Below, in pieces: positions 1 to 64,000 of a stretch of 64,000 bases of DNA (position 1 is its first letter; every line of letters starts with the position of its first letter). The stretch is from an uncultured bacterium. GTDB lineage: Bacteria; Zhuqueibacterota; QNDG01; CAYUAG01. The position numbers were made by a program, and so were the translations under genes. The stretch spans positions 3,922 through 67,921 of the forward strand of contig CAYUAG010000004.1 in the NCBI GenBank assembly GCA_964442615.1. The letters run 5' to 3'. A model generated the notes under the pieces. That model had not been told where the DNA came from. It saw only the letters and a list, made by a program, of their open reading frames with translations, and did no database searches.

Positions 1-940
1 CCATGTGTTCTACAGGATTGAATTTTTGATCTGCATGAATGCTTATGTTGATCTTCTGGGATTTCGAATCCTTTTGTTTAGTATAAATCTCTCCCTGAAA
101 ACTGTAACAAATGGTTCCATTATCAGCACTGGTTAAAAAACGGACTGGATGTTTATCATGAAAAGTAATTTGTTTTACATTATCTGGTTCGTTTAAGGGA
201 AAGCTGCAGACATTAAAACTACCGAAATGCTCACTAAGATAAAATATCATTTTATCCTCAGAACCAAAACCCGGATTTCTATCTTCTCCTTTAAAATTAG
301 TAAGTTTTGTATGCTTTCCTTTTACTTTATCATACATCCAGATATCTCTGGTCACAGAAGAAGTATGATGTTTACGCCATCTATCTTCATATCCTTTAAT
401 ATCGTGATAAATTATCTTTTGGCCACTTTTATCCATTTGTGCATATTCAGCAGGAGTAGTAAGTATTCTGTGAGTTCTTCCTCCTTTTGCAGATACTTTA
501 TACAGTTCAGTCAAAAGACCTATGGGATATTGAACATTCTGGGGATGATCCTGAATATGAGCTTTAAAAAGAATACTATTTCCATCAGGTGTGAAACTGA
601 AGGGATATTCATTTGCAGAATGAGTGGTTAATCTCAAAGCAGTACCTCCGGAAGAGGGAATAGTATAAACATCAAAATTACCAAACCGATTACTGGCAAA
701 AGCAATGGTATTCCCATCAGTAGACCATACTGGATAATAATCATGGGCTTCATGTATGGTTAAAAGTTTGGCATTTCCACCCTCTACTGGTACAGTATAA
801 AGATCTCCTTTATAGGAAAAAACAATGGTTTTACCATCCGGTGATATGGCAGGATACCGCATCCAGAGAGGTGAATCCCCACCTGTAACTATTGATAAGG
901 TTAATACCATAAACATAAAAACAATAATTCTTTTACTCAT
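1..940 (-). CDS. Tricorn-protease-like (S41 family) protein, N-terminal PD40/beta-propeller part; the gene runs off the left edge of the window
   Basis: Absent from the ORF track because there is no stop in the window. My translation of the reverse strand from ATG at 938-940 gives MSKRIIVFMFMVLTLSIVTGGDSPLWMRYPAISPDGKTIVFSYKGDLYTVPVE... This is a signal peptide followed by 'SPDGk.IaF...GdlY' PD40-type repeats. A GGAGGAAAAT Shine-Dalgarno (rc of 941-950) lies directly upstream. Confidence 0.7.
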   Translation of the reverse strand, partial: MSKRIIVFMFMVLTLSIVTGGDSPLWMRYPAISPDGKTIVFSYKGDLYTVPVEGGNAKLLTIHEAHDYYPVWSTDGNTIAFASNRFGNFDVYTIPSSGGTALRLTTHSANEYPFSFTPDGNSILFKAHIQDHPQNVQYPIGLLTELYKVSAKGGRTHRILTTPAEYAQMDKSGQKIIYHDIKGYEDRWRKHHTSSVTRDIWMYDKVKGKHTKLTNFKGEDRNPGFGSEDKMIFYLSEHFGSFNVCSFPLNEPDNVKQITFHDKHPVRFLTSADNGTICYSFQGEIYTKQKDSKSQKINISIHADQKFNPVEHM

Positions 941-1326
941 ATTTTCCTCCATGTTTATAATTTTTATTTTATTTTTTCAGTTTTATCAAAAGTAACAAAT
1001 AAATTATTTTCAGGAAAACTTTTACAGAAAAAATATTAATATCTATTTTCTTTACAGCTAACTTCTGCCCTCTATCTTAAATTCTTTTCAATTTAACTCC
1101 TTTACAACTTTCGGTGATAATATAATCCTTTAATAAGATATATATTTTTCATATAAAATATGTATACGAAAAAAATTGATAATTGATTCATAAATAAGGT
1201 AATGAAAATAATCGGAAAAGATAAAAAATTAAGCAGATAAATGAAACATAAATATCCTGGTACTGAGATAATTGCTTAAAATGAATCCATAATCCTTCTA
1301 TTATTCCATCATATCAATACTTTTTT

Positions 1327-2703
1327 CTATTTCACCGATACTCTACTGACAAGATACCGTAATGTTTCATCTTTGTTGGTGTTAGCAAATAGCAGTCCCG
1401 GTTTGTCAGTTTGGGGATCATGCACAGCCAGCTTCACATTATATTCACCTGTGGAAATATTCTCCGGAACAAAAATTGAAACAGTTTCTATCCAGGTGCC
1501 AGGAAGCCATTCCCGAATATCAATTCCTGTTTCCTGTTCTACAACAGTACTTCCCTGCTCATCAACAAAATAAATTACTACCGGCCACTGAAAGTAAAAA
1601 GGAGCTACCCCTTTATTTTCAATCTGAATATCAAACTCAAAATCATCTCCCTGGTTCACATCACCATCATGTTCAAAGCTCTGAATTACAAACCTATATC
1701 CTAGAGTTTTATGCAGTAATTCAAGATTCTCCCTGTGTTCTTCACTCTGGGGTTGAATTGCTCCTCCGGCTGTTCCCATAAAAGACCAGTGAGTCTGCTG
1801 TATAAAACTAAAATTAAGATCAAAACGTTGGGTGGTACCAGCTATGGCACCCTGCTCACTACCGCAAAACTCTCCGGTTATGATTGCTGTTTTCCAGATC
1901 CGGTCATTAAGAGTAGGATCGATTCTATTCAAACTTTCCAGATACCAGTTATTTGATTCAGCAGTACCCAAACAATCATTGCGAATACCGCCACTCAGAT
2001 CAGTAACATATTTAGTGGCAAAATCATCATCAAAGGCAATTACTTTTGGTTTAGTGGGAAAGGCCTGAAAATAATCCTCAAGAATGCTTTGCTTTGTCCC
2101 CTGAGTAGCAGCCAGACTATCATTGAGCCAGACATGCCATTCCCCCCAGAAACCGTAGGATCCAATATCTATCCAGGCTACTCGGGGATCTTGATCATAC
2201 CGACTGCCAAGAGCCATGATAAAATCATGATGGGCAGCAAGAAAGGTTGAATCATCCCAGTCAGGAGCCAGACCCTGATGTCCGTCAATAGAATATGGTC
2301 GCATTGCCACTCCCTGGTCAATCAGCCACTGGGGTGTGTCATCCTGTCCTGATCCAGGTATACAGGCAGCAATACGGAATCCGACTTTTTTTCCGGTCTT
2401 TTGGACATTACCCCAGTTCTGTTCCAGTCTTGCCCAATTATATACATATTGCTGAGGCTGAAGATCTCTCCAGGCAAAGGTAGCATATTGCAGTTTTTCA
2501 TTGAATATGGGATTAGTATCCCCTATCCAGGGAGCAAAACCTTTAAAAGGATTTTCCAGGGGATCATCAATTTCAACCAGTTCTATCTCTGCTAATTCTG
2601 CCGCAGTTGGGTTGTCTTTACAGGAAAAAAATCCTTTTAAAAATATACTAATTAGTAAAATCATAATTATAAAATAAATATTTTTTTTGTAATAAAATTT
2701 CAT
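1327..2703 (-). CDS. Exported lipoprotein, clan GH-A-like TIM-barrel glycosidase candidate with C-terminal beta-sandwich (DUF4874/DUF4832-like; 'GEWH' subfamily)
   Basis: 458-aa ORF. Lipobox ...GFFSC. 'FAWRDLQPQQYVYNW' resembles the W..lEP..G.y.w opening of GH42/GH35-type barrels. Contains the motif WIDIGSYGFWGEWHVW. The C-terminal 'WLPGTW..VSIFVPENISTGEYNVKLAVHDP' looks like an Ig-like domain. Paralogue of 13489-14946. Confidence 0.6.
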   Translation of the reverse strand: MKFYYKKNIYFIIMILLISIFLKGFFSCKDNPTAAELAEIELVEIDDPLENPFKGFAPWIGDTNPIFNEKLQYATFAWRDLQPQQYVYNWARLEQNWGNVQKTGKKVGFRIAACIPGSGQDDTPQWLIDQGVAMRPYSIDGHQGLAPDWDDSTFLAAHHDFIMALGSRYDQDPRVAWIDIGSYGFWGEWHVWLNDSLAATQGTKQSILEDYFQAFPTKPKVIAFDDDFATKYVTDLSGGIRNDCLGTAESNNWYLESLNRIDPTLNDRIWKTAIITGEFCGSEQGAIAGTTQRFDLNFSFIQQTHWSFMGTAGGAIQPQSEEHRENLELLHKTLGYRFVIQSFEHDGDVNQGDDFEFDIQIENKGVAPFYFQWPVVIYFVDEQGSTVVEQETGIDIREWLPGTWIETVSIFVPENISTGEYNVKLAVHDPQTDKPGLLFANTNKDETLRYLVSRVSVK

Positions 2704-2720
2704 GACACTACTTTCTTTTT

Positions 2721-4889
2721 TTATTTTAATGAAATGAGAGCTAATCCATAAATACTTTTCAAATCAAGAGAAAATGAAATCAGAGTTTTTCCATTCAGTT
2801 TGATTTTTTTAAAAGGAATTGATTCCATCTGGAAAAGAGAACCACTGAAGCGAACAGTAGTAATCTCTTTATTTTCAGGAATAAGAATCTGAAGATTCAA
2901 TTCCCCTGGCGGTGTAATAGTACCATCTACAGTTACATTATAATTAACCAGATGAACCAATAGCAGATTTTGAGCCTCATTATTCATTACAGTCATTTCA
3001 ACAAAGGGTGAGCCCTTTATTTGTGAATATCTTCTTTTCAGCACTGACACGACTCTATTGGTGGTTAAATCCAATATATTCCGTAATGCTGGATGAATGT
3101 TACCACGAGTATAGGCCTCAGGAATGTCCGGAAACACATCAAACATAGCAGGACCAAAGGTTGTTACTTTTCCCTTTTTATTTGCTCTGGTTAAAAAACC
3201 TGATTCAGGAATGGTAAGAGGAATATAATGGATAAATCCCTTTCCCCAGGATTTATGTACAGATGATTCTGGATAGGTCTCAGTTTCCAAAAGTGCAAGT
3301 AAAGGAACTTTGTCATACGGTACATTATACTGATTCTTGACTCCTGAAGATCCAAGTATCAATAATTCACCGCCTGATTTGACATATGAAATTAGAGTAT
3401 TCTGTAATTCCCTGCTGAGAAGCGGCAGATAGGGAAGGATAATCATATCCATTTTCTGCAGCTTCTTAGATTGAAAAAGATCACTCTCAACCAGCATTAT
3501 ATGCCCGATTCCCCGGTCAGCAAATATCCTGGAAAGACTGAAGGAAAAGCTAAGTTCATCAGCCAGATACTGGTTCAAGGAAGCTAAAATTCCAATATTA
3601 CTCTCTAAATGAGCACCGCTCAAATAAATTTCATTTTCAGCTAAAAACCGATGAATTTGAGTGGCACCTTTCGGGGTTTGCCGTTTTTCCCGGAATACAC
3701 AATGATTTGCTGCCGCCTCAGCTATATTGATTTGGGCCATTGCACTGAGAGCTTTTTCTGTGGGTTCGGGAAATATTGGTGGTGTAATTTCTATGGCATA
3801 TTCTATAACTGGCTTACTGTTGCAGGCTGCAGCTAAAAATTTCAGGGCAGGACTATTGGTAATTTTTACTCCTCTTATATCTTTTCTGGGAGCTGAATCT
3901 AAATATTCCTGTATTTCTGAGTAGATAAAATCATCAACTTTGCCTAACATTTCCATATTACCGGCTGCATCATAGGCAATAGGACCATATCCGAATCCAC
4001 CAAATACATTACCTGAGATCATAAATTGGGGATTAACTTCCCTGGCAGCTGTACGCAATTTTTGATGAAATTGAGCTACTGAATTACTCCTGAACTGCCG
4101 GAATTCCATCCAGAAGTTATCTCCTTTTTCTTGCGGTAGTTCCACAGCACTGTAATCAGATGAGGCATATTTTTTTTCAGCCATTTTCTTTGGTAAGTGT
4201 TTTTGTAAATAATCCCTGAATGCCTGAACACAGTATTTACAGTAACAGGTACTGCCTGCAATATGTGTCCAGTCAACATAGGATCCGTCTATACCGGTCT
4301 CAGCCTGCGCTCTGATCCGTCCTTCCATCATCCGTACATAATAGGGATTATTGGGACACCCCCAGGTTTCGAATCCCTGGTCTGTTTCCCGACCATAGGG
4401 GGCGTAACGATAATAGGGAAAGCTACTATCCGCATGAATAGTAATCCAGGTACTAGGATCCTCTGGGGGTTTGGGGCCGATATAATCTTCAAAATCATTC
4501 CAGCGGTTATGATAAAAATCTAGCAGGTGGATCTGATCCTTTTGCGGTTCCGAGGTTCGGGTCTCACTCTCACCGTTAAGAGAGGTGGAAAGATACCGCA
4601 GTACAATATACCCGCTGTCGTGATAAGTTTTATTGAAATCCTTAGCCTTTTCCATCTCCAGTTCAAATTCTTTTCTATCCACGTATTCAAAATTCGGCGC
4701 TCCGCTTCCAAAGGTGACGGTAAATCCGTTTTTCTCCAGAAACTGAAAATCAGACCGATGACCCAGCCTCCAGTGACCCCAATCAGTATTGGGTTCCCAG
4801 GAGGTATCAGATAATTTCCCGCATGAAAGTATTAAAATTAATATGCCTGCAGCACACAAAGAAAATGTCGAGCTTATGATACCTTTCAT
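2721..4889 (-). CDS. Exported lipoprotein with GH42-like architecture: TIM barrel with Cys cluster plus GATase1-like middle domain plus beta-sandwich
   Basis: 722-aa ORF. GGGAGG SD upstream; lipobox LILSCG. Cys178 (WGCPNN) plus C215-x-C217-x-x-C220 (STCYCKYCVQAFRDYL) resemble the GH42 zinc site. 'MIILPYLPLLSRELQNTLISYVKSGGELLILG' resembles the GH42 trimerisation/GATase1-like domain. Paralogue of 14985-17183. Confidence 0.55.
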   Translation of the reverse strand: MKGIISSTFSLCAAGILILILSCGKLSDTSWEPNTDWGHWRLGHRSDFQFLEKNGFTVTFGSGAPNFEYVDRKEFELEMEKAKDFNKTYHDSGYIVLRYLSTSLNGESETRTSEPQKDQIHLLDFYHNRWNDFEDYIGPKPPEDPSTWITIHADSSFPYYRYAPYGRETDQGFETWGCPNNPYYVRMMEGRIRAQAETGIDGSYVDWTHIAGSTCYCKYCVQAFRDYLQKHLPKKMAEKKYASSDYSAVELPQEKGDNFWMEFRQFRSNSVAQFHQKLRTAAREVNPQFMISGNVFGGFGYGPIAYDAAGNMEMLGKVDDFIYSEIQEYLDSAPRKDIRGVKITNSPALKFLAAACNSKPVIEYAIEITPPIFPEPTEKALSAMAQINIAEAAANHCVFREKRQTPKGATQIHRFLAENEIYLSGAHLESNIGILASLNQYLADELSFSFSLSRIFADRGIGHIMLVESDLFQSKKLQKMDMIILPYLPLLSRELQNTLISYVKSGGELLILGSSGVKNQYNVPYDKVPLLALLETETYPESSVHKSWGKGFIHYIPLTIPESGFLTRANKKGKVTTFGPAMFDVFPDIPEAYTRGNIHPALRNILDLTTNRVVSVLKRRYSQIKGSPFVEMTVMNNEAQNLLLVHLVNYNVTVDGTITPPGELNLQILIPENKEITTVRFSGSLFQMESIPFKKIKLNGKTLISFSLDLKSIYGLALISLK

Positions 4890-4951
4890 AAAAACCTCCC
4901 TTCTAAAGCTTTAAAAATTATATTAAAGAATGAATATCTTTACTAAACATG

Positions 4952-6247
4952 CTATTTTACTCCCATTTCCGGCAGCACATCCAACGCCTTTTGGGCTAAT
5001 TCCTTGGCTTTGACAGCGGCTGTGGCTACAAAAATTTTGCGGGAGGAATGAGGCATGAATCCTCGACCGTCGCTGTTCTCTGACAGCATTAATTGATGTC
5101 GGGCTTCCTCTAAAATTATCCGTGATTTGGACACATTAACTCCCATCTTTTCTGCAAAATCAACCAGGTGGGTTGCCATGGCAATCTCATCATTGGCCTG
5201 TTCCATAAGAATATTGAGTCGTTCCCGCCCTTCTCCCCGGAGCCAGGTATCAAAATCGGCATGTCCTGAAATATTTTCAGCATAAATCATCTTTTGGGGA
5301 GGATGTGTCTCAATATATTCCCCCATGGTCATAAATTTGGCATAGGGAAGACTCTCCAGCATGGTCAGTTTCTCATCCATCCACTGGATTGCCGGGAGAC
5401 TGGGAAGAGAATCTCCCCAGGAATAGGCGATATCCTCAGGAAGATGTTCACCCCAGGTGAGTTTGGATCCCGCACGTTCATTCAGAACATCAAAGGAGTG
5501 CAGGTAGATGACCTCAGCATCATCCTTAAAGGCCACCAAAAATTCATCAATGTTTTCCTGTTTCAACTTCTGGTACAAAGCGTCCAGACGCTCTTTTAAT
5601 TCTTCCACACTTCCCTGATCCAGAGAATTGGTACAGAGCACAACCTTAGCCTTGGTATTATTTATTCCCTCAATATAAGCAGTAGGAGGATATAAAAGTT
5701 TATCTTGGTATTCAGGAACAATTTCTTTATAAATTGAGACCCATTCTATACCTACTTCTTTCATGATCTGGGGTAAGCATACATCCCAGGATACCTCAGG
5801 TAGGAACAGACCCTTAGGACGGATGTCCCACACCTTCTGATCGGATTCCAGACCCCTCCGAAGCTGCTGGATAACATTATCATATGGAATCAGGGAAAGC
5901 ACAGGATGGGTATAGGTGTAGGTACCGATGTTATACTTACCCCTTTCATAGGACTTTTTTACCCTCTCTACAAAAGTTGGAAAATGTTCCTGCAGATATT
6001 CACTTGTATATCCGCTGAAGAAAAAATCTGCCTTAACCCGTTTATGTTTATCAAAAATATCAAGAAGCGGAATATGTCCTTGGGTAACCATAATATCGGT
6101 TTTGTCTACCGGAAACTCAGCAAAATTTAAATTGAAATTAAAATTATAGGTAAAATAAATTACCGGCTCACCGCTGTAAACCAGGGAAATACCTCCAGTC
6201 ATAATACATATTAAACCTTTAATAATACTATATTTATACATTTTCAT
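4952..6247 (-). CDS. GH57-like / polysaccharide-deacetylase-fold glycoside hydrolase candidate, secreted
   Basis: 431-aa ORF with AAGGAGA SD. 'GTYTYTHPVLSLIP' and 'PKGLFLPEVSWD' resemble the GH57 conserved regions (H-P-I-L-P-L and the G-x-W-x-x-E nucleophile region). N-terminal hydrophobic signal. Confidence 0.45.
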   Translation of the reverse strand: MKMYKYSIIKGLICIMTGGISLVYSGEPVIYFTYNFNFNLNFAEFPVDKTDIMVTQGHIPLLDIFDKHKRVKADFFFSGYTSEYLQEHFPTFVERVKKSYERGKYNIGTYTYTHPVLSLIPYDNVIQQLRRGLESDQKVWDIRPKGLFLPEVSWDVCLPQIMKEVGIEWVSIYKEIVPEYQDKLLYPPTAYIEGINNTKAKVVLCTNSLDQGSVEELKERLDALYQKLKQENIDEFLVAFKDDAEVIYLHSFDVLNERAGSKLTWGEHLPEDIAYSWGDSLPSLPAIQWMDEKLTMLESLPYAKFMTMGEYIETHPPQKMIYAENISGHADFDTWLRGEGRERLNILMEQANDEIAMATHLVDFAEKMGVNVSKSRIILEEARHQLMLSENSDGRGFMPHSSRKIFVATAAVKAKELAQKALDVLPEMGVK

Positions 6248-6403
6248 AAAATTTCTCCTTGTAATGAATTTATAAATGCCAAAATTTTTAGGTTTATTTT
6301 TATTGACCTTATTTATTATTGATCATTTTCTTGCTTATCTTCATTATTGGAATGAGTATTGTTATCAATATCGGTTTAATCATTAACTAAAGAGTACATG
6401 ATT

Positions 6404-7516
6404 TCAAATTCCAGGTATCCATTTTTCAATATTATATCTGAAAATCTTTGCAACTACATTTTTGTGCAATTTTAGACCTTGAAATTCACCTTCCAGTTCT
6501 GGTGCAGTCATAGTATCTTCAGTAACAAAATATCTCCATGCCGCCACCCATCTTTCATGCATGTGTTCCATTAACACATCAATATCACTGACTCCGCTGA
6601 CACTCAATCCGGAACCAAAATCTGAGCCATATAGAATTCTGTCCTGATATTTAATGATAAAATCCCGTACTCTGTCCCTATCCTGCTGACTTTGTACTTG
6701 CAGATGACAAATTCGTTCAGCAAGATCAACCGCCAGATTAGGAAATGCATCAAATCTTTCAGCCAACTCATCCACACTCCATTCCAGACTGGCAAGATGA
6801 CAGCCAATGAATTTTAAATCCGGATTTTTACGCAGCATTGCATCTCTGGCATCAATTATTTCCTGATAGGAAGAATATTCCGGATGTTTGTACATATGAT
6901 ATTCAGGATGCATTTTAAAATAAGCCTGATCGCTCTTAACAGTCATCTGTTCAATCGGGAGCCAGCAGTTTTTAGGCTCTCCGATATGCCCGAATAAAGG
7001 TATGTTGTGTTCTGCAAGATAGGAGAATATGGGATTAAATTTCGGATCATCTAGCATCACAAAATTACCTTCTTCATCCTTTGCAGTCATGCCGATATTC
7101 TTCCAGACTTTAACTGCAAGCGCACCTTTTTCAAATGAATCCTTTAAATAATCCAAAGTCTTCTCCTGCCAACGAGGATCATTAAATCCCTTCATACTGA
7201 ATGATGTCGCATAGTTTATTCTGTCTTTATATTTCTTCTTTAATTTGAGTACAATTTCCTGTTGTTCCGGAAGACTTACAAAATTTGGTACATCCGTATT
7301 AAGTGAAAATAGCCGGAAATTATCCTGCTTGGCTTGTTCCAGCCAGGCCGGATCATCTGTTCTCAAATGCATATGCGCATCAATTTTTTCAAATATTTTG
7401 AAATCTTCCATAGTAAAGGTATTATTCGAATCCCTACAATAAGAAAAAAACCCTAACAAAATAGCCATGCTGCTTATCAAAAAAAGTTTTCTAAAATTAT
7501 CTTTGCTCCATTTCAT
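6404..7516 (-). CDS. Exported Amidohydrolase_2-type metal-dependent hydrolase (TIM barrel), lipoprotein
   Basis: 370-aa ORF with AAGGAAG SD. Lipobox-like LGFFSYC. 'KIDAHMHL' H-x-H metal motif near the N-terminus and later 'ILYGSDFG' Asp motif. Paralogue of 7576-8643 and 28974-30071. Confidence 0.7.
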   Translation of the reverse strand: MKWSKDNFRKLFLISSMAILLGFFSYCRDSNNTFTMEDFKIFEKIDAHMHLRTDDPAWLEQAKQDNFRLFSLNTDVPNFVSLPEQQEIVLKLKKKYKDRINYATSFSMKGFNDPRWQEKTLDYLKDSFEKGALAVKVWKNIGMTAKDEEGNFVMLDDPKFNPIFSYLAEHNIPLFGHIGEPKNCWLPIEQMTVKSDQAYFKMHPEYHMYKHPEYSSYQEIIDARDAMLRKNPDLKFIGCHLASLEWSVDELAERFDAFPNLAVDLAERICHLQVQSQQDRDRVRDFIIKYQDRILYGSDFGSGLSVSGVSDIDVLMEHMHERWVAAWRYFVTEDTMTAPELEGEFQGLKLHKNVVAKIFRYNIEKWIPGI

Positions 7517-7575
7517 ATATTACTTCCTTTCACATATATTTAAATAACAAATATTGAGAGTAATCATCTCAATAA

Positions 7576-8643
7576 TCACTGTACATCATATCCCAATTCT
7601 AAAAGCTGCTCTTTTACATGAGGATATATTCTTGCAGCATTCTGATAATAAATTTTTTCCAATACATCACGGGGAAGCAAAAGTCCCTGAGTTGGATTCA
7701 TACTAAAAAAACCGCCTTCAACTCTTTCATCGGTTTCCAGTATTTTAAAAGTCCGGATATATTGTTCAGTACGGGATTCTGCTTCTTCAGGATTTTTAAA
7801 AGCACTGATATCTGTCCCGTATAGGATCCTGTCCACCCATTCAATCATAAATGCCCGGAGATTCTCACGATCCAGTAAATAATAATACTGAAAGGTAGCA
7901 GCGAGATCAACATTGAAATTGGGAAATGTTGCAAGCATGTTACGTAAATAATCAAGCTGTGCATCCTGACACACCAGCCAGTCACCATGTGCAGCAACTG
8001 CAATTAAATCAGGATGCCTTTCTAATACATGCCTCCAGGCAGTAATTTCTCTCCAGTATTCTATAGGATCTGAAAGCCATTTTGTACGGTTACCATATGG
8101 TCCATTGGGATCTGCAATATGTATCGATGCTGCAACCATGCCGATTCTTTCCATTTCTGCAAATGTAGGTTCATGCACCAAATTGTCTATGTACCGGAAT
8201 CCCTCCTCTCCTTCTTCAAGTTTCCGAAAATATGGACCTGCCCAAATCTTATATCCGATATAGCCCTTTTCAAGCCAGGTATGCAAATCTTTAGGCGGAT
8301 TATCAAGACCATCATGTGCAGAAAAATCTGATATACAGGGGAGCACCCGGCCTTTACTGACCTGCCGGGATTTATGTAAATCTGGAATCTGATTTTCACT
8401 TGTTCCAAGATCAATCCACATAGCAAGATCTGTATCATACGTATCCTGTAATATCTCTCGCATTTTTAAGAAATTCACCATACCGACACTATCACCACCG
8501 ATATGAGTGTGGACATCAATTCTGGGTATTTCCGGATATTTAGAATATTTCTGTGCATATATATTTGTAGATTTAATTGCTATCATAGATAATAAATAGA
8601 TAGCAATAATCAGTATGATGATAAAATTTTTCTTCTTTCGCAT
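7576..8643 (-). CDS. Exported Amidohydrolase_2-type metal-dependent hydrolase
   Basis: 355-aa ORF with AAGGAG SD. Sec-type signal (MRKKKNFIIILIIAIYLLSMIAIKSTNIYAQ). 'RIDVHTHIGGD' H-x-H motif and 'ILYGTDIS' motif. Confidence 0.7.
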   Translation of the reverse strand: MRKKKNFIIILIIAIYLLSMIAIKSTNIYAQKYSKYPEIPRIDVHTHIGGDSVGMVNFLKMREILQDTYDTDLAMWIDLGTSENQIPDLHKSRQVSKGRVLPCISDFSAHDGLDNPPKDLHTWLEKGYIGYKIWAGPYFRKLEEGEEGFRYIDNLVHEPTFAEMERIGMVAASIHIADPNGPYGNRTKWLSDPIEYWREITAWRHVLERHPDLIAVAAHGDWLVCQDAQLDYLRNMLATFPNFNVDLAATFQYYYLLDRENLRAFMIEWVDRILYGTDISAFKNPEEAESRTEQYIRTFKILETDERVEGGFFSMNPTQGLLLPRDVLEKIYYQNAARIYPHVKEQLLELGYDVQ

Positions 8644-8703
8644 TTTCGTACTCCTTATTTTTTAAGTTTTTTATGTGTAAAATATTTCTTTTTTTCAAAA
8701 AAA

Positions 8704-9447
8704 TTATTTACCAAATTTCAATAACCCAAATTTTCTAGGGACATGAAAATTGGATACAGTAGGAGACCAAGCATACCAGCTGGATTGATCATTCCGGTCT
8801 CTGTTTATGCGGTAATAATTGATTTTCCATTGAGTCTCTTCAAAGTTCAACTTTTCTGAATTACCCATTAGTTCTCTAAAAGGCACAGCAATCTCAACTG
8901 TCCATTTTTTATCTATATCGGCTTTATTGTTAAGCGTCCCCTCAATCTGTACAGCAGTCTGAATACCTGAGAGATTAAATTCTGCTGTCTGTGCTATATC
9001 AATATTTGCAGGCTTTTCAATATAGCTGTCAAACAGTACATTATAAGGGGAAACTTCGATTTCAATATATGTATCAGGATTATTATCTGTGTCAATGAAA
9101 ACCTCCACCACCTCCTGCTTCCAGAGACTTTCATCCCGTTCTGTGTAGTTGCTCCATATATCAGGATCATTACATTCGAACGCGATGTACAGATTTTGCC
9201 CGTCATGGCACGATTTGGTCCATGTTTTTATCGCTTCATCTTCAACTGACTTACCCGTTTTATTAGTTTTAAGCGTTAACGTTTCTGCGCGTTCCCAGAC
9301 AGATTCGTCCAGCACGCCATCGATGATAATGCTTTTATCGCATCGAGTTGCGATATACGTATAGTCTAAGTGAGTGTCCTTCCGCACACACTCAACAAAG
9401 AGAAGGCTAAGTAAAAAACAAATAACTACGATACAATTTATCCGCAT
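8704..9447 (-). CDS. Secreted CBM9-like carbohydrate-binding protein
   Basis: 247-aa ORF with GAAGGAG SD and a signal peptide. 'IIIDGVLDESVWERAE' is the typical CBM9/DOMON-like opening motif. No catalytic domain is apparent. Confidence 0.5.
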   Translation of the reverse strand: MRINCIVVICFLLSLLFVECVRKDTHLDYTYIATRCDKSIIIDGVLDESVWERAETLTLKTNKTGKSVEDEAIKTWTKSCHDGQNLYIAFECNDPDIWSNYTERDESLWKQEVVEVFIDTDNNPDTYIEIEVSPYNVLFDSYIEKPANIDIAQTAEFNLSGIQTAVQIEGTLNNKADIDKKWTVEIAVPFRELMGNSEKLNFEETQWKINYYRINRDRNDQSSWYAWSPTVSNFHVPRKFGLLKFGK

Positions 9448-9492
9448 AGTGGTACTCCTTCATACACCCTTTAAAAAGAGAATAAGCACTAA

Positions 9493-10776
9493 TTACGCTT
9501 CGGTCGAAATATCTATTTGAACTTCTTTTTTAGCAGGCATCCTTTCAAGTTGAATCGTATACTCATAATCCGATTCTCGCTGCATTTTACTCTTTTTGAG
9601 AATTTTAATAGAGTCCGATTTAAATGATACCTGCACAGGACTTTTTATTTTGAGTGTTAGTGCACCACGTCCCAATATTCCAGGCAGTGTATCGACCATC
9701 TTAAAATCGAGTTTAACCGCTTTACCAGTCACATTTACTTTTACACATACATGCTGCACAAGTTGATGCCGAAAAGATAAAGAATTCGGCGCCAGCATTG
9801 TATCAAATCCATCGTTATACGGCTTCAGGAGTTTCACCCATCCATCAACGATTTCAGAATTTCGTTCCGGATTTGGGTGCAAAAGATTAGGCCAGTGCAT
9901 ACCGCATGTGGGCCCGTGCACCACGCCTTCCGGCACTTTCCCAATTGATTTCCAGGAAAGCAAATCGCACCCGCGATCCACGGTAATCACCCCGGCGTCA
10001 AATCCAAATACACCGTGCTGCACACCTTCAGCATTATACATATCATCAAACGGCGTGTTAATGTACTCCACGCCTCGCTTTGCGAGTACAGCTGCCATGC
10101 TGAGTTCATAGTCGCCAGTGGGACCGAATCCGTGCAGGAATGCAGTAGGTACAAATGATTTTGGGAATTGTCCTAAATCGTGCTGCTGCAACAACGCCTC
10201 GTAAAAATCCAGATGTTTCTCAACTTGATCGAGAGGCCGCATTGTGCCGCTTCTGTCGGCCCACTCAGCGCGGGTAAACGTGCCATCCGTCCAATACTCG
10301 TGGCCTATGCCATGCAGCGTCAGTTCGTAATGATATCGATTTTGTCGAATAATGTCGGCAGCCTCTTCCATCCAGGGACCAATCCATTTTTTATTGTCCC
10401 ACTTTTGGCCCATCCAGGTGCTGGTGGGCAGTTTGCGCAGAATATTCTCTTTATCCCATTCACACAAAATCGTCGCAGCTTGCGGGCGGATGCCTAACCT
10501 GCGGCCTAAACGAGCGATGGCTTCGTAATCTGCAGGCACATGCTTGCGGAGTATGCCGGTGCGATAAGGTTCCTGCCACTTACTCCCGTCCTGTCCGGAC
10601 CACCAGCCGACATCGTCAATTACCACTTGAATCGGCATGGGTATCACGGCAGCAATTCCCAATTCATTTTTATTTGATGCACACCCCAAAATACCTGAGG
10701 CTGCGCCTCCCAGCGTTAATCCTGCGCTCAGCTGGGCGGACTTTTTAATAAATTCTCTCCTATTCATATTCAGCAT
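9493..10776 (-). CDS. Tat-exported protein, polysaccharide-deacetylase-like (7-stranded barrel) candidate
   Basis: 427-aa ORF. Twin-arginine signal MNRREFIKKSAQLSAGLTLGGAASGILGC. 'VVIDDVGWW' (DD motif) and 'LHGIGHEYW' (H-x-x-x-H) resemble CE4/DUF2334-type metal motifs. This is the first gene of the visibly GC-richer stretch. Confidence 0.35.
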   Translation of the reverse strand: MLNMNRREFIKKSAQLSAGLTLGGAASGILGCASNKNELGIAAVIPMPIQVVIDDVGWWSGQDGSKWQEPYRTGILRKHVPADYEAIARLGRRLGIRPQAATILCEWDKENILRKLPTSTWMGQKWDNKKWIGPWMEEAADIIRQNRYHYELTLHGIGHEYWTDGTFTRAEWADRSGTMRPLDQVEKHLDFYEALLQQHDLGQFPKSFVPTAFLHGFGPTGDYELSMAAVLAKRGVEYINTPFDDMYNAEGVQHGVFGFDAGVITVDRGCDLLSWKSIGKVPEGVVHGPTCGMHWPNLLHPNPERNSEIVDGWVKLLKPYNDGFDTMLAPNSLSFRHQLVQHVCVKVNVTGKAVKLDFKMVDTLPGILGRGALTLKIKSPVQVSFKSDSIKILKKSKMQRESDYEYTIQLERMPAKKEVQIDISTEA

Positions 10777-10802
10777 TGTAACAATCCTTTGAAATAATCT
10801 GC

Positions 10803-11120
10803 TTAGGGCTTAGTTTCTTTGAATTCCATAACATTCGACGCCTCTTGACTGCTCACTACCTCAAAAACTCGTAGAAAAATATTCGTCCCTGTCTTCTCCT
10901 CCCACATATCCTTGTTTGCAAAGCGTATCGAATAACGTGTATCATCATGGAGAGTCGGTTCCGGGTCTGGCATACGAATTCCAAGCGAGTATGTACCTGC
11001 CAGAATCTGCGCAGGAACACTCAGCGCCGTTTTCACCGTTATCTGTTCACCGGCGCCCCAAAAACGCGGCTCTTCTGCAAGTACGGCAACGTGCTCCTCG
11101 GTAGGTTCCACTTCGCACAA
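10803..11120 (-). pseudogene. Remnant of the C-terminal beta-sandwich of a DUF4832-like paralogue (catalytic barrel missing)
   Basis: The ORF-track start is TTG (rc of caa at 11118-11120). There is no in-frame ATG before codon 50 and no SD. An in-frame stop lies two codons upstream, and only 58 nt separate it from the preceding gene. 'WGAGEQITVKTALSVPAQILAGTYSLGIRMPDPEP...IRFANKD' aligns by eye with 'WLPGTWIETVSIFVPENISTGEYNVKLAVHDPQTDKPGLLFANTNKD' of 1327-2703. Confidence 0.55.
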
Positions 11121-11178
11121 ACTTGTTTAGAAATTAATTTAACAACTTCTTTTCACTCAATATTGTCACACATTCAAT

Positions 11179-13386
11179 TTAATTGATTGTGATAATGTCA
11201 TAGATTTCTAAATAGGGTATCGTTAATTCTATTTGATTTTCATGCACGGATATCTTTTTCACTTCATTCAGGGCTGAATCCGGCGAATATAACTGAATTT
11301 TACTCGCATTAGTCTCCTTTACAATATCTTCCAGATGTAAGGTAACACGGACATTATTAACCGGTTTTGAATAATTAACCAAATGAACAAAAATACGATC
11401 TGAGTCATCCTTTTTAATAACATTCGCGATGACATACTCCGCATTATGAACTTCAATAATCGGCTGCGGACAAAGCTGTCGCAAATTCGCGAGGAATTCC
11501 ATTCGCAATACATTCTCATGAGTATTGTGGCACACATATGCAGGAGAGTAAATTGATGCTAACTCGCGTAATTTTTCGCAACTGCCCAGTGTATACACTT
11601 TACCGCCCGCTGCAATATGTTTTCTGATGACATCAAGCTCCTTATCTGCAATCCAGGGGATGTCGGGAATGATAATCGCTTCATATTTGGATAACATTTT
11701 TTCTGTTATTCGAGGCAGCAACAACACATCATACATGACATTCATCTCGGCGAGTGCATGATAGAGTTGCACTCGTTTTACGGACACTTCAAAACTTGGA
11801 ATGACCGGTAGCGCCAATAATCCAATTTTGCTTACGGTAGTAACATCTGTAAAAAGCTCCTCGTGCTCATCAAAGAATTTATTGTACTGACAGATGTCAT
11901 CCCATACTTTCATGGCCGTTGCGTTATTTTTCATTACCCATCCATTGAAAAGATTGCGTCCGGCTTCGGCGATCACAAAATCGGATTGGAATGCTTTAGC
12001 CTCCGCCATGGGTCGTTTCCAACCGATTTTCATTCCATCCACTACATTGTGCGCTCCGGGATTTGGCACGCCCGGATCGGCGCCCTCATATTTGCTGCGA
12101 TATGGTTTCCAGCCATCACCGGCTGCATAATAAAATCGAGCCTGCACGACATTATGCACCCAACGTTCGTCCCACACTCCAGCCTCTTCGGTGCCTTCTG
12201 ACTTGCCGATATCGCAAATACCATCCGCGATGATATTGCCTTTGCAATTGCCAAACACGGTGATATTCATTCCGCGTTTGTCAATGAGATCCTGCGTATC
12301 TTTAAAGAATTGCACGATACCTTTTGTCCCGCCGATTGCCCAATCGTAGTATAATTCATCCACGCCCGCATCAATGGCGATATCCGCGGTTTTTAACACC
12401 CGATTACGATAATCTTTATTCGTCAAATCCGGCCAGTAACTGCTCCCTCTGCGGCGCTGGCGTGGATTGCCGTACTCATCACGACTGATCCATGCGTTCA
12501 TCTCTGGATTCGCATCAACACTGTCCGCGCTTATTGAATTCAGCCGGATAGGCTGCCGCCCTGCGCCTCCATCAAATGTCACGCGTATACCATTCGCGTG
12601 ACAACGATCGATGAAGGTCGTATATCGCTTGAACTCCTCGCTGGAAGTGTCCTCCGGTGTCGCAACTTGCAGCATAACAAGATTAAAATTACCTTCAATA
12701 AACATCTCAAACATGCGATCAAGGTGATCGAAATCAATGCCGGCCCGATAATAGCGTACCTTACCGCGTTGCGCCCATTCCGGTAAATCAGATTCCTTCC
12801 TCCTGCCTTCGCCTTTGTAATTTACGACATAATCAAAATCATCAATGCGCGGCGAACCTCCGCGAGTGACTGCACGATACGTAAGCTGCGCGACTTTTGC
12901 CTCTTGTACGGTGACGGATGTTATTCGCGCATCAGTTACCCTGAAACCGTCCGCATCGGTAGTTTTATGGAAAACAATCCTGTTCACGCCGTCATGAATA
13001 TGTTCTAATGAAAGCGGCAGCACAATTTTGCCGAGCAGTTCATCACTGCCGTTGGACGTATACCAGCCTTCCTTGCCGGATTGCTGGGCGGTTACTTCTT
13101 TCTCTTGTGGTGCAGAACCTGGAAGCGCAGGAAGGTCATATCGGTTTCCGTTTACCAGCACATATCCTTCTTTTTCATCCAGACCTCTGGCCAGAAATAC
13201 GAGTCCCGGATTTGTAAGGCTGCCCTCTTCTGGAATAGTGACAACATATACTTTTACGCCTTCTGCAGCATCCTGCTCACTAAGACACTGATAATATACT
13301 GTTCGTGCTTTCTCACAGCCCCCCACAACAAAAATCGCACGAACCATTGTAACGACTAATAAAACACTCATTAATTTATTTTTCAT
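11179..13386 (-). CDS. Exported lipoprotein, glycoside-hydrolase-like TIM barrel plus GATase1-like middle domain (GH42-like architecture, no Cys cluster)
   Basis: The ORF track gives 11179-13473. I prefer ATG at 13386 (MKNKLMSVLLVVTMVRAIFVVGGC, lipobox) with GAGGAAAA SD. 'GVDELYYDWAIGG' is a barrel motif. 'YEAIIIPDIPWIADKELDVIRKHIAAGGKVYTLGS' is the middle-domain signature. The C-terminal 'IFVHLVNYS' is shared with the 722/732-aa paralogues (LVHLVNYN, FVHLVNYN). Confidence 0.5.
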   Translation of the reverse strand: MKNKLMSVLLVVTMVRAIFVVGGCEKARTVYYQCLSEQDAAEGVKVYVVTIPEEGSLTNPGLVFLARGLDEKEGYVLVNGNRYDLPALPGSAPQEKEVTAQQSGKEGWYTSNGSDELLGKIVLPLSLEHIHDGVNRIVFHKTTDADGFRVTDARITSVTVQEAKVAQLTYRAVTRGGSPRIDDFDYVVNYKGEGRRKESDLPEWAQRGKVRYYRAGIDFDHLDRMFEMFIEGNFNLVMLQVATPEDTSSEEFKRYTTFIDRCHANGIRVTFDGGAGRQPIRLNSISADSVDANPEMNAWISRDEYGNPRQRRRGSSYWPDLTNKDYRNRVLKTADIAIDAGVDELYYDWAIGGTKGIVQFFKDTQDLIDKRGMNITVFGNCKGNIIADGICDIGKSEGTEEAGVWDERWVHNVVQARFYYAAGDGWKPYRSKYEGADPGVPNPGAHNVVDGMKIGWKRPMAEAKAFQSDFVIAEAGRNLFNGWVMKNNATAMKVWDDICQYNKFFDEHEELFTDVTTVSKIGLLALPVIPSFEVSVKRVQLYHALAEMNVMYDVLLLPRITEKMLSKYEAIIIPDIPWIADKELDVIRKHIAAGGKVYTLGSCEKLRELASIYSPAYVCHNTHENVLRMEFLANLRQLCPQPIIEVHNAEYVIANVIKKDDSDRIFVHLVNYSKPVNNVRVTLHLEDIVKETNASKIQLYSPDSALNEVKKISVHENQIELTIPYLEIYDIITIN

Positions 13387-13488
13387 TTTATTTTCCTCGA
13401 AGTAACTACTATTAGTTATAGATAGTGTTTTTTTATTATTAAGCTGCAATATGCCAAAAAAATCTTTAGGCATCGAATTTCAGAATTA

Positions 13489-14946
13489 TCATTTCCTCTT
13501 TGTCAAGGTCTCTTCCAAAGTGGCTAACTCAACGATATTTAAAGCAGTCCAGGAATACCAGTTTTGTGCATCACCGCCGCTTACCGCCAGTTTTATCACC
13601 GGATTCTTGGTATAGGGATCCAGCATAGCGAAGTAAACTATATAACGTCCCGGTTCTGCATTATCCGGAATAGTAATGGATGCTGTTAATTTATGCCGAC
13701 CAGGAAGCCACTTCAGCACATCCCAGTCAATCTCTTTACGAGTCAGCATTGTTTTACTGCCTCTGCTGCCGGCTCTGCGAATTTCAAATACCGGAATATA
13801 TGCTCGATACGGAGGTGCAACCCCAATGTTATCTATGGCCATTTCAACATCCAGATCGCTGCCGGGTTCCAGCCACTTCTGGTGACGGAATAATCGTACA
13901 ACCAATCTATACCCCATGCGCTTAAGAAATTTTTCAGTAGCCGGCCACCATTCCGGAGGGATATTACTCGATTTGTTATTGAGAATGGATGTATGCAGCT
14001 CCAGACAAACGCTGTAAATATACTCAATGTCTCTGCCAGCTTTAAGCCAGCTTTCAAAAGTACCGCAGGTTTCAAAGGCTACCGGACGTGTTTTCCAGGC
14101 TTCTCCCACTGATGGATACTTTCTTGGAAGCTGTAAATAGCGGGTCATAAGATTCCAGTGATTCGGCGACCCGTAATCGCCCATACAATCCGCCCGCCAG
14201 CCGGTACCATTTTTTGTTGCATAGGTCAATCCGTCTTCCGCATCCTCCGGTATGACCAGGGGTGTCTTATTGAAACCTTCCAGATACCAGTCGATAATCA
14301 TCTTTTTGATATCAAAAGAATACCGTTCTTTTTCCTCTACAAAACTTAAATGCCATTCTCCCCAGTGGCCGTATGAGCCAATATCAATATGATCGATATC
14401 CGGATGGCCGTCATAGCGTTTTGCAAATTCCCTGACCAATCTACCCATATATTTTGCATAAAGTGGATCCGCATGATCTGGCATCCAACTGGCAATATCC
14501 CTACCAGCGTGCTGAGTGCTCTCCGCAATAAATTCCCATCCTTTAGCTCCGGTTTTACGATACCAGTCAGGGATTCTGGGACGTCCGTTAGCAGGCATAA
14601 TACGCGTTGCCAGTCGCTGTCCGCGGGCATGGACCTCCGACAGTACCGAATCCACCATATCCCAGTTAAATTTACCTTTTTTGGATTCCAGTTCATCCCA
14701 ATACCAGCGATAGTAGGCAATTGAACATTCCGGATAACCGGGAACATCCCCGTCCAAAGCTCCATGGGTGGTAAATCCCATTCCTGGATTAACCAGCACT
14801 TTATCTAACTCCGGGGGAGAAACGACCACAACATTCGGTACTCCTTTAGCTTTAATTATCTCTACAAATGGTTTAACTTGTGCATTGCTGATGGATAACA
14901 TCACTCCCCCAAGAAAAAATGAAAGGAAAACAATTAATTTTTTCAT
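13489..14946 (-). CDS. Secreted DUF4832-like TIM-barrel glycosidase candidate ('GEWH' subfamily)
   Basis: The ORF track gives 13489-14973. Start preferred at 14946 (MKKLIVFLSFFLGGVMLSISNAQ) behind GAGGA. 'YYRWYWDELESKKGKFNW', 'HIDIGSYGHWGEWHLS' and the C-terminal 'WLPGRHKLTASITIPDNAEPGRYIVYFAMLDP' support the call. Confidence 0.6.
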   Translation of the reverse strand: MKKLIVFLSFFLGGVMLSISNAQVKPFVEIIKAKGVPNVVVVSPPELDKVLVNPGMGFTTHGALDGDVPGYPECSIAYYRWYWDELESKKGKFNWDMVDSVLSEVHARGQRLATRIMPANGRPRIPDWYRKTGAKGWEFIAESTQHAGRDIASWMPDHADPLYAKYMGRLVREFAKRYDGHPDIDHIDIGSYGHWGEWHLSFVEEKERYSFDIKKMIIDWYLEGFNKTPLVIPEDAEDGLTYATKNGTGWRADCMGDYGSPNHWNLMTRYLQLPRKYPSVGEAWKTRPVAFETCGTFESWLKAGRDIEYIYSVCLELHTSILNNKSSNIPPEWWPATEKFLKRMGYRLVVRLFRHQKWLEPGSDLDVEMAIDNIGVAPPYRAYIPVFEIRRAGSRGSKTMLTRKEIDWDVLKWLPGRHKLTASITIPDNAEPGRYIVYFAMLDPYTKNPVIKLAVSGGDAQNWYSWTALNIVELATLEETLTKRK

Positions 14947-14984
14947 CTTTATCCTCATTATTTCATAGTTCATAGCTAACCACG

Positions 14985-17183
14985 CTACTCATAATACACA
15001 GTTACCAAACTGTATACTTCGAATGTCGGTATTTCAAATTCAATAAACTGTTCTTTTTTATTGAATGATATTTTTTTAGTGTCATAGAGGGGCGATCCAA
15101 TTGTAAGTCGAGATACCTTCTTGCCTTCCGGAACCATAAGCCTCACTTTCACATTCTCTGCAGGTTTTACTTCACCGTCCAGATTCATGTTATAATTTAC
15201 CAGATGAACAAACTGCAGGTCTTTCTCTTTCTGTTTCATGGTGGTGAATTCAACTGTATAAGGTGCGGACAACTTGCCGGACAATTTTCCTTCAGCTGCC
15301 CATTCTACTGCCTCAGGAATCGCCTCAAAGGAAGCTCTGATTCTTGCAGGAAATTTGCCCTGGCCGTACATCATATGATCATCAGGCAGCGGCGTGCGCC
15401 TGGTGTCGCCTTTTCCTACCGGCAACGGATTAAATGGAATGAAAACTACCTTCCCTTTTCCGACATCTTTTTTGGTGACTTCCACAGGCGTATCCTGTAA
15501 ATCAAATCCTAATACATCGGACAAACCGAGATTTTTTCTTCGCAGACCATTTTCATCTTTAAAGGATGAAAGGCCGAGTACAACCAGGCCGCCGCCGTTA
15601 TTCACATAGTCTTTTATGGTCTCTACCTCAAAATCACTCAGGAGTGGTACATACGGCAATACCAGTACTCTGTATTTTGCCAACTCCACTGGACTAAAAT
15701 CCCGCTCCACGGTCATCACGTGCGCAATACCGTTATCCGCTAACACTCGCGAGGCGGGATTAAAATAACTGAACTCATCGCTGTAAAACTGATTAATTGA
15801 ACAAAAAATCCCGACATTGGCGGCAAGCTTTGCGCCAATCAAATTCTTCTCATTTTTCTCAAAAAACGCATAAATCTGTTCCGCGCCGTTATGCACCATC
15901 GGAGAAATTGGTTCTCCAAATGTTTCTCGTACTACACTAAAGGTATTGTGATTGGCAAAAGCTTCACCGATATTGAGTTTAATCAGGTTAAACAGCGCAT
16001 TTTCATTCGGGATTGGTTTGGGTGTTGATGGCTGGACACAGTACATCCAGACGGGTTTCTGCATAGCAGCGGCAGCCAAAAATTTCAGCGGTCCTGAATT
16101 ACTGATTTTGATACCCTCTTCTGTACGGGGAACTGACTGTAAACCATGTTGAATTTCCGAATAGAAAAAATCCATAACAGTGCCCATTAACTCCATATCA
16201 TCACCATTGGTATAAGCCATGTTGCCGTAGGCACCTCCGTTTATATTTCCGGATATGAGAAAATCCGGATTGATTTTACGGGCAGCTGTACGCAATTTTC
16301 TCTGAAACTCAGTTAATGACCAGCTTCTGAACTGCAGCCATTCCCGCCAAAGAGCCATAGTGTTATCGACCGGCGGCTCGATGTTGCTCACATCAGTGAT
16401 CCCATAACGCTTCTTTAAATACTCAGCAGATACTTTTTCCTGCAAATATTTTCTGAATGCTTTCTTTGTGTGCGGACAAAAACAGGTACCGCCGTGTACT
16501 TTAGTCCAGTCAATGTACGCACCGTCAAATCCTCCCAGTGCGATCAGTTTCAGCACACCTTTCATATATTGTACATAAGAAGGATTATCCTGACAGCCGA
16601 ACATTTCAAATCTGCCACCTGTACGCGGTGCATTAGGATGCCTGAAGCGATAATATGAGTATTTTATATTGTGTGTGTGCCGCGGCCATTTATCCGGACC
16701 CTCAGGCGGTTTGGGTCCAAAATATTCCTCGTACAATTCCCACAATCCGGGGGTTTGGTACACCTGGTTTAAACTCAATTCTTCGGATTTAGGAATATCT
16801 TCATATGTTTCACTACTGCCGCCCATGGCCATGGTAGTATAGGCGATAACATACATACCCTCTTCGTGAAATTTTTTCACTTTTTCTCTTGATTCTTTCA
16901 GCATTTTCTTAAACTCTGACAAATCAGTGATGTATTCACCCGTCTCTTTATCTTCTGGAAATATGATGGGACCGCCAGTTTGATTTACGGTTGCGTGTAA
17001 TCGGTTCAACAATTCAAAATTGCCATGCAATCTTACAATTCGTATATGCCCCCAGTCCCAGGGCCCCAATTTCGATGTTTCATTGTCGCTTCTTGACTGA
17101 GACATAACCGGATTTGTACTTATTGACAGGATTAATAAACCCAGTAAAGCGAATATCAGATATGTAAATGTTTTTATTCTCAT
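14985..17183 (-). CDS. Secreted GH42-architecture protein, paralogue of 2721-4889
   Basis: 732-aa ORF with GAGGAG SD and a signal peptide. 'LRTAARKINPDFLISGNINGG' versus 'LRTAAREVNPQFMISGNVFGG' matches at 15 of 21 positions. 'FGCQDN' plus 'GGTCFCPHT' form the Cys cluster. 'YRVLVLPYVPLLSDFEVETIKDYVNNGGGLVVLG' is the middle-domain signature. Confidence 0.55.
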   Translation of the reverse strand: MRIKTFTYLIFALLGLLILSISTNPVMSQSRSDNETSKLGPWDWGHIRIVRLHGNFELLNRLHATVNQTGGPIIFPEDKETGEYITDLSEFKKMLKESREKVKKFHEEGMYVIAYTTMAMGGSSETYEDIPKSEELSLNQVYQTPGLWELYEEYFGPKPPEGPDKWPRHTHNIKYSYYRFRHPNAPRTGGRFEMFGCQDNPSYVQYMKGVLKLIALGGFDGAYIDWTKVHGGTCFCPHTKKAFRKYLQEKVSAEYLKKRYGITDVSNIEPPVDNTMALWREWLQFRSWSLTEFQRKLRTAARKINPDFLISGNINGGAYGNMAYTNGDDMELMGTVMDFFYSEIQHGLQSVPRTEEGIKISNSGPLKFLAAAAMQKPVWMYCVQPSTPKPIPNENALFNLIKLNIGEAFANHNTFSVVRETFGEPISPMVHNGAEQIYAFFEKNEKNLIGAKLAANVGIFCSINQFYSDEFSYFNPASRVLADNGIAHVMTVERDFSPVELAKYRVLVLPYVPLLSDFEVETIKDYVNNGGGLVVLGLSSFKDENGLRRKNLGLSDVLGFDLQDTPVEVTKKDVGKGKVVFIPFNPLPVGKGDTRRTPLPDDHMMYGQGKFPARIRASFEAIPEAVEWAAEGKLSGKLSAPYTVEFTTMKQKEKDLQFVHLVNYNMNLDGEVKPAENVKVRLMVPEGKKVSRLTIGSPLYDTKKISFNKKEQFIEFEIPTFEVYSLVTVYYE

Positions 17184-17412
17184 TACATTCTCCTCTTTTT
17201 AATGTAAGCAGCGTAATTTAATTTTTTTAAGTGCAAGACGATATAATTCTCATTTTAATTTTCAAATGACATTGTTCTCGTTTAGATCTTTATTCCGATA
17301 CTATTTCCGGATTTCACCGGTTTCAATAAAATATCTGACGCTGCTGCAATCTAAATTGTTATAACACTTCAGAAGTATACTACAATTTATTGATCAGGGG
17401 ATTTTTTCTTAA

Positions 17413-18996
17413 TTAAATTCCTTTCCTCCAGCCCTTATCATCAAACTTTTTGAGTTCAATTGTCAAAGAACCATCAGGATTTGTGGGCTGTGCACACGCC
17501 CATTGCACTGGTCTACGCACACCTTTGGTTTCAATTTCAGCGTGTATTTTCATCTTCTGACCTTCCATCCCATTTGGTAGAACAAAATTGCACTGGCGTA
17601 ATTTTCCACCATAGGGATGGCCTGCATCTAAACCGCCGCCAATTTTTACTTTTCCATCCATGCTTTCCACATATACATAAAGTATACCTGGAATACCTGC
17701 AACTCCATCGTTGGCAATCGCCAGGACGATTTCGCTGGTACCATAACGCTTCCGCTGCCAGATCCAAGACGGTCTTACTCTGTAGCCCATCCTCTGATGC
17801 AGCTGTTTAAATCCTTCAGGGTAGGTGTCATTATAATTGCGAAGATTATCAGCTTCTGTCCATAAAGACCAATAATTTCCACCAAGATCCAGTACATGAA
17901 GCATAGATTTTTCTTTATCATTTATGCTGGCCTCATCCAAGGGGATTTCATCAACATCGTAATGCCGATATCTTCCCTGTTCCATCACCACTGCCAGCCA
18001 GGGGGGTCTATTAGAGAGTCGTTCAATCTGAATTGGTTCTTCAATATGTACAATACTGTCAGAACGCAGCCAACAACCTGAACGTACTGCAAGATCAAGG
18101 CATTCTCTGTTTCCTGTATTACTGATATCCGGCTGGGTATTATTGGCCAGTGGTACTTTTGTCCAGGTATCTATCTGGTACTGGGTCATATTAACCATTG
18201 TTTTCTCAGCAGTCAGATAATCCGGGAAAGGATTTGGCAGTGCATTGGTATGGCCTTCCCCCCAGAATCCATACATCATCATGTCCATAAACTCAACTTG
18301 GGGATGACCGTTATATTCTGCGGCAAGAAGATCATTTAATTCCTGGAATGCTTTCATAAATTCTGGATGATCGTAGCGGGGTTCAATATACTCCCAGTCA
18401 CCAGTTTTACGTTCATTTGTCTCTCCCCTGCGGCTGCCGATTTTTACAAGCGGTACTTTCTCCTGCAGGAAATCCGGCATTGCCAGTTTTTGAGGCTGAA
18501 AATTCGGACTGGAAAGCTGCACACGGAATCCTACTTTTAAATCATATTCCTTTGCCGCCTCGAAAGTCAACTTCCACACCGGATGTAACTCCAGTCTACC
18601 AGCACGTTTTTGAACATCCCGCCAGTCACAGCGAATATACAAAATATCAACAAAAGGAAGACTTGCTAATTTCTTTACACTTTTTTCCAATGATTCTTTT
18701 CCGTTTCGCACAGCCAGAGAAGGACCATTTTCTTCCCAGGTATAGGCTGCCAGTCCTAAACCGAAATTTCTGATATGCTTTTTTGAAGGAGATGTACTCC
18801 CTATATTCCGCCAGCCTCGATCCTGGTCAATGCTGAATGGCCCCTGATTTAATCGATTCTTAGGCACCGGTGGAGGTCCAAAATTATAATTATCCCATCG
18901 ATGAGGCGGAACATCAGATTTCAATGCTGTCGGAACCATACCAGCAGCAACTGCTCCTGCAGCTGTGGTCTTTAAAAAAGTTCGTCTGGAGATCAT
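17413..18996 (-). CDS. Tat-exported DUF4832-like TIM-barrel glycosidase candidate ('GEGHT' subfamily)
   Basis: 527-aa ORF with AAAGGAAA SD. Twin-arginine signal MISRRTFLKTTAAGAVAAGMV. 'RCDWRDVQKRAGRLELHPVW', 'MMMYGFWGEGHTN' and 'GYRVRPSWIW' (the last identical in 25308-26849). Confidence 0.55.
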   Translation of the reverse strand: MISRRTFLKTTAAGAVAAGMVPTALKSDVPPHRWDNYNFGPPPVPKNRLNQGPFSIDQDRGWRNIGSTSPSKKHIRNFGLGLAAYTWEENGPSLAVRNGKESLEKSVKKLASLPFVDILYIRCDWRDVQKRAGRLELHPVWKLTFEAAKEYDLKVGFRVQLSSPNFQPQKLAMPDFLQEKVPLVKIGSRRGETNERKTGDWEYIEPRYDHPEFMKAFQELNDLLAAEYNGHPQVEFMDMMMYGFWGEGHTNALPNPFPDYLTAEKTMVNMTQYQIDTWTKVPLANNTQPDISNTGNRECLDLAVRSGCWLRSDSIVHIEEPIQIERLSNRPPWLAVVMEQGRYRHYDVDEIPLDEASINDKEKSMLHVLDLGGNYWSLWTEADNLRNYNDTYPEGFKQLHQRMGYRVRPSWIWQRKRYGTSEIVLAIANDGVAGIPGILYVYVESMDGKVKIGGGLDAGHPYGGKLRQCNFVLPNGMEGQKMKIHAEIETKGVRRPVQWACAQPTNPDGSLTIELKKFDDKGWRKGI

Positions 18997-19104
18997 AGTT
19001 TTTCCTTTCTCGTCAAATATATATATAGGATCTGTAATCCGTTACCATAATTTTATCAATCCTGAAATTGCATTTTTTAATATGTTACTATTATTTATTG
19101 ACAT

Positions 19105-20796
19105 TCAGTTACTTTCTTTAACCGGTTCTACACTCTGACAATGTCCTCCTACAGCCTGCATCGTTTCTCCATCTTCCTCCAGATACAACATTGCCACCCC
19201 TCCCACATTGTCCTTTGTAGTGGAAACATCATGTCCTCGTATTTTTAATTCATCTATTACATTTTGGCTTATACTTTCATGAACCCGGACACTGTTAATT
19301 CTTGGAGATCCCTGACCAAATGAACCGATAAAGTGCCGTGTAGAAAACCGCTTGGCAGTATAGGTATCCTTAACATTCATTTCAAAATCAATAAAATTCG
19401 AAATTAATTGAATGGCTGCCTGATCCTGCATATCCCCGCCGGCAACACTTATGGCCAGTACCGGATGTCCGTCTTTCAATACAAGTGTGGGGGTCAAAGT
19501 GGTACGCGGCCGCTTGCCTGGTTCGATACTGTTGGGATGACCTCTCCAGGTGTTGAAAATAACCAGCCGTGAACCATGGATCACTCCCGTGGAATCGCCA
19601 AATCCGGCAGTGCTTGATAAACCGCTTGGAGTAGCAGCAACTACATTTCCCCATTTATCGGAAACCACACAGATTGTGGTACCCCCCAGCACTCTGATTG
19701 CTCTTCCCCCGCCTTTCCGCAAAGCACACATTCTAAAGGGATCGCCGGGACGGATTTCACCAGAGGCCTTATTGTTATCAATTAAGGAGCGGCGAATTTT
19801 TGTATATTTATCGGAAAGCAGTGCATTCAAAGGCACATCCGTGTATTCAGGATCACCATAATATTCATCTCTGTCTGCAAGCGCAAGCTTCATGGCTTCA
19901 GTAACGGTATGTATATAATCAGCAGATGTACTGCCCATAGATTTAAGATCATATCCTTCCAATAAACGCATAGTTTGCAATAGATAAGGTCCCTGGGTCC
20001 AGGGTCCGCATTTACATATTCTAAACTCCCGATACATTGCAGTGACTGGTTCTTCGATACGGGTTTTATGAGCAGCAAGATCACATTTACGCAGGAACCC
20101 TCCTAATTTTTTGTACCAGCTCACCAGATCATCCGCGATATCACCCCGGTAAAACCGATCAGATACTGCCTGTAATTTCTCCTCACGAGTTCCTTTCGCA
20201 GTTTTTTCAGCTTCTACTAATTTACGGAAAGTTACTGCAAGATCAGCATACCAATTACGGTCAGTACGGATGGTATCACCGCTTCCTGTATCCCGGTACC
20301 ATTTCGGACCTCCGGCATCCAATATCTCCAGGGATGGATTTACTACTTCCTCGAAACTCATGGTGCCGTACAGTTGCAGGGCTGTAACGCAGAGATCCAC
20401 AACTGCAGGTACTGCAGCAGATTTAATATCGCTACCAGGTATACCATTCTCATAATACCATTCAATTGCTTCTTTATCGAGAGGAGCTCCACCCTGACCA
20501 TTCAACACTGTTACCTTACCGATTTCTGCATCAAAAAACATAAAAGGCACTTCACCGCCGATACAGAATGCACCAACGGTCTTTATACTTAATGCTAATA
20601 AGGTTGCCACTGATGCATCGGCTGCAGTGCCTCCCTGTTTTAAAATCGTTATCCCTGCCCTGGTTGCCTGTTCATCACCAGAAGCAATTATTCCATCAGT
20701 TCCGGATGAATACCAGGATAAGGATTCTTCCTTTACACAACCAATAATCAATAGCATAACAAGAAATATGAAAATATATAGTCGATACTGCTTCAT
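19105..20796 (-). CDS. ggt: Gamma-glutamyltransferase family (Ntn hydrolase), lipoprotein
   Basis: 563-aa ORF with AAGGAG SD. Lipobox LLIIGC. 'ATRAGITILKQGGTAADASVATLLAL' is the N-terminal GGT signature. 'GGTTICVVSDKWGNVVAATPS' contains the autoprocessing/nucleophile Thr context. The symbol denotes the family only. Confidence 0.75.
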   Translation of the reverse strand: MKQYRLYIFIFLVMLLIIGCVKEESLSWYSSGTDGIIASGDEQATRAGITILKQGGTAADASVATLLALSIKTVGAFCIGGEVPFMFFDAEIGKVTVLNGQGGAPLDKEAIEWYYENGIPGSDIKSAAVPAVVDLCVTALQLYGTMSFEEVVNPSLEILDAGGPKWYRDTGSGDTIRTDRNWYADLAVTFRKLVEAEKTAKGTREEKLQAVSDRFYRGDIADDLVSWYKKLGGFLRKCDLAAHKTRIEEPVTAMYREFRICKCGPWTQGPYLLQTMRLLEGYDLKSMGSTSADYIHTVTEAMKLALADRDEYYGDPEYTDVPLNALLSDKYTKIRRSLIDNNKASGEIRPGDPFRMCALRKGGGRAIRVLGGTTICVVSDKWGNVVAATPSGLSSTAGFGDSTGVIHGSRLVIFNTWRGHPNSIEPGKRPRTTLTPTLVLKDGHPVLAISVAGGDMQDQAAIQLISNFIDFEMNVKDTYTAKRFSTRHFIGSFGQGSPRINSVRVHESISQNVIDELKIRGHDVSTTKDNVGGVAMLYLEEDGETMQAVGGHCQSVEPVKESN

Positions 20797-20832
20797 CCTG
20801 GACTCCTTTCTTGAAACACAATTATTAGATTT

Positions 20833-23181
20833 TCAGTACCTGATCAAAAGAGTTGCCTTATCAGTAAATGGTGGGATGTTAATTTGATAGTTATCTCTAC
20901 TGTCTTTTTTTACAGTTTGTATTCTTTGTTCATTAAGCTTGATTAGTTTCGGAGGACGAACACAGGTAAAATATAATTTAGCAGGTACATCAGTTGCTGA
21001 TATAACCAGCTCAACAGACGATGTTTTTTCCTTAACATCAAGAATTGGTAAATTTGCATAATTCAGAATCCAATCTTTTTTTGTCAAAATTCTTAATTCC
21101 AAACGTCTGTCTGAAATTACATAACTCCGTAAAATATTGTCACCCTTTCTGTTCCATTCCTGATAATCGGCGTTGATAAGCACTGCAGGGTCCTCAACAT
21201 AGTATGCTGCCTTAGCCTTGCTTTTTGTTATCACTTTCATTATTATTGTATTCTCGTTTTTTTCAATTCTAGGCATCCGTTTCGATACATATATTAAACG
21301 GGGGGTAGAAGGCTGATTATCAGCAAGCTGAACAAGGATGGTATTTTTATTTTTCTTTAAATTTGGCAATATAATAAGATTGTCTGTAAATGCAGGATGG
21401 TCCTTACCGTTAATTCGAACCTTATCAATTGTTTTGCTTGTGTTCTCAATTCTTAATCCCATTCCTCCGGTATAATAAGGAATCGTATCTAATAATACCT
21501 CAGAAAGATCAAGTATTATCTCAATTTCATTCTCCCTGACTTTCCATTTATAATCCCACTGGGCTATAGCACGAAGTTTATGTCCCAGATCAACAGGGTC
21601 CGGACAATAAATATTATGTGTTGCGAATTTTTCCTTCATGGCATCATAAAACAGCCTGTTATTATTATTCACAATCCGCTCTTTTTCGCTCTGCGGTTGA
21701 GTTATAATGGAATAATCATGCCACATTTCATTGAAAATTACACCTCGCCCGATATTGTGATACATGTGGTCAAATATTGCTTCTTCATAGGCAGTAATCT
21801 GTTGGGTGGTATAACTCCAGGAAGGATCGTAAAACCACTGATAATCCGGGGATGGTGTATCTTCCAGTACCACTAAATTTTTATAGGTTCCGGTAAACCA
21901 GGTAAGATTGCCAAATCCCAACGGCATATCCTGTTCAAAGCCGTGGGTCATGTAAAATGTAAACCGCCGGGCGATCTGTTCATAATCATCCATATGAATT
22001 GTATTTCCGGGATTGATGAAATGCCCCACCTTACCAACTGGATATCCATAATCAGCCATATTAAATTCAATTTCCTGTATTGACTCGTCAAGCTCTTCAG
22101 CCCAGCGCTTTTCATTCATTTTTCTGTCAATATGATGATACTTGCTGTGTGTGCCTACTTGTCCGCCCACATCTTCTATCATTTTCCCCATTGGCGCTAA
22201 ATCCTGCCAGCCTGCCTTGGCAGCCTGACTCGAGACAAATCCATATAATGGTACAACTCCGCTTTCTCTGGCAATATCCACCAGATAATTTATTGTTTTT
22301 ATTTGCGCGTCAAGATTGCCGCTCGCATCACCGTCCAGCCGAATAATAGCAGTAAGATTGGCATTGCTCACTTGAGGTGCGGGAAATGGCACTTCAATGT
22401 CACCATAAACTGCCCACTGTAAAGCCCGGATCAATACATTGTAAATTTGATTTGCATAAAACACCTGCGGCTGCACATTGCGGAAAAATGATGCTGCACT
22501 CGCCCAGGTGCTGAAATCACTCACAATTACCACACGATTATTTGATTGTTCCTGGACAGATAAAAAGGGATAGGAATGACTTGCGTTTGTTGTTGTAAGT
22601 AATACATTTCCGCTATCTGTAAACTCAAGTATATTAAGACCATTTACCAGATGTTGAGTGATATATTCCCCCTTTTCAAAATGTTTTGTAATATAGTGCA
22701 TATTATCAGCTGTTCTAATCCGATATTCTGAATTTCCCACAAAGCCATCATAATGAACTCCGAGTATTTTATCCAATTCGTCATGATCGCGATCATCTGT
22801 GTTTGTATCACTCACTGCAAAGGGGCCGTCAATTATTACATTACCACCTTTGCTAATATAATTTCTTAATGAAGAAATAAGATCAGAATAAATCGTCTCT
22901 TCCACGTAGGTACATTGTCCGATAATCAAGACATCATAATGTGATAAATCTGTCGATCTGGCAATATCAGATAAAAACAGACAGTCATAAGGAATACCGG
23001 CCAGATTGGCAACCGCGGCCCAACCATGCGCTGACATCTGGGTGACTCCCCACCGCTGCTTGAAACTCGCTTTACTTATCACAATTCCTATACGCGGATT
23101 ATCAAAAGAAAATTCAGCAGAATGAACATTAAGTATTAATGTAAATAAACAGAACAAAAGTAAACTGATTATTTTTTTCAT
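20833..23181 (-). CDS. Secreted multidomain protein: GATase1-like N-domain plus CE4-like deacetylase motifs plus C-terminal beta-rich region
   Basis: The ORF track gives 20833-23316, which would overlap the upstream gene by 119 nt. ATG at 23181 (MKKIISLLLFCLFTLILNVHSAEF) follows GGAG and sits 16 nt after the upstream stop. 'YDVLIIGQCTYVEE..LRNYISKGGNVIIDG', 'IIRLDGDASG' (D-D-like) and 'GTHSKYHH' (H-S-x-x-H, CE4 motif 2-like) support the call. Confidence 0.35.
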   Translation of the reverse strand: MKKIISLLLFCLFTLILNVHSAEFSFDNPRIGIVISKASFKQRWGVTQMSAHGWAAVANLAGIPYDCLFLSDIARSTDLSHYDVLIIGQCTYVEETIYSDLISSLRNYISKGGNVIIDGPFAVSDTNTDDRDHDELDKILGVHYDGFVGNSEYRIRTADNMHYITKHFEKGEYITQHLVNGLNILEFTDSGNVLLTTTNASHSYPFLSVQEQSNNRVVIVSDFSTWASAASFFRNVQPQVFYANQIYNVLIRALQWAVYGDIEVPFPAPQVSNANLTAIIRLDGDASGNLDAQIKTINYLVDIARESGVVPLYGFVSSQAAKAGWQDLAPMGKMIEDVGGQVGTHSKYHHIDRKMNEKRWAEELDESIQEIEFNMADYGYPVGKVGHFINPGNTIHMDDYEQIARRFTFYMTHGFEQDMPLGFGNLTWFTGTYKNLVVLEDTPSPDYQWFYDPSWSYTTQQITAYEEAIFDHMYHNIGRGVIFNEMWHDYSIITQPQSEKERIVNNNNRLFYDAMKEKFATHNIYCPDPVDLGHKLRAIAQWDYKWKVRENEIEIILDLSEVLLDTIPYYTGGMGLRIENTSKTIDKVRINGKDHPAFTDNLIILPNLKKNKNTILVQLADNQPSTPRLIYVSKRMPRIEKNENTIIMKVITKSKAKAAYYVEDPAVLINADYQEWNRKGDNILRSYVISDRRLELRILTKKDWILNYANLPILDVKEKTSSVELVISATDVPAKLYFTCVRPPKLIKLNEQRIQTVKKDSRDNYQINIPPFTDKATLLIRY

Positions 23182-23197
23182 ATTTGACTCCAATACT

Positions 23198-25216
23198 TTA
23201 TTCAATCCAGATAACTGCACCTTTACCAATAGCAGGAAGCGTACAGGTAAGCTTTCCTTCTTTGAAATAAGCATCAATTTCTCGAGGCTCTTCCAGATAC
23301 GGCAGCATATAAACATTCTTCTCTATATCAGTTTCAAAAGATACTTCCACACCTATTTCGGATAATTGCACTGCATTTTTTCTTCCTTGCAAACCTTTGA
23401 AATTTACTATAAAAATATGCGGTTTGTCATTTACTTGGGTAATCTGGGTTGAAATAAAAGGGGAAGCAGCAACAGCTATGGGCGTTCTGTAATCTAATTC
23501 TGACATAATCTCATGAACCAGAGACTGACGATATTCATTGAAATGGTCTTCCCTGCAGATACCTTTTCGGGCTGACTTATTAAATTCATTATTAAGTAGT
23601 TCATTATATTTTTTGCCTGGACACTGAGGATAGAATAGTGCGGATGCTTTTTCAGTCTGTACTGTCTGTTTCACAGCATTATTAATACCGATTATTTCCC
23701 AGAGGGGATTATTCTTACGTTTCTGGCGTGAATAATCATATACTCCTGTCTCTTCACTGATGATCAGTGACATACCGGAATCCACAAAATGACGCAACTG
23801 AGCTGCCTCATCCTTAGAGATGCATTTTACATCTGGTAGAATCAGTATTTCTCCCTGAAAATCATTCAGGGTACGGGGAGTGAGTATCTGAAATTCCAGA
23901 TGAGACTGCAGTAATATATACATCCAGCCTTTATACGATTCCATAAATTCATCCACAAAATAGTTGCGCGTCTTTGGGGAAAAATAAATACCTATAGGGT
24001 GTAGTGGTTTACGAGGATGATAAAATTTCTTCTCATGTTCAGCTATCCAGGCATACACTTCTTTTCTGGTGGGATAATCATTCGATCCTGACATCACATG
24101 TCCCCGGGCATCCCAGCAATTAGTGCCTGCCATCAGCTGCGATACAAATAAATTTTTCATGGCATCTTCTGGATCCACCTCTTTTTCCTTATCCCAGGAG
24201 TAGCTCAACATCCAGGAAGCTTTGTCTTGAGCAAAGGCACGGAAAGTGTACATACCAGTCATATAAGAAAACCAATCCAGGGGATCTTTACGGGCCGCAT
24301 TACCCCCGCCACCGCTGTATTCATGAGCAATAACATCAACCACCGGATACATATCATACACATCCGCACCAACCCGTACTGCAGGCTCCTCTATACCCGG
24401 ATATATCTCCGGGATAGTCATGCAGTCCGGATTAACAGACTTCACATTTTCATCAACTTCTTTCATAAAATCGGTCAGGGTTGTAATTCTAAAATCCACC
24501 CATTTAATAAAATTGGGATCATTGAAATTACCCAGTTCCATGTCCTCTTGGGGATTGATCCCGGTCTCTTCTCGAAAGGTTTCAACTGTATACTTGTCAA
24601 AACTTGCCCAGGTATCACCCCATCCTCTGAAATGGGTCATCCAGTAAGGAATATCAATGTAAACACCGTCTATACCAGTAGCTGCAATCTGTTGGATACG
24701 TTTCATATAGATATCACGCCATTCCTGAGCATAAGGTGTGATCCAGACATCCTCATCACCTTCAGATATCCAGAAAGCAGCATCATGGCCGAATACGGCC
24801 GGATTTCCATCTATGTCTCTCTGCACCCAATCCGGATGATCCTTGAAAAAGGTATGCTCCTTCTGATCAGCCTGGGTGGTTATGGTTTCCAGACCCTCTG
24901 TATAAACATAAATTTTGTTTCCCATTTCATGAGCCCGATCAACATAGGCTTTGATGGTTTTTAATTTTTCCTCCGGTTGTAGAAAGCTCTCATAATAACC
25001 AGTAAGACTGTTATCTATCTCAATACCAAAAACATGAGTTTCTTTTACCTGTTCAAACACCTCATCAATATGATCCATACTGGCACCATGACCGGCAGTT
25101 CGTATAAAATGGGCCCAATTTTGCTGCCCATCTTTTTTGGAGTTTACAGTGCATCCAAAAATCAAACATAAAAACAAGCATACTGTAATTATCTGAAAAA
25201 ATTTAAATTTATGCAT
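23198..25216 (-). CDS. Exported lipoprotein, GHL/GH114-like TIM barrel plus GATase1-like domain
   Basis: The ORF track gives 23198-25237. ATG at 25216 (MHKFKFFQIITVCLFLCLIFGC, lipobox) follows AAGGAGA. 'GIDGVYIDIPYWMTHF' resembles the D-G-x-x-x-D barrel motif of GH114/PelA-like hydrolases. 'GEILILPDVKCISKDEAAQLRHFVDSGMSLII' is the middle-domain signature. Confidence 0.4.
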   Translation of the reverse strand: MHKFKFFQIITVCLFLCLIFGCTVNSKKDGQQNWAHFIRTAGHGASMDHIDEVFEQVKETHVFGIEIDNSLTGYYESFLQPEEKLKTIKAYVDRAHEMGNKIYVYTEGLETITTQADQKEHTFFKDHPDWVQRDIDGNPAVFGHDAAFWISEGDEDVWITPYAQEWRDIYMKRIQQIAATGIDGVYIDIPYWMTHFRGWGDTWASFDKYTVETFREETGINPQEDMELGNFNDPNFIKWVDFRITTLTDFMKEVDENVKSVNPDCMTIPEIYPGIEEPAVRVGADVYDMYPVVDVIAHEYSGGGGNAARKDPLDWFSYMTGMYTFRAFAQDKASWMLSYSWDKEKEVDPEDAMKNLFVSQLMAGTNCWDARGHVMSGSNDYPTRKEVYAWIAEHEKKFYHPRKPLHPIGIYFSPKTRNYFVDEFMESYKGWMYILLQSHLEFQILTPRTLNDFQGEILILPDVKCISKDEAAQLRHFVDSGMSLIISEETGVYDYSRQKRKNNPLWEIIGINNAVKQTVQTEKASALFYPQCPGKKYNELLNNEFNKSARKGICREDHFNEYRQSLVHEIMSELDYRTPIAVAASPFISTQITQVNDKPHIFIVNFKGLQGRKNAVQLSEIGVEVSFETDIEKNVYMLPYLEEPREIDAYFKEGKLTCTLPAIGKGAVIWIE

Positions 25217-25307
25217 ACTATTCTCCTTTAATAACATTTTAATGGTAAAAGTAATTTTTTATCTGGAAAGATTGATCTGCAGTGATTGTTCCAACTGCAC
25301 TATCACA

Positions 25308-26849
25308 CTAAATTATTGGAGATAATGTAAGAGAACCGTTTTCATTAACCTTTTCCCGACAGGCCCATTCTACCGGATACAGTTTATGCTTGACTTCAAT
25401 CTCAGCTTTAACTTTCAATCCTTTCCAGTCAACTCCTTTAGGTAAAATCAGCTGAGCCTGACGCACACCCCGGGGCTTTGGGTATCCCGGATCAAGACAC
25501 CCACTTACCTGAACACTTCTGTCATCATTATACACAGTAAGACAAAGCACTCCCGGTACTGGTGCGATTCCATCATTTACCATTCCCAATACCAAACCCT
25601 GATGTCCTGCTTTATCGAACTTCCATATCCAGGATGGGCGAACCCGGTACCCGATCTTTCTGGCTAAAAGATCAATCATATCAGGATACTGTTTGTAGTA
25701 ATTGAGGATGCGATCAGCTCTGATTCTATGCCAATTCCATAAGGAATAATAATTGGCTCCCAGATCCATAACATGGGAAATAATCCGGTCAATACCTGGA
25801 ACACCTTCCATCAGATCAAGACTTTCCTTGCTTCCATCTGACATTCCTTTTTCAATAACTGCTGCTGCCCAGAGAGGACGATTACTCAACGCCTCGATTT
25901 GTCTGTTTTCAATATAAATGGTATCGGTACGGATCCAGTTATTGCTCCGAATAGTTCTGTCCAAAATCTCGGAGTTACCTACTCTGCTGTAGTCAGGCTG
26001 AGTATTGGTAACCAGGGGCGTTTTTGTCCAATTTTGTACCTGTTGCTGAAACATAGTGATAAACGTTTTTTCAGCAGTAACATAATCAGGAAAAGGATTA
26101 CCCTGAAAGGGCCAGGTATGGCCTTCTCCCCAGAATCCATACATACAGGTGTCAACATATTCAACCAGAGAATGACCGTTATATAAATCAGCCAGCATGG
26201 TATCCAGATCTCTGAATGCATCCATAAAATATGGATCATCATAACGGGGAACATAATGGACTTTATTGGGATATCCTATTCTCCTGGTTTTCCCTAATTT
26301 AACGAAATCCACCTTTTCAGCTACAAAATCAGGAACTGCATGTCCGGGGATTACCGGATTCATCAGCTGAATTCGAAATCCCACCCGCTTATTATATCTT
26401 TCAGCTGCCTTAAATGCAGCCTTCCAATGAGGACAGAAAGCTAAGTCTCCAGGTTTGGATTGAATATCTTTCCAGTCCAGTCGGACATAAAGCTTTTGGG
26501 TCAAATCAAGGGCGGCCAGTTCCTCGATAAGTTGTTCTACTGCTATTCCTTCTTTTTGGGGAGGCCCAGCTTCATCACAAACATAGGTAACCAGTCCCAT
26601 ACCGAAATTATTCAAGACTTTTTGGGAAGATGTGGTTGCCATAACCACATGACTTCCGGGAACTACTTCTTCCGGAGGATACATAGGAAAAGGTCCCTGA
26701 TTTAACCTGTCTTTAACTACCGGACCTTTTCCAAAATTATATCCTTCCCAGTTATGTGCAGGTACGAATCCATATATTGTTTTACCGGCAAATCCGGCTG
26801 CTGTCAAACCTGCAGTAAGATTAAGAAAATCTCTTCTGTTTAAATGCAT
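25308..26849 (-). CDS. Tat-exported DUF4832-like TIM-barrel glycosidase candidate ('GEGHT' subfamily)
   Basis: The ORF track gives 25308-26858 with a GTG start inside the SD. ATG at 26849 (MHLNRRDFLNLTAGLTAAGFAG) follows AGGTGGA. 'RLDWKDIQSKPGDLAFCPHW', 'TCMYGFWGEGHTW' and 'GYRVRPSWIW' support the call. Confidence 0.55.
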   Translation of the reverse strand: MHLNRRDFLNLTAGLTAAGFAGKTIYGFVPAHNWEGYNFGKGPVVKDRLNQGPFPMYPPEEVVPGSHVVMATTSSQKVLNNFGMGLVTYVCDEAGPPQKEGIAVEQLIEELAALDLTQKLYVRLDWKDIQSKPGDLAFCPHWKAAFKAAERYNKRVGFRIQLMNPVIPGHAVPDFVAEKVDFVKLGKTRRIGYPNKVHYVPRYDDPYFMDAFRDLDTMLADLYNGHSLVEYVDTCMYGFWGEGHTWPFQGNPFPDYVTAEKTFITMFQQQVQNWTKTPLVTNTQPDYSRVGNSEILDRTIRSNNWIRTDTIYIENRQIEALSNRPLWAAAVIEKGMSDGSKESLDLMEGVPGIDRIISHVMDLGANYYSLWNWHRIRADRILNYYKQYPDMIDLLARKIGYRVRPSWIWKFDKAGHQGLVLGMVNDGIAPVPGVLCLTVYNDDRSVQVSGCLDPGYPKPRGVRQAQLILPKGVDWKGLKVKAEIEVKHKLYPVEWACREKVNENGSLTLSPII

Positions 26850-26881
26850 AAAGTCCACCTATTCAATAATTATTAACTAAT

Positions 26882-28948
26882 TTATTGAGGTATTGCTTCC
26901 AGGAGCAGATACTGTTTAAAAGAGACCTCAATATAGGGAGAACTACTTTCTACTATTCCATAGTTTTTCTGGTTCACATAATCATTGACTGTATAAACCA
27001 TTCCTGGGGTAAGTCCCCGGAGCTCAATTTCCCCGTTAAAAGCTTTGGCATAAAATGCATAAAACATTTTTTTATCTTTTTTAATGGCATGTGTTTCTGG
27101 TTTGTCAAATCCAATATCATAAAGATGACCGAGATAATTACCTTTTGGTAACATTTTATCCTCATATATTCTCAGCCACTTCCGCCACTTTTCTTCTCTT
27201 TCTACAGTAAGATCAATCTTGGAATCCTTTTCAGATCCAACCGGCCAGGTAAATTTAGTACCTATAACTCCACCCACTCCCACGGTGGAAGCAAAATCAT
27301 CTCCCCCGTCACTGAGTTCAACATGATCTCCATAGTAGGCTGTCCTTGGTCCCATTAATGCTTTAAACGTTTTTCCCTTCAGCCGAATCTGCCAGGAACT
27401 GGTGGGATCGGAAGCAACCGGCTGATTCATAAAGGGCATAGTATGAAAATTATAAGCAGTACCGCAGGGACAAATCTCTACGACTGCATCAGAATTGAGG
27501 GATAGAGCTGTTTCGTAAATCATTTTGAAAAAATCAGGAGTAGCTTCTACTGATTCTTCGGCTCGACTATGATGATGTTTGGGATTATAACACCTGGGAG
27601 CCAGATTCAGGTGCTGTCCGTCAATTTTCAAACCATCAAAATCCCACTCTCCCATTATTTTTTCTACCAGTTTTTTAGTATATTGTTGAACCTCAGGATA
27701 TTGGGGACACAGATAATAGGCATTCCACCAACTGATTTTCCGTTTTGAACCATCTTCATTGAGAAGCAAATAATCAGGATGATTTTTTATCAGGTCAGTT
27801 CCAGGATCAACCGCCAGAGGAGCCCACCACAATTTTGCTTTCAATCCATATGAATGGATTTTGTCAACCAAAGCTTTCATGTCAGCATCACCCCGAGGAA
27901 ATTTATCTTTCACTAGATACCAGTCTCCCTCAGCAGTTTGCCACCCATCATCCAGTACAGCCCATTTATATCCCATGTCAGCCACTTTGGGAAGGGCGTT
28001 GTATATCTGCTCAATGGTGAAATTCCGTCTAAATCCCCAGGCACACCAGATAGGCTCATACGCAGTCTCAGAGGGTTGGGGAAAGCTAATACCATTTTTT
28101 CCCATAAAGCGACGGTACTCGGTCAGAGTATTGAAATAATCCCCTGTATGTAAAAGAACAAATGTCTTCAAGGTGTTTAAGCTCATTCCAGGTGATAAGG
28201 TTTCATCAACTTTAAAAGTTACAGCTACCTGTGCTTGATTTTTATGAGGCATAGTAACTGGAAGAGAAACTAATTTAGGTTCTGTTTCCATATGGCCAAT
28301 CCCAAGGCCAATATCCTTTGTCCATACATCACTGACTGGTGTTCCTCCACCATAGTCAGTCGCATTCATACCCAAATAATTCTCTTGTTTAAATCCCTTT
28401 TTAAGTGGTAAAATCCAATCCGGGCGTGACTCATAGGATCCACTCTGATAAGACCAGAATATAGGTTCATCATTATCCTTTTTCTCAGATCGGATCATAT
28501 AATTGTTGTTTGTCCAGGAATCTATTTGTAGATCCTGATTCCACATATTACTGTATCGTACCTGAAATAATGCCATAAAGGGAAAATCATCATAAAGAGT
28601 AATTAAAACTTCTTTTTTTAAATGTGAATTAGTACCTACAATTATATGTCTGCTTCCCTTTCCTATAGCATCAGTGAAAGATTCTACTTTATGATCAATA
28701 AAAATAAAATTCTGTACTTTTTTCCCCTTAACCGTAATTGTTTCTGAAACAGTAAAATCACCAAGTTCAACAGTTTGATCTCCTGTTGTTACTATTCTGC
28801 TGAATAAATTATTATCGAAATCAATCTGTATCCCTTTATGTTGTACCTGCAGGACAATTTTATTTTTCTTTGTACAGTTAGTGAATAAGAAAACAATACC
28901 GATAACTACTATGACAACTATTGATTTTATAATTCTTGAATAAATCAT
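26882..28948 (-). CDS. Clan GH-D (GH36-like) alpha-galactosidase candidate, secreted/anchored
   Basis: 688-aa ORF with AGGAGG SD and an N-terminal hydrophobic anchor. 'YKWAVLDDGWQTAEGDW', 'GLKAKLWWAP' and 'DFDGLKIDGQH' match the DDGW and K-x-D catalytic-region motifs of GH27/GH36. Confidence 0.6.
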   Translation of the reverse strand: MIYSRIIKSIVVIVVIGIVFLFTNCTKKNKIVLQVQHKGIQIDFDNNLFSRIVTTGDQTVELGDFTVSETITVKGKKVQNFIFIDHKVESFTDAIGKGSRHIIVGTNSHLKKEVLITLYDDFPFMALFQVRYSNMWNQDLQIDSWTNNNYMIRSEKKDNDEPIFWSYQSGSYESRPDWILPLKKGFKQENYLGMNATDYGGGTPVSDVWTKDIGLGIGHMETEPKLVSLPVTMPHKNQAQVAVTFKVDETLSPGMSLNTLKTFVLLHTGDYFNTLTEYRRFMGKNGISFPQPSETAYEPIWCAWGFRRNFTIEQIYNALPKVADMGYKWAVLDDGWQTAEGDWYLVKDKFPRGDADMKALVDKIHSYGLKAKLWWAPLAVDPGTDLIKNHPDYLLLNEDGSKRKISWWNAYYLCPQYPEVQQYTKKLVEKIMGEWDFDGLKIDGQHLNLAPRCYNPKHHHSRAEESVEATPDFFKMIYETALSLNSDAVVEICPCGTAYNFHTMPFMNQPVASDPTSSWQIRLKGKTFKALMGPRTAYYGDHVELSDGGDDFASTVGVGGVIGTKFTWPVGSEKDSKIDLTVEREEKWRKWLRIYEDKMLPKGNYLGHLYDIGFDKPETHAIKKDKKMFYAFYAKAFNGEIELRGLTPGMVYTVNDYVNQKNYGIVESSSPYIEVSFKQYLLLEAIPQ

Positions 28949-28973
28949 ATATTCCTCCTTTTGTCAATAAATT

Positions 28974-30071
28974 TTACTTTATTAATATTCCAAGAGCATT
29001 AGTACGATAGACTTTTTTCAGAATATTTTTTGAAAGACCAAAACCATTAAGAGCCCAATGATAGCCGAACTGATCTGTTTCATAGAAATGTTCATCTTCA
29101 GTTTCAAGAATATGAAAAGTAATTCTGTACATATCCAGATCAAAACCCATATCAGTACCGTACAATAACCGATCCTGATATTTTTTATAAAAAGAACGTG
29201 TAAACCTGGGAATTGGAGCTGTCTCCGCATATCTGGCAGATATATCTGCATAGAGATTAGGATATTTATCCAGTAATTCCCCTAACTTGGACAGATTGTA
29301 GGAACAGTTTGCAAAATGACAAGCAATAAAAGTTGTACGAGGATGTCGCTTAACTGCATTTTCCAGAATATCAATCATTCCAGCGTGTCTTACAATATCG
29401 GGTTGATTATCCAATCGCCATTCATAGGCATTCATAAGACCATCATTAGTCTCATCCATAGGTTCATACATCCACCTTGGATCTGCAACATGAATACTGA
29501 TGGGAAGATGTAAATCTGCACACTTTTCAAGCAATGTATTCATACGTGGATCATTAAGATGCATACCCTGGGCTTTGGTTTTACAATAAAATAAACCTTT
29601 CCCTTTATCACCTAGTTCACCCACACCTTTCGCACCTCTTTTAACACATCGTTCAAGTTCAGCAACTGCTGCCGGTCCGAAATCTGACTTATCATATCCT
29701 GAATAATCAAATCCGCACCATAGTTCAAATCGATCCGGATACCTGGCATACATGGTATAAATCGAATCAAATTTAGCACCAACAGCCATGGTAAGTATTA
29801 TTGTCTTTTCAATATTGGCAGCATCCATATTTTTCACCCATTGATCAATTTGGTCCGGTCCCTGAGCATAGGGGTGGGAATGCATGTCAATAATCGGAAA
29901 ACTGGCCTTCATAATCTCTGTTCGTGGGATTTTATATAGTGACTGGGGATGATAATCTTTTAATAACAGCCTTTCAGGTCTGCTTGCCTTTTCTTTATCA
30001 GAACACTGTATAGAAAAGAAAAATACACTTACAATTATCCCAAATAACCAACCTCGATTAAAAAAATTCAT
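28974..30071 (-). CDS. Exported Amidohydrolase_2-type metal-dependent hydrolase, lipoprotein
   Basis: 365-aa ORF with an SD. Lipobox-like FFFSIQC. 'IIDMHSHPY' H-x-H motif, 'ISIHVADP' and 'LLYGTDMG'. Third paralogue of this family in the window. Confidence 0.7.
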   Translation of the reverse strand: MNFFNRGWLFGIIVSVFFFSIQCSDKEKASRPERLLLKDYHPQSLYKIPRTEIMKASFPIIDMHSHPYAQGPDQIDQWVKNMDAANIEKTIILTMAVGAKFDSIYTMYARYPDRFELWCGFDYSGYDKSDFGPAAVAELERCVKRGAKGVGELGDKGKGLFYCKTKAQGMHLNDPRMNTLLEKCADLHLPISIHVADPRWMYEPMDETNDGLMNAYEWRLDNQPDIVRHAGMIDILENAVKRHPRTTFIACHFANCSYNLSKLGELLDKYPNLYADISARYAETAPIPRFTRSFYKKYQDRLLYGTDMGFDLDMYRITFHILETEDEHFYETDQFGYHWALNGFGLSKNILKKVYRTNALGILIK

Positions 30072-30090
30072 CTTTTACTCCTTAACCTAA

Positions 30091-30711
30091 TTAATTAAAC
30101 CATTCTGAAGATGGATATTTCTCTTTAAAATAAACTGGAGGTTTAGGCATAGTATAAATCTTATTTTCCAGAAATAGTTTATTTTCTTTTAATGCCTTAA
30201 ACTGCTGATGGAATATCCGTCCTGCATTATCAAGTTTAAAATAGTGTATACCCATATCAATTACTTTTTTATCTACTTCTTCAGACCAGTAGCGCACATT
30301 AAAATCCACCATCAGGCCCTCATTAATAAATAACTGCCTTTTCCCTTCCCATCGAGATGATATTAACCTTCTATTTGCATACCCTATATCCACTTCAATT
30401 CCTTTTAAAACATAGGCACCTGGAAGAACATTTTGAACAGCAAAGTATCCATTCTCATCTGTTTTTAAACGATATCCTTTTGCCTCTTCTACCCCTCCTT
30501 CTGTTGACTTTCCCACAATAATTACATTAATATTTTTTCGTTTTGATTCGTATAGATCATCAATACCGGTATTCTCTACCAGTATACCTCCCACAACAAC
30601 TGACTTACCAGGCAGTGGTTTCTGGGGGAAAAAACGGGGATGTGTAGAGGCACAGCCAAAGATCAAAAAGATTATGAAATAAATTAAAATAAGACGAGCT
30701 ATTGATTTCAT
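30091..30711 (-). CDS. Lipoprotein with carboxypeptidase-regulatory-like (CarboxypepD_reg) beta-sandwich
   Basis: 206-aa ORF with AGGAGGA SD. Lipobox LIFGC. 'DENGYFAVQNVLPGAYVLKGIEV' is a typical CarboxypepD_reg strand pattern. Confidence 0.45.
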   Translation of the reverse strand: MKSIARLILIYFIIFLIFGCASTHPRFFPQKPLPGKSVVVGGILVENTGIDDLYESKRKNINVIIVGKSTEGGVEEAKGYRLKTDENGYFAVQNVLPGAYVLKGIEVDIGYANRRLISSRWEGKRQLFINEGLMVDFNVRYWSEEVDKKVIDMGIHYFKLDNAGRIFHQQFKALKENKLFLENKIYTMPKPPVYFKEKYPSSEWFN

Positions 30712-30724
30712 TATATCCTCCTGT

Positions 30725-33700
30725 TTACATTTTTAACTTTTTATAGTTCTCTCTCAATTGTTCTGCATCTGGATGTCTTTTCAGGCCTTTATTAAGAATC
30801 TTACGCGCTTCATTAATGTTCCCCATTTCTCTATAACTCAATGCCAGATTATTGAAATAATCCGGATTGTTTGTATCGATGGAAAGTGCCTGGCTAAAGG
30901 CTTTGACTGCTTGTTGAAACTGTCCCTGCATCACATAACTATTTCCCAAATTATAGAGAATCTCAGCATTAGAGGAATCAAAACCCAGTGCTTTAAAAAA
31001 ATATTTTTGGCTTTCTATAAAATTTTTCTGTAAATAATAGGCATTACCCAATTTAAATAATACCCGGGAATTCCCAGGTTCCATACTCAAGGCTTTTCTG
31101 TAATATTTAATTGACTGATCAATTTCTCCGGAGACTAACAAACAATCCCCAATATCTGCCGTAGTAGTGGGCTGATATTCCATTATTGATATGGATTGCT
31201 TATAGTTTGATAATGCAGCTCTATAGTTCTGCTGAACTTTATAAACTGTTCCTTTTCCATTCATTGCTTCATACATTCTGGGATCATAAGAAATGGCCTT
31301 TGTATAGGCGTTGAGAGCATTATCATATTCTTTATTTCTTCTACTAAGTTCACCCTGTAAATACCAGCCGCCGGCAAAATCTGTTTTATATTGTAGAGCA
31401 TTATTTATCATAATTTTAGCTGAATCTGCCTGGTCAAGACCGAGGTAACATCTGGCCAATTCATATTGGATCAGATAGTTACTGTCAAAATCTTCTCTTA
31501 AACTGTTGAGATAATGCTTTGCCACCTTATATTTTTCCAATCCAAGTAGATAACGAACATACTGGATTACAGCAGTCCTGTTTTTATGTACTAAGTTATG
31601 TTCTAATTGACGTCCAATAATATCTGTTTTCTCAAAAAAATGAGTTCCCAGTTTACTTTTGGGGATAGATTTGGAAGCACTCATAACCATCTTCAGAGAA
31701 GTTGAGGTTCTGCCCTGATATGCTGCTAAAATTCCTTCGAAAAGCAGACGCGAAGCTGCATAATGATTCTCTACATCTTTAATAATTTTTTGCCTTTCCC
31801 TTTTTTGTTCTGGAAGTCCAGTTAGAATTTGCAATGGATCCGGTCGACGGTAAATAATTTTTCCTAAATTCCGATAAGCACAATAATCTCTGGAACGTAT
31901 AGCATGAGAGGAAAATTCAAGCACCGGATTATCATCACTGTTTATTTCCGCCTTACCTGCTATAGCTTCTATACCCTTTTCATCCAGTAAAATACAGTCA
32001 ATAAGATCATTCCAATTATTAATATTGACTGCAGCCAAATCTGCTTTAATAGAGGGATTATTAAATTGCTGTTCAATTTTTTTAATATTAAACTTTAATG
32101 GTTGCTCAGATCCCATAAGAACAATTTGTTTATTAATACAGTTTGGCGCCATCCAGAGAAGACAATGTGGAAATACGAAATGAAAGGTTTTAAGAACAAT
32201 GGCAAAATCCTCTGGATCTAAATCAATAGTCATCCAGGTTGAAAGTACCCCTCCCGGATTTAACTTTCTTTTACAATAGTTAAAATGTTCCAGGGTAAAT
32301 AAACTGGCACTGGGAGTAGCCACCGCATAATTGGCATCATTCATAATAATATCAAAGGATTTATTGGTATATTGAACATAATTTCTCCCGTCCATAATAT
32401 ATACAGATAAGACAGGATTATCTAACACATTATGATTCAGATGGCTGAAGTGCTTTTGAGCCAATTTGAGAACATCATCAGATATTTCTATTAATTCAAA
32501 CTTCATAACCGGGTGAAGAAGCGCAGAATAACTGGTCTGGCCAGTTCCAAAACCAATCTGCAGAACATCTCCTGAGTCAGCATGCATAAAAGTAGGCAGA
32601 TGGCCCTGAAGGATCTGCAGGGTACGCAGCATAAAGCTTGTGCCTGCTACATTTAATCCGTTAACATCGATCCGCTTAATTTGTTCACCAGCTTTCTGTT
32701 TCTCATGAACAGTTACTGTCCCCTCTACCCCCTCCTGATAGTCTATGAGAGGATATACCTGCCTTTCAACATGGCTGTAGGCATTGATAAAAAGGCGGGG
32801 AGGTGTGAATATAATTACTGCTCCTAACAATACAATTACTAAAGGAGAAAAAACAACTCCCCTCTTGGGAAAATCTTGTAGCCTGGGCCAGAAAAAAAGT
32901 ATGCTTCCCAGAATTAGATTAATAACAACCATACCCAGCATCACTGCTGAAGTTCCCAATAATTCGATAAAAATAAAACCAGTTAAAAATGAACCAAAAA
33001 CACCTCCCAAGGTATTATAAAAGTAAAGGGTGCCAATCCCAGAACCAACCTTTTTAAGGTTCGGTACCATAACTTTAGATACAATTGGAAAAAGAGCTCC
33101 CATAAAAAATGTGGGAACAAACATAATCAGAAAGACTTCTACAAATCGAACAAAATTCAATTCCCACCAAGATGACTGCGGTCCTGGAGTAAAAAAAGAA
33201 TAATGAATTTGAGAAAGATGTATCAGAGCAATTCCAGTCAATAGTGCTCCCAATCCTATACCCCATTCAATAATTCCTGCTATTTTTAAGAGATTTTTTA
33301 TTTTATCCGCTATTTGTCCTCCAACTGCAGATCCGAGGGCAATACCTGCCAAGAATGTTGTTAACATAATAGAAAAAGCATAAACTGAATTTGTAAGTAC
33401 AAAAACAAGGATCCGGTTCCACAATACTTCATAGGAAAGAGCAGTAAAACCTGATATTACTACAACTATAATCAGTAATCTTATCTTGTGAGTAGCAGCT
33501 GACCTAAAGAATTGTGCCTGTTTAATTTTATCAACTGTGGTTTGGAATTTTTTAATTGGAAATGCCAGCATGTAAGCTGAAACTGCAACTATAACATTAA
33601 TTATTACAGCCAGCATCAAGGTATGGGTAACTCCCATTTGTGGAATCAAGATAAATCCTGTAATCAAAGTTCCTGTCATAGCACCAAAGGTATTAATGCT

Positions 33701-34165
33701 ATAGAGTCTGCCTACACTAACTCCCAGTGTCTCTTTTTCTCGGATTATCTTTCTACTCAGTACCGGTAATGTCCCCCCCATCATAAAGGTTGCAGGCAGA
33801 AGTAGTACAAAACAAATAAAAAACTGAATTATATAAAGGGCGGGACTACTTGGATGCAAAACATTAAAGAACAAAGCAAATAGTGATTGCAAAACAGGAT
33901 GGATCAATAATAGTATAAGGGCAATAATACCTATTCCCAATTCCAGACCAGCATACAGTTTAAGTGGACGAGAGTACCGATCTGCATGTTTTCCAATAAT
34001 AATACTACCCAAAGCAAGGCCAAGCATAAAAGCTGATAAAACAGTACTGACTGCTAAGGTTGTATTACCGAATACAAGTCCAAATATACGAGTCCATACA
34101 ACTTCATAAATTAATCCAGTAAAACCCGATAGAAAAAAAAGAATAAATAAAATAATAATCCACAT
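30725..34165 (-). CDS. Fused polytopic membrane domain / spermidine-synthase-like (PABS) methyltransferase-fold domain / C-terminal TPR array
   Basis: The ORF track gives 30725-34300, but that start is GTG with no SD. The ATG at 34165 gives MWIIILFILFFLSGFTGLIYEVVWTRIFGLVFG, the usual N-terminus of 'fused MFS/spermidine synthase' proteins. A second copy reads 'ISGFTALSYEVLWNRIL'. 'VLQIGFGTGQTS' and 'DIIMNDA' are AdoMet-fold motifs. There are about 10 TPR-like repeats at the C-terminus. The start remains uncertain. Confidence 0.65.
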   Translation of the reverse strand: MWIIILFILFFLSGFTGLIYEVVWTRIFGLVFGNTTLAVSTVLSAFMLGLALGSIIIGKHADRYSRPLKLYAGLELGIGIIALILLLIHPVLQSLFALFFNVLHPSSPALYIIQFFICFVLLLPATFMMGGTLPVLSRKIIREKETLGVSVGRLYSINTFGAMTGTLITGFILIPQMGVTHTLMLAVIINVIVAVSAYMLAFPIKKFQTTVDKIKQAQFFRSAATHKIRLLIIVVVISGFTALSYEVLWNRILVFVLTNSVYAFSIMLTTFLAGIALGSAVGGQIADKIKNLLKIAGIIEWGIGLGALLTGIALIHLSQIHYSFFTPGPQSSWWELNFVRFVEVFLIMFVPTFFMGALFPIVSKVMVPNLKKVGSGIGTLYFYNTLGGVFGSFLTGFIFIELLGTSAVMLGMVVINLILGSILFFWPRLQDFPKRGVVFSPLVIVLLGAVIIFTPPRLFINAYSHVERQVYPLIDYQEGVEGTVTVHEKQKAGEQIKRIDVNGLNVAGTSFMLRTLQILQGHLPTFMHADSGDVLQIGFGTGQTSYSALLHPVMKFELIEISDDVLKLAQKHFSHLNHNVLDNPVLSVYIMDGRNYVQYTNKSFDIIMNDANYAVATPSASLFTLEHFNYCKRKLNPGGVLSTWMTIDLDPEDFAIVLKTFHFVFPHCLLWMAPNCINKQIVLMGSEQPLKFNIKKIEQQFNNPSIKADLAAVNINNWNDLIDCILLDEKGIEAIAGKAEINSDDNPVLEFSSHAIRSRDYCAYRNLGKIIYRRPDPLQILTGLPEQKRERQKIIKDVENHYAASRLLFEGILAAYQGRTSTSLKMVMSASKSIPKSKLGTHFFEKTDIIGRQLEHNLVHKNRTAVIQYVRYLLGLEKYKVAKHYLNSLREDFDSNYLIQYELARCYLGLDQADSAKIMINNALQYKTDFAGGWYLQGELSRRNKEYDNALNAYTKAISYDPRMYEAMNGKGTVYKVQQNYRAALSNYKQSISIMEYQPTTTADIGDCLLVSGEIDQSIKYYRKALSMEPGNSRVLFKLGNAYYLQKNFIESQKYFFKALGFDSSNAEILYNLGNSYVMQGQFQQAVKAFSQALSIDTNNPDYFNNLALSYREMGNINEARKILNKGLKRHPDAEQLRENYKKLKM

Positions 34166-34623
34166 ATTAGTAAAAATGTTAAAAAAAAACTCCTGGAATA
34201 ATAATTTTTTTAAGATGTTTAGTACATATGACCATAGGAATTTATAATTTTTTATGACAGGATAACAAGATGAATGAGATATTAAAATCTTGCTAATCAC
34301 TTATTGTTATCTGGTTATTGAAGAACTTTACGCTGCTCTTCTACTTTTGTTATAATAACCATTTTTTATTTATCTCGTGTAATATTGATATAAGCCTATT
34401 TCATGTAAATGGTTAATCTATATAGTATTCTTTGACCAAAGCTAAAAGGGCTTTTCTGTAAAACGGAGTAAACTGTTTCTAAAAACCATATCCACTTGCG
34501 CTATAAACTTAATAAGCACATAAATTTTTATTAATAATTTTATCCAGTTTTTATCCTGTTATCTTGTCAATAAATTATTATTTTGATTTACTGATAATGT
34601 TATCCTTCTTTGACCATATGTTA

Positions 34624-35652
34624 CTATTTTAAAATAATAAATTTTTTTATTTGTGAATAATTTTGATAATTAATACAAAAAAAATAAATACCACTCGAAA
34701 ACTCTGATACATCTATATTAACTTCATGTAAGCCAGAAGAAATAACATTTAATTCTATCTTTTTTTCCACTTGTCCGATAATATTAAAAATTGTTAAAAC
34801 AACTATCCCCTCACTTGATATTGAGAATGGAATAGTTGTATATGAATTACAGGGATTAGGGACACTCTGGTAAACATTGAAAAATTCACCTTTTTGAGCA
34901 ATATACTGACCATCAACCGAGCTATAATCATCAAAAATATGAGAGATTTCTGTACCGATACGAACATCATCAATTCTTCCTTGAAAATCCTTAATGGATG
35001 GTTGAGATACATCACTTCTAAACCAGGAACCAATTACTAAGGGATCATTATTGGAAAAATAATCCTGTTGGAAATTAACAGTATCAACAGCAGCTATCTG
35101 TGGTTGATCCCAAAAATAGACCATTCCGGCCTCATAATTATAAAACATACAAACAAAATTCCACTGATCAATAGTTATTGTAAAACTTGAACTCACTTTT
35201 TGTGCCTGGTTCTGATCATCACGAATTAGAAACTCAATTGTCTTATTTTTTGAAATACGAAGTGCATAATTTGTGGTCTTCGTATCTGGAAATTGATCTC
35301 CCTTATTAAGAATATAGTACACATCATCTCCCACCTTCAATGGATAGATCCAGGCAGAGATTGCGATATTCTCATTATCAAAATCGAGATCATCACTATC
35401 ATCAACTTTGAAAAAATCGTGTACCCAGGTAGTATCCAGCATTAAATACGCTGATCCTTGCTGAAGTGGAGATAATTCCTGAAACACAGCTTCTCCCTGC
35501 AACTGACCACTATTATTGGTTAGATCCCACCAGGCAGTATCATCTCCATTGTTTTCAAACTGCCATCTCCCCCCTTTTTGTTGGGCAATGCCAATGTGAG
35601 TAGTAAAAAAAAATATACCGATTATCATAGAACACAATTTGATTCTATACAT
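34624..35652 (-). CDS. Secreted LamG/concanavalin-like lectin-fold protein with T9SS-type C-terminal sorting domain
   Basis: 342-aa ORF with GAGGAAA SD and a signal peptide. The C-terminus 'VPNPCNSYTTIPFSISSEGIVVLTIFNIIGQVEKKIEL....SGIYFFCINYQNYSQIKKFIILK' fits the Por secretion CTD pattern (PNP...i.f.l......l.iyn..Gq.v......G.Y). Confidence 0.6.
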   Translation of the reverse strand: MYRIKLCSMIIGIFFFTTHIGIAQQKGGRWQFENNGDDTAWWDLTNNSGQLQGEAVFQELSPLQQGSAYLMLDTTWVHDFFKVDDSDDLDFDNENIAISAWIYPLKVGDDVYYILNKGDQFPDTKTTNYALRISKNKTIEFLIRDDQNQAQKVSSSFTITIDQWNFVCMFYNYEAGMVYFWDQPQIAAVDTVNFQQDYFSNNDPLVIGSWFRSDVSQPSIKDFQGRIDDVRIGTEISHIFDDYSSVDGQYIAQKGEFFNVYQSVPNPCNSYTTIPFSISSEGIVVLTIFNIIGQVEKKIELNVISSGLHEVNIDVSEFSSGIYFFCINYQNYSQIKKFIILK

Positions 35653-35743
35653 TATTATTTCCTCAACTACATTAAATTTTTAGAGCTTGTGCAGGAAAAA
35701 TTAAAAAATTTTCCTGCACAATTCTCTAATCAAAGAAAAAGGA

Positions 35744-36892
35744 CTACTGTAATCCGTAATTAGGTGCTTGCTCAACTCCGATGTAAATACTCATTACCTC
35801 ACCAACATCACCCCAGCCAGGATAGACAACGTAGAGCATTTTATTATGAAAAGTCAGATATCTCATGGGTGTCATAAGTTGATCTTCAAAAAGTGTCTCG
35901 CTGGAACCATTCTCTGCTAGAGTGTATAGAGTTGTTTCCCAGGCTTCTGAATAGTAAAGGGTTCCTTCCTCATCAATCTCAAGTCCAACTGGTGAATCTC
36001 CCTCATAGACGAGCTCAGCTGTACCTACTCCTCCATCTGTTATAGGGAATTTCATTATTTGACCATCCCAGATATTGGTAAGATAAACAGCATCCTCATA
36101 AACACGACAACTTTTTGAACCTCCCCCAATATCAGAAAGATGTGTAATACTTGCACCATCGTACATTTTAAAACCTTCATCATTAGCACAAATATACATA
36201 GTACCATTACTATCCCAATCAAAATCAACAGGTGTGTCAATATCAGTGAGATAATCTTCAATAGTTTGACCATCTGAAGATACTCGTACAATCTTGTTTT
36301 CCCAAGATTGGGCAACATATAAGTAACCTCCTGGTCCCCATCCAATAGATCCACTCACAGGGACTTCAGCAAAAACTGACTTATTACCATCAGAATCAAA
36401 TTTATAAATAACCTCATCCGTAGCAGATCCGACATAGACATTTCCCTGATCATCAGCCTCTACTCCCATAGGCCAGTTTATTTCCTCTGAAATTACCTGC
36501 AATACACTCTTAAAAGTAAAATCAAGAAAATTACTCCAATACTCCGAACCTTTCACTGCAGCCTTTACTTTAATGGTTGTATCAGCAATATTGGGTGTTT
36601 TCACCTCAAGTTCTGTTGCTGTAGCACTTAATACTGTGGCTTCTTTCTTATCGAAAGCAACAAAATTGTATTCAGGAACTGTATTAAATCCGCTTCCTTT
36701 TATGGTTACCGTCTGTTTTAAATAACCCTCTTGGGGATCTATTTCACTAAGAGTAGGAGCCGGTTGACCAGTAGGATTTGGGTCTGGATTATCTGTTCCA
36801 TAGGTAGGTTGATCTGGCGCTTTGCAAGCAATAAACACCAATCCAATAAAGAAAAGCAGTCCTAGAGCAGACTTTAAAAATATTTTATTCAT
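35744..36892 (-). CDS. Lipoprotein with IPT/TIG domain and NHL/SMP-30-like beta-propeller
   Basis: 382-aa ORF with GGAGG SD. Lipobox LVFIAC. 'VTIKGSGFNTVPEYNFVAF' is IPT-like. Repeated 'G.lYVa/..d..G.mYi' propeller blades follow. Confidence 0.5.
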   Translation of the reverse strand: MNKIFLKSALGLLFFIGLVFIACKAPDQPTYGTDNPDPNPTGQPAPTLSEIDPQEGYLKQTVTIKGSGFNTVPEYNFVAFDKKEATVLSATATELEVKTPNIADTTIKVKAAVKGSEYWSNFLDFTFKSVLQVISEEINWPMGVEADDQGNVYVGSATDEVIYKFDSDGNKSVFAEVPVSGSIGWGPGGYLYVAQSWENKIVRVSSDGQTIEDYLTDIDTPVDFDWDSNGTMYICANDEGFKMYDGASITHLSDIGGGSKSCRVYEDAVYLTNIWDGQIMKFPITDGGVGTAELVYEGDSPVGLEIDEEGTLYYSEAWETTLYTLAENGSSETLFEDQLMTPMRYLTFHNKMLYVVYPGWGDVGEVMSIYIGVEQAPNYGLQ

Positions 36893-36961
36893 TGCTTATA
36901 CCTCCAATCAGATAAATTTCCGTATTTTATTAGAAGGAGCAATCAATACTCCTTTTATACA

Positions 36962-37957
36962 TTAAAACTCAAAATCAAATGAAAACATATGAACAGAATC
37001 AAAATGCTTAAAATTCAAAAATGAATAGTTCAATCCAACCTTCATATTATTAACAATCAATTTCAAGCCGCCTCCGAAAGAAAAATCTTGTTCATCATGA
37101 TTTGTTTTATACCCCCCTCGGAGGAATAACATATCCCGGAAATTGTATTCACCTCCAAAATGAAGCCGTTCAGTATAATCCCTGGGATGGATAGCATCAA
37201 TACACAGAGTAAATCCATGTTGATCACTCTCCTGGATCAGAGGCATTACATCCATTGCCATACCAAATTTAAAAGTCAGTGGTAAAGGATAGGATTCTAC
37301 CCGATATGCTTTCTCTTGTGAAAAATTCTGTAAAGACATTCCAATTCTCAGATCTTTATAACCCGTGTAATAAAGTGTACCAAAATCAAAAACAATTATA
37401 TCCATTTCAGCAGTATATTTTTTGGGATTATCCATAGTACCTTCCAAAGTTGATCCAAGATTTTCATGAGCATATTTGAGATGCCCTCCAAAGGAAAACT
37501 GCTCACTTACTTGAATGGCATAGGCTATACCTGCAGCCCAGTTTGTTGGAGAAAACGTACCTGTTTCTACATAACCAGCTGAGGTAGATGCTCTCCGTGT
37601 ACCGTGCAAATCTCCCCATTGTACTGCAGCCATACTTACTCCTATTACTCCCCAGGTACCCATACTGTATGAAATAGCACCACCATTAACCTTAATATCT
37701 GCAATCCATTGGGTTTGACTCAAAAAGACTGAGCTACCCTTAACCATACCCAGTGCTCCCGGATTCCAAAACAGAGCACTTGGATCTCCACCAAGAGCTG
37801 TGAATGCTCCCCCCATAGCACTGGCACGAGCTCCTATGGGAATTGACATCCATTTCATCCCGGTTTGGGCAATTTTCTTAACACCATCCCCGTAAACCAT
37901 TGGAGCCGTCAAAAGGGCCACCATAAGTATTGGGATGATATATTTTATTCGTTTCAT
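36962..37957 (-). CDS. PorV/PorQ-like outer-membrane beta-barrel (T9SS-associated family)
   Basis: The ORF track gives 36962-38008. ATG at 37957 (MKRIKYIIPILMVALLTAPMVYG) follows GGGAGGA. 'IGARASAMGGAFTALGGDPSALFWNPGALG' is the signature opening of the PorV/PorQ/PorP-type barrels. The C-terminal residue is F. Confidence 0.55.
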   Translation of the reverse strand: MKRIKYIIPILMVALLTAPMVYGDGVKKIAQTGMKWMSIPIGARASAMGGAFTALGGDPSALFWNPGALGMVKGSSVFLSQTQWIADIKVNGGAISYSMGTWGVIGVSMAAVQWGDLHGTRRASTSAGYVETGTFSPTNWAAGIAYAIQVSEQFSFGGHLKYAHENLGSTLEGTMDNPKKYTAEMDIIVFDFGTLYYTGYKDLRIGMSLQNFSQEKAYRVESYPLPLTFKFGMAMDVMPLIQESDQHGFTLCIDAIHPRDYTERLHFGGEYNFRDMLFLRGGYKTNHDEQDFSFGGGLKLIVNNMKVGLNYSFLNFKHFDSVHMFSFDFEF

Positions 37958-38016
37958 TTTATCCTCCCTAGACAATTCGTTTAGGTTTTCTAAGTTTGTA
38001 ATCTCCATTTATACAG

Positions 38017-40122
38017 TTAACGGACAATTACAAACTTTTCTATGGCTCCTTTTACGGGTTTTTTATTAATATCCTGAGCCTTATCAACCTGCAAAATATA
38101 TACTCCACTAGCGACAATCTGATTCGTTTCAGTTACCTGATCCCAACTCTCATCGGCACTTCCACTTTCATGATGGATAGTTTTAATTAAATCGCCTGTA
38201 ACTGTATAAATTCTTACATCACAGTAAGGTGGCAAATTCACAAAAAGAAGCCGATCATCATCTCCAGTAAAATTAAACTCATTAGCTCTGGCAATATAGG
38301 GATTAGGAACAATACGGACCTGGGATGCATCATCCCGCCCTGGTTCAAAAGCATATGCAGCAACTTCAGACCGATTAGCATATCTTGAGCTTTCTAATTT
38401 CTGTCCACTGATGAGGCCGGAAGTATTCTGGCTTCCATCATCAACAGCTGTGACTGCATAGTGATAGGGCTCACCCCGGATTACATCTGTATCAGAGTAA
38501 CTGGTTGAATCTTTAGAAACCGTAGCAAGAAGCTCCCAGGCTAGATGTTGACCATCTACTCGAAGTTCATTGTATTTATCACTTAAAAATTCACCGCGTT
38601 TTCTGTATATTCTGTAATGATCAAGATCTGACACATCTGTATCAGGATCTCCGACATCTGATAAATCTTCCCATGTCAGTTCAATCCTGTTTGGTCCTGA
38701 TGTAACCGTTAAATCAGGTGCTGGAAGTGGATCCGGGATGTCTAAATTTTGATTCCAAGCCCATAAAGCCCGATCCATAGACTGAAATAGAGAATCCTTA
38801 CCTGTAGCAAGAAGTGCATTTTTCTGGGTATCATCAAAAGTAGCACCATCCTCTCCTCTGTACCAGTCACGCCATTCAAGACCTTTTTCAACTGCCATAG
38901 CTCTGGAAATACCATTAGCTCCTACAGCATAGACAATAACCACAGAATCACCTTCCTGCAGATCAAAGGGTCCAAAAGCCTGAAAAGGAAACTCAGCCTC
39001 TTGTGCCATGGCATCATCAGGCCAGCCTGACTGATCTTCTACTGTTTGTTTGGTTTTAGATGCTGCCCAATCCCAAACTGTTGCAAATCCGGGAAAATCA
39101 GTATCCCAAACATTATAGATATTCATATTTCCTATTATTGATGTAGGTTGATCCACATCATCTGTGGGATCAGTTGGGGAAGTATCAACGTGCAGAGCTG
39201 CAAATCCAGAATAAGCTGTGGAAATAAATTCTCCAGATGGTAGTGGGGTTGCACCTCCTGATCCGGTTGCAAAACGCGGGTCACCAGTATCATCAAATTC
39301 TATTCCACCGGATTCAAACTCTGTGATTTCCGGATGATCTCCATCCCAACCATATGAAATTTGTAGATCCCTTCCATCCTGATTTAATTGTGAAGAGTAG
39401 GTCTCATAGGTAGCCCAATCATCTTTAGCTTCTTCATACCACCGACTATAAGTAATATAAGTTCCCTCTGCAGTCTGAAAACTATAACCCACCATAAAAT
39501 AAACATCTTTTAGGGTCTGGGTAGGATCTGTATCAGTCTCATCATCCTGATCCCAATCAAAGGTTACCTTATACCGGCAATAATTAATTACATAATCATC
39601 ATGATTGGGATTAGAGTAAGAATAGGAGCGTTTTAAAACATCAAATCCTGGGTAGGATTTGTACCGGAGTTCTATCATTACATCTGAAGGGATGGTGGGA
39701 TCAACAACACCGTTAAAAGTTCGGGAAGAACGAATTGTTTTCCCCTCTGAATAAACCCATACTAAAGGGGGTTCATATTTTCTGTATTCTTTTATTCCAT
39801 AGGGTTCAGTTTCATTATAACTTACAGGCCAAAGCTCGTCTTCTTTCAAATGTTCCACCCCTGCTGAATCAATCCAACTCCCGATAGTATGACCTGAATT
39901 ATAAAATACAATAGTACCATACCTAAAATAATCCTGAGGCCACTCACCAGTAGGATCAGCATCATTTGTGTTTAATTCATCATTGGCATCTATCCGCAAA
40001 CGATAATCCCCCAGATCATGAGTCCGGGATTGTGCTTTTAAAGGCACTTCTCCCCAAAAACTCAATACTACCAGGAGACTTAAAACGAAAGGGATGAAAC
40101 CTTTTTTTATTAATTTATCCAT
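38017..40122 (-). CDS. Large secreted protein with FN3-like domain and T9SS/FlgD-Ig-like C-terminal domain; function unknown
   Basis: 701-aa ORF with GGGAGG SD and a Sec signal. 'APDLTVTSGPNRIELTWEDL....YRIYRK' is FN3-like. The C-terminus 'IVPNPYIA....VRIYTVTGDLIKTI.....SGVYILQV....KFVIVR' is CTD-like. It lies immediately downstream of the TBDR gene. Confidence 0.45.
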   Translation of the reverse strand: MDKLIKKGFIPFVLSLLVVLSFWGEVPLKAQSRTHDLGDYRLRIDANDELNTNDADPTGEWPQDYFRYGTIVFYNSGHTIGSWIDSAGVEHLKEDELWPVSYNETEPYGIKEYRKYEPPLVWVYSEGKTIRSSRTFNGVVDPTIPSDVMIELRYKSYPGFDVLKRSYSYSNPNHDDYVINYCRYKVTFDWDQDDETDTDPTQTLKDVYFMVGYSFQTAEGTYITYSRWYEEAKDDWATYETYSSQLNQDGRDLQISYGWDGDHPEITEFESGGIEFDDTGDPRFATGSGGATPLPSGEFISTAYSGFAALHVDTSPTDPTDDVDQPTSIIGNMNIYNVWDTDFPGFATVWDWAASKTKQTVEDQSGWPDDAMAQEAEFPFQAFGPFDLQEGDSVVIVYAVGANGISRAMAVEKGLEWRDWYRGEDGATFDDTQKNALLATGKDSLFQSMDRALWAWNQNLDIPDPLPAPDLTVTSGPNRIELTWEDLSDVGDPDTDVSDLDHYRIYRKRGEFLSDKYNELRVDGQHLAWELLATVSKDSTSYSDTDVIRGEPYHYAVTAVDDGSQNTSGLISGQKLESSRYANRSEVAAYAFEPGRDDASQVRIVPNPYIARANEFNFTGDDDRLLFVNLPPYCDVRIYTVTGDLIKTIHHESGSADESWDQVTETNQIVASGVYILQVDKAQDINKKPVKGAIEKFVIVR

Positions 40123-40157
40123 AGAATATTACCTCCCTGATAATTCAAATATAAAAA

Positions 40158-43139
40158 CTAAAATTGCACTCTGAGTCCAAAGAAGATATCTCTGGGATTA
40201 ACAAAATGCTGCCAGGTATTCCAACCTAACTCAATGTAATCTTTATCCCATTCTCCAATTTTATCATTTCCCTTCTGCTCCCCTGTTTCATGGGGAAAAT
40301 GGAGTGAATCTATATATTTGTTCCAGTAAAGCGGTGAGGGGTATCCTCTATAATTAAAGAGGTTTCTGACTTGCATGAAAAAACCCAGTCTGATTCTGTC
40401 GAAATGGAACCGTTTTTCTAATAGTAAATCAGTATTCCACCAGTCAATAGATTCAACATAGTGCCGTTCACTTAAAAGGGCATCTGGATTTAACAATTCC
40501 TCTCCTCCATCAGACCACGCCTGAAGCACATTTAACCGCCAGTTCCCTAAGATGTTCATTCCTAATAAAGAGGGACCAAAATCTCTTGGTGTTCTGAATG
40601 TAAGATTAGCAGTAAAAGAGGGAACCGGAGTATTTTTGATCGTATTTGTGGTTGATGCCTCCTCATCTGCCTTTTGTCGATTCTCATAAACATAGCGTAG
40701 GCCTGTAAATCCTTCACTCCTTGCCATATATTCCAAAGACATCCAGCCATACCACCATTTTCCAGAACGTTTTTCCAGCTTCAATTCCAGACCCCGAATG
40801 TCTTCATAACTATTGTTGGCCCAGGTTGTTACCTGATTTTCAGCATCTATAGCAACAATATCCTGTTGAGTGATTTGATTAGAAACATCTTTATAGTAGC
40901 CCAGAAAATGTATAAGTATATTCTGTCCAACACTTTGTTCAAAACCAATTTCATAGGCGACTGTTCTCGGCCATTCAATTCCTATGTTAGGAATCTGAGC
41001 ACTTCTTGAATATGGTTTTAGTGTATACATTCTTTCATAGATTGGTGGTTGATAAAAATGGCCATAATTAAAAAAGATTTTACTGGTTACAGTAATGGGA
41101 TGAGAAATACCAAGACGGGGACTGAAATAGAGTTTATAATCATCACCAGAAGTTTCAAGTTCTGAAAAGCTATTGTCTTGGTCACGAAAATTTGTTAATG
41201 TATAGGGTAGGTTTGAAAAAATAAATTCCGAATTCAAATTGTAAGGAGAGACCCCCAACTTCATATAATCAAGTCGGAAACCAACATTTGCAATCATTCC
41301 ACCATACTCCATTTTATCCTGTATATAAACTCCTGCTATAATTGGTGATTCATTATAATACCACCATAACCAGGGAGCTTCTTCATAAGGCTGGGTGGTA
41401 TAACCATGATTTATTTCTCTCCGTTCTTTCAGCTCAGTATAACTAAAAGTAAAACCAGCTTTTACTTCATGGTTATGATGGACCTGAGATACAATATCTC
41501 CACTTAGACTCATACCCCAATATTTAGAATGATCTTGCCCTCTTCCGCCTCCAGACATCAAAAAATCACCCAGAATATCATACTGCTCGATAATTGAACC
41601 ATATTCACTACCTATATAACCAAAGGGAGCTTCATCATACATGGTATTACCAATTTGTTTAATACCGGTTGTATCACGCAGACCAATTGGTTCTTGAACT
41701 GTTTTATAGGTTGTAAATTCCATACTGAGATCATAAAATGTTTTAGAGCTGAGAACATGACTTAAACTTAATCCACCCCGGTACTGTTGAGTCTTTACAG
41801 GATTAAAATTAGCATCATGCCATATATAACGCCAATAAAAAATATCCCGTGCATATTCTGTTCCTTCCCGACTTCCATCAATCATGCCATAGGTATCATC
41901 ATAAATAGAACCACTTACCCCATGTTTTATCATAAAAGTATTATTAAAACTTAGTTTCATATTTGGGGCAAGGTAGGTTGTTAATTTGAGTAATGTAGTA
42001 CTTGCTAAGGAATTATTTCTGCTCATTGGATATACTAATTGTAGATTCTCATATCGCTCAGATAGCATAAAAGTTACTGGAAGAAAGGGGACTTTTCCAC
42101 TGAATGAACCATCAATGATATAATCGGGTATATCAGCATACTTATGAAGACGATGTTGCCATTTCCATACCTCCAGCAGTTCCTGTGGAGTCTTATCATT
42201 ATTAGGATCCGGATCAGCTAAAAACTGTCGTGCAACCTCATTCCATCCAATAAAGGTAAAGGGATATTTGCCACTCTCTACCATACTCTCGGTAACACCT
42301 GTATAAGCATCAGAGCCTGTATAAACCTGCCAGAAAGGTCCATCAATACTATAAGGGCTGGAACCAAAGTGTTTCCTTGCGGGTGGACTAGTCCTTACAT
42401 CAAGGTTTAAGGAATATTGGTCCATACTTCCTTCTTTAGTTACCACCGAAACCATACCGGATCTGACATTCCCATATTCAGCATTAAATCCACCGGTAAG
42501 GATTTCCACCTCTTTAATGGCAGTTAAACTTAAATTTGTGGCTGGCTGCTGAGTACGCAAATCCCTGGTGGAAAGCCCGTCCACAATAATATCTGTTTCG
42601 TTGAGTCCTCCACCTCGGATAACCAGCCCACTCCCATCAGCTGAAGCTGAAAGATCAATTCCGGCCTCTGTTGAAAGGACCTCTTCCAGATTACTCATAG
42701 GACGAGACTCAATTGCTTCTGCAGTAATAACTTTCTGACTGGAAGAAACATCAAGTTGAACAGCTGGGCGTTCTGCTACAACCGTAACAGTTTTGCCTGC
42801 TACTGCTTGTTGCTGCATAGCAAATCCAAGCTGGGTAGTCCTATTTATACCAACCTTTACATCTGTAATAATATATTCAGCGTAGCCCATCATTCGTGCA
42901 ATAACTGTATACTCTCCAGGAGCAATACTGACAATAGTAAAACGACCTTCACTATCAGCTGCAGCTCCTCTTTCTGTTCCCTGTACAATAATGTTCGCAC
43001 CTATGAGAGGTGCATCTGTCTCCTTATCAAATACACGACCTGTAATTTTCCCACTCTGCGCTAAGAGGTTAATAGAAGAGACCAGGACAAGCAAGATCCC
43101 AAATATTAACCAGGAAAATATATTTTTTTTCTCCATCAT
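40158..43139 (-). CDS. TonB-dependent receptor-like outer-membrane protein (CarboxypepD_reg + plug + barrel), SusC-like architecture
   Basis: 993-aa ORF with GGAGGTG SD. 'GKITGRVFDKETDAPLIGANIIVQGT..GAAADSEGRFTIVSIAPGEYTV' is the CarboxypepD_reg domain. 'LVIRGGGLNETDIIVDG' and 'IKEVEILTGGFNAEYGNVRSGMVSVVTK' belong to the plug. The terminal sequence is ...GLRVQF. Confidence 0.8.
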   Translation of the reverse strand: MMEKKNIFSWLIFGILLVLVSSINLLAQSGKITGRVFDKETDAPLIGANIIVQGTERGAAADSEGRFTIVSIAPGEYTVIARMMGYAEYIITDVKVGINRTTQLGFAMQQQAVAGKTVTVVAERPAVQLDVSSSQKVITAEAIESRPMSNLEEVLSTEAGIDLSASADGSGLVIRGGGLNETDIIVDGLSTRDLRTQQPATNLSLTAIKEVEILTGGFNAEYGNVRSGMVSVVTKEGSMDQYSLNLDVRTSPPARKHFGSSPYSIDGPFWQVYTGSDAYTGVTESMVESGKYPFTFIGWNEVARQFLADPDPNNDKTPQELLEVWKWQHRLHKYADIPDYIIDGSFSGKVPFLPVTFMLSERYENLQLVYPMSRNNSLASTTLLKLTTYLAPNMKLSFNNTFMIKHGVSGSIYDDTYGMIDGSREGTEYARDIFYWRYIWHDANFNPVKTQQYRGGLSLSHVLSSKTFYDLSMEFTTYKTVQEPIGLRDTTGIKQIGNTMYDEAPFGYIGSEYGSIIEQYDILGDFLMSGGGRGQDHSKYWGMSLSGDIVSQVHHNHEVKAGFTFSYTELKERREINHGYTTQPYEEAPWLWWYYNESPIIAGVYIQDKMEYGGMIANVGFRLDYMKLGVSPYNLNSEFIFSNLPYTLTNFRDQDNSFSELETSGDDYKLYFSPRLGISHPITVTSKIFFNYGHFYQPPIYERMYTLKPYSRSAQIPNIGIEWPRTVAYEIGFEQSVGQNILIHFLGYYKDVSNQITQQDIVAIDAENQVTTWANNSYEDIRGLELKLEKRSGKWWYGWMSLEYMARSEGFTGLRYVYENRQKADEEASTTNTIKNTPVPSFTANLTFRTPRDFGPSLLGMNILGNWRLNVLQAWSDGGEELLNPDALLSERHYVESIDWWNTDLLLEKRFHFDRIRLGFFMQVRNLFNYRGYPSPLYWNKYIDSLHFPHETGEQKGNDKIGEWDKDYIELGWNTWQHFVNPRDIFFGLRVQF

Positions 43140-43270
43140 TTTTCACCTCCTCTAAGTTATCAAACAAAGATCTAATCTTTGATTTTTCGATTACCTAATT
43201 ACCGACTTTTATTTTTTACTCTCCATAAGCACTCCTTCCTTTCATATTACATTAATTATTAAAAATTTTA

Positions 43271-44662
43271 TTAATTATTTTCCATGATACGGTTCTTCCA
43301 ATCCGGATCACTATACTCATCCTGTTTTGTTGAGTGAACAAGTGTATAGATCCCATCACCTGTGCGGTCAACAAATACAAATTTTACACTTCCCTCCATG
43401 GCATAGTACCAAGTAATGATTGGTTTAGAATTTTTCATTTGGGAAAAATCTCTATCAATATCCTGGGGAGGACCATAGATTATGTAAATACGTCCTATAT
43501 CTGAATCAATACCCCCTCTAAAATGAGCCTCTGTATACGCTATCCGCTTAAAATGTTCATGCATAAATTCATTTTCTGTAGTAGATGGATCTGGATCTTT
43601 TGACTGCCAGAAGTCTAACAAAAATTTTTGTTTGGATTCATTGTTAAGCTGCTTAAATATACTGATCTCTTTATCTGATGCAATATACCGTATTTGTTTC
43701 AGATAGTTTGCAATATCCGCCTCTGTCATTGGAAGAATAGTATTATACTGTTGTAAAGGAGCAGTTATTTGAAAATAGGCAGCATTAGAAGTAAATCTAT
43801 CACCTTTTACATCTATTGTTTCAACCTTAATCTTGTAAATTCCAGGCTGTAAATTTGAAACAGAAATACCTTCAATCTGCGCTACACCGGATGCTGATGC
43901 TAAATGCCATTCTTTTAAACCGGATGTGATCTCCTTTTCCGCTAAATCCATAATAGAATAATAGGTGTGATAGTAAGTTTGGCTTTCTGAATCAAACTCT
44001 AGGTTATTAATCTCATAGTAAATGTACAATTTCTCCTTGTCTGTATTAAAATAACTACGCTGAATATTCGGAATAAGAAGATACCCATTCTTTTCAAAAT
44101 TGCTCTTTTTATTTGTTTTTTGTATATCAGCGATAAAATAGATATCACTGAGACAAAACTTCTTTGAGAAATCTCTGACCTTCAATAAGTGTTCGGTTAT
44201 ACCTTTAGCTCCACTTACAGAATCTCTCATTGTTATTTCAATCTTATAATGATCCGGAACCAGACTGTATTGCATTAAATCAATATATGTTGCCGCCTGA
44301 TTTGTAGGTTCCGAATTTGGAGTAAATCTCTTTTTTCTAACTGATTCGGAGAGCAGTACACTCTCATGATCAAAAAGTCGGCATCTAATGTTTAATAAAA
44401 GTAAAGAATCAGAAGATTGTGAATTTTGCCAGAACTTTGATAAATTCACTGTATAAAGGATATCTAAACGAGTACGTTTTCCCTGACCCTGGTACTGAAG
44501 CACATCACTGGAAAAAAATAAATTTCCTCTACTCTGTACAGGAAAAGTGTCGCTCTCTTTCTGGAGTAATCGTGGTGAGGTTATACACATTGAGAATGCA
44601 GTACAACTCAGAACAAGGAAAGTGATAATTAAAATTACTCTATGTATAAATGCTTTATCCAC
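43271..44662 (-). CDS. GWxTD-domain family protein (secreted)
   Basis: 463-aa ORF with a GTG start (rc of cac at 44660-44662) behind AAGGAAG. The C-terminal 'RGGIDSDIGRIYIIYGPPQDIDRD....WYY....FVFVDRTGDGIYTLVHST' matches the GWxTD-domain pattern, with the name motif degenerated to GGIDSD. Confidence 0.55.
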   Translation of the reverse strand: MDKAFIHRVILIITFLVLSCTAFSMCITSPRLLQKESDTFPVQSRGNLFFSSDVLQYQGQGKRTRLDILYTVNLSKFWQNSQSSDSLLLLNIRCRLFDHESVLLSESVRKKRFTPNSEPTNQAATYIDLMQYSLVPDHYKIEITMRDSVSGAKGITEHLLKVRDFSKKFCLSDIYFIADIQKTNKKSNFEKNGYLLIPNIQRSYFNTDKEKLYIYYEINNLEFDSESQTYYHTYYSIMDLAEKEITSGLKEWHLASASGVAQIEGISVSNLQPGIYKIKVETIDVKGDRFTSNAAYFQITAPLQQYNTILPMTEADIANYLKQIRYIASDKEISIFKQLNNESKQKFLLDFWQSKDPDPSTTENEFMHEHFKRIAYTEAHFRGGIDSDIGRIYIIYGPPQDIDRDFSQMKNSKPIITWYYAMEGSVKFVFVDRTGDGIYTLVHSTKQDEYSDPDWKNRIMENN

Positions 44663-44696
44663 TTATTTCAATCTTCCTTCTTATTTGAATTCCTTA

Positions 44697-45590
44697 CTAT
44701 GGTTTTACTTCTAGATCCCGAGATTCCTCTGCCACAGACATAAGGAACGCTGCAGTAATAGCCAGTACCATTCCTAATGCATTTATTGAATTGGGCAATG
44801 TCTGATATAAAATTAGTGAAATGATGATTGTTATTACTGGAGCCCCTGCATTTGTAAGAGGACTGACAATCATTGCCTTACCATATCGGAAAGCATAAAC
44901 CAGGAACAAGGCCCCAAAAGCATTAAGGATTTGAATGAGAGCAGCCAGATATGGTCCACGAAATCCCCAGTTAATCGGTTTACTGTAATCGGTCATGATT
45001 AAAGCAACTGGTACAAGAAGAATACCTGTAAGCATCATATAAAAGAAAATACTCTCCGCTTTCATGGTTTTATTGGCATAGGAAATAATAAATCCCTGAA
45101 TACCCCAGGCAGCAAAAACCAAAAATGCCAAAACTACCCACACACCTATTCCACCTGAATATCCTTTAGAATATGAAAGCAATACACCAGCAATCAAGGC
45201 AAAAATAATTCCTATCCATCCTTTCACTCTGGTCTTTTCTTTTGAAATAATAATGGCTAATAAAATAGTTACCACCGGTGACAGGGCAATGAATGGAAAG
45301 ACCAGATAAGGTGGTGCTATTCTGAGAGTTTTAAAAAGGATGAGTTGTCCACCTGCTCCCAAAAAACCAACTGCGCATCCAAGTACAATAGAACGAAAAT
45401 CATACTCAAGTTTCCATTTAATCTTTTTTAAAGCTATACAAGCAGGAATTATCATAGTTAATGACCAAACACAGTACCCCAAAGTTTCAGGAAATCCGGC
45501 CTCAGCTGTCACATCAATCAATGCACCCCACAGTCCCCAGGCACAAGTTGTAAAAATTGCATAAAATAACCACAGTTTATTAGATTTCAT
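44697..45590 (-). CDS. DMT superfamily (EamA/GRP-like) transporter
   Basis: 297-aa ORF with AAGGAG SD. About 10 predicted TM helices in two similar halves. Last gene of the DeoR-headed sugar operon. Confidence 0.65.
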   Translation of the reverse strand: MKSNKLWLFYAIFTTCAWGLWGALIDVTAEAGFPETLGYCVWSLTMIIPACIALKKIKWKLEYDFRSIVLGCAVGFLGAGGQLILFKTLRIAPPYLVFPFIALSPVVTILLAIIISKEKTRVKGWIGIIFALIAGVLLSYSKGYSGGIGVWVVLAFLVFAAWGIQGFIISYANKTMKAESIFFYMMLTGILLVPVALIMTDYSKPINWGFRGPYLAALIQILNAFGALFLVYAFRYGKAMIVSPLTNAGAPVITIIISLILYQTLPNSINALGMVLAITAAFLMSVAEESRDLEVKP

Positions 45591-45610
45591 TAGAATACTC
45601 CTTTTTCAAA

Positions 45611-46924
45611 TCATGATTTCCTATATTGACCAGTTGCTTTACTGTAACCTCTAATTACCTCTCTAATCTTGTCATACAATATATCAATTGGTTTATTTAT
45701 CAAATTATTATTTCTAATCTTTTCATACTGAACTGGGAAATATTGACTTACAAGTGGCAATGGTGGCGGATACTTCTCCAGATTCTGAAAAAGCTGAGAT
45801 AATTCTTTTTTCACCTTCTTCTGTGACCAATAATAACGAATTCTATCACTATAACTGTACTGACGGGAAAAAGCCTGTTCTTTTGAATCTCCCTGGTAAT
45901 ATTTTTCCCAGTATTGGGGAGTATCTCTCATTGCTTCATCTACAATTTGTTTAATTTTTGAGACTGAATAATTCTTTTTAACTGCTAACCATTCCTCTTC
46001 TATAAGAGAAAGTGCATTAACTGCCTCACGAAAGGCAAATGTAAGTGCAGGTCCAACTTTTAATATAACAAAATGATCTTCTACCAGTTGCTGTAAAGAA
46101 TGAGATTGCTGATAATCTGTTGAATGAACCTCATATACCATATTCGGTACTTTTTCAATATATTTTGACAGTTGTAAAGCCTTTGGTCGATTGTAATCAA
46201 CAATCTCTTTATTGCTGAATTCCACACCTGGTTGCACTACAACTGCAATTACCCTTTCCCAAGCTTCATCTAATTTCTCTTTTTTAAAAGCATGATTAAA
46301 AATTTCAATGCTTTCCTTCACATCTCTGACAGCAGTAACTTTCAATTTAAAAAGTGATTCCTGTGATCCACCTGGTACAGGAACTTCTGTACCTATTACA
46401 TAAACAGGTGGAACATCGTTACTTGACTCTTTCCATGTATGTTCAGCAATCGAGCAGAGTTTTGCTGTTCGTGCTCCAACAATTTCACTATCGAGCAATT
46501 TTGTTCTGTCACCAACATCATCCTTGCAATACATACTTGTATCCAGATGTATTTTTGTATAGCCTGCAGCAGTATAAGCTCTGACAAGCTCTCCCGCTTT
46601 CTTCATTGCAGCATCAGCGTCTTGGTTCTGCCAGGGATTGGGACCTAAATGATCACCACCAAGGATAACTTTCTCTTTTGGAAAAGCACAGGAATGGATA
46701 ATTTGATCAACTGATTTTTTGAATTCCTTTGGAGTCTGACCAGTATACCCCCCATATTGATTAACCTGATTTGAAGTGGATTCGATTAACAGATAACTTC
46801 CATCCGACTTTGCCTGAAGCACTGCTGCATTCAGTACAAACGGATTTGCCGAACATACAGAATAGATACCCACAGGCTTACCTTGATTATGGATTTCAAT
46901 TATTTCAAGAAGCGGATTATGCAT
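45611..46924 (-). CDS. GatZ/KbaZ/AgaZ family protein (class II tagatose-bisphosphate aldolase non-catalytic subunit / tagatose-6-phosphate 4-epimerase family)
   Basis: 437-aa ORF. 'GIYSVCSANPFVLNAAVLQAKSDGSYLLIESTSNQVNQYGGYTGQTPKEF' is the family's N-terminal signature. The start overlaps the kinase stop by 8 nt. Confidence 0.8.
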   Translation of the reverse strand: MHNPLLEIIEIHNQGKPVGIYSVCSANPFVLNAAVLQAKSDGSYLLIESTSNQVNQYGGYTGQTPKEFKKSVDQIIHSCAFPKEKVILGGDHLGPNPWQNQDADAAMKKAGELVRAYTAAGYTKIHLDTSMYCKDDVGDRTKLLDSEIVGARTAKLCSIAEHTWKESSNDVPPVYVIGTEVPVPGGSQESLFKLKVTAVRDVKESIEIFNHAFKKEKLDEAWERVIAVVVQPGVEFSNKEIVDYNRPKALQLSKYIEKVPNMVYEVHSTDYQQSHSLQQLVEDHFVILKVGPALTFAFREAVNALSLIEEEWLAVKKNYSVSKIKQIVDEAMRDTPQYWEKYYQGDSKEQAFSRQYSYSDRIRYYWSQKKVKKELSQLFQNLEKYPPPLPLVSQYFPVQYEKIRNNNLINKPIDILYDKIREVIRGYSKATGQYRKS

Positions 46925-47870
46925 TCTGAATTATATTCTCCTGATGTCTTCTTCTAAGAAATTCTTGAAGTTCTTCAATACTGGGAGAAGCTGTTGAACC
47001 TCCCATCTTCGTTGTAGCAATAGCGCCACATGCACTTGCATAAATCAAACATTTTTCCAAATCACCATCTTGGAGCCACTGATATAAAAAACCTGTATTA
47101 AAACTATCCCCAGCCCCAGTCGTATCAAGTGACTCAACAGAATAAGCCCTGGTTTGTATAAGGGTTTCTTCTGTTTTACATACTGAACCTTTACTACCCT
47201 GAGTTACCACAACAATTGAAGCAAGATGATTCAATTGTTCCAAAGCTTGATTTAAATCAGATTTACCGCTAATATAAAGGGCTTCCTGTTCATTGGGTAA
47301 AAATATATCCACGTATTGAAGGACATCAAATATATCCTGTTCCCAGGTTTCTTCTGGATCCCAACCTGGATCTAAAGATGTGGTCATACCAGCTTCTTTA
47401 CATTTCTTAAACAGTTCTGTAAAACCGGATCTTAACCTCGGTTGCAGATAATAGGAAGATAAATGTAGATGTTTTCCTTGAAAGAGGTATTCAAAATCTA
47501 TATCACCTATACTGAACCGTTCCATAGCTCCCATATAAGTCAACATAGCATAGTCTTCAGGATAACTCATCACCACTGTAATACCTGTTTTGACATCATC
47601 ACTAACAAAAATACCAGATGTATCTACTCCACTGTTTAACAATTTATCCAATACCAGATCGCCTAAACTGTCACTACCTATCATACCAACAAAACCAACT
47701 TTCATTCCCAGCCGTGCAATATTGGTTGCAAAGATTGCAGAAGCACTACCCATAGTAAGCGTCATATGTTTAGCGATAGTTTCTTTTCCTATTTCTGGAA
47801 AAGATCCTATATCGTTCAAAATCAGATCTGCATTCAACTCACCAACAACAACCACATCAAAAATTTTCAT
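46917..47870 (-). CDS. PfkB-family carbohydrate kinase
   Basis: 317-aa ORF. The N-terminal 'VVVGELNADL' and C-terminal 'DTTGAGDSFNTGFL' are the two PfkB signatures. Confidence 0.85.
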   Translation of the reverse strand: MKIFDVVVVGELNADLILNDIGSFPEIGKETIAKHMTLTMGSASAIFATNIARLGMKVGFVGMIGSDSLGDLVLDKLLNSGVDTSGIFVSDDVKTGITVVMSYPEDYAMLTYMGAMERFSIGDIDFEYLFQGKHLHLSSYYLQPRLRSGFTELFKKCKEAGMTTSLDPGWDPEETWEQDIFDVLQYVDIFLPNEQEALYISGKSDLNQALEQLNHLASIVVVTQGSKGSVCKTEETLIQTRAYSVESLDTTGAGDSFNTGFLYQWLQDGDLEKCLIYASACGAIATTKMGGSTASPSIEELQEFLRRRHQENIIQNA

Positions 47871-47915
47871 TACCTAAACCTCTCAATTTTTATTTCTGTT
47901 CATTTATTATCTTTC

Positions 47916-48974
47916 TTAATTGATCTGTACCACCTGGGATAAATTTTTGGGATTATCAGGATCTAATCCTTTGTATTTTGCCTGATAGTATCCCAGTAAT
48001 TGCGTAATTGGCATATACAATATAAGCCTGGCATAATCTGAAACACCTGATTTTAATTCTACTACAAAATCACTGTTCTTTTTAATCTCCTTGTCAGCAT
48101 TATCGCAAATAACTAATATTTTCGCCCCGAGTTTTTTCATTTCCAAAAGAAGTTTCTTTTCTTCTGATTTACATTGTTCAGATAATAAAAAAGTTAAAAG
48201 CACATTAGACCCTGCCATTGACATGGGACCATGCCGGTATTCAAGAGTCTGATATGCATCAGATATTGATAATGACATCTCTTTGATTTTAAGCATAGAT
48301 TCAGCAGCTAAACCATAAAACGGACCTTGTCCTAAAAAAACAAATTGAGAAATCTCTAAATGGTTTACCAATTTCTTTATTGAATCATTATAATTATCTA
48401 TAAGGGCTTTTCCCAGGGTTGGTAGTTTTGTTAATTCCTGAAGAAATTTTTTATTTCCACTATAAAATCCACTTATATATTTTATTAAAAGTAACATGCT
48501 TGTAAATGAACGTGTCATTACTACACTTTTTTCATCTGCATCTTGGATAACAAAGGAATGATCAGCTTTTCTGACAAGATCACTCTCGGCTCGACAACTG
48601 ATTGCACAGGTTGAAAACTCTTTTTTTTGTTGTAATGCTTCTACTACCCAGATCCCCTCTGTTGTTGTTCCTGACCGAGAAATAATAAATATTGCAGCAG
48701 AATTTGGATTTTTTAAATTACTGAAGGTTTCAGGGAAAAAATATACATCTGAAGCAGTTAAACCTGATGCTCTTTTTTGAAAAAATTTCTGTAAAATCCA
48801 CGCACCTGTCAAAGATAAATAATATGAAGTTCCGCATCCGACAAAATAAAAATTATCAACCGGAAAATTTTTTTTCAATTTAATTACTTTTGTTTCTATT
48901 TGATCTGATTTATTAATGACAAACTTCCAGATATCGGGCTGTGATAAAATTTCTTTTAACGTGATATCTCCCAT
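47916..48974 (-). CDS. Double-SIS-domain sugar-phosphate isomerase/deaminase (AgaS/FrlB/GlmS-C-like)
   Basis: 352-aa ORF with GGAGG SD. 'FVGCGTSYYLS' and a second half 'FLGQGPFYGLAAESMLKIKE' show two SIS domains. Confidence 0.75.
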   Translation of the reverse strand: MGDITLKEILSQPDIWKFVINKSDQIETKVIKLKKNFPVDNFYFVGCGTSYYLSLTGAWILQKFFQKRASGLTASDVYFFPETFSNLKNPNSAAIFIISRSGTTTEGIWVVEALQQKKEFSTCAISCRAESDLVRKADHSFVIQDADEKSVVMTRSFTSMLLLIKYISGFYSGNKKFLQELTKLPTLGKALIDNYNDSIKKLVNHLEISQFVFLGQGPFYGLAAESMLKIKEMSLSISDAYQTLEYRHGPMSMAGSNVLLTFLLSEQCKSEEKKLLLEMKKLGAKILVICDNADKEIKKNSDFVVELKSGVSDYARLILYMPITQLLGYYQAKYKGLDPDNPKNLSQVVQIN

Positions 48975-48999
48975 TTTAAAAACCTCCGCAGTTTATAGA

Positions 49000-49764
49000 T
49001 TAAACAATAACTAATTCTATATCCATCTCCTCAATTTTTCTCTTATACTCTTCAGAAATTTTATTATCAGTGATAACTACAGCAATATCGACTGGTTTAA
49101 CAATCTGAGAAAGACTTCGGCGAGCGAATTTACTCGAATCCACAACTACAATTGTTTCTCTAGCCCTATTAACCATTAAACGGTTAAGCTGAGCTTCTAG
49201 AATATTAGGAGTTGTAAGGCCATATTCCATATCAAAACCATCAACACCAAGAAATACCTTATCAAAATAGAATTCCTTTAAGACTTCTTCTGCTTGAGGG
49301 CCTACAAGAGAAAATGAAGTCTCTCTAAGTGTTCCACCTGTGAGCATTAATTTAATACCGGCAACACTGGCTAATTCAATTGCTATATTGATTGCATTTG
49401 TCATTACTGTTAGATCTTTTTTCCCTTGAATATTTTTGGCAATCTCCATGGTTGTAGTACCTGAATCAATAATAATTGAATCACCATTATTAATAAGCTT
49501 AGAAGCTGCTTTGCCAATCCTTGCTTTCTCTTCCGCATTTAATTTTTCTTTTTCTCGAATAGCTGTGTCAAATGAGACTGTATCCCATCTTAAGGCACCC
49601 CCATATGCCCGATGTACTAATCCCTTTTTTTCAAGAAAATTCAAATCATTTCGAATTGTGACAGCAGAAACATCAAACATTTCACTTGAATCCTTAACTG
49701 TAACCCGACCTTTCTCTATTACAAGACGAACAATTTCATCTCTTCTTTCAGTTGTATCCATCAT
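49000..49764 (-). CDS. DeoR/GlpR-family transcriptional regulator (AgaR-like)
   Basis: 254-aa ORF. N-terminal wHTH 'RRDEIVRLVIEKGRVTVKDSSEMFDVSAVTIRNDLNFLEKKGLVHRAYGGA'. C-terminal DeoR sugar-binding domain 'IIIDSGTTT...VMTN'. Confidence 0.85.
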   Translation of the reverse strand: MMDTTERRDEIVRLVIEKGRVTVKDSSEMFDVSAVTIRNDLNFLEKKGLVHRAYGGALRWDTVSFDTAIREKEKLNAEEKARIGKAASKLINNGDSIIIDSGTTTMEIAKNIQGKKDLTVMTNAINIAIELASVAGIKLMLTGGTLRETSFSLVGPQAEEVLKEFYFDKVFLGVDGFDMEYGLTTPNILEAQLNRLMVNRARETIVVVDSSKFARRSLSQIVKPVDIAVVITDNKISEEYKRKIEEMDIELVIV

Positions 49765-49809
49765 TTACTTTCTTTTTAATGTTGTTTTATTTCGAATATT
49801 AATAAAAGG

Positions 49810-49824
49810 CTTTCATTGTCTTTC
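49810..49824 (-). promoter_or_regulatory. Candidate DeoR/AgaR-type operator: two CTTTC direct repeats 10 bp apart
   Basis: The plus strand reads CTTTCattgtCTTTC (49810-49814 and 49820-49824). It lies between the predicted -10 box and the deoR-like start codon. The T/C-rich TTTC cores recall E. coli AgaR sites (from memory). Confidence 0.3.
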
Positions 49825-49829
49825 GTCTT

Positions 49830-49858
49830 AATATAAAAAGAAAAACCACCCATGTCAA
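49830..49858 (-). promoter_or_regulatory. Sigma70-type promoter of the DeoR-headed sugar operon
   Basis: The reverse strand reads TTGACA (rc of 49853-49858), a 17-nt spacer, then TATATT (rc of 49830-49835). The -10 box lies about 65 nt upstream of the ATG at 49764. Confidence 0.5.
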
Positions 49859-50091
49859 GTTTTTTTTAAAAATTTTTGGAAAAAAGGACCAATATGATCC
49901 TCTTGTATGATTTAAAAATGTTTAAAAATACAAAACTGGAAATAATCAAAAAAAATAGAGCGGGAAAAAACAAAATTTATAAAACAGCAAAAAAATCTTT
50001 GAAATTTTTTAAAATTTAGGGTAATTTAAAAAAATTATTATAAAAATAATTAAGGATTCATAAAAAAAGTAATGAAAAAATAAATTGCAAC

Positions 50092-50146
50092 AAAAAAACC
50101 TGACAGGTTAGTAATCACTATTAAAAATTGAAACTAACCTGTCAGG
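50092..50146 (-). terminator. Rho-independent terminator of the MFS gene
   Basis: Perfect 14-bp stem cctgacaggttagt (50099-50112) / actaacctgtcagg (50133-50146) with a 20-nt loop. On the minus strand a 7-U run follows (A-run 50092-50098). The hairpin begins 34 nt after the stop at 50181. Confidence 0.75.
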
Positions 50147-50180
50147 TATGTATTAACGAATTCTAGAAATGTTAAAATTT

Positions 50181-51635
50181 TTATTGATTAGTAGGAAGTT
50201 CAATACCATACCCCTGCCTTTTATCAGATTTTTTAAGTAAAAAGGCTAAATATACAGAAATAATACCTAAACCAACCAACATTAAAATAGGTATAGTATA
50301 GTCATAAGGAGATATCTCTCCTATCTCCCGTAACTGATTAATTCTTTCAGTAATCTCTACCCGGGTTAATCCCTGAGCTAATAGTTGTTCTCGTATTGAT
50401 TGAACCTTCTCTACAACACTTGGATTGCAGAGATCAAGTACTGTACCAATACCCCAATAGAAAAGACCAAGACCATAATTCTGAATAGTGAACATAGTCG
50501 CATAGGCTGTACCAAGACGTTTTTCAGCAACTATCTTTGCTACGGCAGGCCACATAGCAGCAGGAACTAAAGAAAAAGCTATACCTAAGGCAAATATTCC
50601 TGAATATCCCAGAATAACACTGTTGAAGACTGAAAGAGTTAAATGTGCATATATAAGAAGAACAGCGCCAAAAATCATAAGAGAAGCGGCTTTACCTTTT
50701 TTATCAATAAAACGACCAAAAATTGGGGTAAAAATGATAGTTGCAAAAGGTAACAATCCAGTCACCTTTGGTCCGTTATGAAAAATTGCTCCAATCTTTT
50801 CCCATAATGACATTCCGGAAAGATCGGGCATAGCGGAGGTAAAACCAAATTTATTTATTAAAAGATCAGGTGCATATTGAACAAAAGGGAATACCGCAGA
50901 ATAAAAGGCTACACAGAGAAGAGCAATATAAATAAAAGAATGATTAGTTATAAGCTCAATTACATCCTTGAAATGGAAATCCTCCTTCTCTTTATCAAGT
51001 ATTTCATTTGCTTGTTTGTCCAGTTTAACATCAAAAATTAAATAGGCTATAAACATCAAAAAACCAAGACCAATTAAAGAGGCAGCAGTAATCAATGCTA
51101 CACTTAGCTCACCACCAGAGATATCAACCCCAAAAGAGACTGCCCCAAAAGTACCAAGCCGGCCTATCACCACATTAACTCCCATGGCAAGGGCAAGCTC
51201 ATACCCTTTAAACCATTTTACTACTATCCTTTGTATAAGAACACAGGTAGTCTCAAGCCCAACTCCAAAAAGAATTCGTCCACCCATCATAACCAGCAGT
51301 TTATTATCTCCCAAAATTCCTCTACTTCCCAGAGCAACAATTACAGCACCAATGGTAGCAATACTTCCAAATACCAGACCAGTTTTGCGAATACCCCACT
51401 TATCCAAAGCCATACCACCCAGTATAATCATCAAAGCCCAATTCGCCCAGGTAGTTGAACTAATAAGCCTTCCAAATTGTTCAGTAGTAAATCCAAGCTG
51501 GGTTTCAAACATCTGTCTTAAAGGACCAAGTCCATCCTGAAACCAGTAGGTTCCAAACATCAATCCACTAACAAGAAGCAAAACAAACCAGCGCATTGTG
51601 GGATATTCTTTTAACAATTTTTTTGTCTTTTCCAT
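50181..51635 (-). CDS. MFS transporter
   Basis: The ORF-track start 51650 is a TTG lying inside the SD. ATG at 51635 (MEKTKKLLKEYPTMRWFVLLL) follows GGAGAGGA. About 12 TM helices with a central loop. Confidence 0.7.
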   Translation of the reverse strand: MEKTKKLLKEYPTMRWFVLLLVSGLMFGTYWFQDGLGPLRQMFETQLGFTTEQFGRLISSTTWANWALMIILGGMALDKWGIRKTGLVFGSIATIGAVIVALGSRGILGDNKLLVMMGGRILFGVGLETTCVLIQRIVVKWFKGYELALAMGVNVVIGRLGTFGAVSFGVDISGGELSVALITAASLIGLGFLMFIAYLIFDVKLDKQANEILDKEKEDFHFKDVIELITNHSFIYIALLCVAFYSAVFPFVQYAPDLLINKFGFTSAMPDLSGMSLWEKIGAIFHNGPKVTGLLPFATIIFTPIFGRFIDKKGKAASLMIFGAVLLIYAHLTLSVFNSVILGYSGIFALGIAFSLVPAAMWPAVAKIVAEKRLGTAYATMFTIQNYGLGLFYWGIGTVLDLCNPSVVEKVQSIREQLLAQGLTRVEITERINQLREIGEISPYDYTIPILMLVGLGIISVYLAFLLKKSDKRQGYGIELPTNQ

Positions 51636-51923
51636 AAATCCTCTCCTCAATTTAATATGAATAAAAAAGAAAAATTAATTTTATTCACTGAAATAAAAGA
51701 AACTGAACTTAAAACAAAAATTATTAACTATTTCTGCTTATAAATACAACATTCATAAATAAACATAAATATAAAAAATGGATGGTAAAATTGCAAGAAA
51801 AGTATTAAATATTTTTTGGCAAGATATTTGCACTTTTTTAATAATACTAAATTAGTAAATAATGAGCCTTTCTCTTTAATGGCTTATTTTTTAAACGATT
51901 AGAAAGATAGGAGGTATTAAATA

Positions 51924-52934
51924 ATGTTAAGAATAAAGAAAATATTACCGCTATTGTTGCTTAATGTTCTATTTCTTCTCACCTTGCTAATGTTAACAAC
52001 TAACTGTGAAGAGATGATCAACGAAGCTCTTACAAAAGATATTACTTTTGAAGAAGAAATTATTAGTGAAGGAAATGCAAATACAACCAACCAGAAAGTT
52101 GTCTACCTCCTCACTTCCAATTCCAGCTTAACCAAAAACCTTGCTAAAATCAGTGAAGTTACCTGTAATCATTATTCTGTAAACCCGGACAATATTGAGT
52201 TATTTATAAAAATACTATCCGGCGGCCATGGTATTTTTGATGCGTCTTTTACCAATAATCTTTCAGTAGAGCAGACCTTGAAGATTTATTTCAGTACCTT
52301 TGGATCACTGAGTGATAGTGATTTAACCTCCCAAGCAACACTGTATGGTAGTTTTATTGTTCCTGGTAAGGGAACCAAAATTCTTGATGGTATTGAAGAT
52401 TTCAATGAATCCCTAGGTGATATTATCTCCAATCTTGTTTTATTTTTCTTGAATAATCTTGATATGGAGAAACTTTACATTTATGTAGCAGCCTCTTCAA
52501 ATCCTGTTGATATTTCTATAGATTATATAAATTTAGTTCTGGATCATGGTTATTTGATTACTAAAACTATCCATCCTTCTGACAATTATACTCAGTATCA
52601 GGAAAATGTGGATGAAATAAAAGAAATAGCTGTAAATGGAACTATACGGAACAATGGAACAGAATCAGTTACCATGAAATTGTATACTTATGCTCAAGGT
52701 CAATCTCCCAAATTGATAAAGGAGACAATCATCCATGCTGGAGAAGAACTGGTCATTGAAAATGTTGATGACTTTTTCTCTGAAGGAGAAATTAATAATC
52801 TTAAAAATATATTTGACCACCTTTTTGATCCTGGAGAGGCAATTGTAGTTGAAGTTTTATTTATTAGTAGTAATATTATTAAACTGGCTATAGAAGGTAT
52901 ATCATTTACAAGTACGGTAACAGTATCTTTTTAA
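51924..52934 (+). CDS. Hypothetical secreted protein
   Basis: 336-aa ORF with AGGAGG SD 8 nt upstream and a signal peptide (MLRIKKILPLLLLNVLFLLTLLMLTTNC). I recognise no domain. Confidence 0.5.
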   Translation: MLRIKKILPLLLLNVLFLLTLLMLTTNCEEMINEALTKDITFEEEIISEGNANTTNQKVVYLLTSNSSLTKNLAKISEVTCNHYSVNPDNIELFIKILSGGHGIFDASFTNNLSVEQTLKIYFSTFGSLSDSDLTSQATLYGSFIVPGKGTKILDGIEDFNESLGDIISNLVLFFLNNLDMEKLYIYVAASSNPVDISIDYINLVLDHGYLITKTIHPSDNYTQYQENVDEIKEIAVNGTIRNNGTESVTMKLYTYAQGQSPKLIKETIIHAGEELVIENVDDFFSEGEINNLKNIFDHLFDPGEAIVVEVLFISSNIIKLAIEGISFTSTVTVSF

Positions 52935-52960
52935 AAAATACCCTTTTCTGATTAAACTTT

Positions 52961-52996
52961 AAAGCCTTTTGAAAAAAATTTCAAAAGGCTTTTTAA
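52961..52996 (+). terminator. Rho-independent terminator of 51924-52934
   Basis: 14-bp stem aaagccttttgaaa (52961-52974) / tttcaaaaggcttt (52979-52992) with an AAAA loop and a T-run through 52994. It starts 27 nt after the stop. Confidence 0.6.
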
Positions 52997-53017
52997 TATA
53001 TGACAAACCTGAGGCAA

Positions 53018-53136
53018 TCTCAAAAGTCCCTACAATCAGCATATCATTCCGAACCATGATCCGGAATCTCTTTTATAAACAACGATTTATAAAAATTGTA
53101 TATTTTTAATCACTACACAAATATAGACTTTTGAGA
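53018..53136. repeat. Nested inverted repeats in a 370-bp convergent intergenic spacer
   Basis: The outer 11-bp inverted repeat is tctcaaaagtc (53018-53028) / gacttttgaga (53126-53136). It encloses hairpin attccg/cggaat (53046-53051 / 53062-53067) and the 9-bp AT hairpin ttttataaa/tttataaaa (53071-53079 / 53086-53094). Confidence 0.4.
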
Positions 53137-53307
53137 CAGCTCCAGGTTGATGGTATGTCAGGATAAAAAAAGTGAGCAGTATCGCTAAAGAGGTTAGGGT
53201 GCTGCGGAAATCCGCATTACTGCATTGATGCAAGATCTGACACCTCGGAATATGAACCTTGAACCGATGGTCTTCTACGTAAACTGTTCACCCAAAATTC
53301 AAGCTAA

Positions 53308-53634
53308 TTAGCTACTTTTTTTATTCATCTGGATGATATTACCCTTTTTACCTGAACTCTTCTTTTCTTCTGCAACCTTGGATAATAAAAATGGTGATAC
53401 ATTCCAGCGCTGCCCATGATCAGTAACTACAGTAACAGTTTTTTTATTATACTTCACTAATATCCCTAGCAGTTTGTCATGACCAGGTGGTTTAAAACTC
53501 ACCTTCTCACCTATTTTAAATTCCATCATTTCTTTATGATCATGAACTGCATGTAAAAATTTCAGTCTTTCAACAATACGATGATTTAACTCAATTAATT
53601 CATCTTCTGTTAATGTATCAATGTCAATCTTCAT
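53308..53634 (-). CDS. Small hypothetical protein (possible KOW/SH3-like fold)
   Basis: 108-aa ORF with a weak SD. It has an acidic helical N-terminus, then 'KIGEKVSFKPPGHDKLLGILVKYNKKTVTVVTDHGQRWNVSP' and a Lys-rich tail. Confidence 0.4.
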   Translation of the reverse strand: MKIDIDTLTEDELIELNHRIVERLKFLHAVHDHKEMMEFKIGEKVSFKPPGHDKLLGILVKYNKKTVTVVTDHGQRWNVSPFLLSKVAEEKKSSGKKGNIIQMNKKSS

Positions 53635-53733
53635 AAGATATCATTCTCTATTGTTTTTAATGTTTAATTCATAGGCTCTCAAGTTATTATTGGAGAAAGT
53701 TAGGTTATACTGTACTATATTTTCCTTAAAGCC

Positions 53734-54348
53734 TCAGTTGCTTTCATCCTGCTCTTTTTTCTCTTCCTTTTCTTCTATTAACATTACAGATTGAATGACA
53801 ACCGGTTCTACCGGAACATTCTGCATTCCATTTGATAAAGTATGAACTTTAACCTGGGCAATGTTATCAACAACATCCATACCATCTATTACTTTACCAA
53901 ATACCGCATACCCAAATTCTCTTGGAGTCTTTGACTTATGATCTAAAAAGGGATTATCAACATGGTTAATAAAAAATTGTGAAGTAGCACTATTGATCAC
54001 AGAAGTCCGAGCATAGGCCATAGTTCCTCTTTTATTTTTCAAACCATTTGTTGCCTCATTCTTTATGGGATCCTTTGTTTCTTTCTTCTGCATCTCCTTA
54101 TTATAACCTCCCCCCTGGATCATAAAATCTTTTATTACTCTGTGAAAAATTACTCCATCATAAAAACCATCTTTCACATAAGAAAGAAAATTTTCAACTG
54201 AAACAGGAGCTTTTTCCTGAAAAAGTTCAAGGGTAATATCACCCATACTGGTTTTCAGCAAAACTTTCGGATTCTCTTGAGCAATAAGTGAAAAAGGTAG
54301 TATGAGTAAAAATAAAACTATAGGTAATGATAATCTAAAACGCATCAT
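53734..54348 (-). CDS. Cyclophilin-type peptidyl-prolyl cis-trans isomerase, secreted
   Basis: 204-aa ORF. '[19 protein letters not shown]' and 'GTMAYARTS...ATSQFFIN' are classic cyclophilin motifs. A signal peptide is present. The start overlaps the upstream stop by 4 nt (ATGA). Confidence 0.9.
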
Positions 54349-54881
54349 TTCTTTCTCCTTTTTTTATTAAATTCATTGAATAATTTCTCCCAGGTATTAT
54401 CCAACGATTCTGATATTACCTTGGTTCCAGCTATCACAGGCATACAATTAGTATCACCTGCCCATCTGGGTACTAAATGAAAATGGATATGAGTATCAAT
54501 ACCAGCTCCAGCAATGTTACCTAAATTCGCTCCAATATTAAATCCCTGGGGAGCCATAATCCTTATCAAAACTTGTTGAGAATATTGTATAATATTAAAA
54601 AGTCCAAGTTTTTCCTGATTAGAAAGTTCTGACATTTCAGAAGTATGTTTATAGGGAACTACCATAAGATGACCATTATTATAGGGAAATCTATTCATTA
54701 TGACAAAAACATGCTTGTCTCTGTATAAAATTAAATTCTCCCTGTCATTTGAACTCTTGGGAAGTATACAAAAAATACATTCATCATTTTTATGCGAGTT
54801 GGTAATATATTCGATCCTCCATGGAGCCCATAGTATATCATGACCTCTTGGTTTAATTTTATCCTTATCAGTATCAGACAC
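54345..54881 (-). CDS. HIT-family nucleotide hydrolase/transferase
   Basis: 178-aa ORF with an apparent GTG start. '[14 protein letters not shown]' and the histidine triad '[10 protein letters not shown]' support the call. Confidence 0.8.
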
Positions 54882-55083
54882 AATTATACCTTTTATTATG
54901 ATAATATGGTAATTTTGAACTAAGTTTCAAAACAAAATTATAGCTAAAAATTCTAGATCTCTGTATTTCTCGCAACTGGTAACTAATTCAAACTATTGGT
55001 TACTGGCTCCTGACAACCTGTGATAAGCAGACAGTAATCAGTCACCTTAAACGATTTAAAACCAAGTTTTAATTATCTTTCGA

Positions 55084-57177
55084 TCAATTTTCTTCGCTTT
55101 CTTCTCCAGATTTTGACCTTTGAATAATCCCCCTTTCCAGTTCTTTTGGAATTGGTTCATAATGAGAAAAGGAACGTGAAAACAACCCACGTCCTGAAGT
55201 TATTGATCGCAATGATATAGCATATTTATCTAATTCAGCAAGAGGTACTTTTGCATTAACAACCTGAAAATTACCTTCTGTATCCATTCCACCAATTTTT
55301 CCACGTCTACCAGAAAGATCTCCCATTATATCACCCATATATTCCTCAGGAACCTTAACTTTAATATCATAAATTGGTTCCAGTAGTATTGGTTTCGCCT
55401 GAAGAAAACATTTTTTAAAAACTTCCCGTCCTGCTGTTTGAAAAGCAATTTCTTTTGAGTCGACTGGATGTTCTTTTCCATCATACACTATAGCTTTAAC
55501 ATCAACAACTTTATAACCAGCCAGGGGGCCTTCTTGTAGAACATCTTTTACTCCCTTTGCAACTGCAGGGATAAAAACTTGAGAAATTGCTCCACCTTTT
55601 ACTTTATTCTCAAATTCAAAACCCTCTCCTGGTTTCATTGGTTCAATCCGCATCCATACTTCAGCAAATTGTCCAGCCCCGCCACTCTGCTTTTTATGAC
55701 GATACTTATCATCTGCCAGGGCTGTTATAGTTTCCCTATAGGGAATTTTAGGTCGCTTTTGATTTACCTTAACTCCAAATCTATCTTCCAATCTGTTTAG
55801 TATTACTTTTAGATGTAATTCTCCCTGACCGGAAAGAATGGTTTGCTTAAGTTCCGGATTATATACAATAGTAAAACTCGGATCTTCATCATGGAGAATA
55901 TGCAATCCTTTTGATAATTTATCTTCATCACCTCTGCTTTGCGGACTAATAGCAACACTAACCAGTGGATCAATAAATTCTAGAGGTTTATATTGAATTT
56001 TCGATTTTGAATCACAAAGAGTATCACCAGTGGATGTCTCTTTAAGTTTAACCAAAGCACCGATATCACCTGTAGTTAATTTTCCAATCTCTTTTCTTTG
56101 TTTTCCATTCAGTAAATAAATCTGTCCAATCTTCTCACTTGTACCTTGAGAAGAGTTCGTTACTTCTAATCCACTACTCAAGCTTCCGGATATAACCTTT
56201 ATTAAAGACATCTCTCCTACATGTGCCTCAGAAATGGTTTTAAAAACCAGAGCACTAAATGGTTCATCTGGAGAAATTTTGCGTTCAATCTCTTCTTGAG
56301 TTCCAGGTTTAAAACCAGTAAGGTTCTTAAAATCATATGGAATCACTCCATAATCAGTAATAAAATCTAATAGAGACTCAACTCCAAAAACTTTATCTGC
56401 AACTCCACACAAAACCGGAAGTACAGTTTTATTGAATATTCCTTTCTTTAAACCCTCTTTTATTTGCTCATCTTTTAAAGTTCCTTCTTCAAAAAATAAT
56501 TCAAGGAGTTCATCATCACTTTCTGCAACAGCTTCAACTATTTTCTCCCTAAGTTCATCTGCTTTTGATTTTATATTATCAGGAATTTCAGAACTACTCA
56601 TTTTCCCATCTCCACCCTCATCATAGGTTAGTAATTTCATAGATAAAAGATCAATTATCTGATTAAATCCTTCTCCTTGAGCCACAGGAAACTGAAATGC
56701 CACAACTCCATTTCCATATCGTTTATTCATTACACTCAAGGTTTTATCAAAATCAGCATGTTCATTATCCAACCTGTTAATAAAAAATATTCTTGGAATG
56801 TCATAATCATCAGAAAACCCAATAACCTGTTCAGTACCAACCTCTATTCCTTCAACACTGCTTATTAAACAAACTATCATATCCACTACTCGTAAACAAC
56901 TTTTAGTATCTCCCAAAAAATCCGAATAACCAGGAGTATCAAGAATGTTAATTTTACAGCCTTTCCATTCACCATGTAATAGAGAAGTACTTATTGAAAT
57001 TTTTCGTTCAGTTTCATCAGGGTGATAATCAGACACTGTAGTACCAGCGTCAATTCTACCAACTCTATTGATTTCACCCATCTTATACAACATCGATTCT
57101 GCTAGAGATGTTTTACCCACACCTCCATGTCCAACCAAGCCAACATTACGAATATCATCACAGATATATTCCTTCAC
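55084..57177 (-). CDS. Elongation factor G paralogue (EF-G2-like)
   Basis: 697-aa ORF with a GTG start 7 nt after GGAGG. The G1 motif is 'VGLVGHGGVGKTSL' rather than the canonical 'AHIDAGKTT'. 'DTPGYSDF' is G3. EF-G domains II-V are recognisable (e.g. 'PVLLEPI'). Confidence 0.8.
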   Translation of the reverse strand: MKEYICDDIRNVGLVGHGGVGKTSLAESMLYKMGEINRVGRIDAGTTVSDYHPDETERKISISTSLLHGEWKGCKINILDTPGYSDFLGDTKSCLRVVDMIVCLISSVEGIEVGTEQVIGFSDDYDIPRIFFINRLDNEHADFDKTLSVMNKRYGNGVVAFQFPVAQGEGFNQIIDLLSMKLLTYDEGGDGKMSSSEIPDNIKSKADELREKIVEAVAESDDELLELFFEEGTLKDEQIKEGLKKGIFNKTVLPVLCGVADKVFGVESLLDFITDYGVIPYDFKNLTGFKPGTQEEIERKISPDEPFSALVFKTISEAHVGEMSLIKVISGSLSSGLEVTNSSQGTSEKIGQIYLLNGKQRKEIGKLTTGDIGALVKLKETSTGDTLCDSKSKIQYKPLEFIDPLVSVAISPQSRGDEDKLSKGLHILHDEDPSFTIVYNPELKQTILSGQGELHLKVILNRLEDRFGVKVNQKRPKIPYRETITALADDKYRHKKQSGGAGQFAEVWMRIEPMKPGEGFEFENKVKGGAISQVFIPAVAKGVKDVLQEGPLAGYKVVDVKAIVYDGKEHPVDSKEIAFQTAGREVFKKCFLQAKPILLEPIYDIKVKVPEEYMGDIMGDLSGRRGKIGGMDTEGNFQVVNAKVPLAELDKYAISLRSITSGRGLFSRSFSHYEPIPKELERGIIQRSKSGEESEEN

Positions 57178-57201
57178 GTAAGGCCTCCATTATTATTGAA
57201 A

Positions 57202-58731
57202 TTAATTGTTTAATTTATTCAAAATTTTCTCTTTAACCTTATCTTTTAATATTCTTCCTGTAGGTCCTTTCGGAAATTCATCCATAAAAGTGACTCTCTG
57301 AGGACATTTATAAGCGGCAATTCTCTGCTTCAGGTAATCTATAAATTCTTTTTCATCTCCCTTTTGGTTATCCTTTAATATAATACAAGCAGTAACCTCT
57401 TCTCCAACATTAGGATCAGGAATGCCAAAAACAACAACCTCTTTTACCTTAGAATGACCTGCTAAAAATTTCTCAACCTCCCGTGGGTAGATATTAAATC
57501 CACCTTTTACAATCATATTCTTTCCTCTTGCTACAACTTTTTTATATCCACTTTCATGCAAAATTATAAAATCCCCTGTTCTTAACCACTCCTGATTCAT
57601 AACTTCTTTTGTAGCTTCGGGTTTGTTTAAATATCCTTTCATAACATTCTCTCCCTTTACCAAAATCTCTCCTATCTCCCCAGGTTTAATAGGTTCATTA
57701 TTATCATCAACGAACTTCATCTCAACTCCAGGTAAAGGAAAGCCAATGGATCCAGGAATTCTTTCATGTAAAGGATTATTCAAAGATACTAACGGTGATG
57801 CCTCAGTCAATCCATAACCTTCTAATATAATAACTTTGTATTTATTTTCAAACTTTTTAAAAACATCCGGATCTATCGCATCTCCACTTGATATACAATA
57901 TTTTAATGACTTCACTTCTTTTTTGGTACAATCTTTATTTTCTACAATCTCTTTAATCATTGAAGGTACAGCCATTAAACAGGTCACTTTCTCTTTTTCA
58001 ATAGATTCGAAAGCTCTGGTAGTATCAATTTTGGAAATAAGGACTATACTCCCATAACTAAAAATAAAAGCCCCTATTACTAAAGTAAATCCTAAAGGAT
58101 GAGATAATGGTATCAAACTAACAACTTTATCATTATGATCAAATTTAATATATGAAACAAAAGCATCAATATCAAACAGAATGTTTCCATGGGTTAATTG
58201 GGCACCTTTTGGATATCCTGTCACTCCAGCAGTATAACTTATAACTGCTGTTTCATCAGAATCCACATGTTCAGTTTCTTGAAGAGGCTCCATTACTTCC
58301 ATCAAATGATTAAGTCTAACTTCTCCTTGATTGACATGTTCAGCAAGAACAATTAAGAATTTACATCTATCAAGTCCTCTTACAGCTTGAAAAACTGTTT
58401 CACGAAATTTATCCAGATATATAATGCCTTTAACTTCTGCATCGGCAAGACGATGATAAACTTCTTCAGTCTTATAATAAATAGATATTGGTAAAATTGT
58501 CAATCCCAATTTTAAACCAGCAAAAAAACAAATAACAAAATGCGGGATATTAGGAAGCATTAAAGCAATACGATCACCTTTTTTAAAACCAAGTTCTTTT
58601 AATCCGTTTGCTAATCTATCCACACTTAATTTTAACTTTTCATAATTAATACGATAATCATTGAAAATAAGAGCTTCTTTCTGAGGAAATTTTTCTGAAG
58701 ATTTTTGTAAAATTGAATAAACATTACTCAA
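57202..58731 (-). CDS. AMP-dependent acyl-CoA synthetase/ligase (long-chain-fatty-acid-CoA ligase-like)
   Basis: 509-aa ORF with an apparent TTG start. The AMP-binding motif 'ISYTAGVTGYPKGAQLTH', 'EGYGLTE' and 'WLRTGD' support the call. Confidence 0.85.
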   Translation of the reverse strand: MSNVYSILQKSSEKFPQKEALIFNDYRINYEKLKLSVDRLANGLKELGFKKGDRIALMLPNIPHFVICFFAGLKLGLTILPISIYYKTEEVYHRLADAEVKGIIYLDKFRETVFQAVRGLDRCKFLIVLAEHVNQGEVRLNHLMEVMEPLQETEHVDSDETAVISYTAGVTGYPKGAQLTHGNILFDIDAFVSYIKFDHNDKVVSLIPLSHPLGFTLVIGAFIFSYGSIVLISKIDTTRAFESIEKEKVTCLMAVPSMIKEIVENKDCTKKEVKSLKYCISSGDAIDPDVFKKFENKYKVIILEGYGLTEASPLVSLNNPLHERIPGSIGFPLPGVEMKFVDDNNEPIKPGEIGEILVKGENVMKGYLNKPEATKEVMNQEWLRTGDFIILHESGYKKVVARGKNMIVKGGFNIYPREVEKFLAGHSKVKEVVVFGIPDPNVGEEVTACIILKDNQKGDEKEFIDYLKQRIAAYKCPQRVTFMDEFPKGPTGRILKDKVKEKILNKLNN

Positions 58732-58746
58732 TGTTAACCTCTCAAT

Positions 58747-59649
58747 CTAATATTGGGATAATTTAAATTTTTTCATTAAAGACTCAGCATTATATGAACT
58801 TCTTACCAAAGGTCCGGAAAAAACCCATTTTATTCCAGCCTTTTCAGCATTTCTTTTATATATATTAAATTTTTCTGGTTTAACATACTCCCTGACAGGA
58901 TAAGCTGATATAGAAGGTCTAAGATACTGACCTATGGTAAGTGCATCACAATCAACTGAATTAAGCTCATTAAAAACATTATTTAATTGAACTTCAGTTT
59001 CACCAAGACCTACCATTATTCCTGATTTCACAATAACATCAGGATCAATTTCTTTAACTCTTTTTAAAAGCTTTAATGATCGTTGAAAATCAGCTTCTGG
59101 TTTTATTTCTAAATAAAATTCAGGAACAGTTTCCACATTATGATTTAATACCTGTACTCCACTTTCTAAAACAATCTCCAAACTTTCTTTTAAACCCAAA
59201 AAATCAGGAATTAATACTTCTATTGTTGATTCTGGTAGTAATTCCTTAATTGCTTTTACAGTTTGAGCAAAATGTTTTGCACCTCCATCCGGTAAGTCAT
59301 CTCTGGTCACAGAGGTTACAACCACATGTTTCAGTCCTAAACTTTTTGCAGCTATAGCAACATTTAATGGTTCATGAGGATCAAGTTTATCAGGTTTTCC
59401 TTTTAATACCCCACAATAACGACAATTTCTTGTACAATGACTACCTAAAATCATGAATGTTGCTGTTGGTTTTTTAAAACATTCAACAATATTTGGACAT
59501 CCGGCAGACTCACAGACTGTACAAAGATTTTTTCTTCGTAACATTTTTTTTATCTCTAATATCTCCTTGGTCTGTTCTTTATTCTTTCTCAACCAATGAG
59601 GAAGACGAAGAGTATCAATTCCATTTTTTTTATTTTCGCTCTTGTTCAT
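58747..59649 (-). CDS. lipA: Lipoyl synthase
   Basis: 300-aa ORF. The auxiliary cluster is 'CESAGCPNIVEC'. The radical-SAM motif is 'CTRNCRYC'. 'LNHNVET' and 'SGIMVGLGE' also fit. Confidence 0.9.
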   Translation of the reverse strand: MNKSENKKNGIDTLRLPHWLRKNKEQTKEILEIKKMLRRKNLCTVCESAGCPNIVECFKKPTATFMILGSHCTRNCRYCGVLKGKPDKLDPHEPLNVAIAAKSLGLKHVVVTSVTRDDLPDGGAKHFAQTVKAIKELLPESTIEVLIPDFLGLKESLEIVLESGVQVLNHNVETVPEFYLEIKPEADFQRSLKLLKRVKEIDPDVIVKSGIMVGLGETEVQLNNVFNELNSVDCDALTIGQYLRPSISAYPVREYVKPEKFNIYKRNAEKAGIKWVFSGPLVRSSYNAESLMKKFKLSQY

Positions 59650-59916
59650 AATAAATAATAAATTTTTTTATTTAAATAGTAATTTTTCACTTAACACTAA
59701 CTCTTTTTCATGAAAAACAATCATATTCTTCTCACCTCTATTTCTTGTTATACCTCCAGATCAAACTCATTAATGTTAAGAAATCTTTTAATTTAAATCA
59801 AGAAATTTTTAATATTTCCCTTTAAAAATTTAAAATATATGTTTTATTTCTCATATTTTTTTTTTAAATTGTATTTTTTTAACATAACTTCTCAATAATC
59901 AAAAAAGGAGATGTGT

Positions 59917-62001
59917 ATGAGTGAGAACTTTAAACCTTATGTACCTAGTGATAGTTCAATGAGGGAATTTTCTTTTAAAGCTATCTTTTTAGGTATATTT
60001 TTAACCGTAATCTTAGGAGCAGCTAATACCTATCTTGGTATGACAGCTGGTATGACAGTGGCTGCTACCTTTCCAGCTGCTGTTATTGCTATGGCTTTTA
60101 TGCGCCTTTTTAAGGGTACAATTTTAGAAGAAAATATGGCACGTACTACGGGTGCGGTAGGTGAAGCCCTTGCAGCCGGAGCAGTTTTTGTTATACCTGC
60201 ATTTGTAATGACAGGTGTATGGAGTAATTTTAAATATCTTGAAACCACAATTTTAATGTTACTTGGTGGTATTCTGGGAGTACTTTTTGTCATTCTTCTA
60301 AGAAAAACACTTGTTGAAGATCAAACTCTGCCCTATCCAGAAAGTAAAGCCTGCTCTGAAATTGTTAAAGCTGGCCAACATGGTGCTACAGGAGCTGGTC
60401 TAGTTTTTGGTACTATGGGTCTGGCTGCCTTAATCGAGCTTCTTAAAAACTCAAAGGGAATAACCATAATTAAGGATGTTTTTAGAGGATTTATTAATCT
60501 GGGAACATCTAAAGTTTCTCTGCTTAACTCCGACTCACAAATCATTGTTATTAAAGATAAAATAGCATCATTTACTCAAAAAGGCAGTATGGTAGTTCAA
60601 AGTCCACGATCTTCACCAGCCTTTCTTGGAGTTGGGTATATTATTGGATTTCGTTTAGCTGCAATAACATTTTCCGGAGGTGTGTTTGGATGGCTCTTTT
60701 TAATGCCAATTGCCCTTTTTCTTATGAGTAGTAATCTATCTTTCTTTGCTGAAAACTCTGATTGGATCACCATAGCTAGTTCTGCTTATAATGCAGCTGT
60801 AAAACCCATAGCGGTTGGTGGTATGCTGGTTGGTTCTTTTTATACACTCTTTTCTATGAGAAAGAGTCTTATAAATGGTCTTTCCAGAGGTTTCAAAGAC
60901 ATTAAAAAAGCCGGAGCTTCCGATCAAAAAGTTGATCGCATAAACAAAGATACTCCCTTTGGAATGGTCATTATGTCAATTCTTGTTTTAGTAATAGCTA
61001 TGATAATTATTTTTCAGCAACTTATTAAAACACCTATGAATCCTGCTTGGGGTGGTGCAATTGGTTCAGCTATTGTAATGGCAATTGCAGGATTTATTTT
61101 TGCCGCAGTTGCAGGATATCTGGTTGGAATTATCGGCTCATCCTCCAATCCTATCTCAGGTCTTGCCTTATCTACTTTGATAATCTCTGCTCTCCTCATG
61201 GTTATTATAGGTTTAAGGGGCAATGCAGGTATTGCTGCTACCCTGGCAGTTGCTGCTGTAGTTGCTTGTAGTACAGCAGTAGCAGGAGATATGATGCAAG
61301 ACTGGAAAGTGGGGCATATACTCGGTGGTACTCCCTGGAAAATGCAGATTGGAGGGATCATTGGTGTTATTGGTGCTGCACTTGTACTAGTTCTTCCCAT
61401 AATGCTGTTAGATAAGGTTCCTGGTGATCCATATGCACATGCAATTGGTACAGAAAATCTTCCTGCCCCTCAGGCTGGACTTATGTCAATGATGGCAAGA
61501 GGAATTGTTGGTGGAGAAATGGCCTGGCCTTTGGTAATTGCAGGTATGTTCTTTGCTGTAGCATTGATTCTTCTTAAATCTCCCTCTCCTATGCTTATCT
61601 CAGTTGGTATGTACCTTCCTTTCAGTACAACCTTTGCTATTTTTATCGGTGGTATTGTTAAATTCTTTATGGATAAAAGTGCTGAAAAATTTGGAGAAAA
61701 AAAAGCTAAGGAAAAGAAACTGGATGGCAAGGAAAAGACAAATTTTATTGATAAAATCGTCTCTAAAGCTGAAAATCACGGTTTACTGCTTGCTTCCGGA
61801 CTGGTGGCTGGTGAAGCCTTAACCGGCATACTTCTGGCCCTTCTGGTAACTGTTAGAGTAGATCTTAATGAATTGATTGGAAACATACCCTCACTCTCTG
61901 ATACACTGCTTGGAGTGATTCTTTACTTTGTAGTTTTTATTGTATTAATTTGGGTATTGATTACAATTCCCCTTAAAAAATTGAGAAAATTAACTAGCTA
62001 A
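59917..62001 (+). CDS. OPT-family (oligopeptide transporter superfamily) membrane transporter
   Basis: The ORF track gives 59911. The ATG at 59917 (MSENFKPY) lies 6 nt after AAGGAG (59905-59910). 'REFSFKAIFLGIFLTVILGAANTYLGMTAGMTVAATFPAAVIAMA' is typical of the bacterial OPT N-terminus. About 16 TM helices. Confidence 0.75.
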   Translation: MSENFKPYVPSDSSMREFSFKAIFLGIFLTVILGAANTYLGMTAGMTVAATFPAAVIAMAFMRLFKGTILEENMARTTGAVGEALAAGAVFVIPAFVMTGVWSNFKYLETTILMLLGGILGVLFVILLRKTLVEDQTLPYPESKACSEIVKAGQHGATGAGLVFGTMGLAALIELLKNSKGITIIKDVFRGFINLGTSKVSLLNSDSQIIVIKDKIASFTQKGSMVVQSPRSSPAFLGVGYIIGFRLAAITFSGGVFGWLFLMPIALFLMSSNLSFFAENSDWITIASSAYNAAVKPIAVGGMLVGSFYTLFSMRKSLINGLSRGFKDIKKAGASDQKVDRINKDTPFGMVIMSILVLVIAMIIIFQQLIKTPMNPAWGGAIGSAIVMAIAGFIFAAVAGYLVGIIGSSSNPISGLALSTLIISALLMVIIGLRGNAGIAATLAVAAVVACSTAVAGDMMQDWKVGHILGGTPWKMQIGGIIGVIGAALVLVLPIMLLDKVPGDPYAHAIGTENLPAPQAGLMSMMARGIVGGEMAWPLVIAGMFFAVALILLKSPSPMLISVGMYLPFSTTFAIFIGGIVKFFMDKSAEKFGEKKAKEKKLDGKEKTNFIDKIVSKAENHGLLLASGLVAGEALTGILLALLVTVRVDLNELIGNIPSLSDTLLGVILYFVVFIVLIWVLITIPLKKLRKLTS

Positions 62002-62351
62002 TGAAGGAAAAAAAGAAAAACAAAAATCTTCTTGATATGATTCCTGAAACTCAATGCAACTGGGAAAATAACCACGATGAAACAGTTTCTCTAATTGTTC
62101 CACGCTTTAAAAACCGGTTCATGAAAAAAATTACCATAAAATTAGGAAAAAGTGAAGAAGTAAAAATTCATTTGGATGAAAAGGGAAGTAATACCTGGGT
62201 ACTAATTGATGGTATAAGAACTGTGGAAACTATTGGAGAAAAACTGGAAAAAGAAGAGAATGAATCCCTTGAACAGTTTTACCAGCGATTAGGCGAATTT
62301 CTTATCATACTGGCAAAAAATCGATTTATTCGTTTTAAGAAAGTAACCTAA
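62001..62351 (+). CDS. PqqD-family / RRE-like small protein
   Basis: 116-aa ORF whose ATG shares one base with the OPT stop (TAATG). 'LDEKGSNTWVLIDGIRTVETIGEKLEKE...LEQFYQRLGEFLIILAKNRFIRF' fits the PqqD pattern (l...g..iW.l.dG.rtv.ei...l........d...fl..L...gli). Confidence 0.5.
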   Translation: MKEKKKNKNLLDMIPETQCNWENNHDETVSLIVPRFKNRFMKKITIKLGKSEEVKIHLDEKGSNTWVLIDGIRTVETIGEKLEKEENESLEQFYQRLGEFLIILAKNRFIRFKKVT

Positions 62352-62400
62352 TATTAAGCAGACCAACAGGTCTTTCAGGAGAAAATTCTCTCAATAACTT

Positions 62401-62437
62401 AACCCTGACAGGGATTCAAACTCTGTCAGGGTTTTTG
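62401..62437 (+). terminator. Rho-independent terminator after the OPT/PqqD-like pair
   Basis: 11-bp stem aaccctgacag (62401-62411) / ctgtcagggtt (62423-62433), followed by a T-run (with the stem's final two T, TTTTT at 62432-62436). It starts 50 nt after the stop. Confidence 0.7.
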
Positions 62438-62580
62438 ATTTCACCCTCTTTTTTTCAAAAGAAAAAAAGAAACTAACCTTCTTTGAGAAGGTTAGCTTTG
62501 AAAATTAAATTTATCCTTCTCTTTTTCAAAAGAGAGGAGAACCAAGGGAGTGAGTTTGTAAAATTTCCTCAATTTTTTTA

Positions 62581-62609
62581 TTGACATTTTAAAATTAAAT
62601 TATTATAAT
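62581..62609 (+). promoter_or_regulatory. Consensus sigma70-type promoter upstream of the LRR gene
   Basis: TTGACA (62581-62586), an exact 17-nt spacer, then TATAAT (62604-62609). A T-run precedes it. The -10 box is about 140 nt upstream of the ATG at 62750. Confidence 0.6.
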
Positions 62610-62749
62610 ATCATTATTAAAACTTATTCATCCATTAATTTTTATATGGCTATAAATTCAACAACTGAAATATTGATGTAGACTTTGTTTTTTTTTATAG
62701 ATAAATCATCTGACTGCAATTACCATATCAACCATGAAAAGAGGTTATT

Positions 62750-64000
62750 ATGAAAAAGATACTTTTAAGAGTTGTACTACTTGTAATGTTTATTCATTTT
62801 TCCGGACTTGTGTACAGTGCCATACCTTCATCCGAAAGGGCGGCATTGATTGACCTCGACAACAGCACTAACGGTGATAGTTGGACCAACAATAATGGTT
62901 GGAAGACCCCGCCCTTGGATGTTGACGGTTTTGCCATGTCGGGAACGAAAAACACCTGGTTTGGAATTATAGTATCAGCTGACCGGGTAACAGAAATAAA
63001 TTTATATTCTAACCAGCTTTTCGGCTCCATCCCGACTGAATTAGAAAATCTGGCTAATCTGCAATCCCTTTATCTTTTTAACAACCAACTTTCCGGCCCC
63101 ATTCCGATTGCATTAGGAAAACTGACGAATCTGAAAAACCTTTATCTTTATAACAATCAGCTTTCCGGCTCTATCCCGGCTGCATTAGGAAATCTGGCTA
63201 ATCTGGAAATCCTTTGGCTTCATAACAATCAGCTTTCCGGCTCTATCCCGGCTGAATTAGGAAATCTGACGAATCTGAAAAATCTTTATCTTTATAACAA
63301 TCAGCTTTCCGGTCCCATCCCAACTGAACTGGAAAATCTGGTGAATCTGCGATACCTCTGGCTTAATAATAATCTGCTTACCGGCCCCATCCCGGCTGAA
63401 CTGGAAAACCTGACGAATCTGTGGGGCCTTAATCTTCATAACAATCAGCTTTCCGGCTCCATCCCGGCTCAACTGGAAAATCTGGCCAATCTGCTCTACC
63501 TTGATCTTGGTTACAACCGGCTCTCCGGTTCCATTCCGACCGCATTAGGGAATTTGTCGATTTTGGAAGGCCTTTATCTCGATTGGAATCAGCTTACCGG
63601 CCCCATCCCGGCTGCATTAGGAAATCTGACAAATCTGCAATTCCTTTATCTTTCTGACAATCAGCTTTCCGGTTCCATACCGGCTGCACTGGGAAATCTG
63701 AAGTATTTGAGAGAACTTCGGCTTAATGGCAACCAGCTTACCGGCTCTATCCCCGCATCACTGAATACTTTATCCGATCTTGATGATGGAGGGAGTGATT
63801 TCCGCTGGAACGGCCTATATACTGATAATGACGCACTTCGCACCTTTCTTAATAATAAACAACTTGGTGTTTACTGGGAAACCACCCAGACAGTTGCTCC
63901 GGAAAACCTTAGCTGTGGTTCTCCAACTAATACTTCCCTAACCGTCTCCTGGACACCCATCATCTATACTGCTAATACCGGCGGCTACCGGGTTTTTTAC
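62750..64000 (+). CDS. Secreted plant-type (24-residue) leucine-rich-repeat protein followed by an FN3-like domain; runs off the right edge
   Basis: Absent from the ORF track (no stop in window). ATG at 62750 follows GAGG (62741-62744). My translation gives MKKILLRVVLLVMFIHFSGLVYSAIPSSERAALIDLDNSTNGDSWTNNNGW.... Eleven L.L..N.LSG.IP..LGNL.NL repeats follow, then '..LSCGSPTNTSLTVSWTPIIYTANTGGYRVFY'. Confidence 0.85.
   Translation, partial: MKKILLRVVLLVMFIHFSGLVYSAIPSSERAALIDLDNSTNGDSWTNNNGWKTPPLDVDGFAMSGTKNTWFGIIVSADRVTEINLYSNQLFGSIPTELENLANLQSLYLFNNQLSGPIPIALGKLTNLKNLYLYNNQLSGSIPAALGNLANLEILWLHNNQLSGSIPAELGNLTNLKNLYLYNNQLSGPIPTELENLVNLRYLWLNNNLLTGPIPAELENLTNLWGLNLHNNQLSGSIPAQLENLANLLYLDLGYNRLSGSIPTALGNLSILEGLYLDWNQLTGPIPAALGNLTNLQFLYLSDNQLSGSIPAALGNLKYLRELRLNGNQLTGSIPASLNTLSDLDDGGSDFRWNGLYTDNDALRTFLNNKQLGVYWETTQTVAPENLSCGSPTNTSLTVSWTPIIYTANTGGYRVFY
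62996..63787 (+). repeat. Eleven in-frame 72-bp tandem repeats encoding the LRR units
   Basis: The period is exactly 72 nt. Recurring strings include aacaatcagctttccggctc(t/c)atcccggctg and ttaggaaatctg(a/g)c(g/t)aatctg. Confidence 0.9.

Follow-up and report, generated by a model that had tools for sequence, protein, structure and literature searches.

The window analysed here, a 64,000-nt stretch of a contig from an uncultured bacterium, contains between positions 1327 and 30071 a dense run of genes for exported enzymes, which a preliminary description had likened to a polysaccharide utilisation locus (PUL) lacking its organising genes. This raises the questions of where the locus ends and which polymer it serves. 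The run itself was readily confirmed. All ORFs of 150 aa or more in it lie on the minus strand, except for a spurious plus-strand one inside g14, the coding density is 95%, and 11 of the 16 intergenic junctions measure 11–70 nt (others are 108, 156, 229 and 402 nt), in agreement with the single-strand, closely spaced layout first described. An apparent 119-nt overlap between ORFs 20833–23316 and 23198–25237 was an artefact of the ORF caller; the true start of g13 is placed at 23181, because its homologues begin at an internal MKKI... sequence. Instead of 18 intact genes, the island holds 17 together with a 105-codon C-terminal remnant of a DUF4832 gene. In agreement with the first description, each of the 17 products begins with a hydrophobic segment or carries a twin-arginine motif, as judged by a heuristic script and not by SignalP. 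The same script recognised Tat motifs in g07, g11 and g15 and at least six canonical lipoboxes, and it found no export-type N-termini on the cytoplasmic enzymes encoded upstream (45611–49764).

The families named at first reading were recovered, namely four barrels with a YG[FH]WGE[WG]H motif, three Amidohydro_2 proteins (by Pfam), and the GH36-like, GGT, CBM9 and GH57/CE4-like proteins; of five proteins credited with a GH42 middle domain, however, only g02 and g10 reach the Pfam threshold, and three rest on weak matches. The families are indeed poorly classified. Profile searches (Pfam, NCBIfam, PDB) placed almost no island protein in NCBIfam or among solved structures: NCBIfam gave nothing useful for 14 of the 17, PDB sequence searches were empty or marginal for every family tried except GH36, and the AF2 models of g07 and g11 had weak, remote fold matches (TM 0.26–0.40).

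That no transporter, regulator or SusC/SusD pair lies inside the island is literally true, but only because its boundary had been set at 30071. Just beyond that boundary, in the same orientation, the upstream DNA encodes a DeoR regulator, catabolic enzymes, an EamA permease, a TonB-dependent receptor and a T9SS-linked surface cassette, and in other genomes these genes run collinearly with the enzyme genes. The island represents the enzyme-coding half of a single collinear locus in a Calditrichota-like host, all on one strand, that spans ~48 kb and 30 genes (~1327–49764; Table 1), a unit delimited by the recurrence of the upstream order in metagenome contigs and by the position of the surface cassette directly before the same enzymes elsewhere. 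Metagenome contigs L066 and L067 retain the order g30-g29-g28-g27-g26-g25-g24-g23-g22-g21-g20-(g19)-g18-enzymes, and the more distant L076 follows it, at 34–66% identity, up to g23, the last gene in its available sequence. The cassette g23 to g18 stands directly 5′ of relatives of g14, g12, g13, g02, g01, g09, g06, g17 and g15 in a Marinimicrobia-like contig, in a KSB1 MAG and in a 6.3-Mb genome, and the island order from g16 down to g02 is kept in close relatives. The locus is conserved in several poorly studied bacterial phyla. SusD is the only organising gene truly absent, and the receptor g24 scores far below the SusC/RagA model (58 bits, cut-off 368). Of the first interpretation, the PUL-like layout and the poorly classified families stand and the lack of organising genes does not: the cluster is a utilisation locus that lacks SusD and draws on uncharacterised families.

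Table 1. Genes of the locus, listed from the first gene of the conserved unit to the last enzyme gene
Feature	Coordinates	Strand	Assignment	Basis
g30	49000..49764	-	DeoR-family regulator (AgaR-like), first gene of conserved unit	Pfam HTH_DeoR + DeoRC
g29	47916..48974	-	SIS-type amino-sugar-6-phosphate deaminase/isomerase	two SIS domains
g28	46917..47870	-	PfkB-family sugar or sugar-phosphate kinase	Pfam PfkB 185 bits
g27	45611..46924	-	GatZ/KbaZ-type tagatose-bisphosphate aldolase subunit	Pfam GatZ_KbaZ-like 596 bits
g26	44697..45590	-	EamA/DMT inner-membrane permease	Pfam EamA
g25	43271..44662	-	GWxTD-domain lipoprotein	TIGR04514 94.8 bits
g24	40158..43139	-	TonB-dependent outer-membrane receptor	CarboxypepD_reg + Plug N-terminus (Pfam)
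g23	38017..40122	-	701-aa exported protein of unknown family	always after receptor
g22	36962..38008	-	PorV/PorQ-family outer-membrane beta-barrel	NF033709 195.8 bits (cut-off 90)
g21	35744..36892	-	TIG-domain lipoprotein	Pfam TIG, lipobox FIAC
g20	34624..35652	-	LamG/concanavalin-like, T9SS C-terminal sorting domain	Laminin_G_3 + Por_Secre_tail (Pfam), TIGR04183
g19	30725..34300	-	fused MFS / spermidine-synthase-like / TPR membrane protein (SpeE-TPR)	NF037959 153 bits
g18	30091..30711	-	small lipoprotein, last of cassette, abuts enzymes	lipobox IFGC
g17	28974..30071	-	exported Amidohydro_2 metal hydrolase	Pfam 74 bits, HSH motif at 64-66
g16	26882..28948	-	GH36, FpGalNase-like	full-length match to PDB 8x1b/9awt, E 2.8e-81
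g15	25308..26858	-	Tat-exported YGFWGEGH barrel, paralogue of g11	44% identity to g11
g14	23198..25216	-	lipoprotein, GHL10/GHL6-type barrel + GH42M-like domain	sub-threshold Pfam matches
g13	20833..23181	-	782-aa exported protein of unknown family	weak GATase1_like match only
g12	19105..20796	-	GGT-family Ntn-hydrolase lipoprotein	Pfam 305 bits
g11	17413..18996	-	Tat-exported barrel + beta-sandwich	
g10	14985..17183	-	GH42-like, barrel + GH42M	Pfam GH42M 32 bits, GH42 22.6 bits
g09	13489..14973	-	DUF4832-type glycoside hydrolase, YGHWGEWH	Pfam DUF4832 54 bits
g08	11179..13386	-	735-aa lipoprotein of unknown family	window-specific insertion
DUF4832 remnant	10803..11120	-	C-terminal 105 codons of fifth DUF4832 gene	ORF translation
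g07	9493..10776	-	Tat-exported CE4-like (NodB-fold) candidate deacetylase	
g06	8704..9447	-	CBM9-like, conserved partner of g07	Pfam CBM9_1 55.6 bits
g05	7576..8643	-	exported Amidohydro_2	Pfam 37.5 bits, HTH motif at 45-47
g04	6404..7516	-	exported Amidohydro_2	Pfam 50.8 bits
g03	4952..6247	-	GH57 / CE4 / GH38N-superfamily (beta/alpha)7 protein	Pfam GH57 56 bits
g02	2721..4889	-	GH42-like enzyme, barrel + GH42M/GLMA_2nd	Pfam matches just above threshold
g01	1327..2703	-	DUF4832-type glycoside hydrolase lipoprotein, YGFWGEWH	Pfam DUF4832 85 bits

In the upstream half, g30 keeps its position relative to the other genes of the unit in L066, L067 and L076, and DeoR relatives adjoin g11-family genes in Acidobacteriota. 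The best NCBIfam matches of g29 are GlmD (174 bits), the C-terminal part of GlmS and the AgaS family (97 bits), all below cut-off. No specific NCBIfam equivalog was found for g28, relatives of which (41–47% identity) occur within Acidobacteriota modules, and g27 scores 567.7 bits against the 568.8-bit cut-off of TIGR02810 (agaZ_gatZ). Both g26 and g25 are collinear in L066, L067, L071 and L076, and g25 also in L068; in the Acidobacteriota locus L025, a 58% relative of g26 adjoins g17-like and g16-like genes. The adjacency of g24 and g23 is conserved in eight metagenome loci. Pfam gave no match for g23, the C-terminal ~100 aa of which resemble PorZ/PorU C-termini (weak NCBIfam matches), and its counterparts are 64–88% identical in 11 metagenome loci and 74% identical in KSB1. 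The barrel g22 is collinear in L063, L064 and L066–L075, and g21 and g20 are collinear in related loci; the domains of g20 make it a candidate surface glycan binder. An optional member of the cassette, g19, is present in L063, L064, L066 and L072 and absent from L065 and L067, and relatives of g18 (50–73%) occupy the same position in L063–L067, L070 and L072.

Profile comparison indicates homology of the four YGxWGE barrels to DUF4832 hydrolases, the g11/g15 family aligning with the DUF4832 family over 387 columns (hhalign 98.6%, E 1.3e-15). This family carries an invariant Glu after each of the predicted strands 4 and 7, and g11 is a candidate for a retaining glycosidase from a family not yet described: none of its more than 3261 homologues (54–92% identity) has a family beyond the Tat-signal model PF10518, and its AF2 model (pLDDT 84.9) has remote fold matches only. 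The size and two-domain layout of g01 are those of Streptococcus intermedius SIR_1591, a DUF4832 protein that dissolves Pel aggregates (PMC12345266), and Gram-positive pel loci are accompanied by DUF4832 genes (PMC7112168, PMC12345266). This possible link to Pel rests on one aggregate-dispersal assay and on a distant relative likened by size and layout. Relatives of g09 (34–39%) occur in Acidobacteriota operons, and the remnant is annotated PF16116 on the JGI copy (L001). Among 52 loci with a g11 relative, 24 contain a relative of the Amidohydro_2 proteins (g04, g05 and g17 pooled), 14 a DUF4832 hydrolase and 11 a relative of g28, g29 or g30. The Tat-exported barrel family adjoins three different types of hexosamine-6-phosphate deaminase in three phyla. 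In Acidobacteriota, a compact operon is formed by a DUF4832 hydrolase, an AgaS-family SIS protein, PfkB, Amidohydro_2 and a g11-like gene, often with DeoR, a g16-like GH36 gene or EamA close by; in Paenibacillus, a g11-like gene without signal peptide adjoins a NagB-type deaminase and GNAT.

The closest match of any enzyme to a solved structure is that of g16 to FpGalNase, the second-best GH36 match in the PDB sequence search being only 8e-18. It contains the conserved motifs LDDGW at 332, K441-x-D443, CPCGT at 493 and DPTS at 514, and it keeps the equivalents of FpGalNase D463, C513 and D532, the importance of which was shown by mutagenesis; g16 is a candidate exo-α-galactosaminidase. Relatives of g02 (55–62%) are present in L004, L063, L064 and L065; g10, 35% identical to g02, has weak GH42 matches in the PDB. 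Sequence searches found no PDB relative of g14 or g13. More than 4205 homologues of g14 exist, none of them named; its GH114 match has an E value of only 0.009, and the homologues carry GHL10/GHL6 only. Relatives of g13 (59–63%) directly follow g14 in L063 and L064. No Pfam match above threshold was found for g08, which is weakly similar to g02 and g10 and absent from the close relatives L007 and L048.

A candidate deacetylase of an undescribed family, g07, has 617 homologues without a Pfam family, invariant D54, D55 (DD) and H155-x3-H159 (HxxxH) residues, and an AF2 model (pLDDT 79.5) the best matches of which are polysaccharide and heparan N-deacetylases of the NodB type. Its pairing with g06 is conserved in L004, L041, L048 and L061. 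The g03 protein exceeds the Pfam Polysacc_deac_1 threshold (26.7 bits) and weakly matches both GH57 and deacetylase structures. No PDB relative of g17 was found by sequence search. In L062 and in Pareuzebyella L061, a g04 relative (44%) is the immediate neighbour of a g07-like gene. The GGT-family g12 (259 against the TIGR00066 cut-off of 358) has a GGTT motif with T373 as a plausible Thr nucleophile, and its relatives adjoin those of g11 in L004, L013, L014, L063 and L065.

An amino-sugar substrate, proposed at first reading, is also the reading that best fits the FpGalNase-like GH36, the deacetylase-like proteins and the linkage to hexosamine-6-phosphate deaminases in three phyla. We infer, with about an even chance of being right, that the products of the locus bind, import and break down a hexosamine polysaccharide that is partly N-acetylated, our best guess being a biofilm-type, α-linked polymer of galactosamine and N-acetylgalactosamine of the Pel or galactosaminogalactan type. 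The amino-sugar link is drawn from the GlmD/GlmS/AgaS-type g29, from g27 at the agaZ_gatZ cut-off and from the Acidobacteriota and Paenibacillus operons, and the presence of GatZ/KbaZ suggests a galacto-configured pathway. Galactosamine specifically is suggested by the FpGalNase match of g16, GatZ/KbaZ, the DUF4832-Pel link and the homology of g11/g15 to DUF4832, and a deacetylation step by the DD/HxxxH residues and NodB-type fold matches of g07 and the Polysacc_deac_1 match of g03. The polymer would be bound at the surface by g20, a LamG-type T9SS cargo, g23 and g21, with display aided by the locus-specific g22, and would be cut by the lipoproteins g01 and g09 as SIR_1591 does to Pel aggregates. 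Fragments would enter through g24. In the periplasm, g07 and g03 would deacetylate them, possibly joined by the three Amidohydro_2 enzymes and the GGT-family amidase, and g16, the barrels g11 and g15 and the GH42/GHL-like g02, g10, g14, g08 and g13 would trim them. The free amino sugar would then pass the inner membrane via g26, be phosphorylated by g28 and be deaminated and isomerised to a ketose-6-phosphate by g29, which would reach glycolysis through the tagatose branch (g27), all under control of the putative repressor g30.

The same architecture could instead act on a β-linked glucosamine polymer (chitosan or partly deacetylated chitin, e.g. from fungal or arthropod necromass) by a Thermococcus-like path from deacetylase through GlmA-type exo-β-glucosaminidase to GlmD deaminase, which we consider unlikely. 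The top NCBIfam match of g29 is GlmD and not AgaS, with all scores far below cut-off, g10 weakly matches an exo-β-D-glucosaminidase model, and g02 exceeds the GLMA_2nd and GH42M thresholds. GH42/GlmA-like enzymes and 4/7-type barrels usually act on β-linked sugars, and the g11-family barrels resemble 4/7 retaining enzymes. GH18 genes lie within the related islands L004 and L065, and the deaminase paired with a g11 relative in Paenibacillus is of the NagB type. Also counting against galactosamine, no GatY/KbaY aldolase, AgaA/NagA-type deacetylase or obvious hexosamine kinase was found in the window, and none of the four known endo-α-1,4-galactosaminidase families (GH114, GH135, GH166 and GH191) was detected. 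However, no GH18, GH19, GH20, GH46 or GH75 gene was found in the window either, GatZ/KbaZ points to tagatose, a sign of the galacto configuration, and g16 falls in the α-galactosaminidase subfamily of GH36; AgaS is the best match of the SIS genes in the Acidobacteriota operons, and the sole tested DUF4832 relative acts on Pel.

Plain Pel degradation leaves no role for GGT, Amidohydro_2, M19 and CN-hydrolase proteins, all of which occur here or, as M19 dipeptidase and CN-hydrolase genes, flanking the Acidobacteriota modules. They would be accounted for by a glycoconjugate whose amino sugars bear amino-acid, peptide or γ-glutamyl groups (a glycopeptide, an amino-acid-amidated or N-acylated polysaccharide, or a poly-γ-glutamate-linked glycan), stripped by the many C-N hydrolases before the glycosidases act. 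A peptide-bearing polymer, as suggested at first reading, would rest on a single gene, g12, which adjoins g11 relatives in Calditrichota-like, Bryobacterales, Marinimicrobia-like and other contigs and, being below the GGT equivalog cut-off with its Thr kept, may differ in specificity; further exported Amidohydro_2 genes occur in related loci. On the other hand, the locus encodes neither a peptidase nor a peptide transporter, the reading names no particular polymer, and the amidohydrolases may simply be N-deacetylases or lactonases. As the main target, such a conjugate seems rather improbable, and it is compatible with the galactosamine polymer, not exclusive of it. Finally, it is very improbable that the genes are no nutrient-acquisition unit at all but a chance run of unrelated exported hydrolases, or a set of tools with which the cell remodels or disperses the exopolysaccharide that it makes itself: the accessory genes of EPS synthesis loci are known to include DUF4832 and PelA-type hydrolases, g08 and the remnant show gene content in flux and GC3 ranges from 0.27 to 0.47 along the island, but no glycosyltransferase, polymerase or export genes were found in the window, the enzymes are collinear with receptor, permease, kinase, deaminase and DeoR genes in several phyla, and subsets recur in Bacteroidota, Acidobacteriota and Firmicutes.

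The deacetylate-then-cleave logic proposed for the galactosamine polymer is that of the Flavonifractor plautii A-antigen pathway (FpGalNAcDeAc and the GH36 FpGalNase). Its full-length homologue g16 conserves the catalytic Asp pair and Cys, whereas Y464 is not obviously conserved, and the candidate deacetylases g07 and g03 are recognised as CE4/NodB-like and are likened to FpGalNAcDeAc by role only. The substrate of FpGalNase is a blood-group glycan and not a polymer, which counts against the polymer reading; a polymer nevertheless seems likelier than the blood-group trisaccharide in an environmental bacterium with ~16 other enzymes in context. With the aga/kba regulon of E. coli and Shewanella the locus shares a DeoR-type regulator, a SIS deaminase/isomerase, a PfkB-family kinase and a GatZ/KbaZ-type protein, but it has no PTS, AgaA deacetylase or KbaY/GatY aldolase, its SIS protein resembles GlmD/GlmS more closely than AgaS, and uptake would go through EamA and the TonB-dependent receptor.

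Among Pel and galactosaminogalactan hydrolases (PelA GH166, Ega3 GH114, Sph3 GH135, GH191 and SIR_1591), SIR_1591 has the barrel-plus-DUF4832 architecture and size of g01 and g09, and the g11 model resembles β-amylase and GH35 structures, as reported for SIR_1591. Unlike the Asp/Glu pairs of the GH114, GH135, GH166 and GH191 families, the candidate catalytic residues here are Glu/Glu on strands 4 and 7, and the known enzymes serve biosynthesis or dispersal, whereas the present ones lie in a catabolic locus. The Thermococcus chitin/chitosan pathway (Dac, GlmA, GlmD) likewise combines a deacetylase, a GH35/GH42-like exo-hexosaminidase and a SIS-type deaminase; in the present locus, GlmA and GlmD are matched weakly and at scores below cut-off, GatZ and GH36 point to galactosamine, and the enzymes are exported here and cytoplasmic there.

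As in the SusC/SusD PULs of Bacteroidota, one strand carries clustered genes for an outer-membrane TonB-dependent receptor, surface lipoproteins and binders, numerous exported enzymes that act on glycans, a regulator and cytoplasmic catabolism. In contrast to them, the locus has no SusD homologue and a receptor distant from the SusC/RagA model, which is followed by a 701-aa protein, a PorV-family barrel, a TIG lipoprotein and a T9SS-sorted LamG protein; its regulator is of the DeoR type instead of HTCS, ECF or SusR, and its hosts are Calditrichota, Marinimicrobia and KSB1.

All long open reading frames between positions 1327 and 30071 lie on the minus strand, and 95% of this stretch is coding. 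It contains 17 intact genes, numbered from g01 at the 1327 end to g17 at the 30071 end, so the single-strand island of the preliminary description stands with one intact gene fewer than had been counted, plus a 105-codon remnant. The intergenic junctions measure 11–70 nt in 11 of 16 cases, and the remaining ones are 108, 156, 229 and 402 nt long; an overlap between 20833–23316 and 23198–25237 is only apparent and disappears once the start used by the homologues (23181) is adopted. In a screen with a simple script, all 17 products had a hydrophobic N-terminal segment, a lipobox or a twin-arginine motif, in agreement with the earlier claim that every product is exported, and three of them (g07, g11 and g15) are of the Tat type. 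The same script found no export signals in four upstream cytoplasmic enzymes. Promoter and terminator scans of positions 1–40000 gave the same counts as shuffled sequence and were uninformative on operon structure, and tRNA and Rfam searches of the window returned no match. Downstream of the last enzyme gene, the 1.3 kb up to the window edge (1–1326) have a GC content of ∼0.34 and a longest open reading frame of at most 134 codons.

The minus-strand run extends upstream past 30071, up to g30. Since these upstream genes are collinear with the enzyme genes in other genomes, the functional unit is ∼1327–49764 and comprises 30 genes. The absence of a transporter and a regulator, as originally described, was an artefact of the chosen coordinates: a TonB-dependent receptor, an EamA protein and a DeoR regulator are encoded directly upstream and are collinear elsewhere. 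The reported lack of a SusC/SusD pair is correct for SusD, for which there was no Pfam match among the 28 largest open reading frames scanned in 1327–62001 (frames of 120–150 aa and up), and g24 is a poor match to the SusC/RagA model TIGR04056 (58 bits, cut-off 368), but a TonB-dependent receptor is present. The unit may, but need not, extend to an MFS transporter gene (50181–51650), which lies upstream of the DeoR gene on the same strand at a distance of 416 nt. Its neighbour (51924–52934), a gene for a signal-bearing protein of no family, is on the plus strand, as is only one other gene in the window.

Genes upstream of the enzyme island, and the gene remnant within it
Feature	Position	Strand	Description
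Remnant of fifth DUF4832 gene, C-terminal	10803–11120	-	105-codon ORF
g18	nearest enzymes	-	small lipoprotein
g19	30725–34300	-	1191 aa: MFS-like membrane domain, spermidine-synthase-like domain and TPR repeats
g20	upstream of g19	-	LamG with T9SS sorting domain
g21	upstream of g20	-	TIG lipoprotein
g22	upstream of g21	-	PorV/PorQ family, NF033709 195.8 bits (cut-off 90)
g23	upstream of g22	-	701 aa, no family
g24	upstream of g23	-	TonB-dependent receptor
g25	upstream of g24	-	GWxTD
g26	upstream of g25	-	EamA
g27	upstream of g26	-	GatZ/KbaZ, agaZ_gatZ model 567.7 bits (cut-off 568.8)
g28	upstream of g27	-	PfkB
g29	upstream of g28	-	SIS, amino-sugar-6-P deaminase type
g30	outermost, upstream of g29	-	DeoR

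The synteny check proposed in the preliminary description gave a positive result, as the gene order recurs in metagenome loci and in KSB1 and Marinimicrobia-like contigs. Three sequences carry the surface cassette (g23 to g18), whole or partial, ahead of their g14 homologues at 47–74% identity. In a KSB1 MAG it extends from g23 to g18, in a Marinimicrobia-like contig it was confirmed from g22 to g18, and in a genome of 6.3 Mb it is represented by g21, g20 and g18. Relatives of g06, g14, g12, g13, g02, g01, g09, g17 and g15 come directly after the cassette. A metagenome scan with g23 returned 11 loci. Loci L066 and L067 keep the entire order, which begins at the DeoR gene g30, passes g24 and g23 and reaches the first enzymes after g18, and in L076 it is kept, at only 34–66% identity, from g30 to g23, where the stored stretch stops. 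The g19 fusion is retained within the cassette in L063, L064, L066 and L072 (Marinimicrobia-like, KSB1 and others) and is missing from L065 and L067.

Gene g08, whose 735-aa product belongs to no family, occupies 10803–13386 together with the DUF4832 remnant, and only in this window do the two lie between g09 and g07; in the close relatives L007 and L048 (∼90% identity), g09 is followed directly by g07. This pattern suggests a recent insertion in which one gene has since decayed. Third-codon-position GC is 0.42–0.47 in g03 and g07–g10 (4952–6247 and 9493–17183), 0.22–0.31 in the cassette and catabolic genes, and 0.16–0.26 in the housekeeping genes for EF-G and lipoyl synthase (53734–59649). 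This contrast is consistent with the most conserved enzyme genes (60–80% identity across phyla) having been acquired horizontally.

The motif YG[FH]WGE[WG]H is carried by g01, g09, g11, g15 and the remnant. Both g01 and g09 match Pfam DUF4832 (85 and 54 bits, cut-off 29.2), with an N-terminal TIM barrel followed by the DUF4832 β-sandwich. The g11 and g15 proteins match no Pfam family except the Tat-signal model; in a profile–profile comparison with hhalign they align with the DUF4832 subfamily through both domains (387 columns, 98.6% probability, E 1.3e-15). The AlphaFold model of g11 (pLDDT 84.9) comprises a (β/α)8 barrel and a C-terminal β-sandwich, and its resemblance to PDB structures is remote (β-amylase and GH35, TM 0.3–0.4). 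We infer that the invariant residues E247 and E339, which follow strands 4 and 7, respectively, form the catalytic pair. Members of the g11 family number more than 3261 (54–92% identity) and come from Calditrichota, Acidobacteriota, Gemmatimonadota, Glassbacteria and Paenibacillus. The nearest relatives, on which alone the taxonomic placement depends, are labelled Calditrichia, Calditrichota or Caldithrix. Pel is a partly deacetylated α-1,4-GalNAc polymer. DUF4832 genes occur as accessory genes in pel loci of Gram-positives (PMC7112168), and the only known case of DUF4832-type activity on Pel is SIR_1591 of Streptococcus intermedius, a 468-aa protein with a barrel and a DUF4832 domain that equals PelA in dissolving Pel-dependent aggregates and is described in the same terms as the g11 model, with β-amylase/GH35 resemblance (PMC12345266). 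The g01 and g09 proteins have layout and size in common with SIR_1591, as judged from its published description.

The closest structural relative of g16 is the GH36 α-galactosaminidase of Flavonifractor plautii, FpGalNase (8x1b/9awt). Residues 43–686 of g16 align with residues 13–651 of 8x1b through the N, GH36 and C domains (E 2.8e-81; the runner-up GH36 structure gives E 8e-18). The active-site motifs of g16, LDDGW at 332, K441-I-D443, CPCGT at 493 and DPTS at 514, match D346/D347, K461, D463, C513 and D532 of FpGalNase, and LDDGW, K-x-D, the CxCGT cysteine and the DPTS aspartate are among the residues listed or mutated in the structural paper (PMC11762096). An equivalent of FpGalNase Y464 was not evident. 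By full-length homology and active-site residues, g16 qualifies as a member of the FpGalNase subfamily of GH36, with putative α-GalN hydrolysis.

For g07 there was no Pfam match at all, and none of the 617 proteins in its family is named. Its Asp-Asp pair (D54, D55) and HxxxH motif (H155/H159) are invariant, and the best matches of its model (pLDDT 79.5) are a Bacteroides putative polysaccharide deacetylase, the NDST1 N-deacetylase domain and a CE4 esterase, all weak (4dwe, 8ccy and 2cc0; E 2e-4 to 8e-4, TM 0.26–0.33). The g03 protein falls between GH57 and CE4, scoring 26.7 bits for Polysacc_deac_1 (cut-off 23.1) but higher for GH57. The five proteins initially grouped by a GH42 middle domain divide into g02 and g10, which clear the Pfam GH42 (PF02449) and GH42M (PF08532) thresholds by a few bits each and have a best GH42 match in the PDB of E 4e-4 covering only ∼60 residues, and g08, g13 and g14, whose GH42-type similarity is weak and below the Pfam threshold. 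Reading g14 as a GH114-type endo-galactosaminidase was rejected because of its weak score (15.7 bits, cut-off 27; E 0.0088), an empty PDB search and homologues with GHL10/GHL6 domains only. Beyond this sub-threshold hit, the island has no family or structure match to the endo-α-1,4-galactosaminidases of GH114, GH135, GH166 and GH191. The N-terminal HxH motif is kept in all three Amidohydro_2 proteins (g04, g05 and g17), g06 is CBM9-like, and g12 belongs to the GGT family (Pfam 305 bits) below equivalog level (TIGR00066 258.7 bits, cut-off 357.85). With E. coli GGT as reference, T373 in the GGTT motif of g12 is a plausible nucleophile. NCBIfam names almost no island protein and PDB sequence searches with g01, g07, g11, g13, g14 and g17 returned nothing usable, which bears out the earlier view of poorly classified paralogous families.

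The gene neighborhoods of g11 relatives point to hexosamine catabolism. In a set of 52 loci (each ≥9 kb), the g11 relative is accompanied by an Amidohydro_2 relative in 24 cases, by a DUF4832 hydrolase in 14 and by a g28, g29 or g30 relative in 11. In Bryobacterales and Terriglobia (Acidobacteriota), a compact operon (e.g. L047 4991–11560) combines a DUF4832 hydrolase, SIS, PfkB, Amidohydro_2 and a g11-like protein; the SIS genes of these modules match the AgaS family best (258–275 bits), and DeoR, g16-like GH36 and EamA relatives are found nearby (L022, L025 and L028). On the opposite strand beside the L047 module, 12789–16115 encodes a 1108-aa fusion of GH18, a CE4 deacetylase and a chitin-synthase-like GT2, with an M19 dipeptidase gene between the two. 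In Paenibacillus sp. HB172176 (L059 9956–11419), the g11 relative lacks a Tat signal or signal peptide, so the family includes cytoplasmic members; it is flanked by GNAT and NagB-type deaminase genes on one side and a GFO/IDH/MocA oxidoreductase gene on the other. The g11-type barrel adjoins three different kinds of hexosamine-6-P deaminase, in three phyla, and this linkage is the strongest functional clue here. A compact five- or six-gene core is present in the cultured flavobacterium Pareuzebyella sediminis (L061 7735–15371, VTZS01000008.1), where Amidohydro_2, g07-like, CBM9, Amidohydro_2 and DUF4874/DUF4832 genes form a counterpart of g04–g07 and the remnant. There is no SusC/SusD adjacent to this module, and a second Bacteroidota-like genome carries the same minimal module. 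Pareuzebyella sediminis offers a practical experimental organism for the core.

The architecture, homologies and gene linkage of the locus are established, and it is most likely a hexosamine-polymer utilisation locus, with enzyme activities that we infer throughout. Our best single guess for the substrate is an α-linked GalN/GalNAc polymer of the Pel or galactosaminogalactan type. The polymer would be captured and first cut at the surface, and the fragments would be imported via the TonB-dependent receptor, deacetylated and then trimmed in the periplasm. The monosaccharide would be taken up across the inner membrane, phosphorylated and deaminated, and would enter glycolysis by the tagatose branch under DeoR control. 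Several points weigh against parts of this scheme. The g29 protein is nearer GlmD (174 bits) than the AgaS family (96.8 bits, cut-off 529), a weak point for galactosamine. A Pfam scan found no KbaY/GatY-type class II aldolase in the window; the related island L004 does have one. No known endo-galactosaminidase family was detected in the window. Barrels of the 4/7 type and GH42/GlmA-like enzymes usually act on β-linkages, and GH18 genes occur in related islands (L004 and L065). The GGT, the three Amidohydro_2 proteins, and the M19 and CN-hydrolase genes of the Acidobacteriota modules have no assigned role, and the substrate may instead be of a chitosan type or carry amino-acid decoration. A fructosamine (FrlB/FrlD) assignment of the SIS–PfkB pair was discarded, with 37 bits for FrlB vs 174 for GlmD.

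In the literature on such a locus, on the receptor/PorV cassette, on DUF4832/DUF4874 function and on Calditrichota loci, only work on Pel and GH191 was found; the searched literature held no description of these enzyme families beyond the SIR_1591 assay, and no catabolic locus for galactosamine-rich matrix polymers was found in the literature searchable here. Newness of the families was judged by Pfam, NCBIfam and PDB, and recent CAZy families may include some of them. The broadest claim, which we consider rather unlikely, would make this the first system for catabolising cationic galactosamine exopolysaccharides (bacterial Pel and fungal galactosaminogalactan). It would then be widespread among the phyla of sediments and soils and would rest on no fewer than four undescribed enzyme families (those of the Tat-exported barrel g11, the deacetylase g07, g14 and g13), together with a new SusD-independent capture apparatus that pairs a TonB-dependent receptor with its own PorV-type barrel and with binding proteins displayed by the T9SS. 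If the main reading of a hexosamine-polymer utilisation locus holds, it would provide a testable substrate lead for the function-less families of g11 (>3,000), g14 (>4,000) and g07 (>600), show how glycan uptake is organised without SusD in FCB-group phyla, and point to microbes that turn over the galactosamine-rich polymers of biofilms and fungal matrices in sediments and soils. Anti-biofilm agents are also sought among enzymes able to take Pel-type matrices apart.

When the locus is compared with the aga/kba pathway, g27 scores just under the agaZ_gatZ cut-off and g29 far under that of AgaS, with no class II aldolase in the window. Like a canonical Bacteroidota PUL, it has its 17 exported enzymes and DeoR regulator encoded on one strand and collinear in other genomes. 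Unlike such a PUL, it has no SusC/SusD pair, so that it is PUL-like in its working but outside the defining feature of the class. We rate it as a putative SusD-less utilisation locus of FCB-group phyla that is composed of largely uncharacterised families and has a plausible, testable substrate.

Follow-up and report, generated by a model that had tools for sequence, protein, structure and literature searches.

Paired GH42-like and DUF4832 genes in a glycan island of a KSB1-phylum bacterium: a broadly conserved pair, a lineage-restricted pair and a deletion scar

When genes for the same two kinds of exported barrel protein lie side by side repeatedly within one gene island, does each pair form a functional unit, or are the neighbours paralogues inherited together? 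This question is raised by a 64,000-nucleotide stretch of DNA (the window) from an uncultured KSB1-phylum sediment bacterium, which contains a glycan island of ~48 kb on a single strand. The preliminary description reported three modules in which a gene for a large protein of GH42-like architecture (L) directly precedes one for a smaller barrel (S), the third module being decayed, and took the repeated retention of this order as a sign of sequential enzymes or a complex. Its module coordinates and the minus-strand location of all L, S and fragment genes were correct (Table 1). L1-S1 and L2-S2 are real paralogous pairs, but the third module is the product of a deletion, so that three retained modules become one broadly conserved pair, one lineage-restricted pair and one deletion scar. 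We consider it fairly probable that L and S are exported glycosidase-like enzymes, that their paired genes are co-transcribed, and that they act on the same glycan without forming an obligate complex.

Table 1. Positions in the window and main properties of the genes discussed
Feature	Position	Strand	Description
S1	1327..2703	-	DUF4832, 458 aa; clan GH-A-like barrel and C-terminal beta-sandwich; YGFWGEWH; lipobox-like FFSC
L1	2721..4889	-	GH42 architecture, 722 aa: barrel, GATase-like domain, beta-sandwich; lipobox-like ILSC at the N terminus
u427	9493..10776	-	Tat-signal protein; 3' of S3 or S2 gene in relatives; synteny anchor for deletion reconstruction
fragment	10803..11120	-	likely pseudogene; S3-type DUF4874+DUF4832 gene lacking its 5' part, last ~98 residues left
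L3	11179..13386	-	distant L-superfamily member; extra N-terminal domain of ~210 aa (from 13386 start); no Cys insert; lipobox VGGC
S2	13489..14973	-	S1 paralogue, 494 aa (485 aa if start 14946); YGHWGEWH; Sec-type signal
L2	14985..17183	-	L1 paralogue, 732 aa; Sec-type signal
TAT527	17413..18996	-	Tat-exported distant S-family homologue (TAT signal by Pfam and NCBIfam); YGFWGEGH; immediately 5' of L2
u827	20833..23316	-	827 aa; most constant L1 neighbour in other genomes, here 16 kb from L1
GHL679	23198..25237	-	fourth, distant L-like protein; GHL6/GHL10-type barrel
u516	25308..26858	-	second Tat-type distant S-family homologue; YGFWGEGH; immediately 5' of GHL679 gene
SusC-like receptor	40158-43139		TonB-dependent

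The island encodes a TonB-dependent receptor, melibiase-like and GHL genes and CBM9, with DeoR, a SIS deaminase-like gene, PfkB and GatZ/KbaZ as catabolic or regulatory genes. Like the PULs (SusC/SusD) of Bacteroidota, it lines up many genes for exported glycosidase-like proteins in one direction, accompanied by a regulator, genes of sugar-phosphate catabolism and a TonB-dependent receptor of SusC-like type. In contrast to the PULs, its host belongs to KSB1, it encodes uncharacterised enzyme families, its conserved gene set includes a gamma-glutamyltransferase along with three exported Amidohydro_2 proteins, and no Pfam match to SusD was found among the scanned ORFs neighbouring the SusC-like receptor. 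All L and S members in the window carry export signals, and L, S, u427, u827 and TAT527 matched no NCBIfam model. The sequencing runs that contain DNA of the window are exclusively DNA metagenomes, with no RNA runs among them.

In total, the island holds four L-like genes and five S-like genes plus the fragment; two S-type barrels (TAT527 and u516) and the fourth L-type gene (GHL679) had been overlooked in the preliminary description. TAT527 and u516 gave no Pfam DUF4832 match, and their kinship to S was detected by hhalign against the S alignment (96.5%, E 9.5e-10 and 97.7%, E 1.9e-12, respectively). GHL679 showed weak Pfam matches to GHL10 and GHL6, a match of the L profile to residues 175-298, and 23% identity over 374 aa to an L2 orthologue by BLASTP (E 1.6e-10). 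Two further candidates were rejected: u427 is not an additional S-like barrel (hhalign probability 1%), and u827, which has no relative in the PDB, is not GH42-like, showing only a weak GATase1-like stretch (probability 25%).

L1 exceeded the Pfam cut-offs for GH42 (26.2 bits, cut-off 21), GH42M (27.4 bits, cut-off 25.8) and GLMA_2nd, and L2 those for GH42 (22.6 bits) and GH42M (32.0 bits). An AlphaFold model of L1 (pLDDT 84) matched GH42 beta-galactosidases over its full length (E 2e-22, TM 0.55-0.6), and the top structures in a Foldseek comparison with the PDB were GH42, with ~800 aligned columns. The predicted architecture resembles the three domains of Gan42B of Geobacillus stearothermophilus and of the Thermus thermophilus A4 beta-galactosidase, namely a (beta/alpha)8 barrel, a GATase-like 'trimerisation' domain and a C-terminal beta-sandwich, although identity to GH42 is only 10-14%. 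Most L members retain the GH42 zinc-site pattern (CxCxxC with an upstream Cys); 21 of the 24 aligned sequences have C178, C215 and C217.

D206, N294, E325 and E391 are invariant in the same alignment. Asp206 lies at a strand end, nine residues before the CxC motif, and is preceded by Val or Ile in all 24 sequences; it occupies, within Y(V/I)DWT, the position at which GH42 has the acid/base Glu of its Asn-Glu motif (end of strand 4), a correspondence placed by spacing and predicted secondary structure, not by superposition. With Asp at the presumed position of this Glu, hydrolase chemistry of L is not assured. E325 (YSE), which closes strand 321-325, and E391 (IAEA) are both candidates for the nucleophile, in GH42 a Glu ending strand 7. 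NCBI annotates some L relatives as 'beta-galactosidase' and others as 'alpha-amylase family protein'.

That L1 and L2 are paralogues is clear from their 37-38% identity (E 7e-126), and they share the motifs ILPY.PLLS...YV..GG.L..LG and VHLVNY. The preliminary description had extended these motifs and this architecture to L3, which BLASTP relates to L1 and L2 just remotely, through the C-terminal two domains only (E 1e-5 and 5e-9). By hhalign the relationship is domain-wide: the L3 family aligned with the L1/L2 family across the barrel and both C-terminal domains (99%, E 4e-18), pairing YYDW with YVDW, GNCKGN with SGNVFGG and KSE with YSE. L3 matched neither the GH42 nor the GH42M Pfam model, and it differs from GH42 in its missing Cys insert and added N-terminal domain. 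Its start is most likely at 13386, as its database twin P0121 has 735 aa. A single-sequence search of the PDB with L3 gave nothing useful, and a profile search gave marginal matches to GH42 domains only.

Scores for DUF4832 (PF16116; gathering score 29.2 bits) were 85.0 bits for S1, 54.2 for S2 and 42.5 for the fragment. S1 and S2 are 27% identical (E 3e-46) and share YG.WGEWH. Although a sequence search of the PDB with S1 returned nothing useful, its predicted structure (pLDDT 88) matched best to clan GH-A enzymes with a barrel and beta-sandwich, including bacterial GH35 beta-galactosidases, GH39 (PslG) and GH158 (E ~1e-8, probability 1.0), at low TM-scores (0.35-0.4) and 10-13% identity. Two Glu are expected in the retaining enzymes of this clan; E188, which follows strand 175-179, and E278, which closes strand 275-279, would fit as a putative catalytic pair; all 24 sequences compared, S2 included, have both. 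In place of the Asn-Glu motif of the clan, S has G-E within WGEWH.

Published mentions of DUF4832 concern an accessory gene next to pel loci of Gram-positive bacteria (PMC7112168) and a gene of amphioxus attributed to horizontal transfer (PMC13350694). Our literature search for DUF4832 and DUF4874 returned no functional study, and otherwise mentions in passing. Here, three deep DUF4832 subtypes, of which S2 forms a separate deep clade in the DUF4832 tree and the intact S3 type combines DUF4874 with DUF4832, share a single island with the two Tat-exported WGEGH relatives, with the S1 subtype linked to a GH42-like gene next to it. In soil and peat metagenomes, distant DUF4832 members rarely had an L neighbour (3 of 52 assessable cases, one being the S3 gene of the relative L008).

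The third module was analysed by comparison with relatives that keep an intact S3 gene (L186 and L008). The fragment corresponds to residues 353-450 of the 450-aa L008 protein (tblastn, 57% identity, E 3e-32) and covers only positions 157-216 of the DUF4832 profile; upstream of about 11097, tblastn found no S3 sequence. Contig L186 retains the order L2-S2-L3-GH18-S3-u427, and L008 has S3-u427-CBM9, whereas the window contains no GH18 gene. In G001 and G003, genomes of the same genus, u427 directly follows S2, and both L3 and the fragment are absent. Because L186 preserves the longer arrangement, the GH18 gene and 78% of S3 were lost by the present genome; a deletion of ~2.5 kb removed the GH18 gene and the first 78% of the S3-type gene, joining L3 to the S3 tail. 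Contigs from four marine-sediment runs, assembled separately, span the S2/L3, L3/fragment and fragment/u427 junctions, which rules out an assembly chimera at the L3/fragment junction, and contigs of two runs carry a fragment variant with a 2-nt insertion behind 11059. The L3/fragment adjacency is therefore a deletion product, not a retained module, and the order was not retained three times as had been proposed; an S3-type gene follows an L3-type gene in only one of eight contexts.

The outcome was different for the other two pairs. Of 45 assessable S1 orthologues (pooled), 32 (71%) have L1 as their immediate upstream neighbour; in the S1-anchored metagenome sample this was the case for 21 of 30, with three more L1 genes within 2.4 kb. 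L1-then-S1 was found in KSB1, Calditrichota, Fidelibacterota/Marinimicrobia and other MAGs, across which the remaining neighbours are reshuffled. L2-then-S2 was observed in 6 of 9 cases (G000, G001, G003, G131, G133 and L186); L184 has L2 and S2 ~4 kb apart in reversed order, and G130 has S2 after TAT527 without L2. Judged by order, strand, short spacer and presence in distant genomes, L1-then-S1 is a conserved gene pair, L2-then-S2 is partly so, and L3-then-S3 is not. Intergenic gaps are 17 nt for L1/S1 (11-29 nt between the called genes of L001 and L004), 11 or 38 nt for L2/S2, according to which start of S2 is used, and 58 nt for L3/fragment.

Seen from L1, the association is much looser. 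In the genome sample, only 12 of 74 L1 orthologues (16%) had S1 downstream, 7 of 20 L1-bearing genomes (MAGs, which may be incomplete) had no DUF4832 match at all, and G006 has S1 without an L1 orthologue. Adjacent L1 was missing for about a quarter of S1 orthologues. An obligatory partnership is thus not supported. L1 directly follows u827 in 40 of 50 u827 orthologues. L1 is probably a core gene that usually stands beside u827, with S1 as an accessory nearly always riding behind L1.

Could such neighbours arise without specific meaning, simply because a dense, paralogue-rich island is inherited or transferred as a block? With the gene definition of the preliminary description, the chance of three L-then-S adjacencies was p = 0.0013. 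When all L-like and S-like genes were counted, this rose to p = 0.044, while adjacency of L and S in either order remained enriched (p = 0.003), indicating that the L-like and S-like genes of the island are interleaved non-randomly. Further S-like/L-like pairs also recur: TAT527 is paired with L2 in 6 of 8 TAT527 orthologues (it was directly upstream in all five L2 orthologues in a tally without the later-fetched L184 and L186), and GHL679 comes after u516 in 9 of 21 assessable loci. Block inheritance would account for the frequent occurrence of L1 without S1 and for the variable order of L2/S2 and L3/S3 between genomes. It does not readily explain why L1 stays upstream of most S1 orthologues in several phyla while other neighbours are reshuffled, and we regard it as possible but rather unlikely.

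Trees of the two families were compared for signs of co-divergence. L1 and S1 partners fall in the same shallow clades in both trees, and their pairwise distances are correlated (r = 0.70, Mantel p <= 5e-4, n = 34). Although partners thus co-diverged, the signal is not pair-specific: the correlation of L1 with u827 was r = 0.78, and that of S1 with u827 was likewise as strong as that of L1 with S1. Because it is no stronger than L1-u827, the L1-S1 co-divergence shows shared inheritance and no specific partnership, which also agrees with block inheritance. L1-then-S1 would be an old pair inherited along with the remaining cluster.

The same result bears on a physical L-S hetero-complex, for example a GH42-like trimer docking a DUF4832 barrel, with each paralogous pair a distinct holoenzyme. 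Tight spacing in the window and in L001 and L004, the strongly conserved gene order for S1, and export signals that match between partners in this genome (lipobox-like for L1 and S1, Sec-type for L2 and S2) are compatible with such a complex. However, the lipoprotein signal was rejected as a conserved pair-specific trait, since lipobox-like signals occur in only 7 of 24 L and 9 of 24 S orthologues; L-S fusion ORFs were absent from all 188 loci; and co-evolution does not exceed the cluster background. The L1 genes in genomes without DUF4832 and the scarcity of S1 behind L1 argue against an obligate complex, and the S1 genes without adjoining L1 likewise speak against a hetero-complex. An obligate complex is unlikely, and we give a hetero-complex of any such kind little credence. 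Our preferred reading is that L, a GH42-type three-domain enzyme, and S, a GH-A-type barrel, would be co-transcribed in each pair (gaps of 11-38 nt) and attack one glycan at different bonds or steps.

The parallel arrangement of the pairs might also reflect serial duplication of one ancestral L-S unit, the third copy having decayed in place. The family trees suggest parallel histories: L1 and L2 are nearer to each other than to L3, the L2 clade forming a long branch beside or within the L1 radiation, and S1 and S2 group against S3 and distant DUF4832 members with weak support (85/76). The S topology varies between trees, however, as a quick DUF4832 tree joined S2 with S3 instead (support 78). 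The gene immediately before S3 in L008 is of L3 type (L3c), but L3 of the window is orthologous to L3a and not to L3c, and in the intact relative L186 GH18 separates L3 from S3, an arrangement at odds with in-place decay, as is the rarity of S3 behind L3-type genes. Moreover, all splits are older than the sampled phyla. Orthologues of L1, L2, S1 and S2 in other phyla are 55-80% identical, far closer than the paralogues (27-38%), which excludes a recent tandem duplication within this genome. We consider serial duplication improbable. Under the co-transcribed enzyme pairs that we prefer, L2-then-S2 would be a second, older paralogous pair within a TAT527-L2-S2 triplet.

We know of no characterised member of either family. 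That S1 travels with L1 and L1 with u827, in a set beside amino-sugar/tagatose-type catabolic genes, provides a starting point for function and substrate; the glycan is possibly an amino-sugar polymer. A broader and more speculative proposal is that the L/S pairs, u827, gamma-glutamyltransferase, the WGEGH barrels, GHL679, the melibiase-like protein and Amidohydro_2 proteins constitute one conserved catabolic system of KSB1, Calditrichota, Fidelibacterota, Ignavibacteria and Acidobacteriota, directed at an abundant but unrecognised environmental glycan, perhaps of amino-sugar/galactosamine type, in which each GH42-like enzyme has a dedicated DUF4832-type partner. We hold this only tentatively; if true, it would describe glycan machinery built almost wholly from glycosidase families without a characterised member. 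The finding itself, a glycan island with paralogous genes for glycosidases, belongs to ordinary biology and is not a new kind of system. Both families are widespread: metagenomes of sediment and soil contain hundreds of their orthologues at 55-80% identity.

Of the three copies of a two-gene module listed in the preliminary description, each a larger GH42-architecture protein (L) followed by a smaller DUF4832 barrel protein (S), two are real pairs, L1-S1 and L2-S2, whereas the third is a deletion scar. That inventory was also incomplete, as further L-like and S-like family members had been missed. L1 and L2 are 37-38% identical (E = 7e-126) and S1 and S2 27% identical (E = 3e-46). All L and S genes and the fragment of the third copy lie within a long co-directional array, and export signals were predicted from sequence on all L and S members. 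When the whole MAG (3.58 Mb, 146 contigs, 86% complete) was searched, no further L1-type or DUF4832 genes were found in the rest of it.

Genes of the L and S families and associated features (window coordinates unless another contig is named)
Feature	Position	Strand	Description
S1	1327-2703	-	above DUF4832 cut-off; YGFWGEWH
L1	2721-4889	-	722 aa; above Pfam GH42 and GH42M cut-offs
S3 fragment	10803-11120	-	105-codon frame
L3	11179-13386	-	no match in Pfam scan; L-superfamily member by profile-profile comparison
S2	13489-14973	-	above DUF4832 cut-off; YGHWGEWH
L2	14985-17183	-	732 aa; above Pfam GH42 and GH42M cut-offs
TAT527	17413-18996	-	predicted Tat-exported distant S relative (hhalign 96.5%); YGFWGEGH; no Pfam domain
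Gamma-glutamyltransferase	19105-20796		
u827	20833-23316	-	827 aa; no family assignment
GHL679	23198-25237	-	distant L relative
u516	25308-26858	-	predicted Tat-exported distant S relative (hhalign 97.7%); YGFWGEGH; no Pfam domain
SIS and GatZ/KbaZ-like proteins	45611-48974		
GH18 gene	L186:6662-7873		between L3 and S3 in intact relative

By BLASTP, the likeness of L3 to L1 and L2 was confined to the last two domains. Comparison of the L3 family profile with that of the L1/L2 family extended it to the barrel and both C-terminal domains (99% probability, E = 4e-18), and the motifs YYDW, GNCKGN and KSE of the L3 family aligned with YVDW, SGNVFGG and YSE, respectively. From its start at 13386, L3 carries an extra N-terminal domain of ~210 aa, and it is devoid of the Cys-rich insert of L1/L2. 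In total, the island interleaves four L-like genes, five S-like genes and one S fragment. The probability of the window's L/S adjacencies arising by chance was p = 0.003 for either order and p = 0.044 for L-then-S. TAT527 directly precedes L2 and u516 directly precedes GHL679, the reverse of L-then-S.

The fragment after L3 corresponds to residues 353-450 of a DUF4874+DUF4832 protein that is intact, at 450 aa, in a relative, L008 (57% identity, E = 3e-32), and no match to this protein was found upstream of ~11097. An intact arrangement, L2-S2-L3-GH18-S3-u427, is present on metagenome contig L186, where L2, S2, L3 and u427 (a further window gene) are 76%, 72%, 63% and 60% identical to their window counterparts. 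As no GH18 homologue is present anywhere in the window, GH18 has been lost here, along with the first 78% of S3. This deletion, of ~2.5 kb, brought the S3 tail up against L3. In the two other same-genus genomes with the cluster, G001 and G003, u427 directly follows S2, and neither L3 nor the fragment is present in the cluster. Four marine-sediment runs, each assembled on its own, yielded contigs that span all three junctions (S2/L3, L3/fragment and fragment/u427). Contigs from two of these runs carry a 2-nt insertion (AA) at 11059 within the fragment, which would shift its frame and fits a pseudogene or relaxed constraint. In samples of eight contexts anchored on each of S2 and S3, an L3-type gene immediately preceded the S3-type gene in only one of eight. 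The third copy therefore does not count as a retained L-S module.

The adjacency of L1 and S1 recurs in other genomes. We compared two sets of 80 loci each, one of genome loci with an L1 orthologue (55-82% identical) as anchor, from Acidobacteriota, Calditrichota, KSB1, Ignavibacteria, Fidelibacterota and others, and one of metagenome loci with an S-family gene as anchor. In the latter, L1 was directly upstream of true S1 orthologues in 21 of 30 assessable loci and within 2.4 kb in three more; after pooling and de-duplication, L1 was upstream of S1 in 32 of 45. In soil and peat metagenomes, distant DUF4832 proteins had an L neighbour in only 3 of 52 assessable cases, one being the L008 S3. Viewed from L1, S1 was directly downstream at only 12 of 74 assessable genome loci (within 3 kb in three more), and 7 of 20 L1-bearing genomes, which are MAGs of uncertain completeness, had no DUF4832 match at all. 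Among 41 relatives, both families were patchy (seven genomes each) and co-occurred. Repeated adjacency had been taken to suggest a functional pair, either sequential enzymes or a complex, and this interpretation is partly supported. L1-then-S1 is indeed a conserved pair, probably co-transcribed and probably encoding enzymes for one glycan, but the partnership is not obligatory: S1 behaves as an accessory of L1. As for a physical L-S complex, the evidence points neither for nor against. The same cluster occurs in L009 (MWEH01000033.1, 'Firmicutes bacterium ADurb.Bin080'), with L1 and S1 76-77% identical to those of the window; the assignment of this MAG to Firmicutes is probably an error.

In other genomes (loci L003-L087), no gene accompanied L1 more constantly than u827, which was directly upstream at no fewer than 37 of 70 L1-anchored genome loci. 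Conversely, L1 directly followed 40 of 50 pooled, de-duplicated u827 orthologues, including nearly all of those from Acidobacteriota. In the window, u827 is 16 kb from L1, in the order u827-gamma-glutamyltransferase-TAT527-L2.

The L1 and S1 trees had their shallow clades in common, and pairwise distances were correlated across 34 linked pairs (r = 0.70, Mantel p ≤ 5e-4). The partners thus co-diverge, but no more strongly than either does with u827 (0.78 for both L1-u827 and S1-u827), so the correlation stems from the cluster being inherited as a whole and is not specific to the pair. Mapped on the L1 tree, S1 presence was clustered, yet at least 6-10 changes were needed. The DUF4832 tree had four deep clades (S1, S2, S3 and a distant group), and all of the L and S family splits are older than the phyla sampled. 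Since S2 and S3 were joined in a quick tree (78) and S1 and S2 in a careful one (85/76), duplication of an L-S unit is neither shown nor rejected.

L2 and S2 were adjacent in that order in G000, G001, G003, G131, G133 and L186 and not adjacent in G130 (TAT527-S2), L184 (S2-TAT527-GH109-x-L2) and L017. At L184/L185 (GCA_021734225, labelled Candidatus Marinimicrobia), L2 (15359-17635) is 80% identical to window L2, versus ~62% for L1. This disparity raises the possibility that the L2/S2/TAT527 block moved horizontally, and the GC-richer stretch of the window agrees (0.44-0.47 at 10-16 kb versus 0.34-0.39 at 1-4 kb).

The S1 model (pLDDT 88) consists of a (beta/alpha)8 barrel and a C-terminal beta-sandwich, with bacterial GH35 beta-galactosidases, PslG (GH39) and GH158 as best PDB matches (E ~1e-8). 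Two residues were invariant in 24 sequences including S2: E188, part of the WGEWH motif, and E278, which lies in TGEFCG at the end of a strand. The L1 model (pLDDT 84) aligned along its entire length with GH42 beta-galactosidases (E = 2e-22, TM 0.55-0.6), and D206, N294, E325 and E391 were invariant in the L family. D206, placed by its spacing to the Cys motif, occupies the position of the GH42 acid/base Glu, so the family is GH42-like in architecture but its active-site signature is not standard GH42. In the GH42-type Cys cluster, C178, C215 and C217 are mostly retained and C220 less consistently. In 3 of 24 L1-family sequences (alignment A3), Cys178, Cys215 and Cys217 are jointly replaced (V/I, S and D), which looks like coordinated loss of a putative zinc site.

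Starting at DeoR, the array passes a SIS amino-sugar-phosphate deaminase-like gene, PfkB and GatZ/KbaZ, then a TonB-dependent receptor, and extends to S1. The SIS protein is closer to GlmD/GlmS-type amino-sugar-phosphate deaminases than to AgaS, and the GatZ/KbaZ-like protein, at 567.7 bits, fell just short of the NCBIfam cut-off (568.8). The ORFs scanned yielded no catalytic aldolase subunit. In a relative (L007), L3 is linked to the same catabolic genes, and another cluster includes a GH109-like gene. Together, these associations suggest an amino-sugar-containing glycan as the substrate. Gamma-glutamyltransferase is a recurrent cluster member in several phyla, often beside u827, and is an odd component of a glycan-degradation locus.
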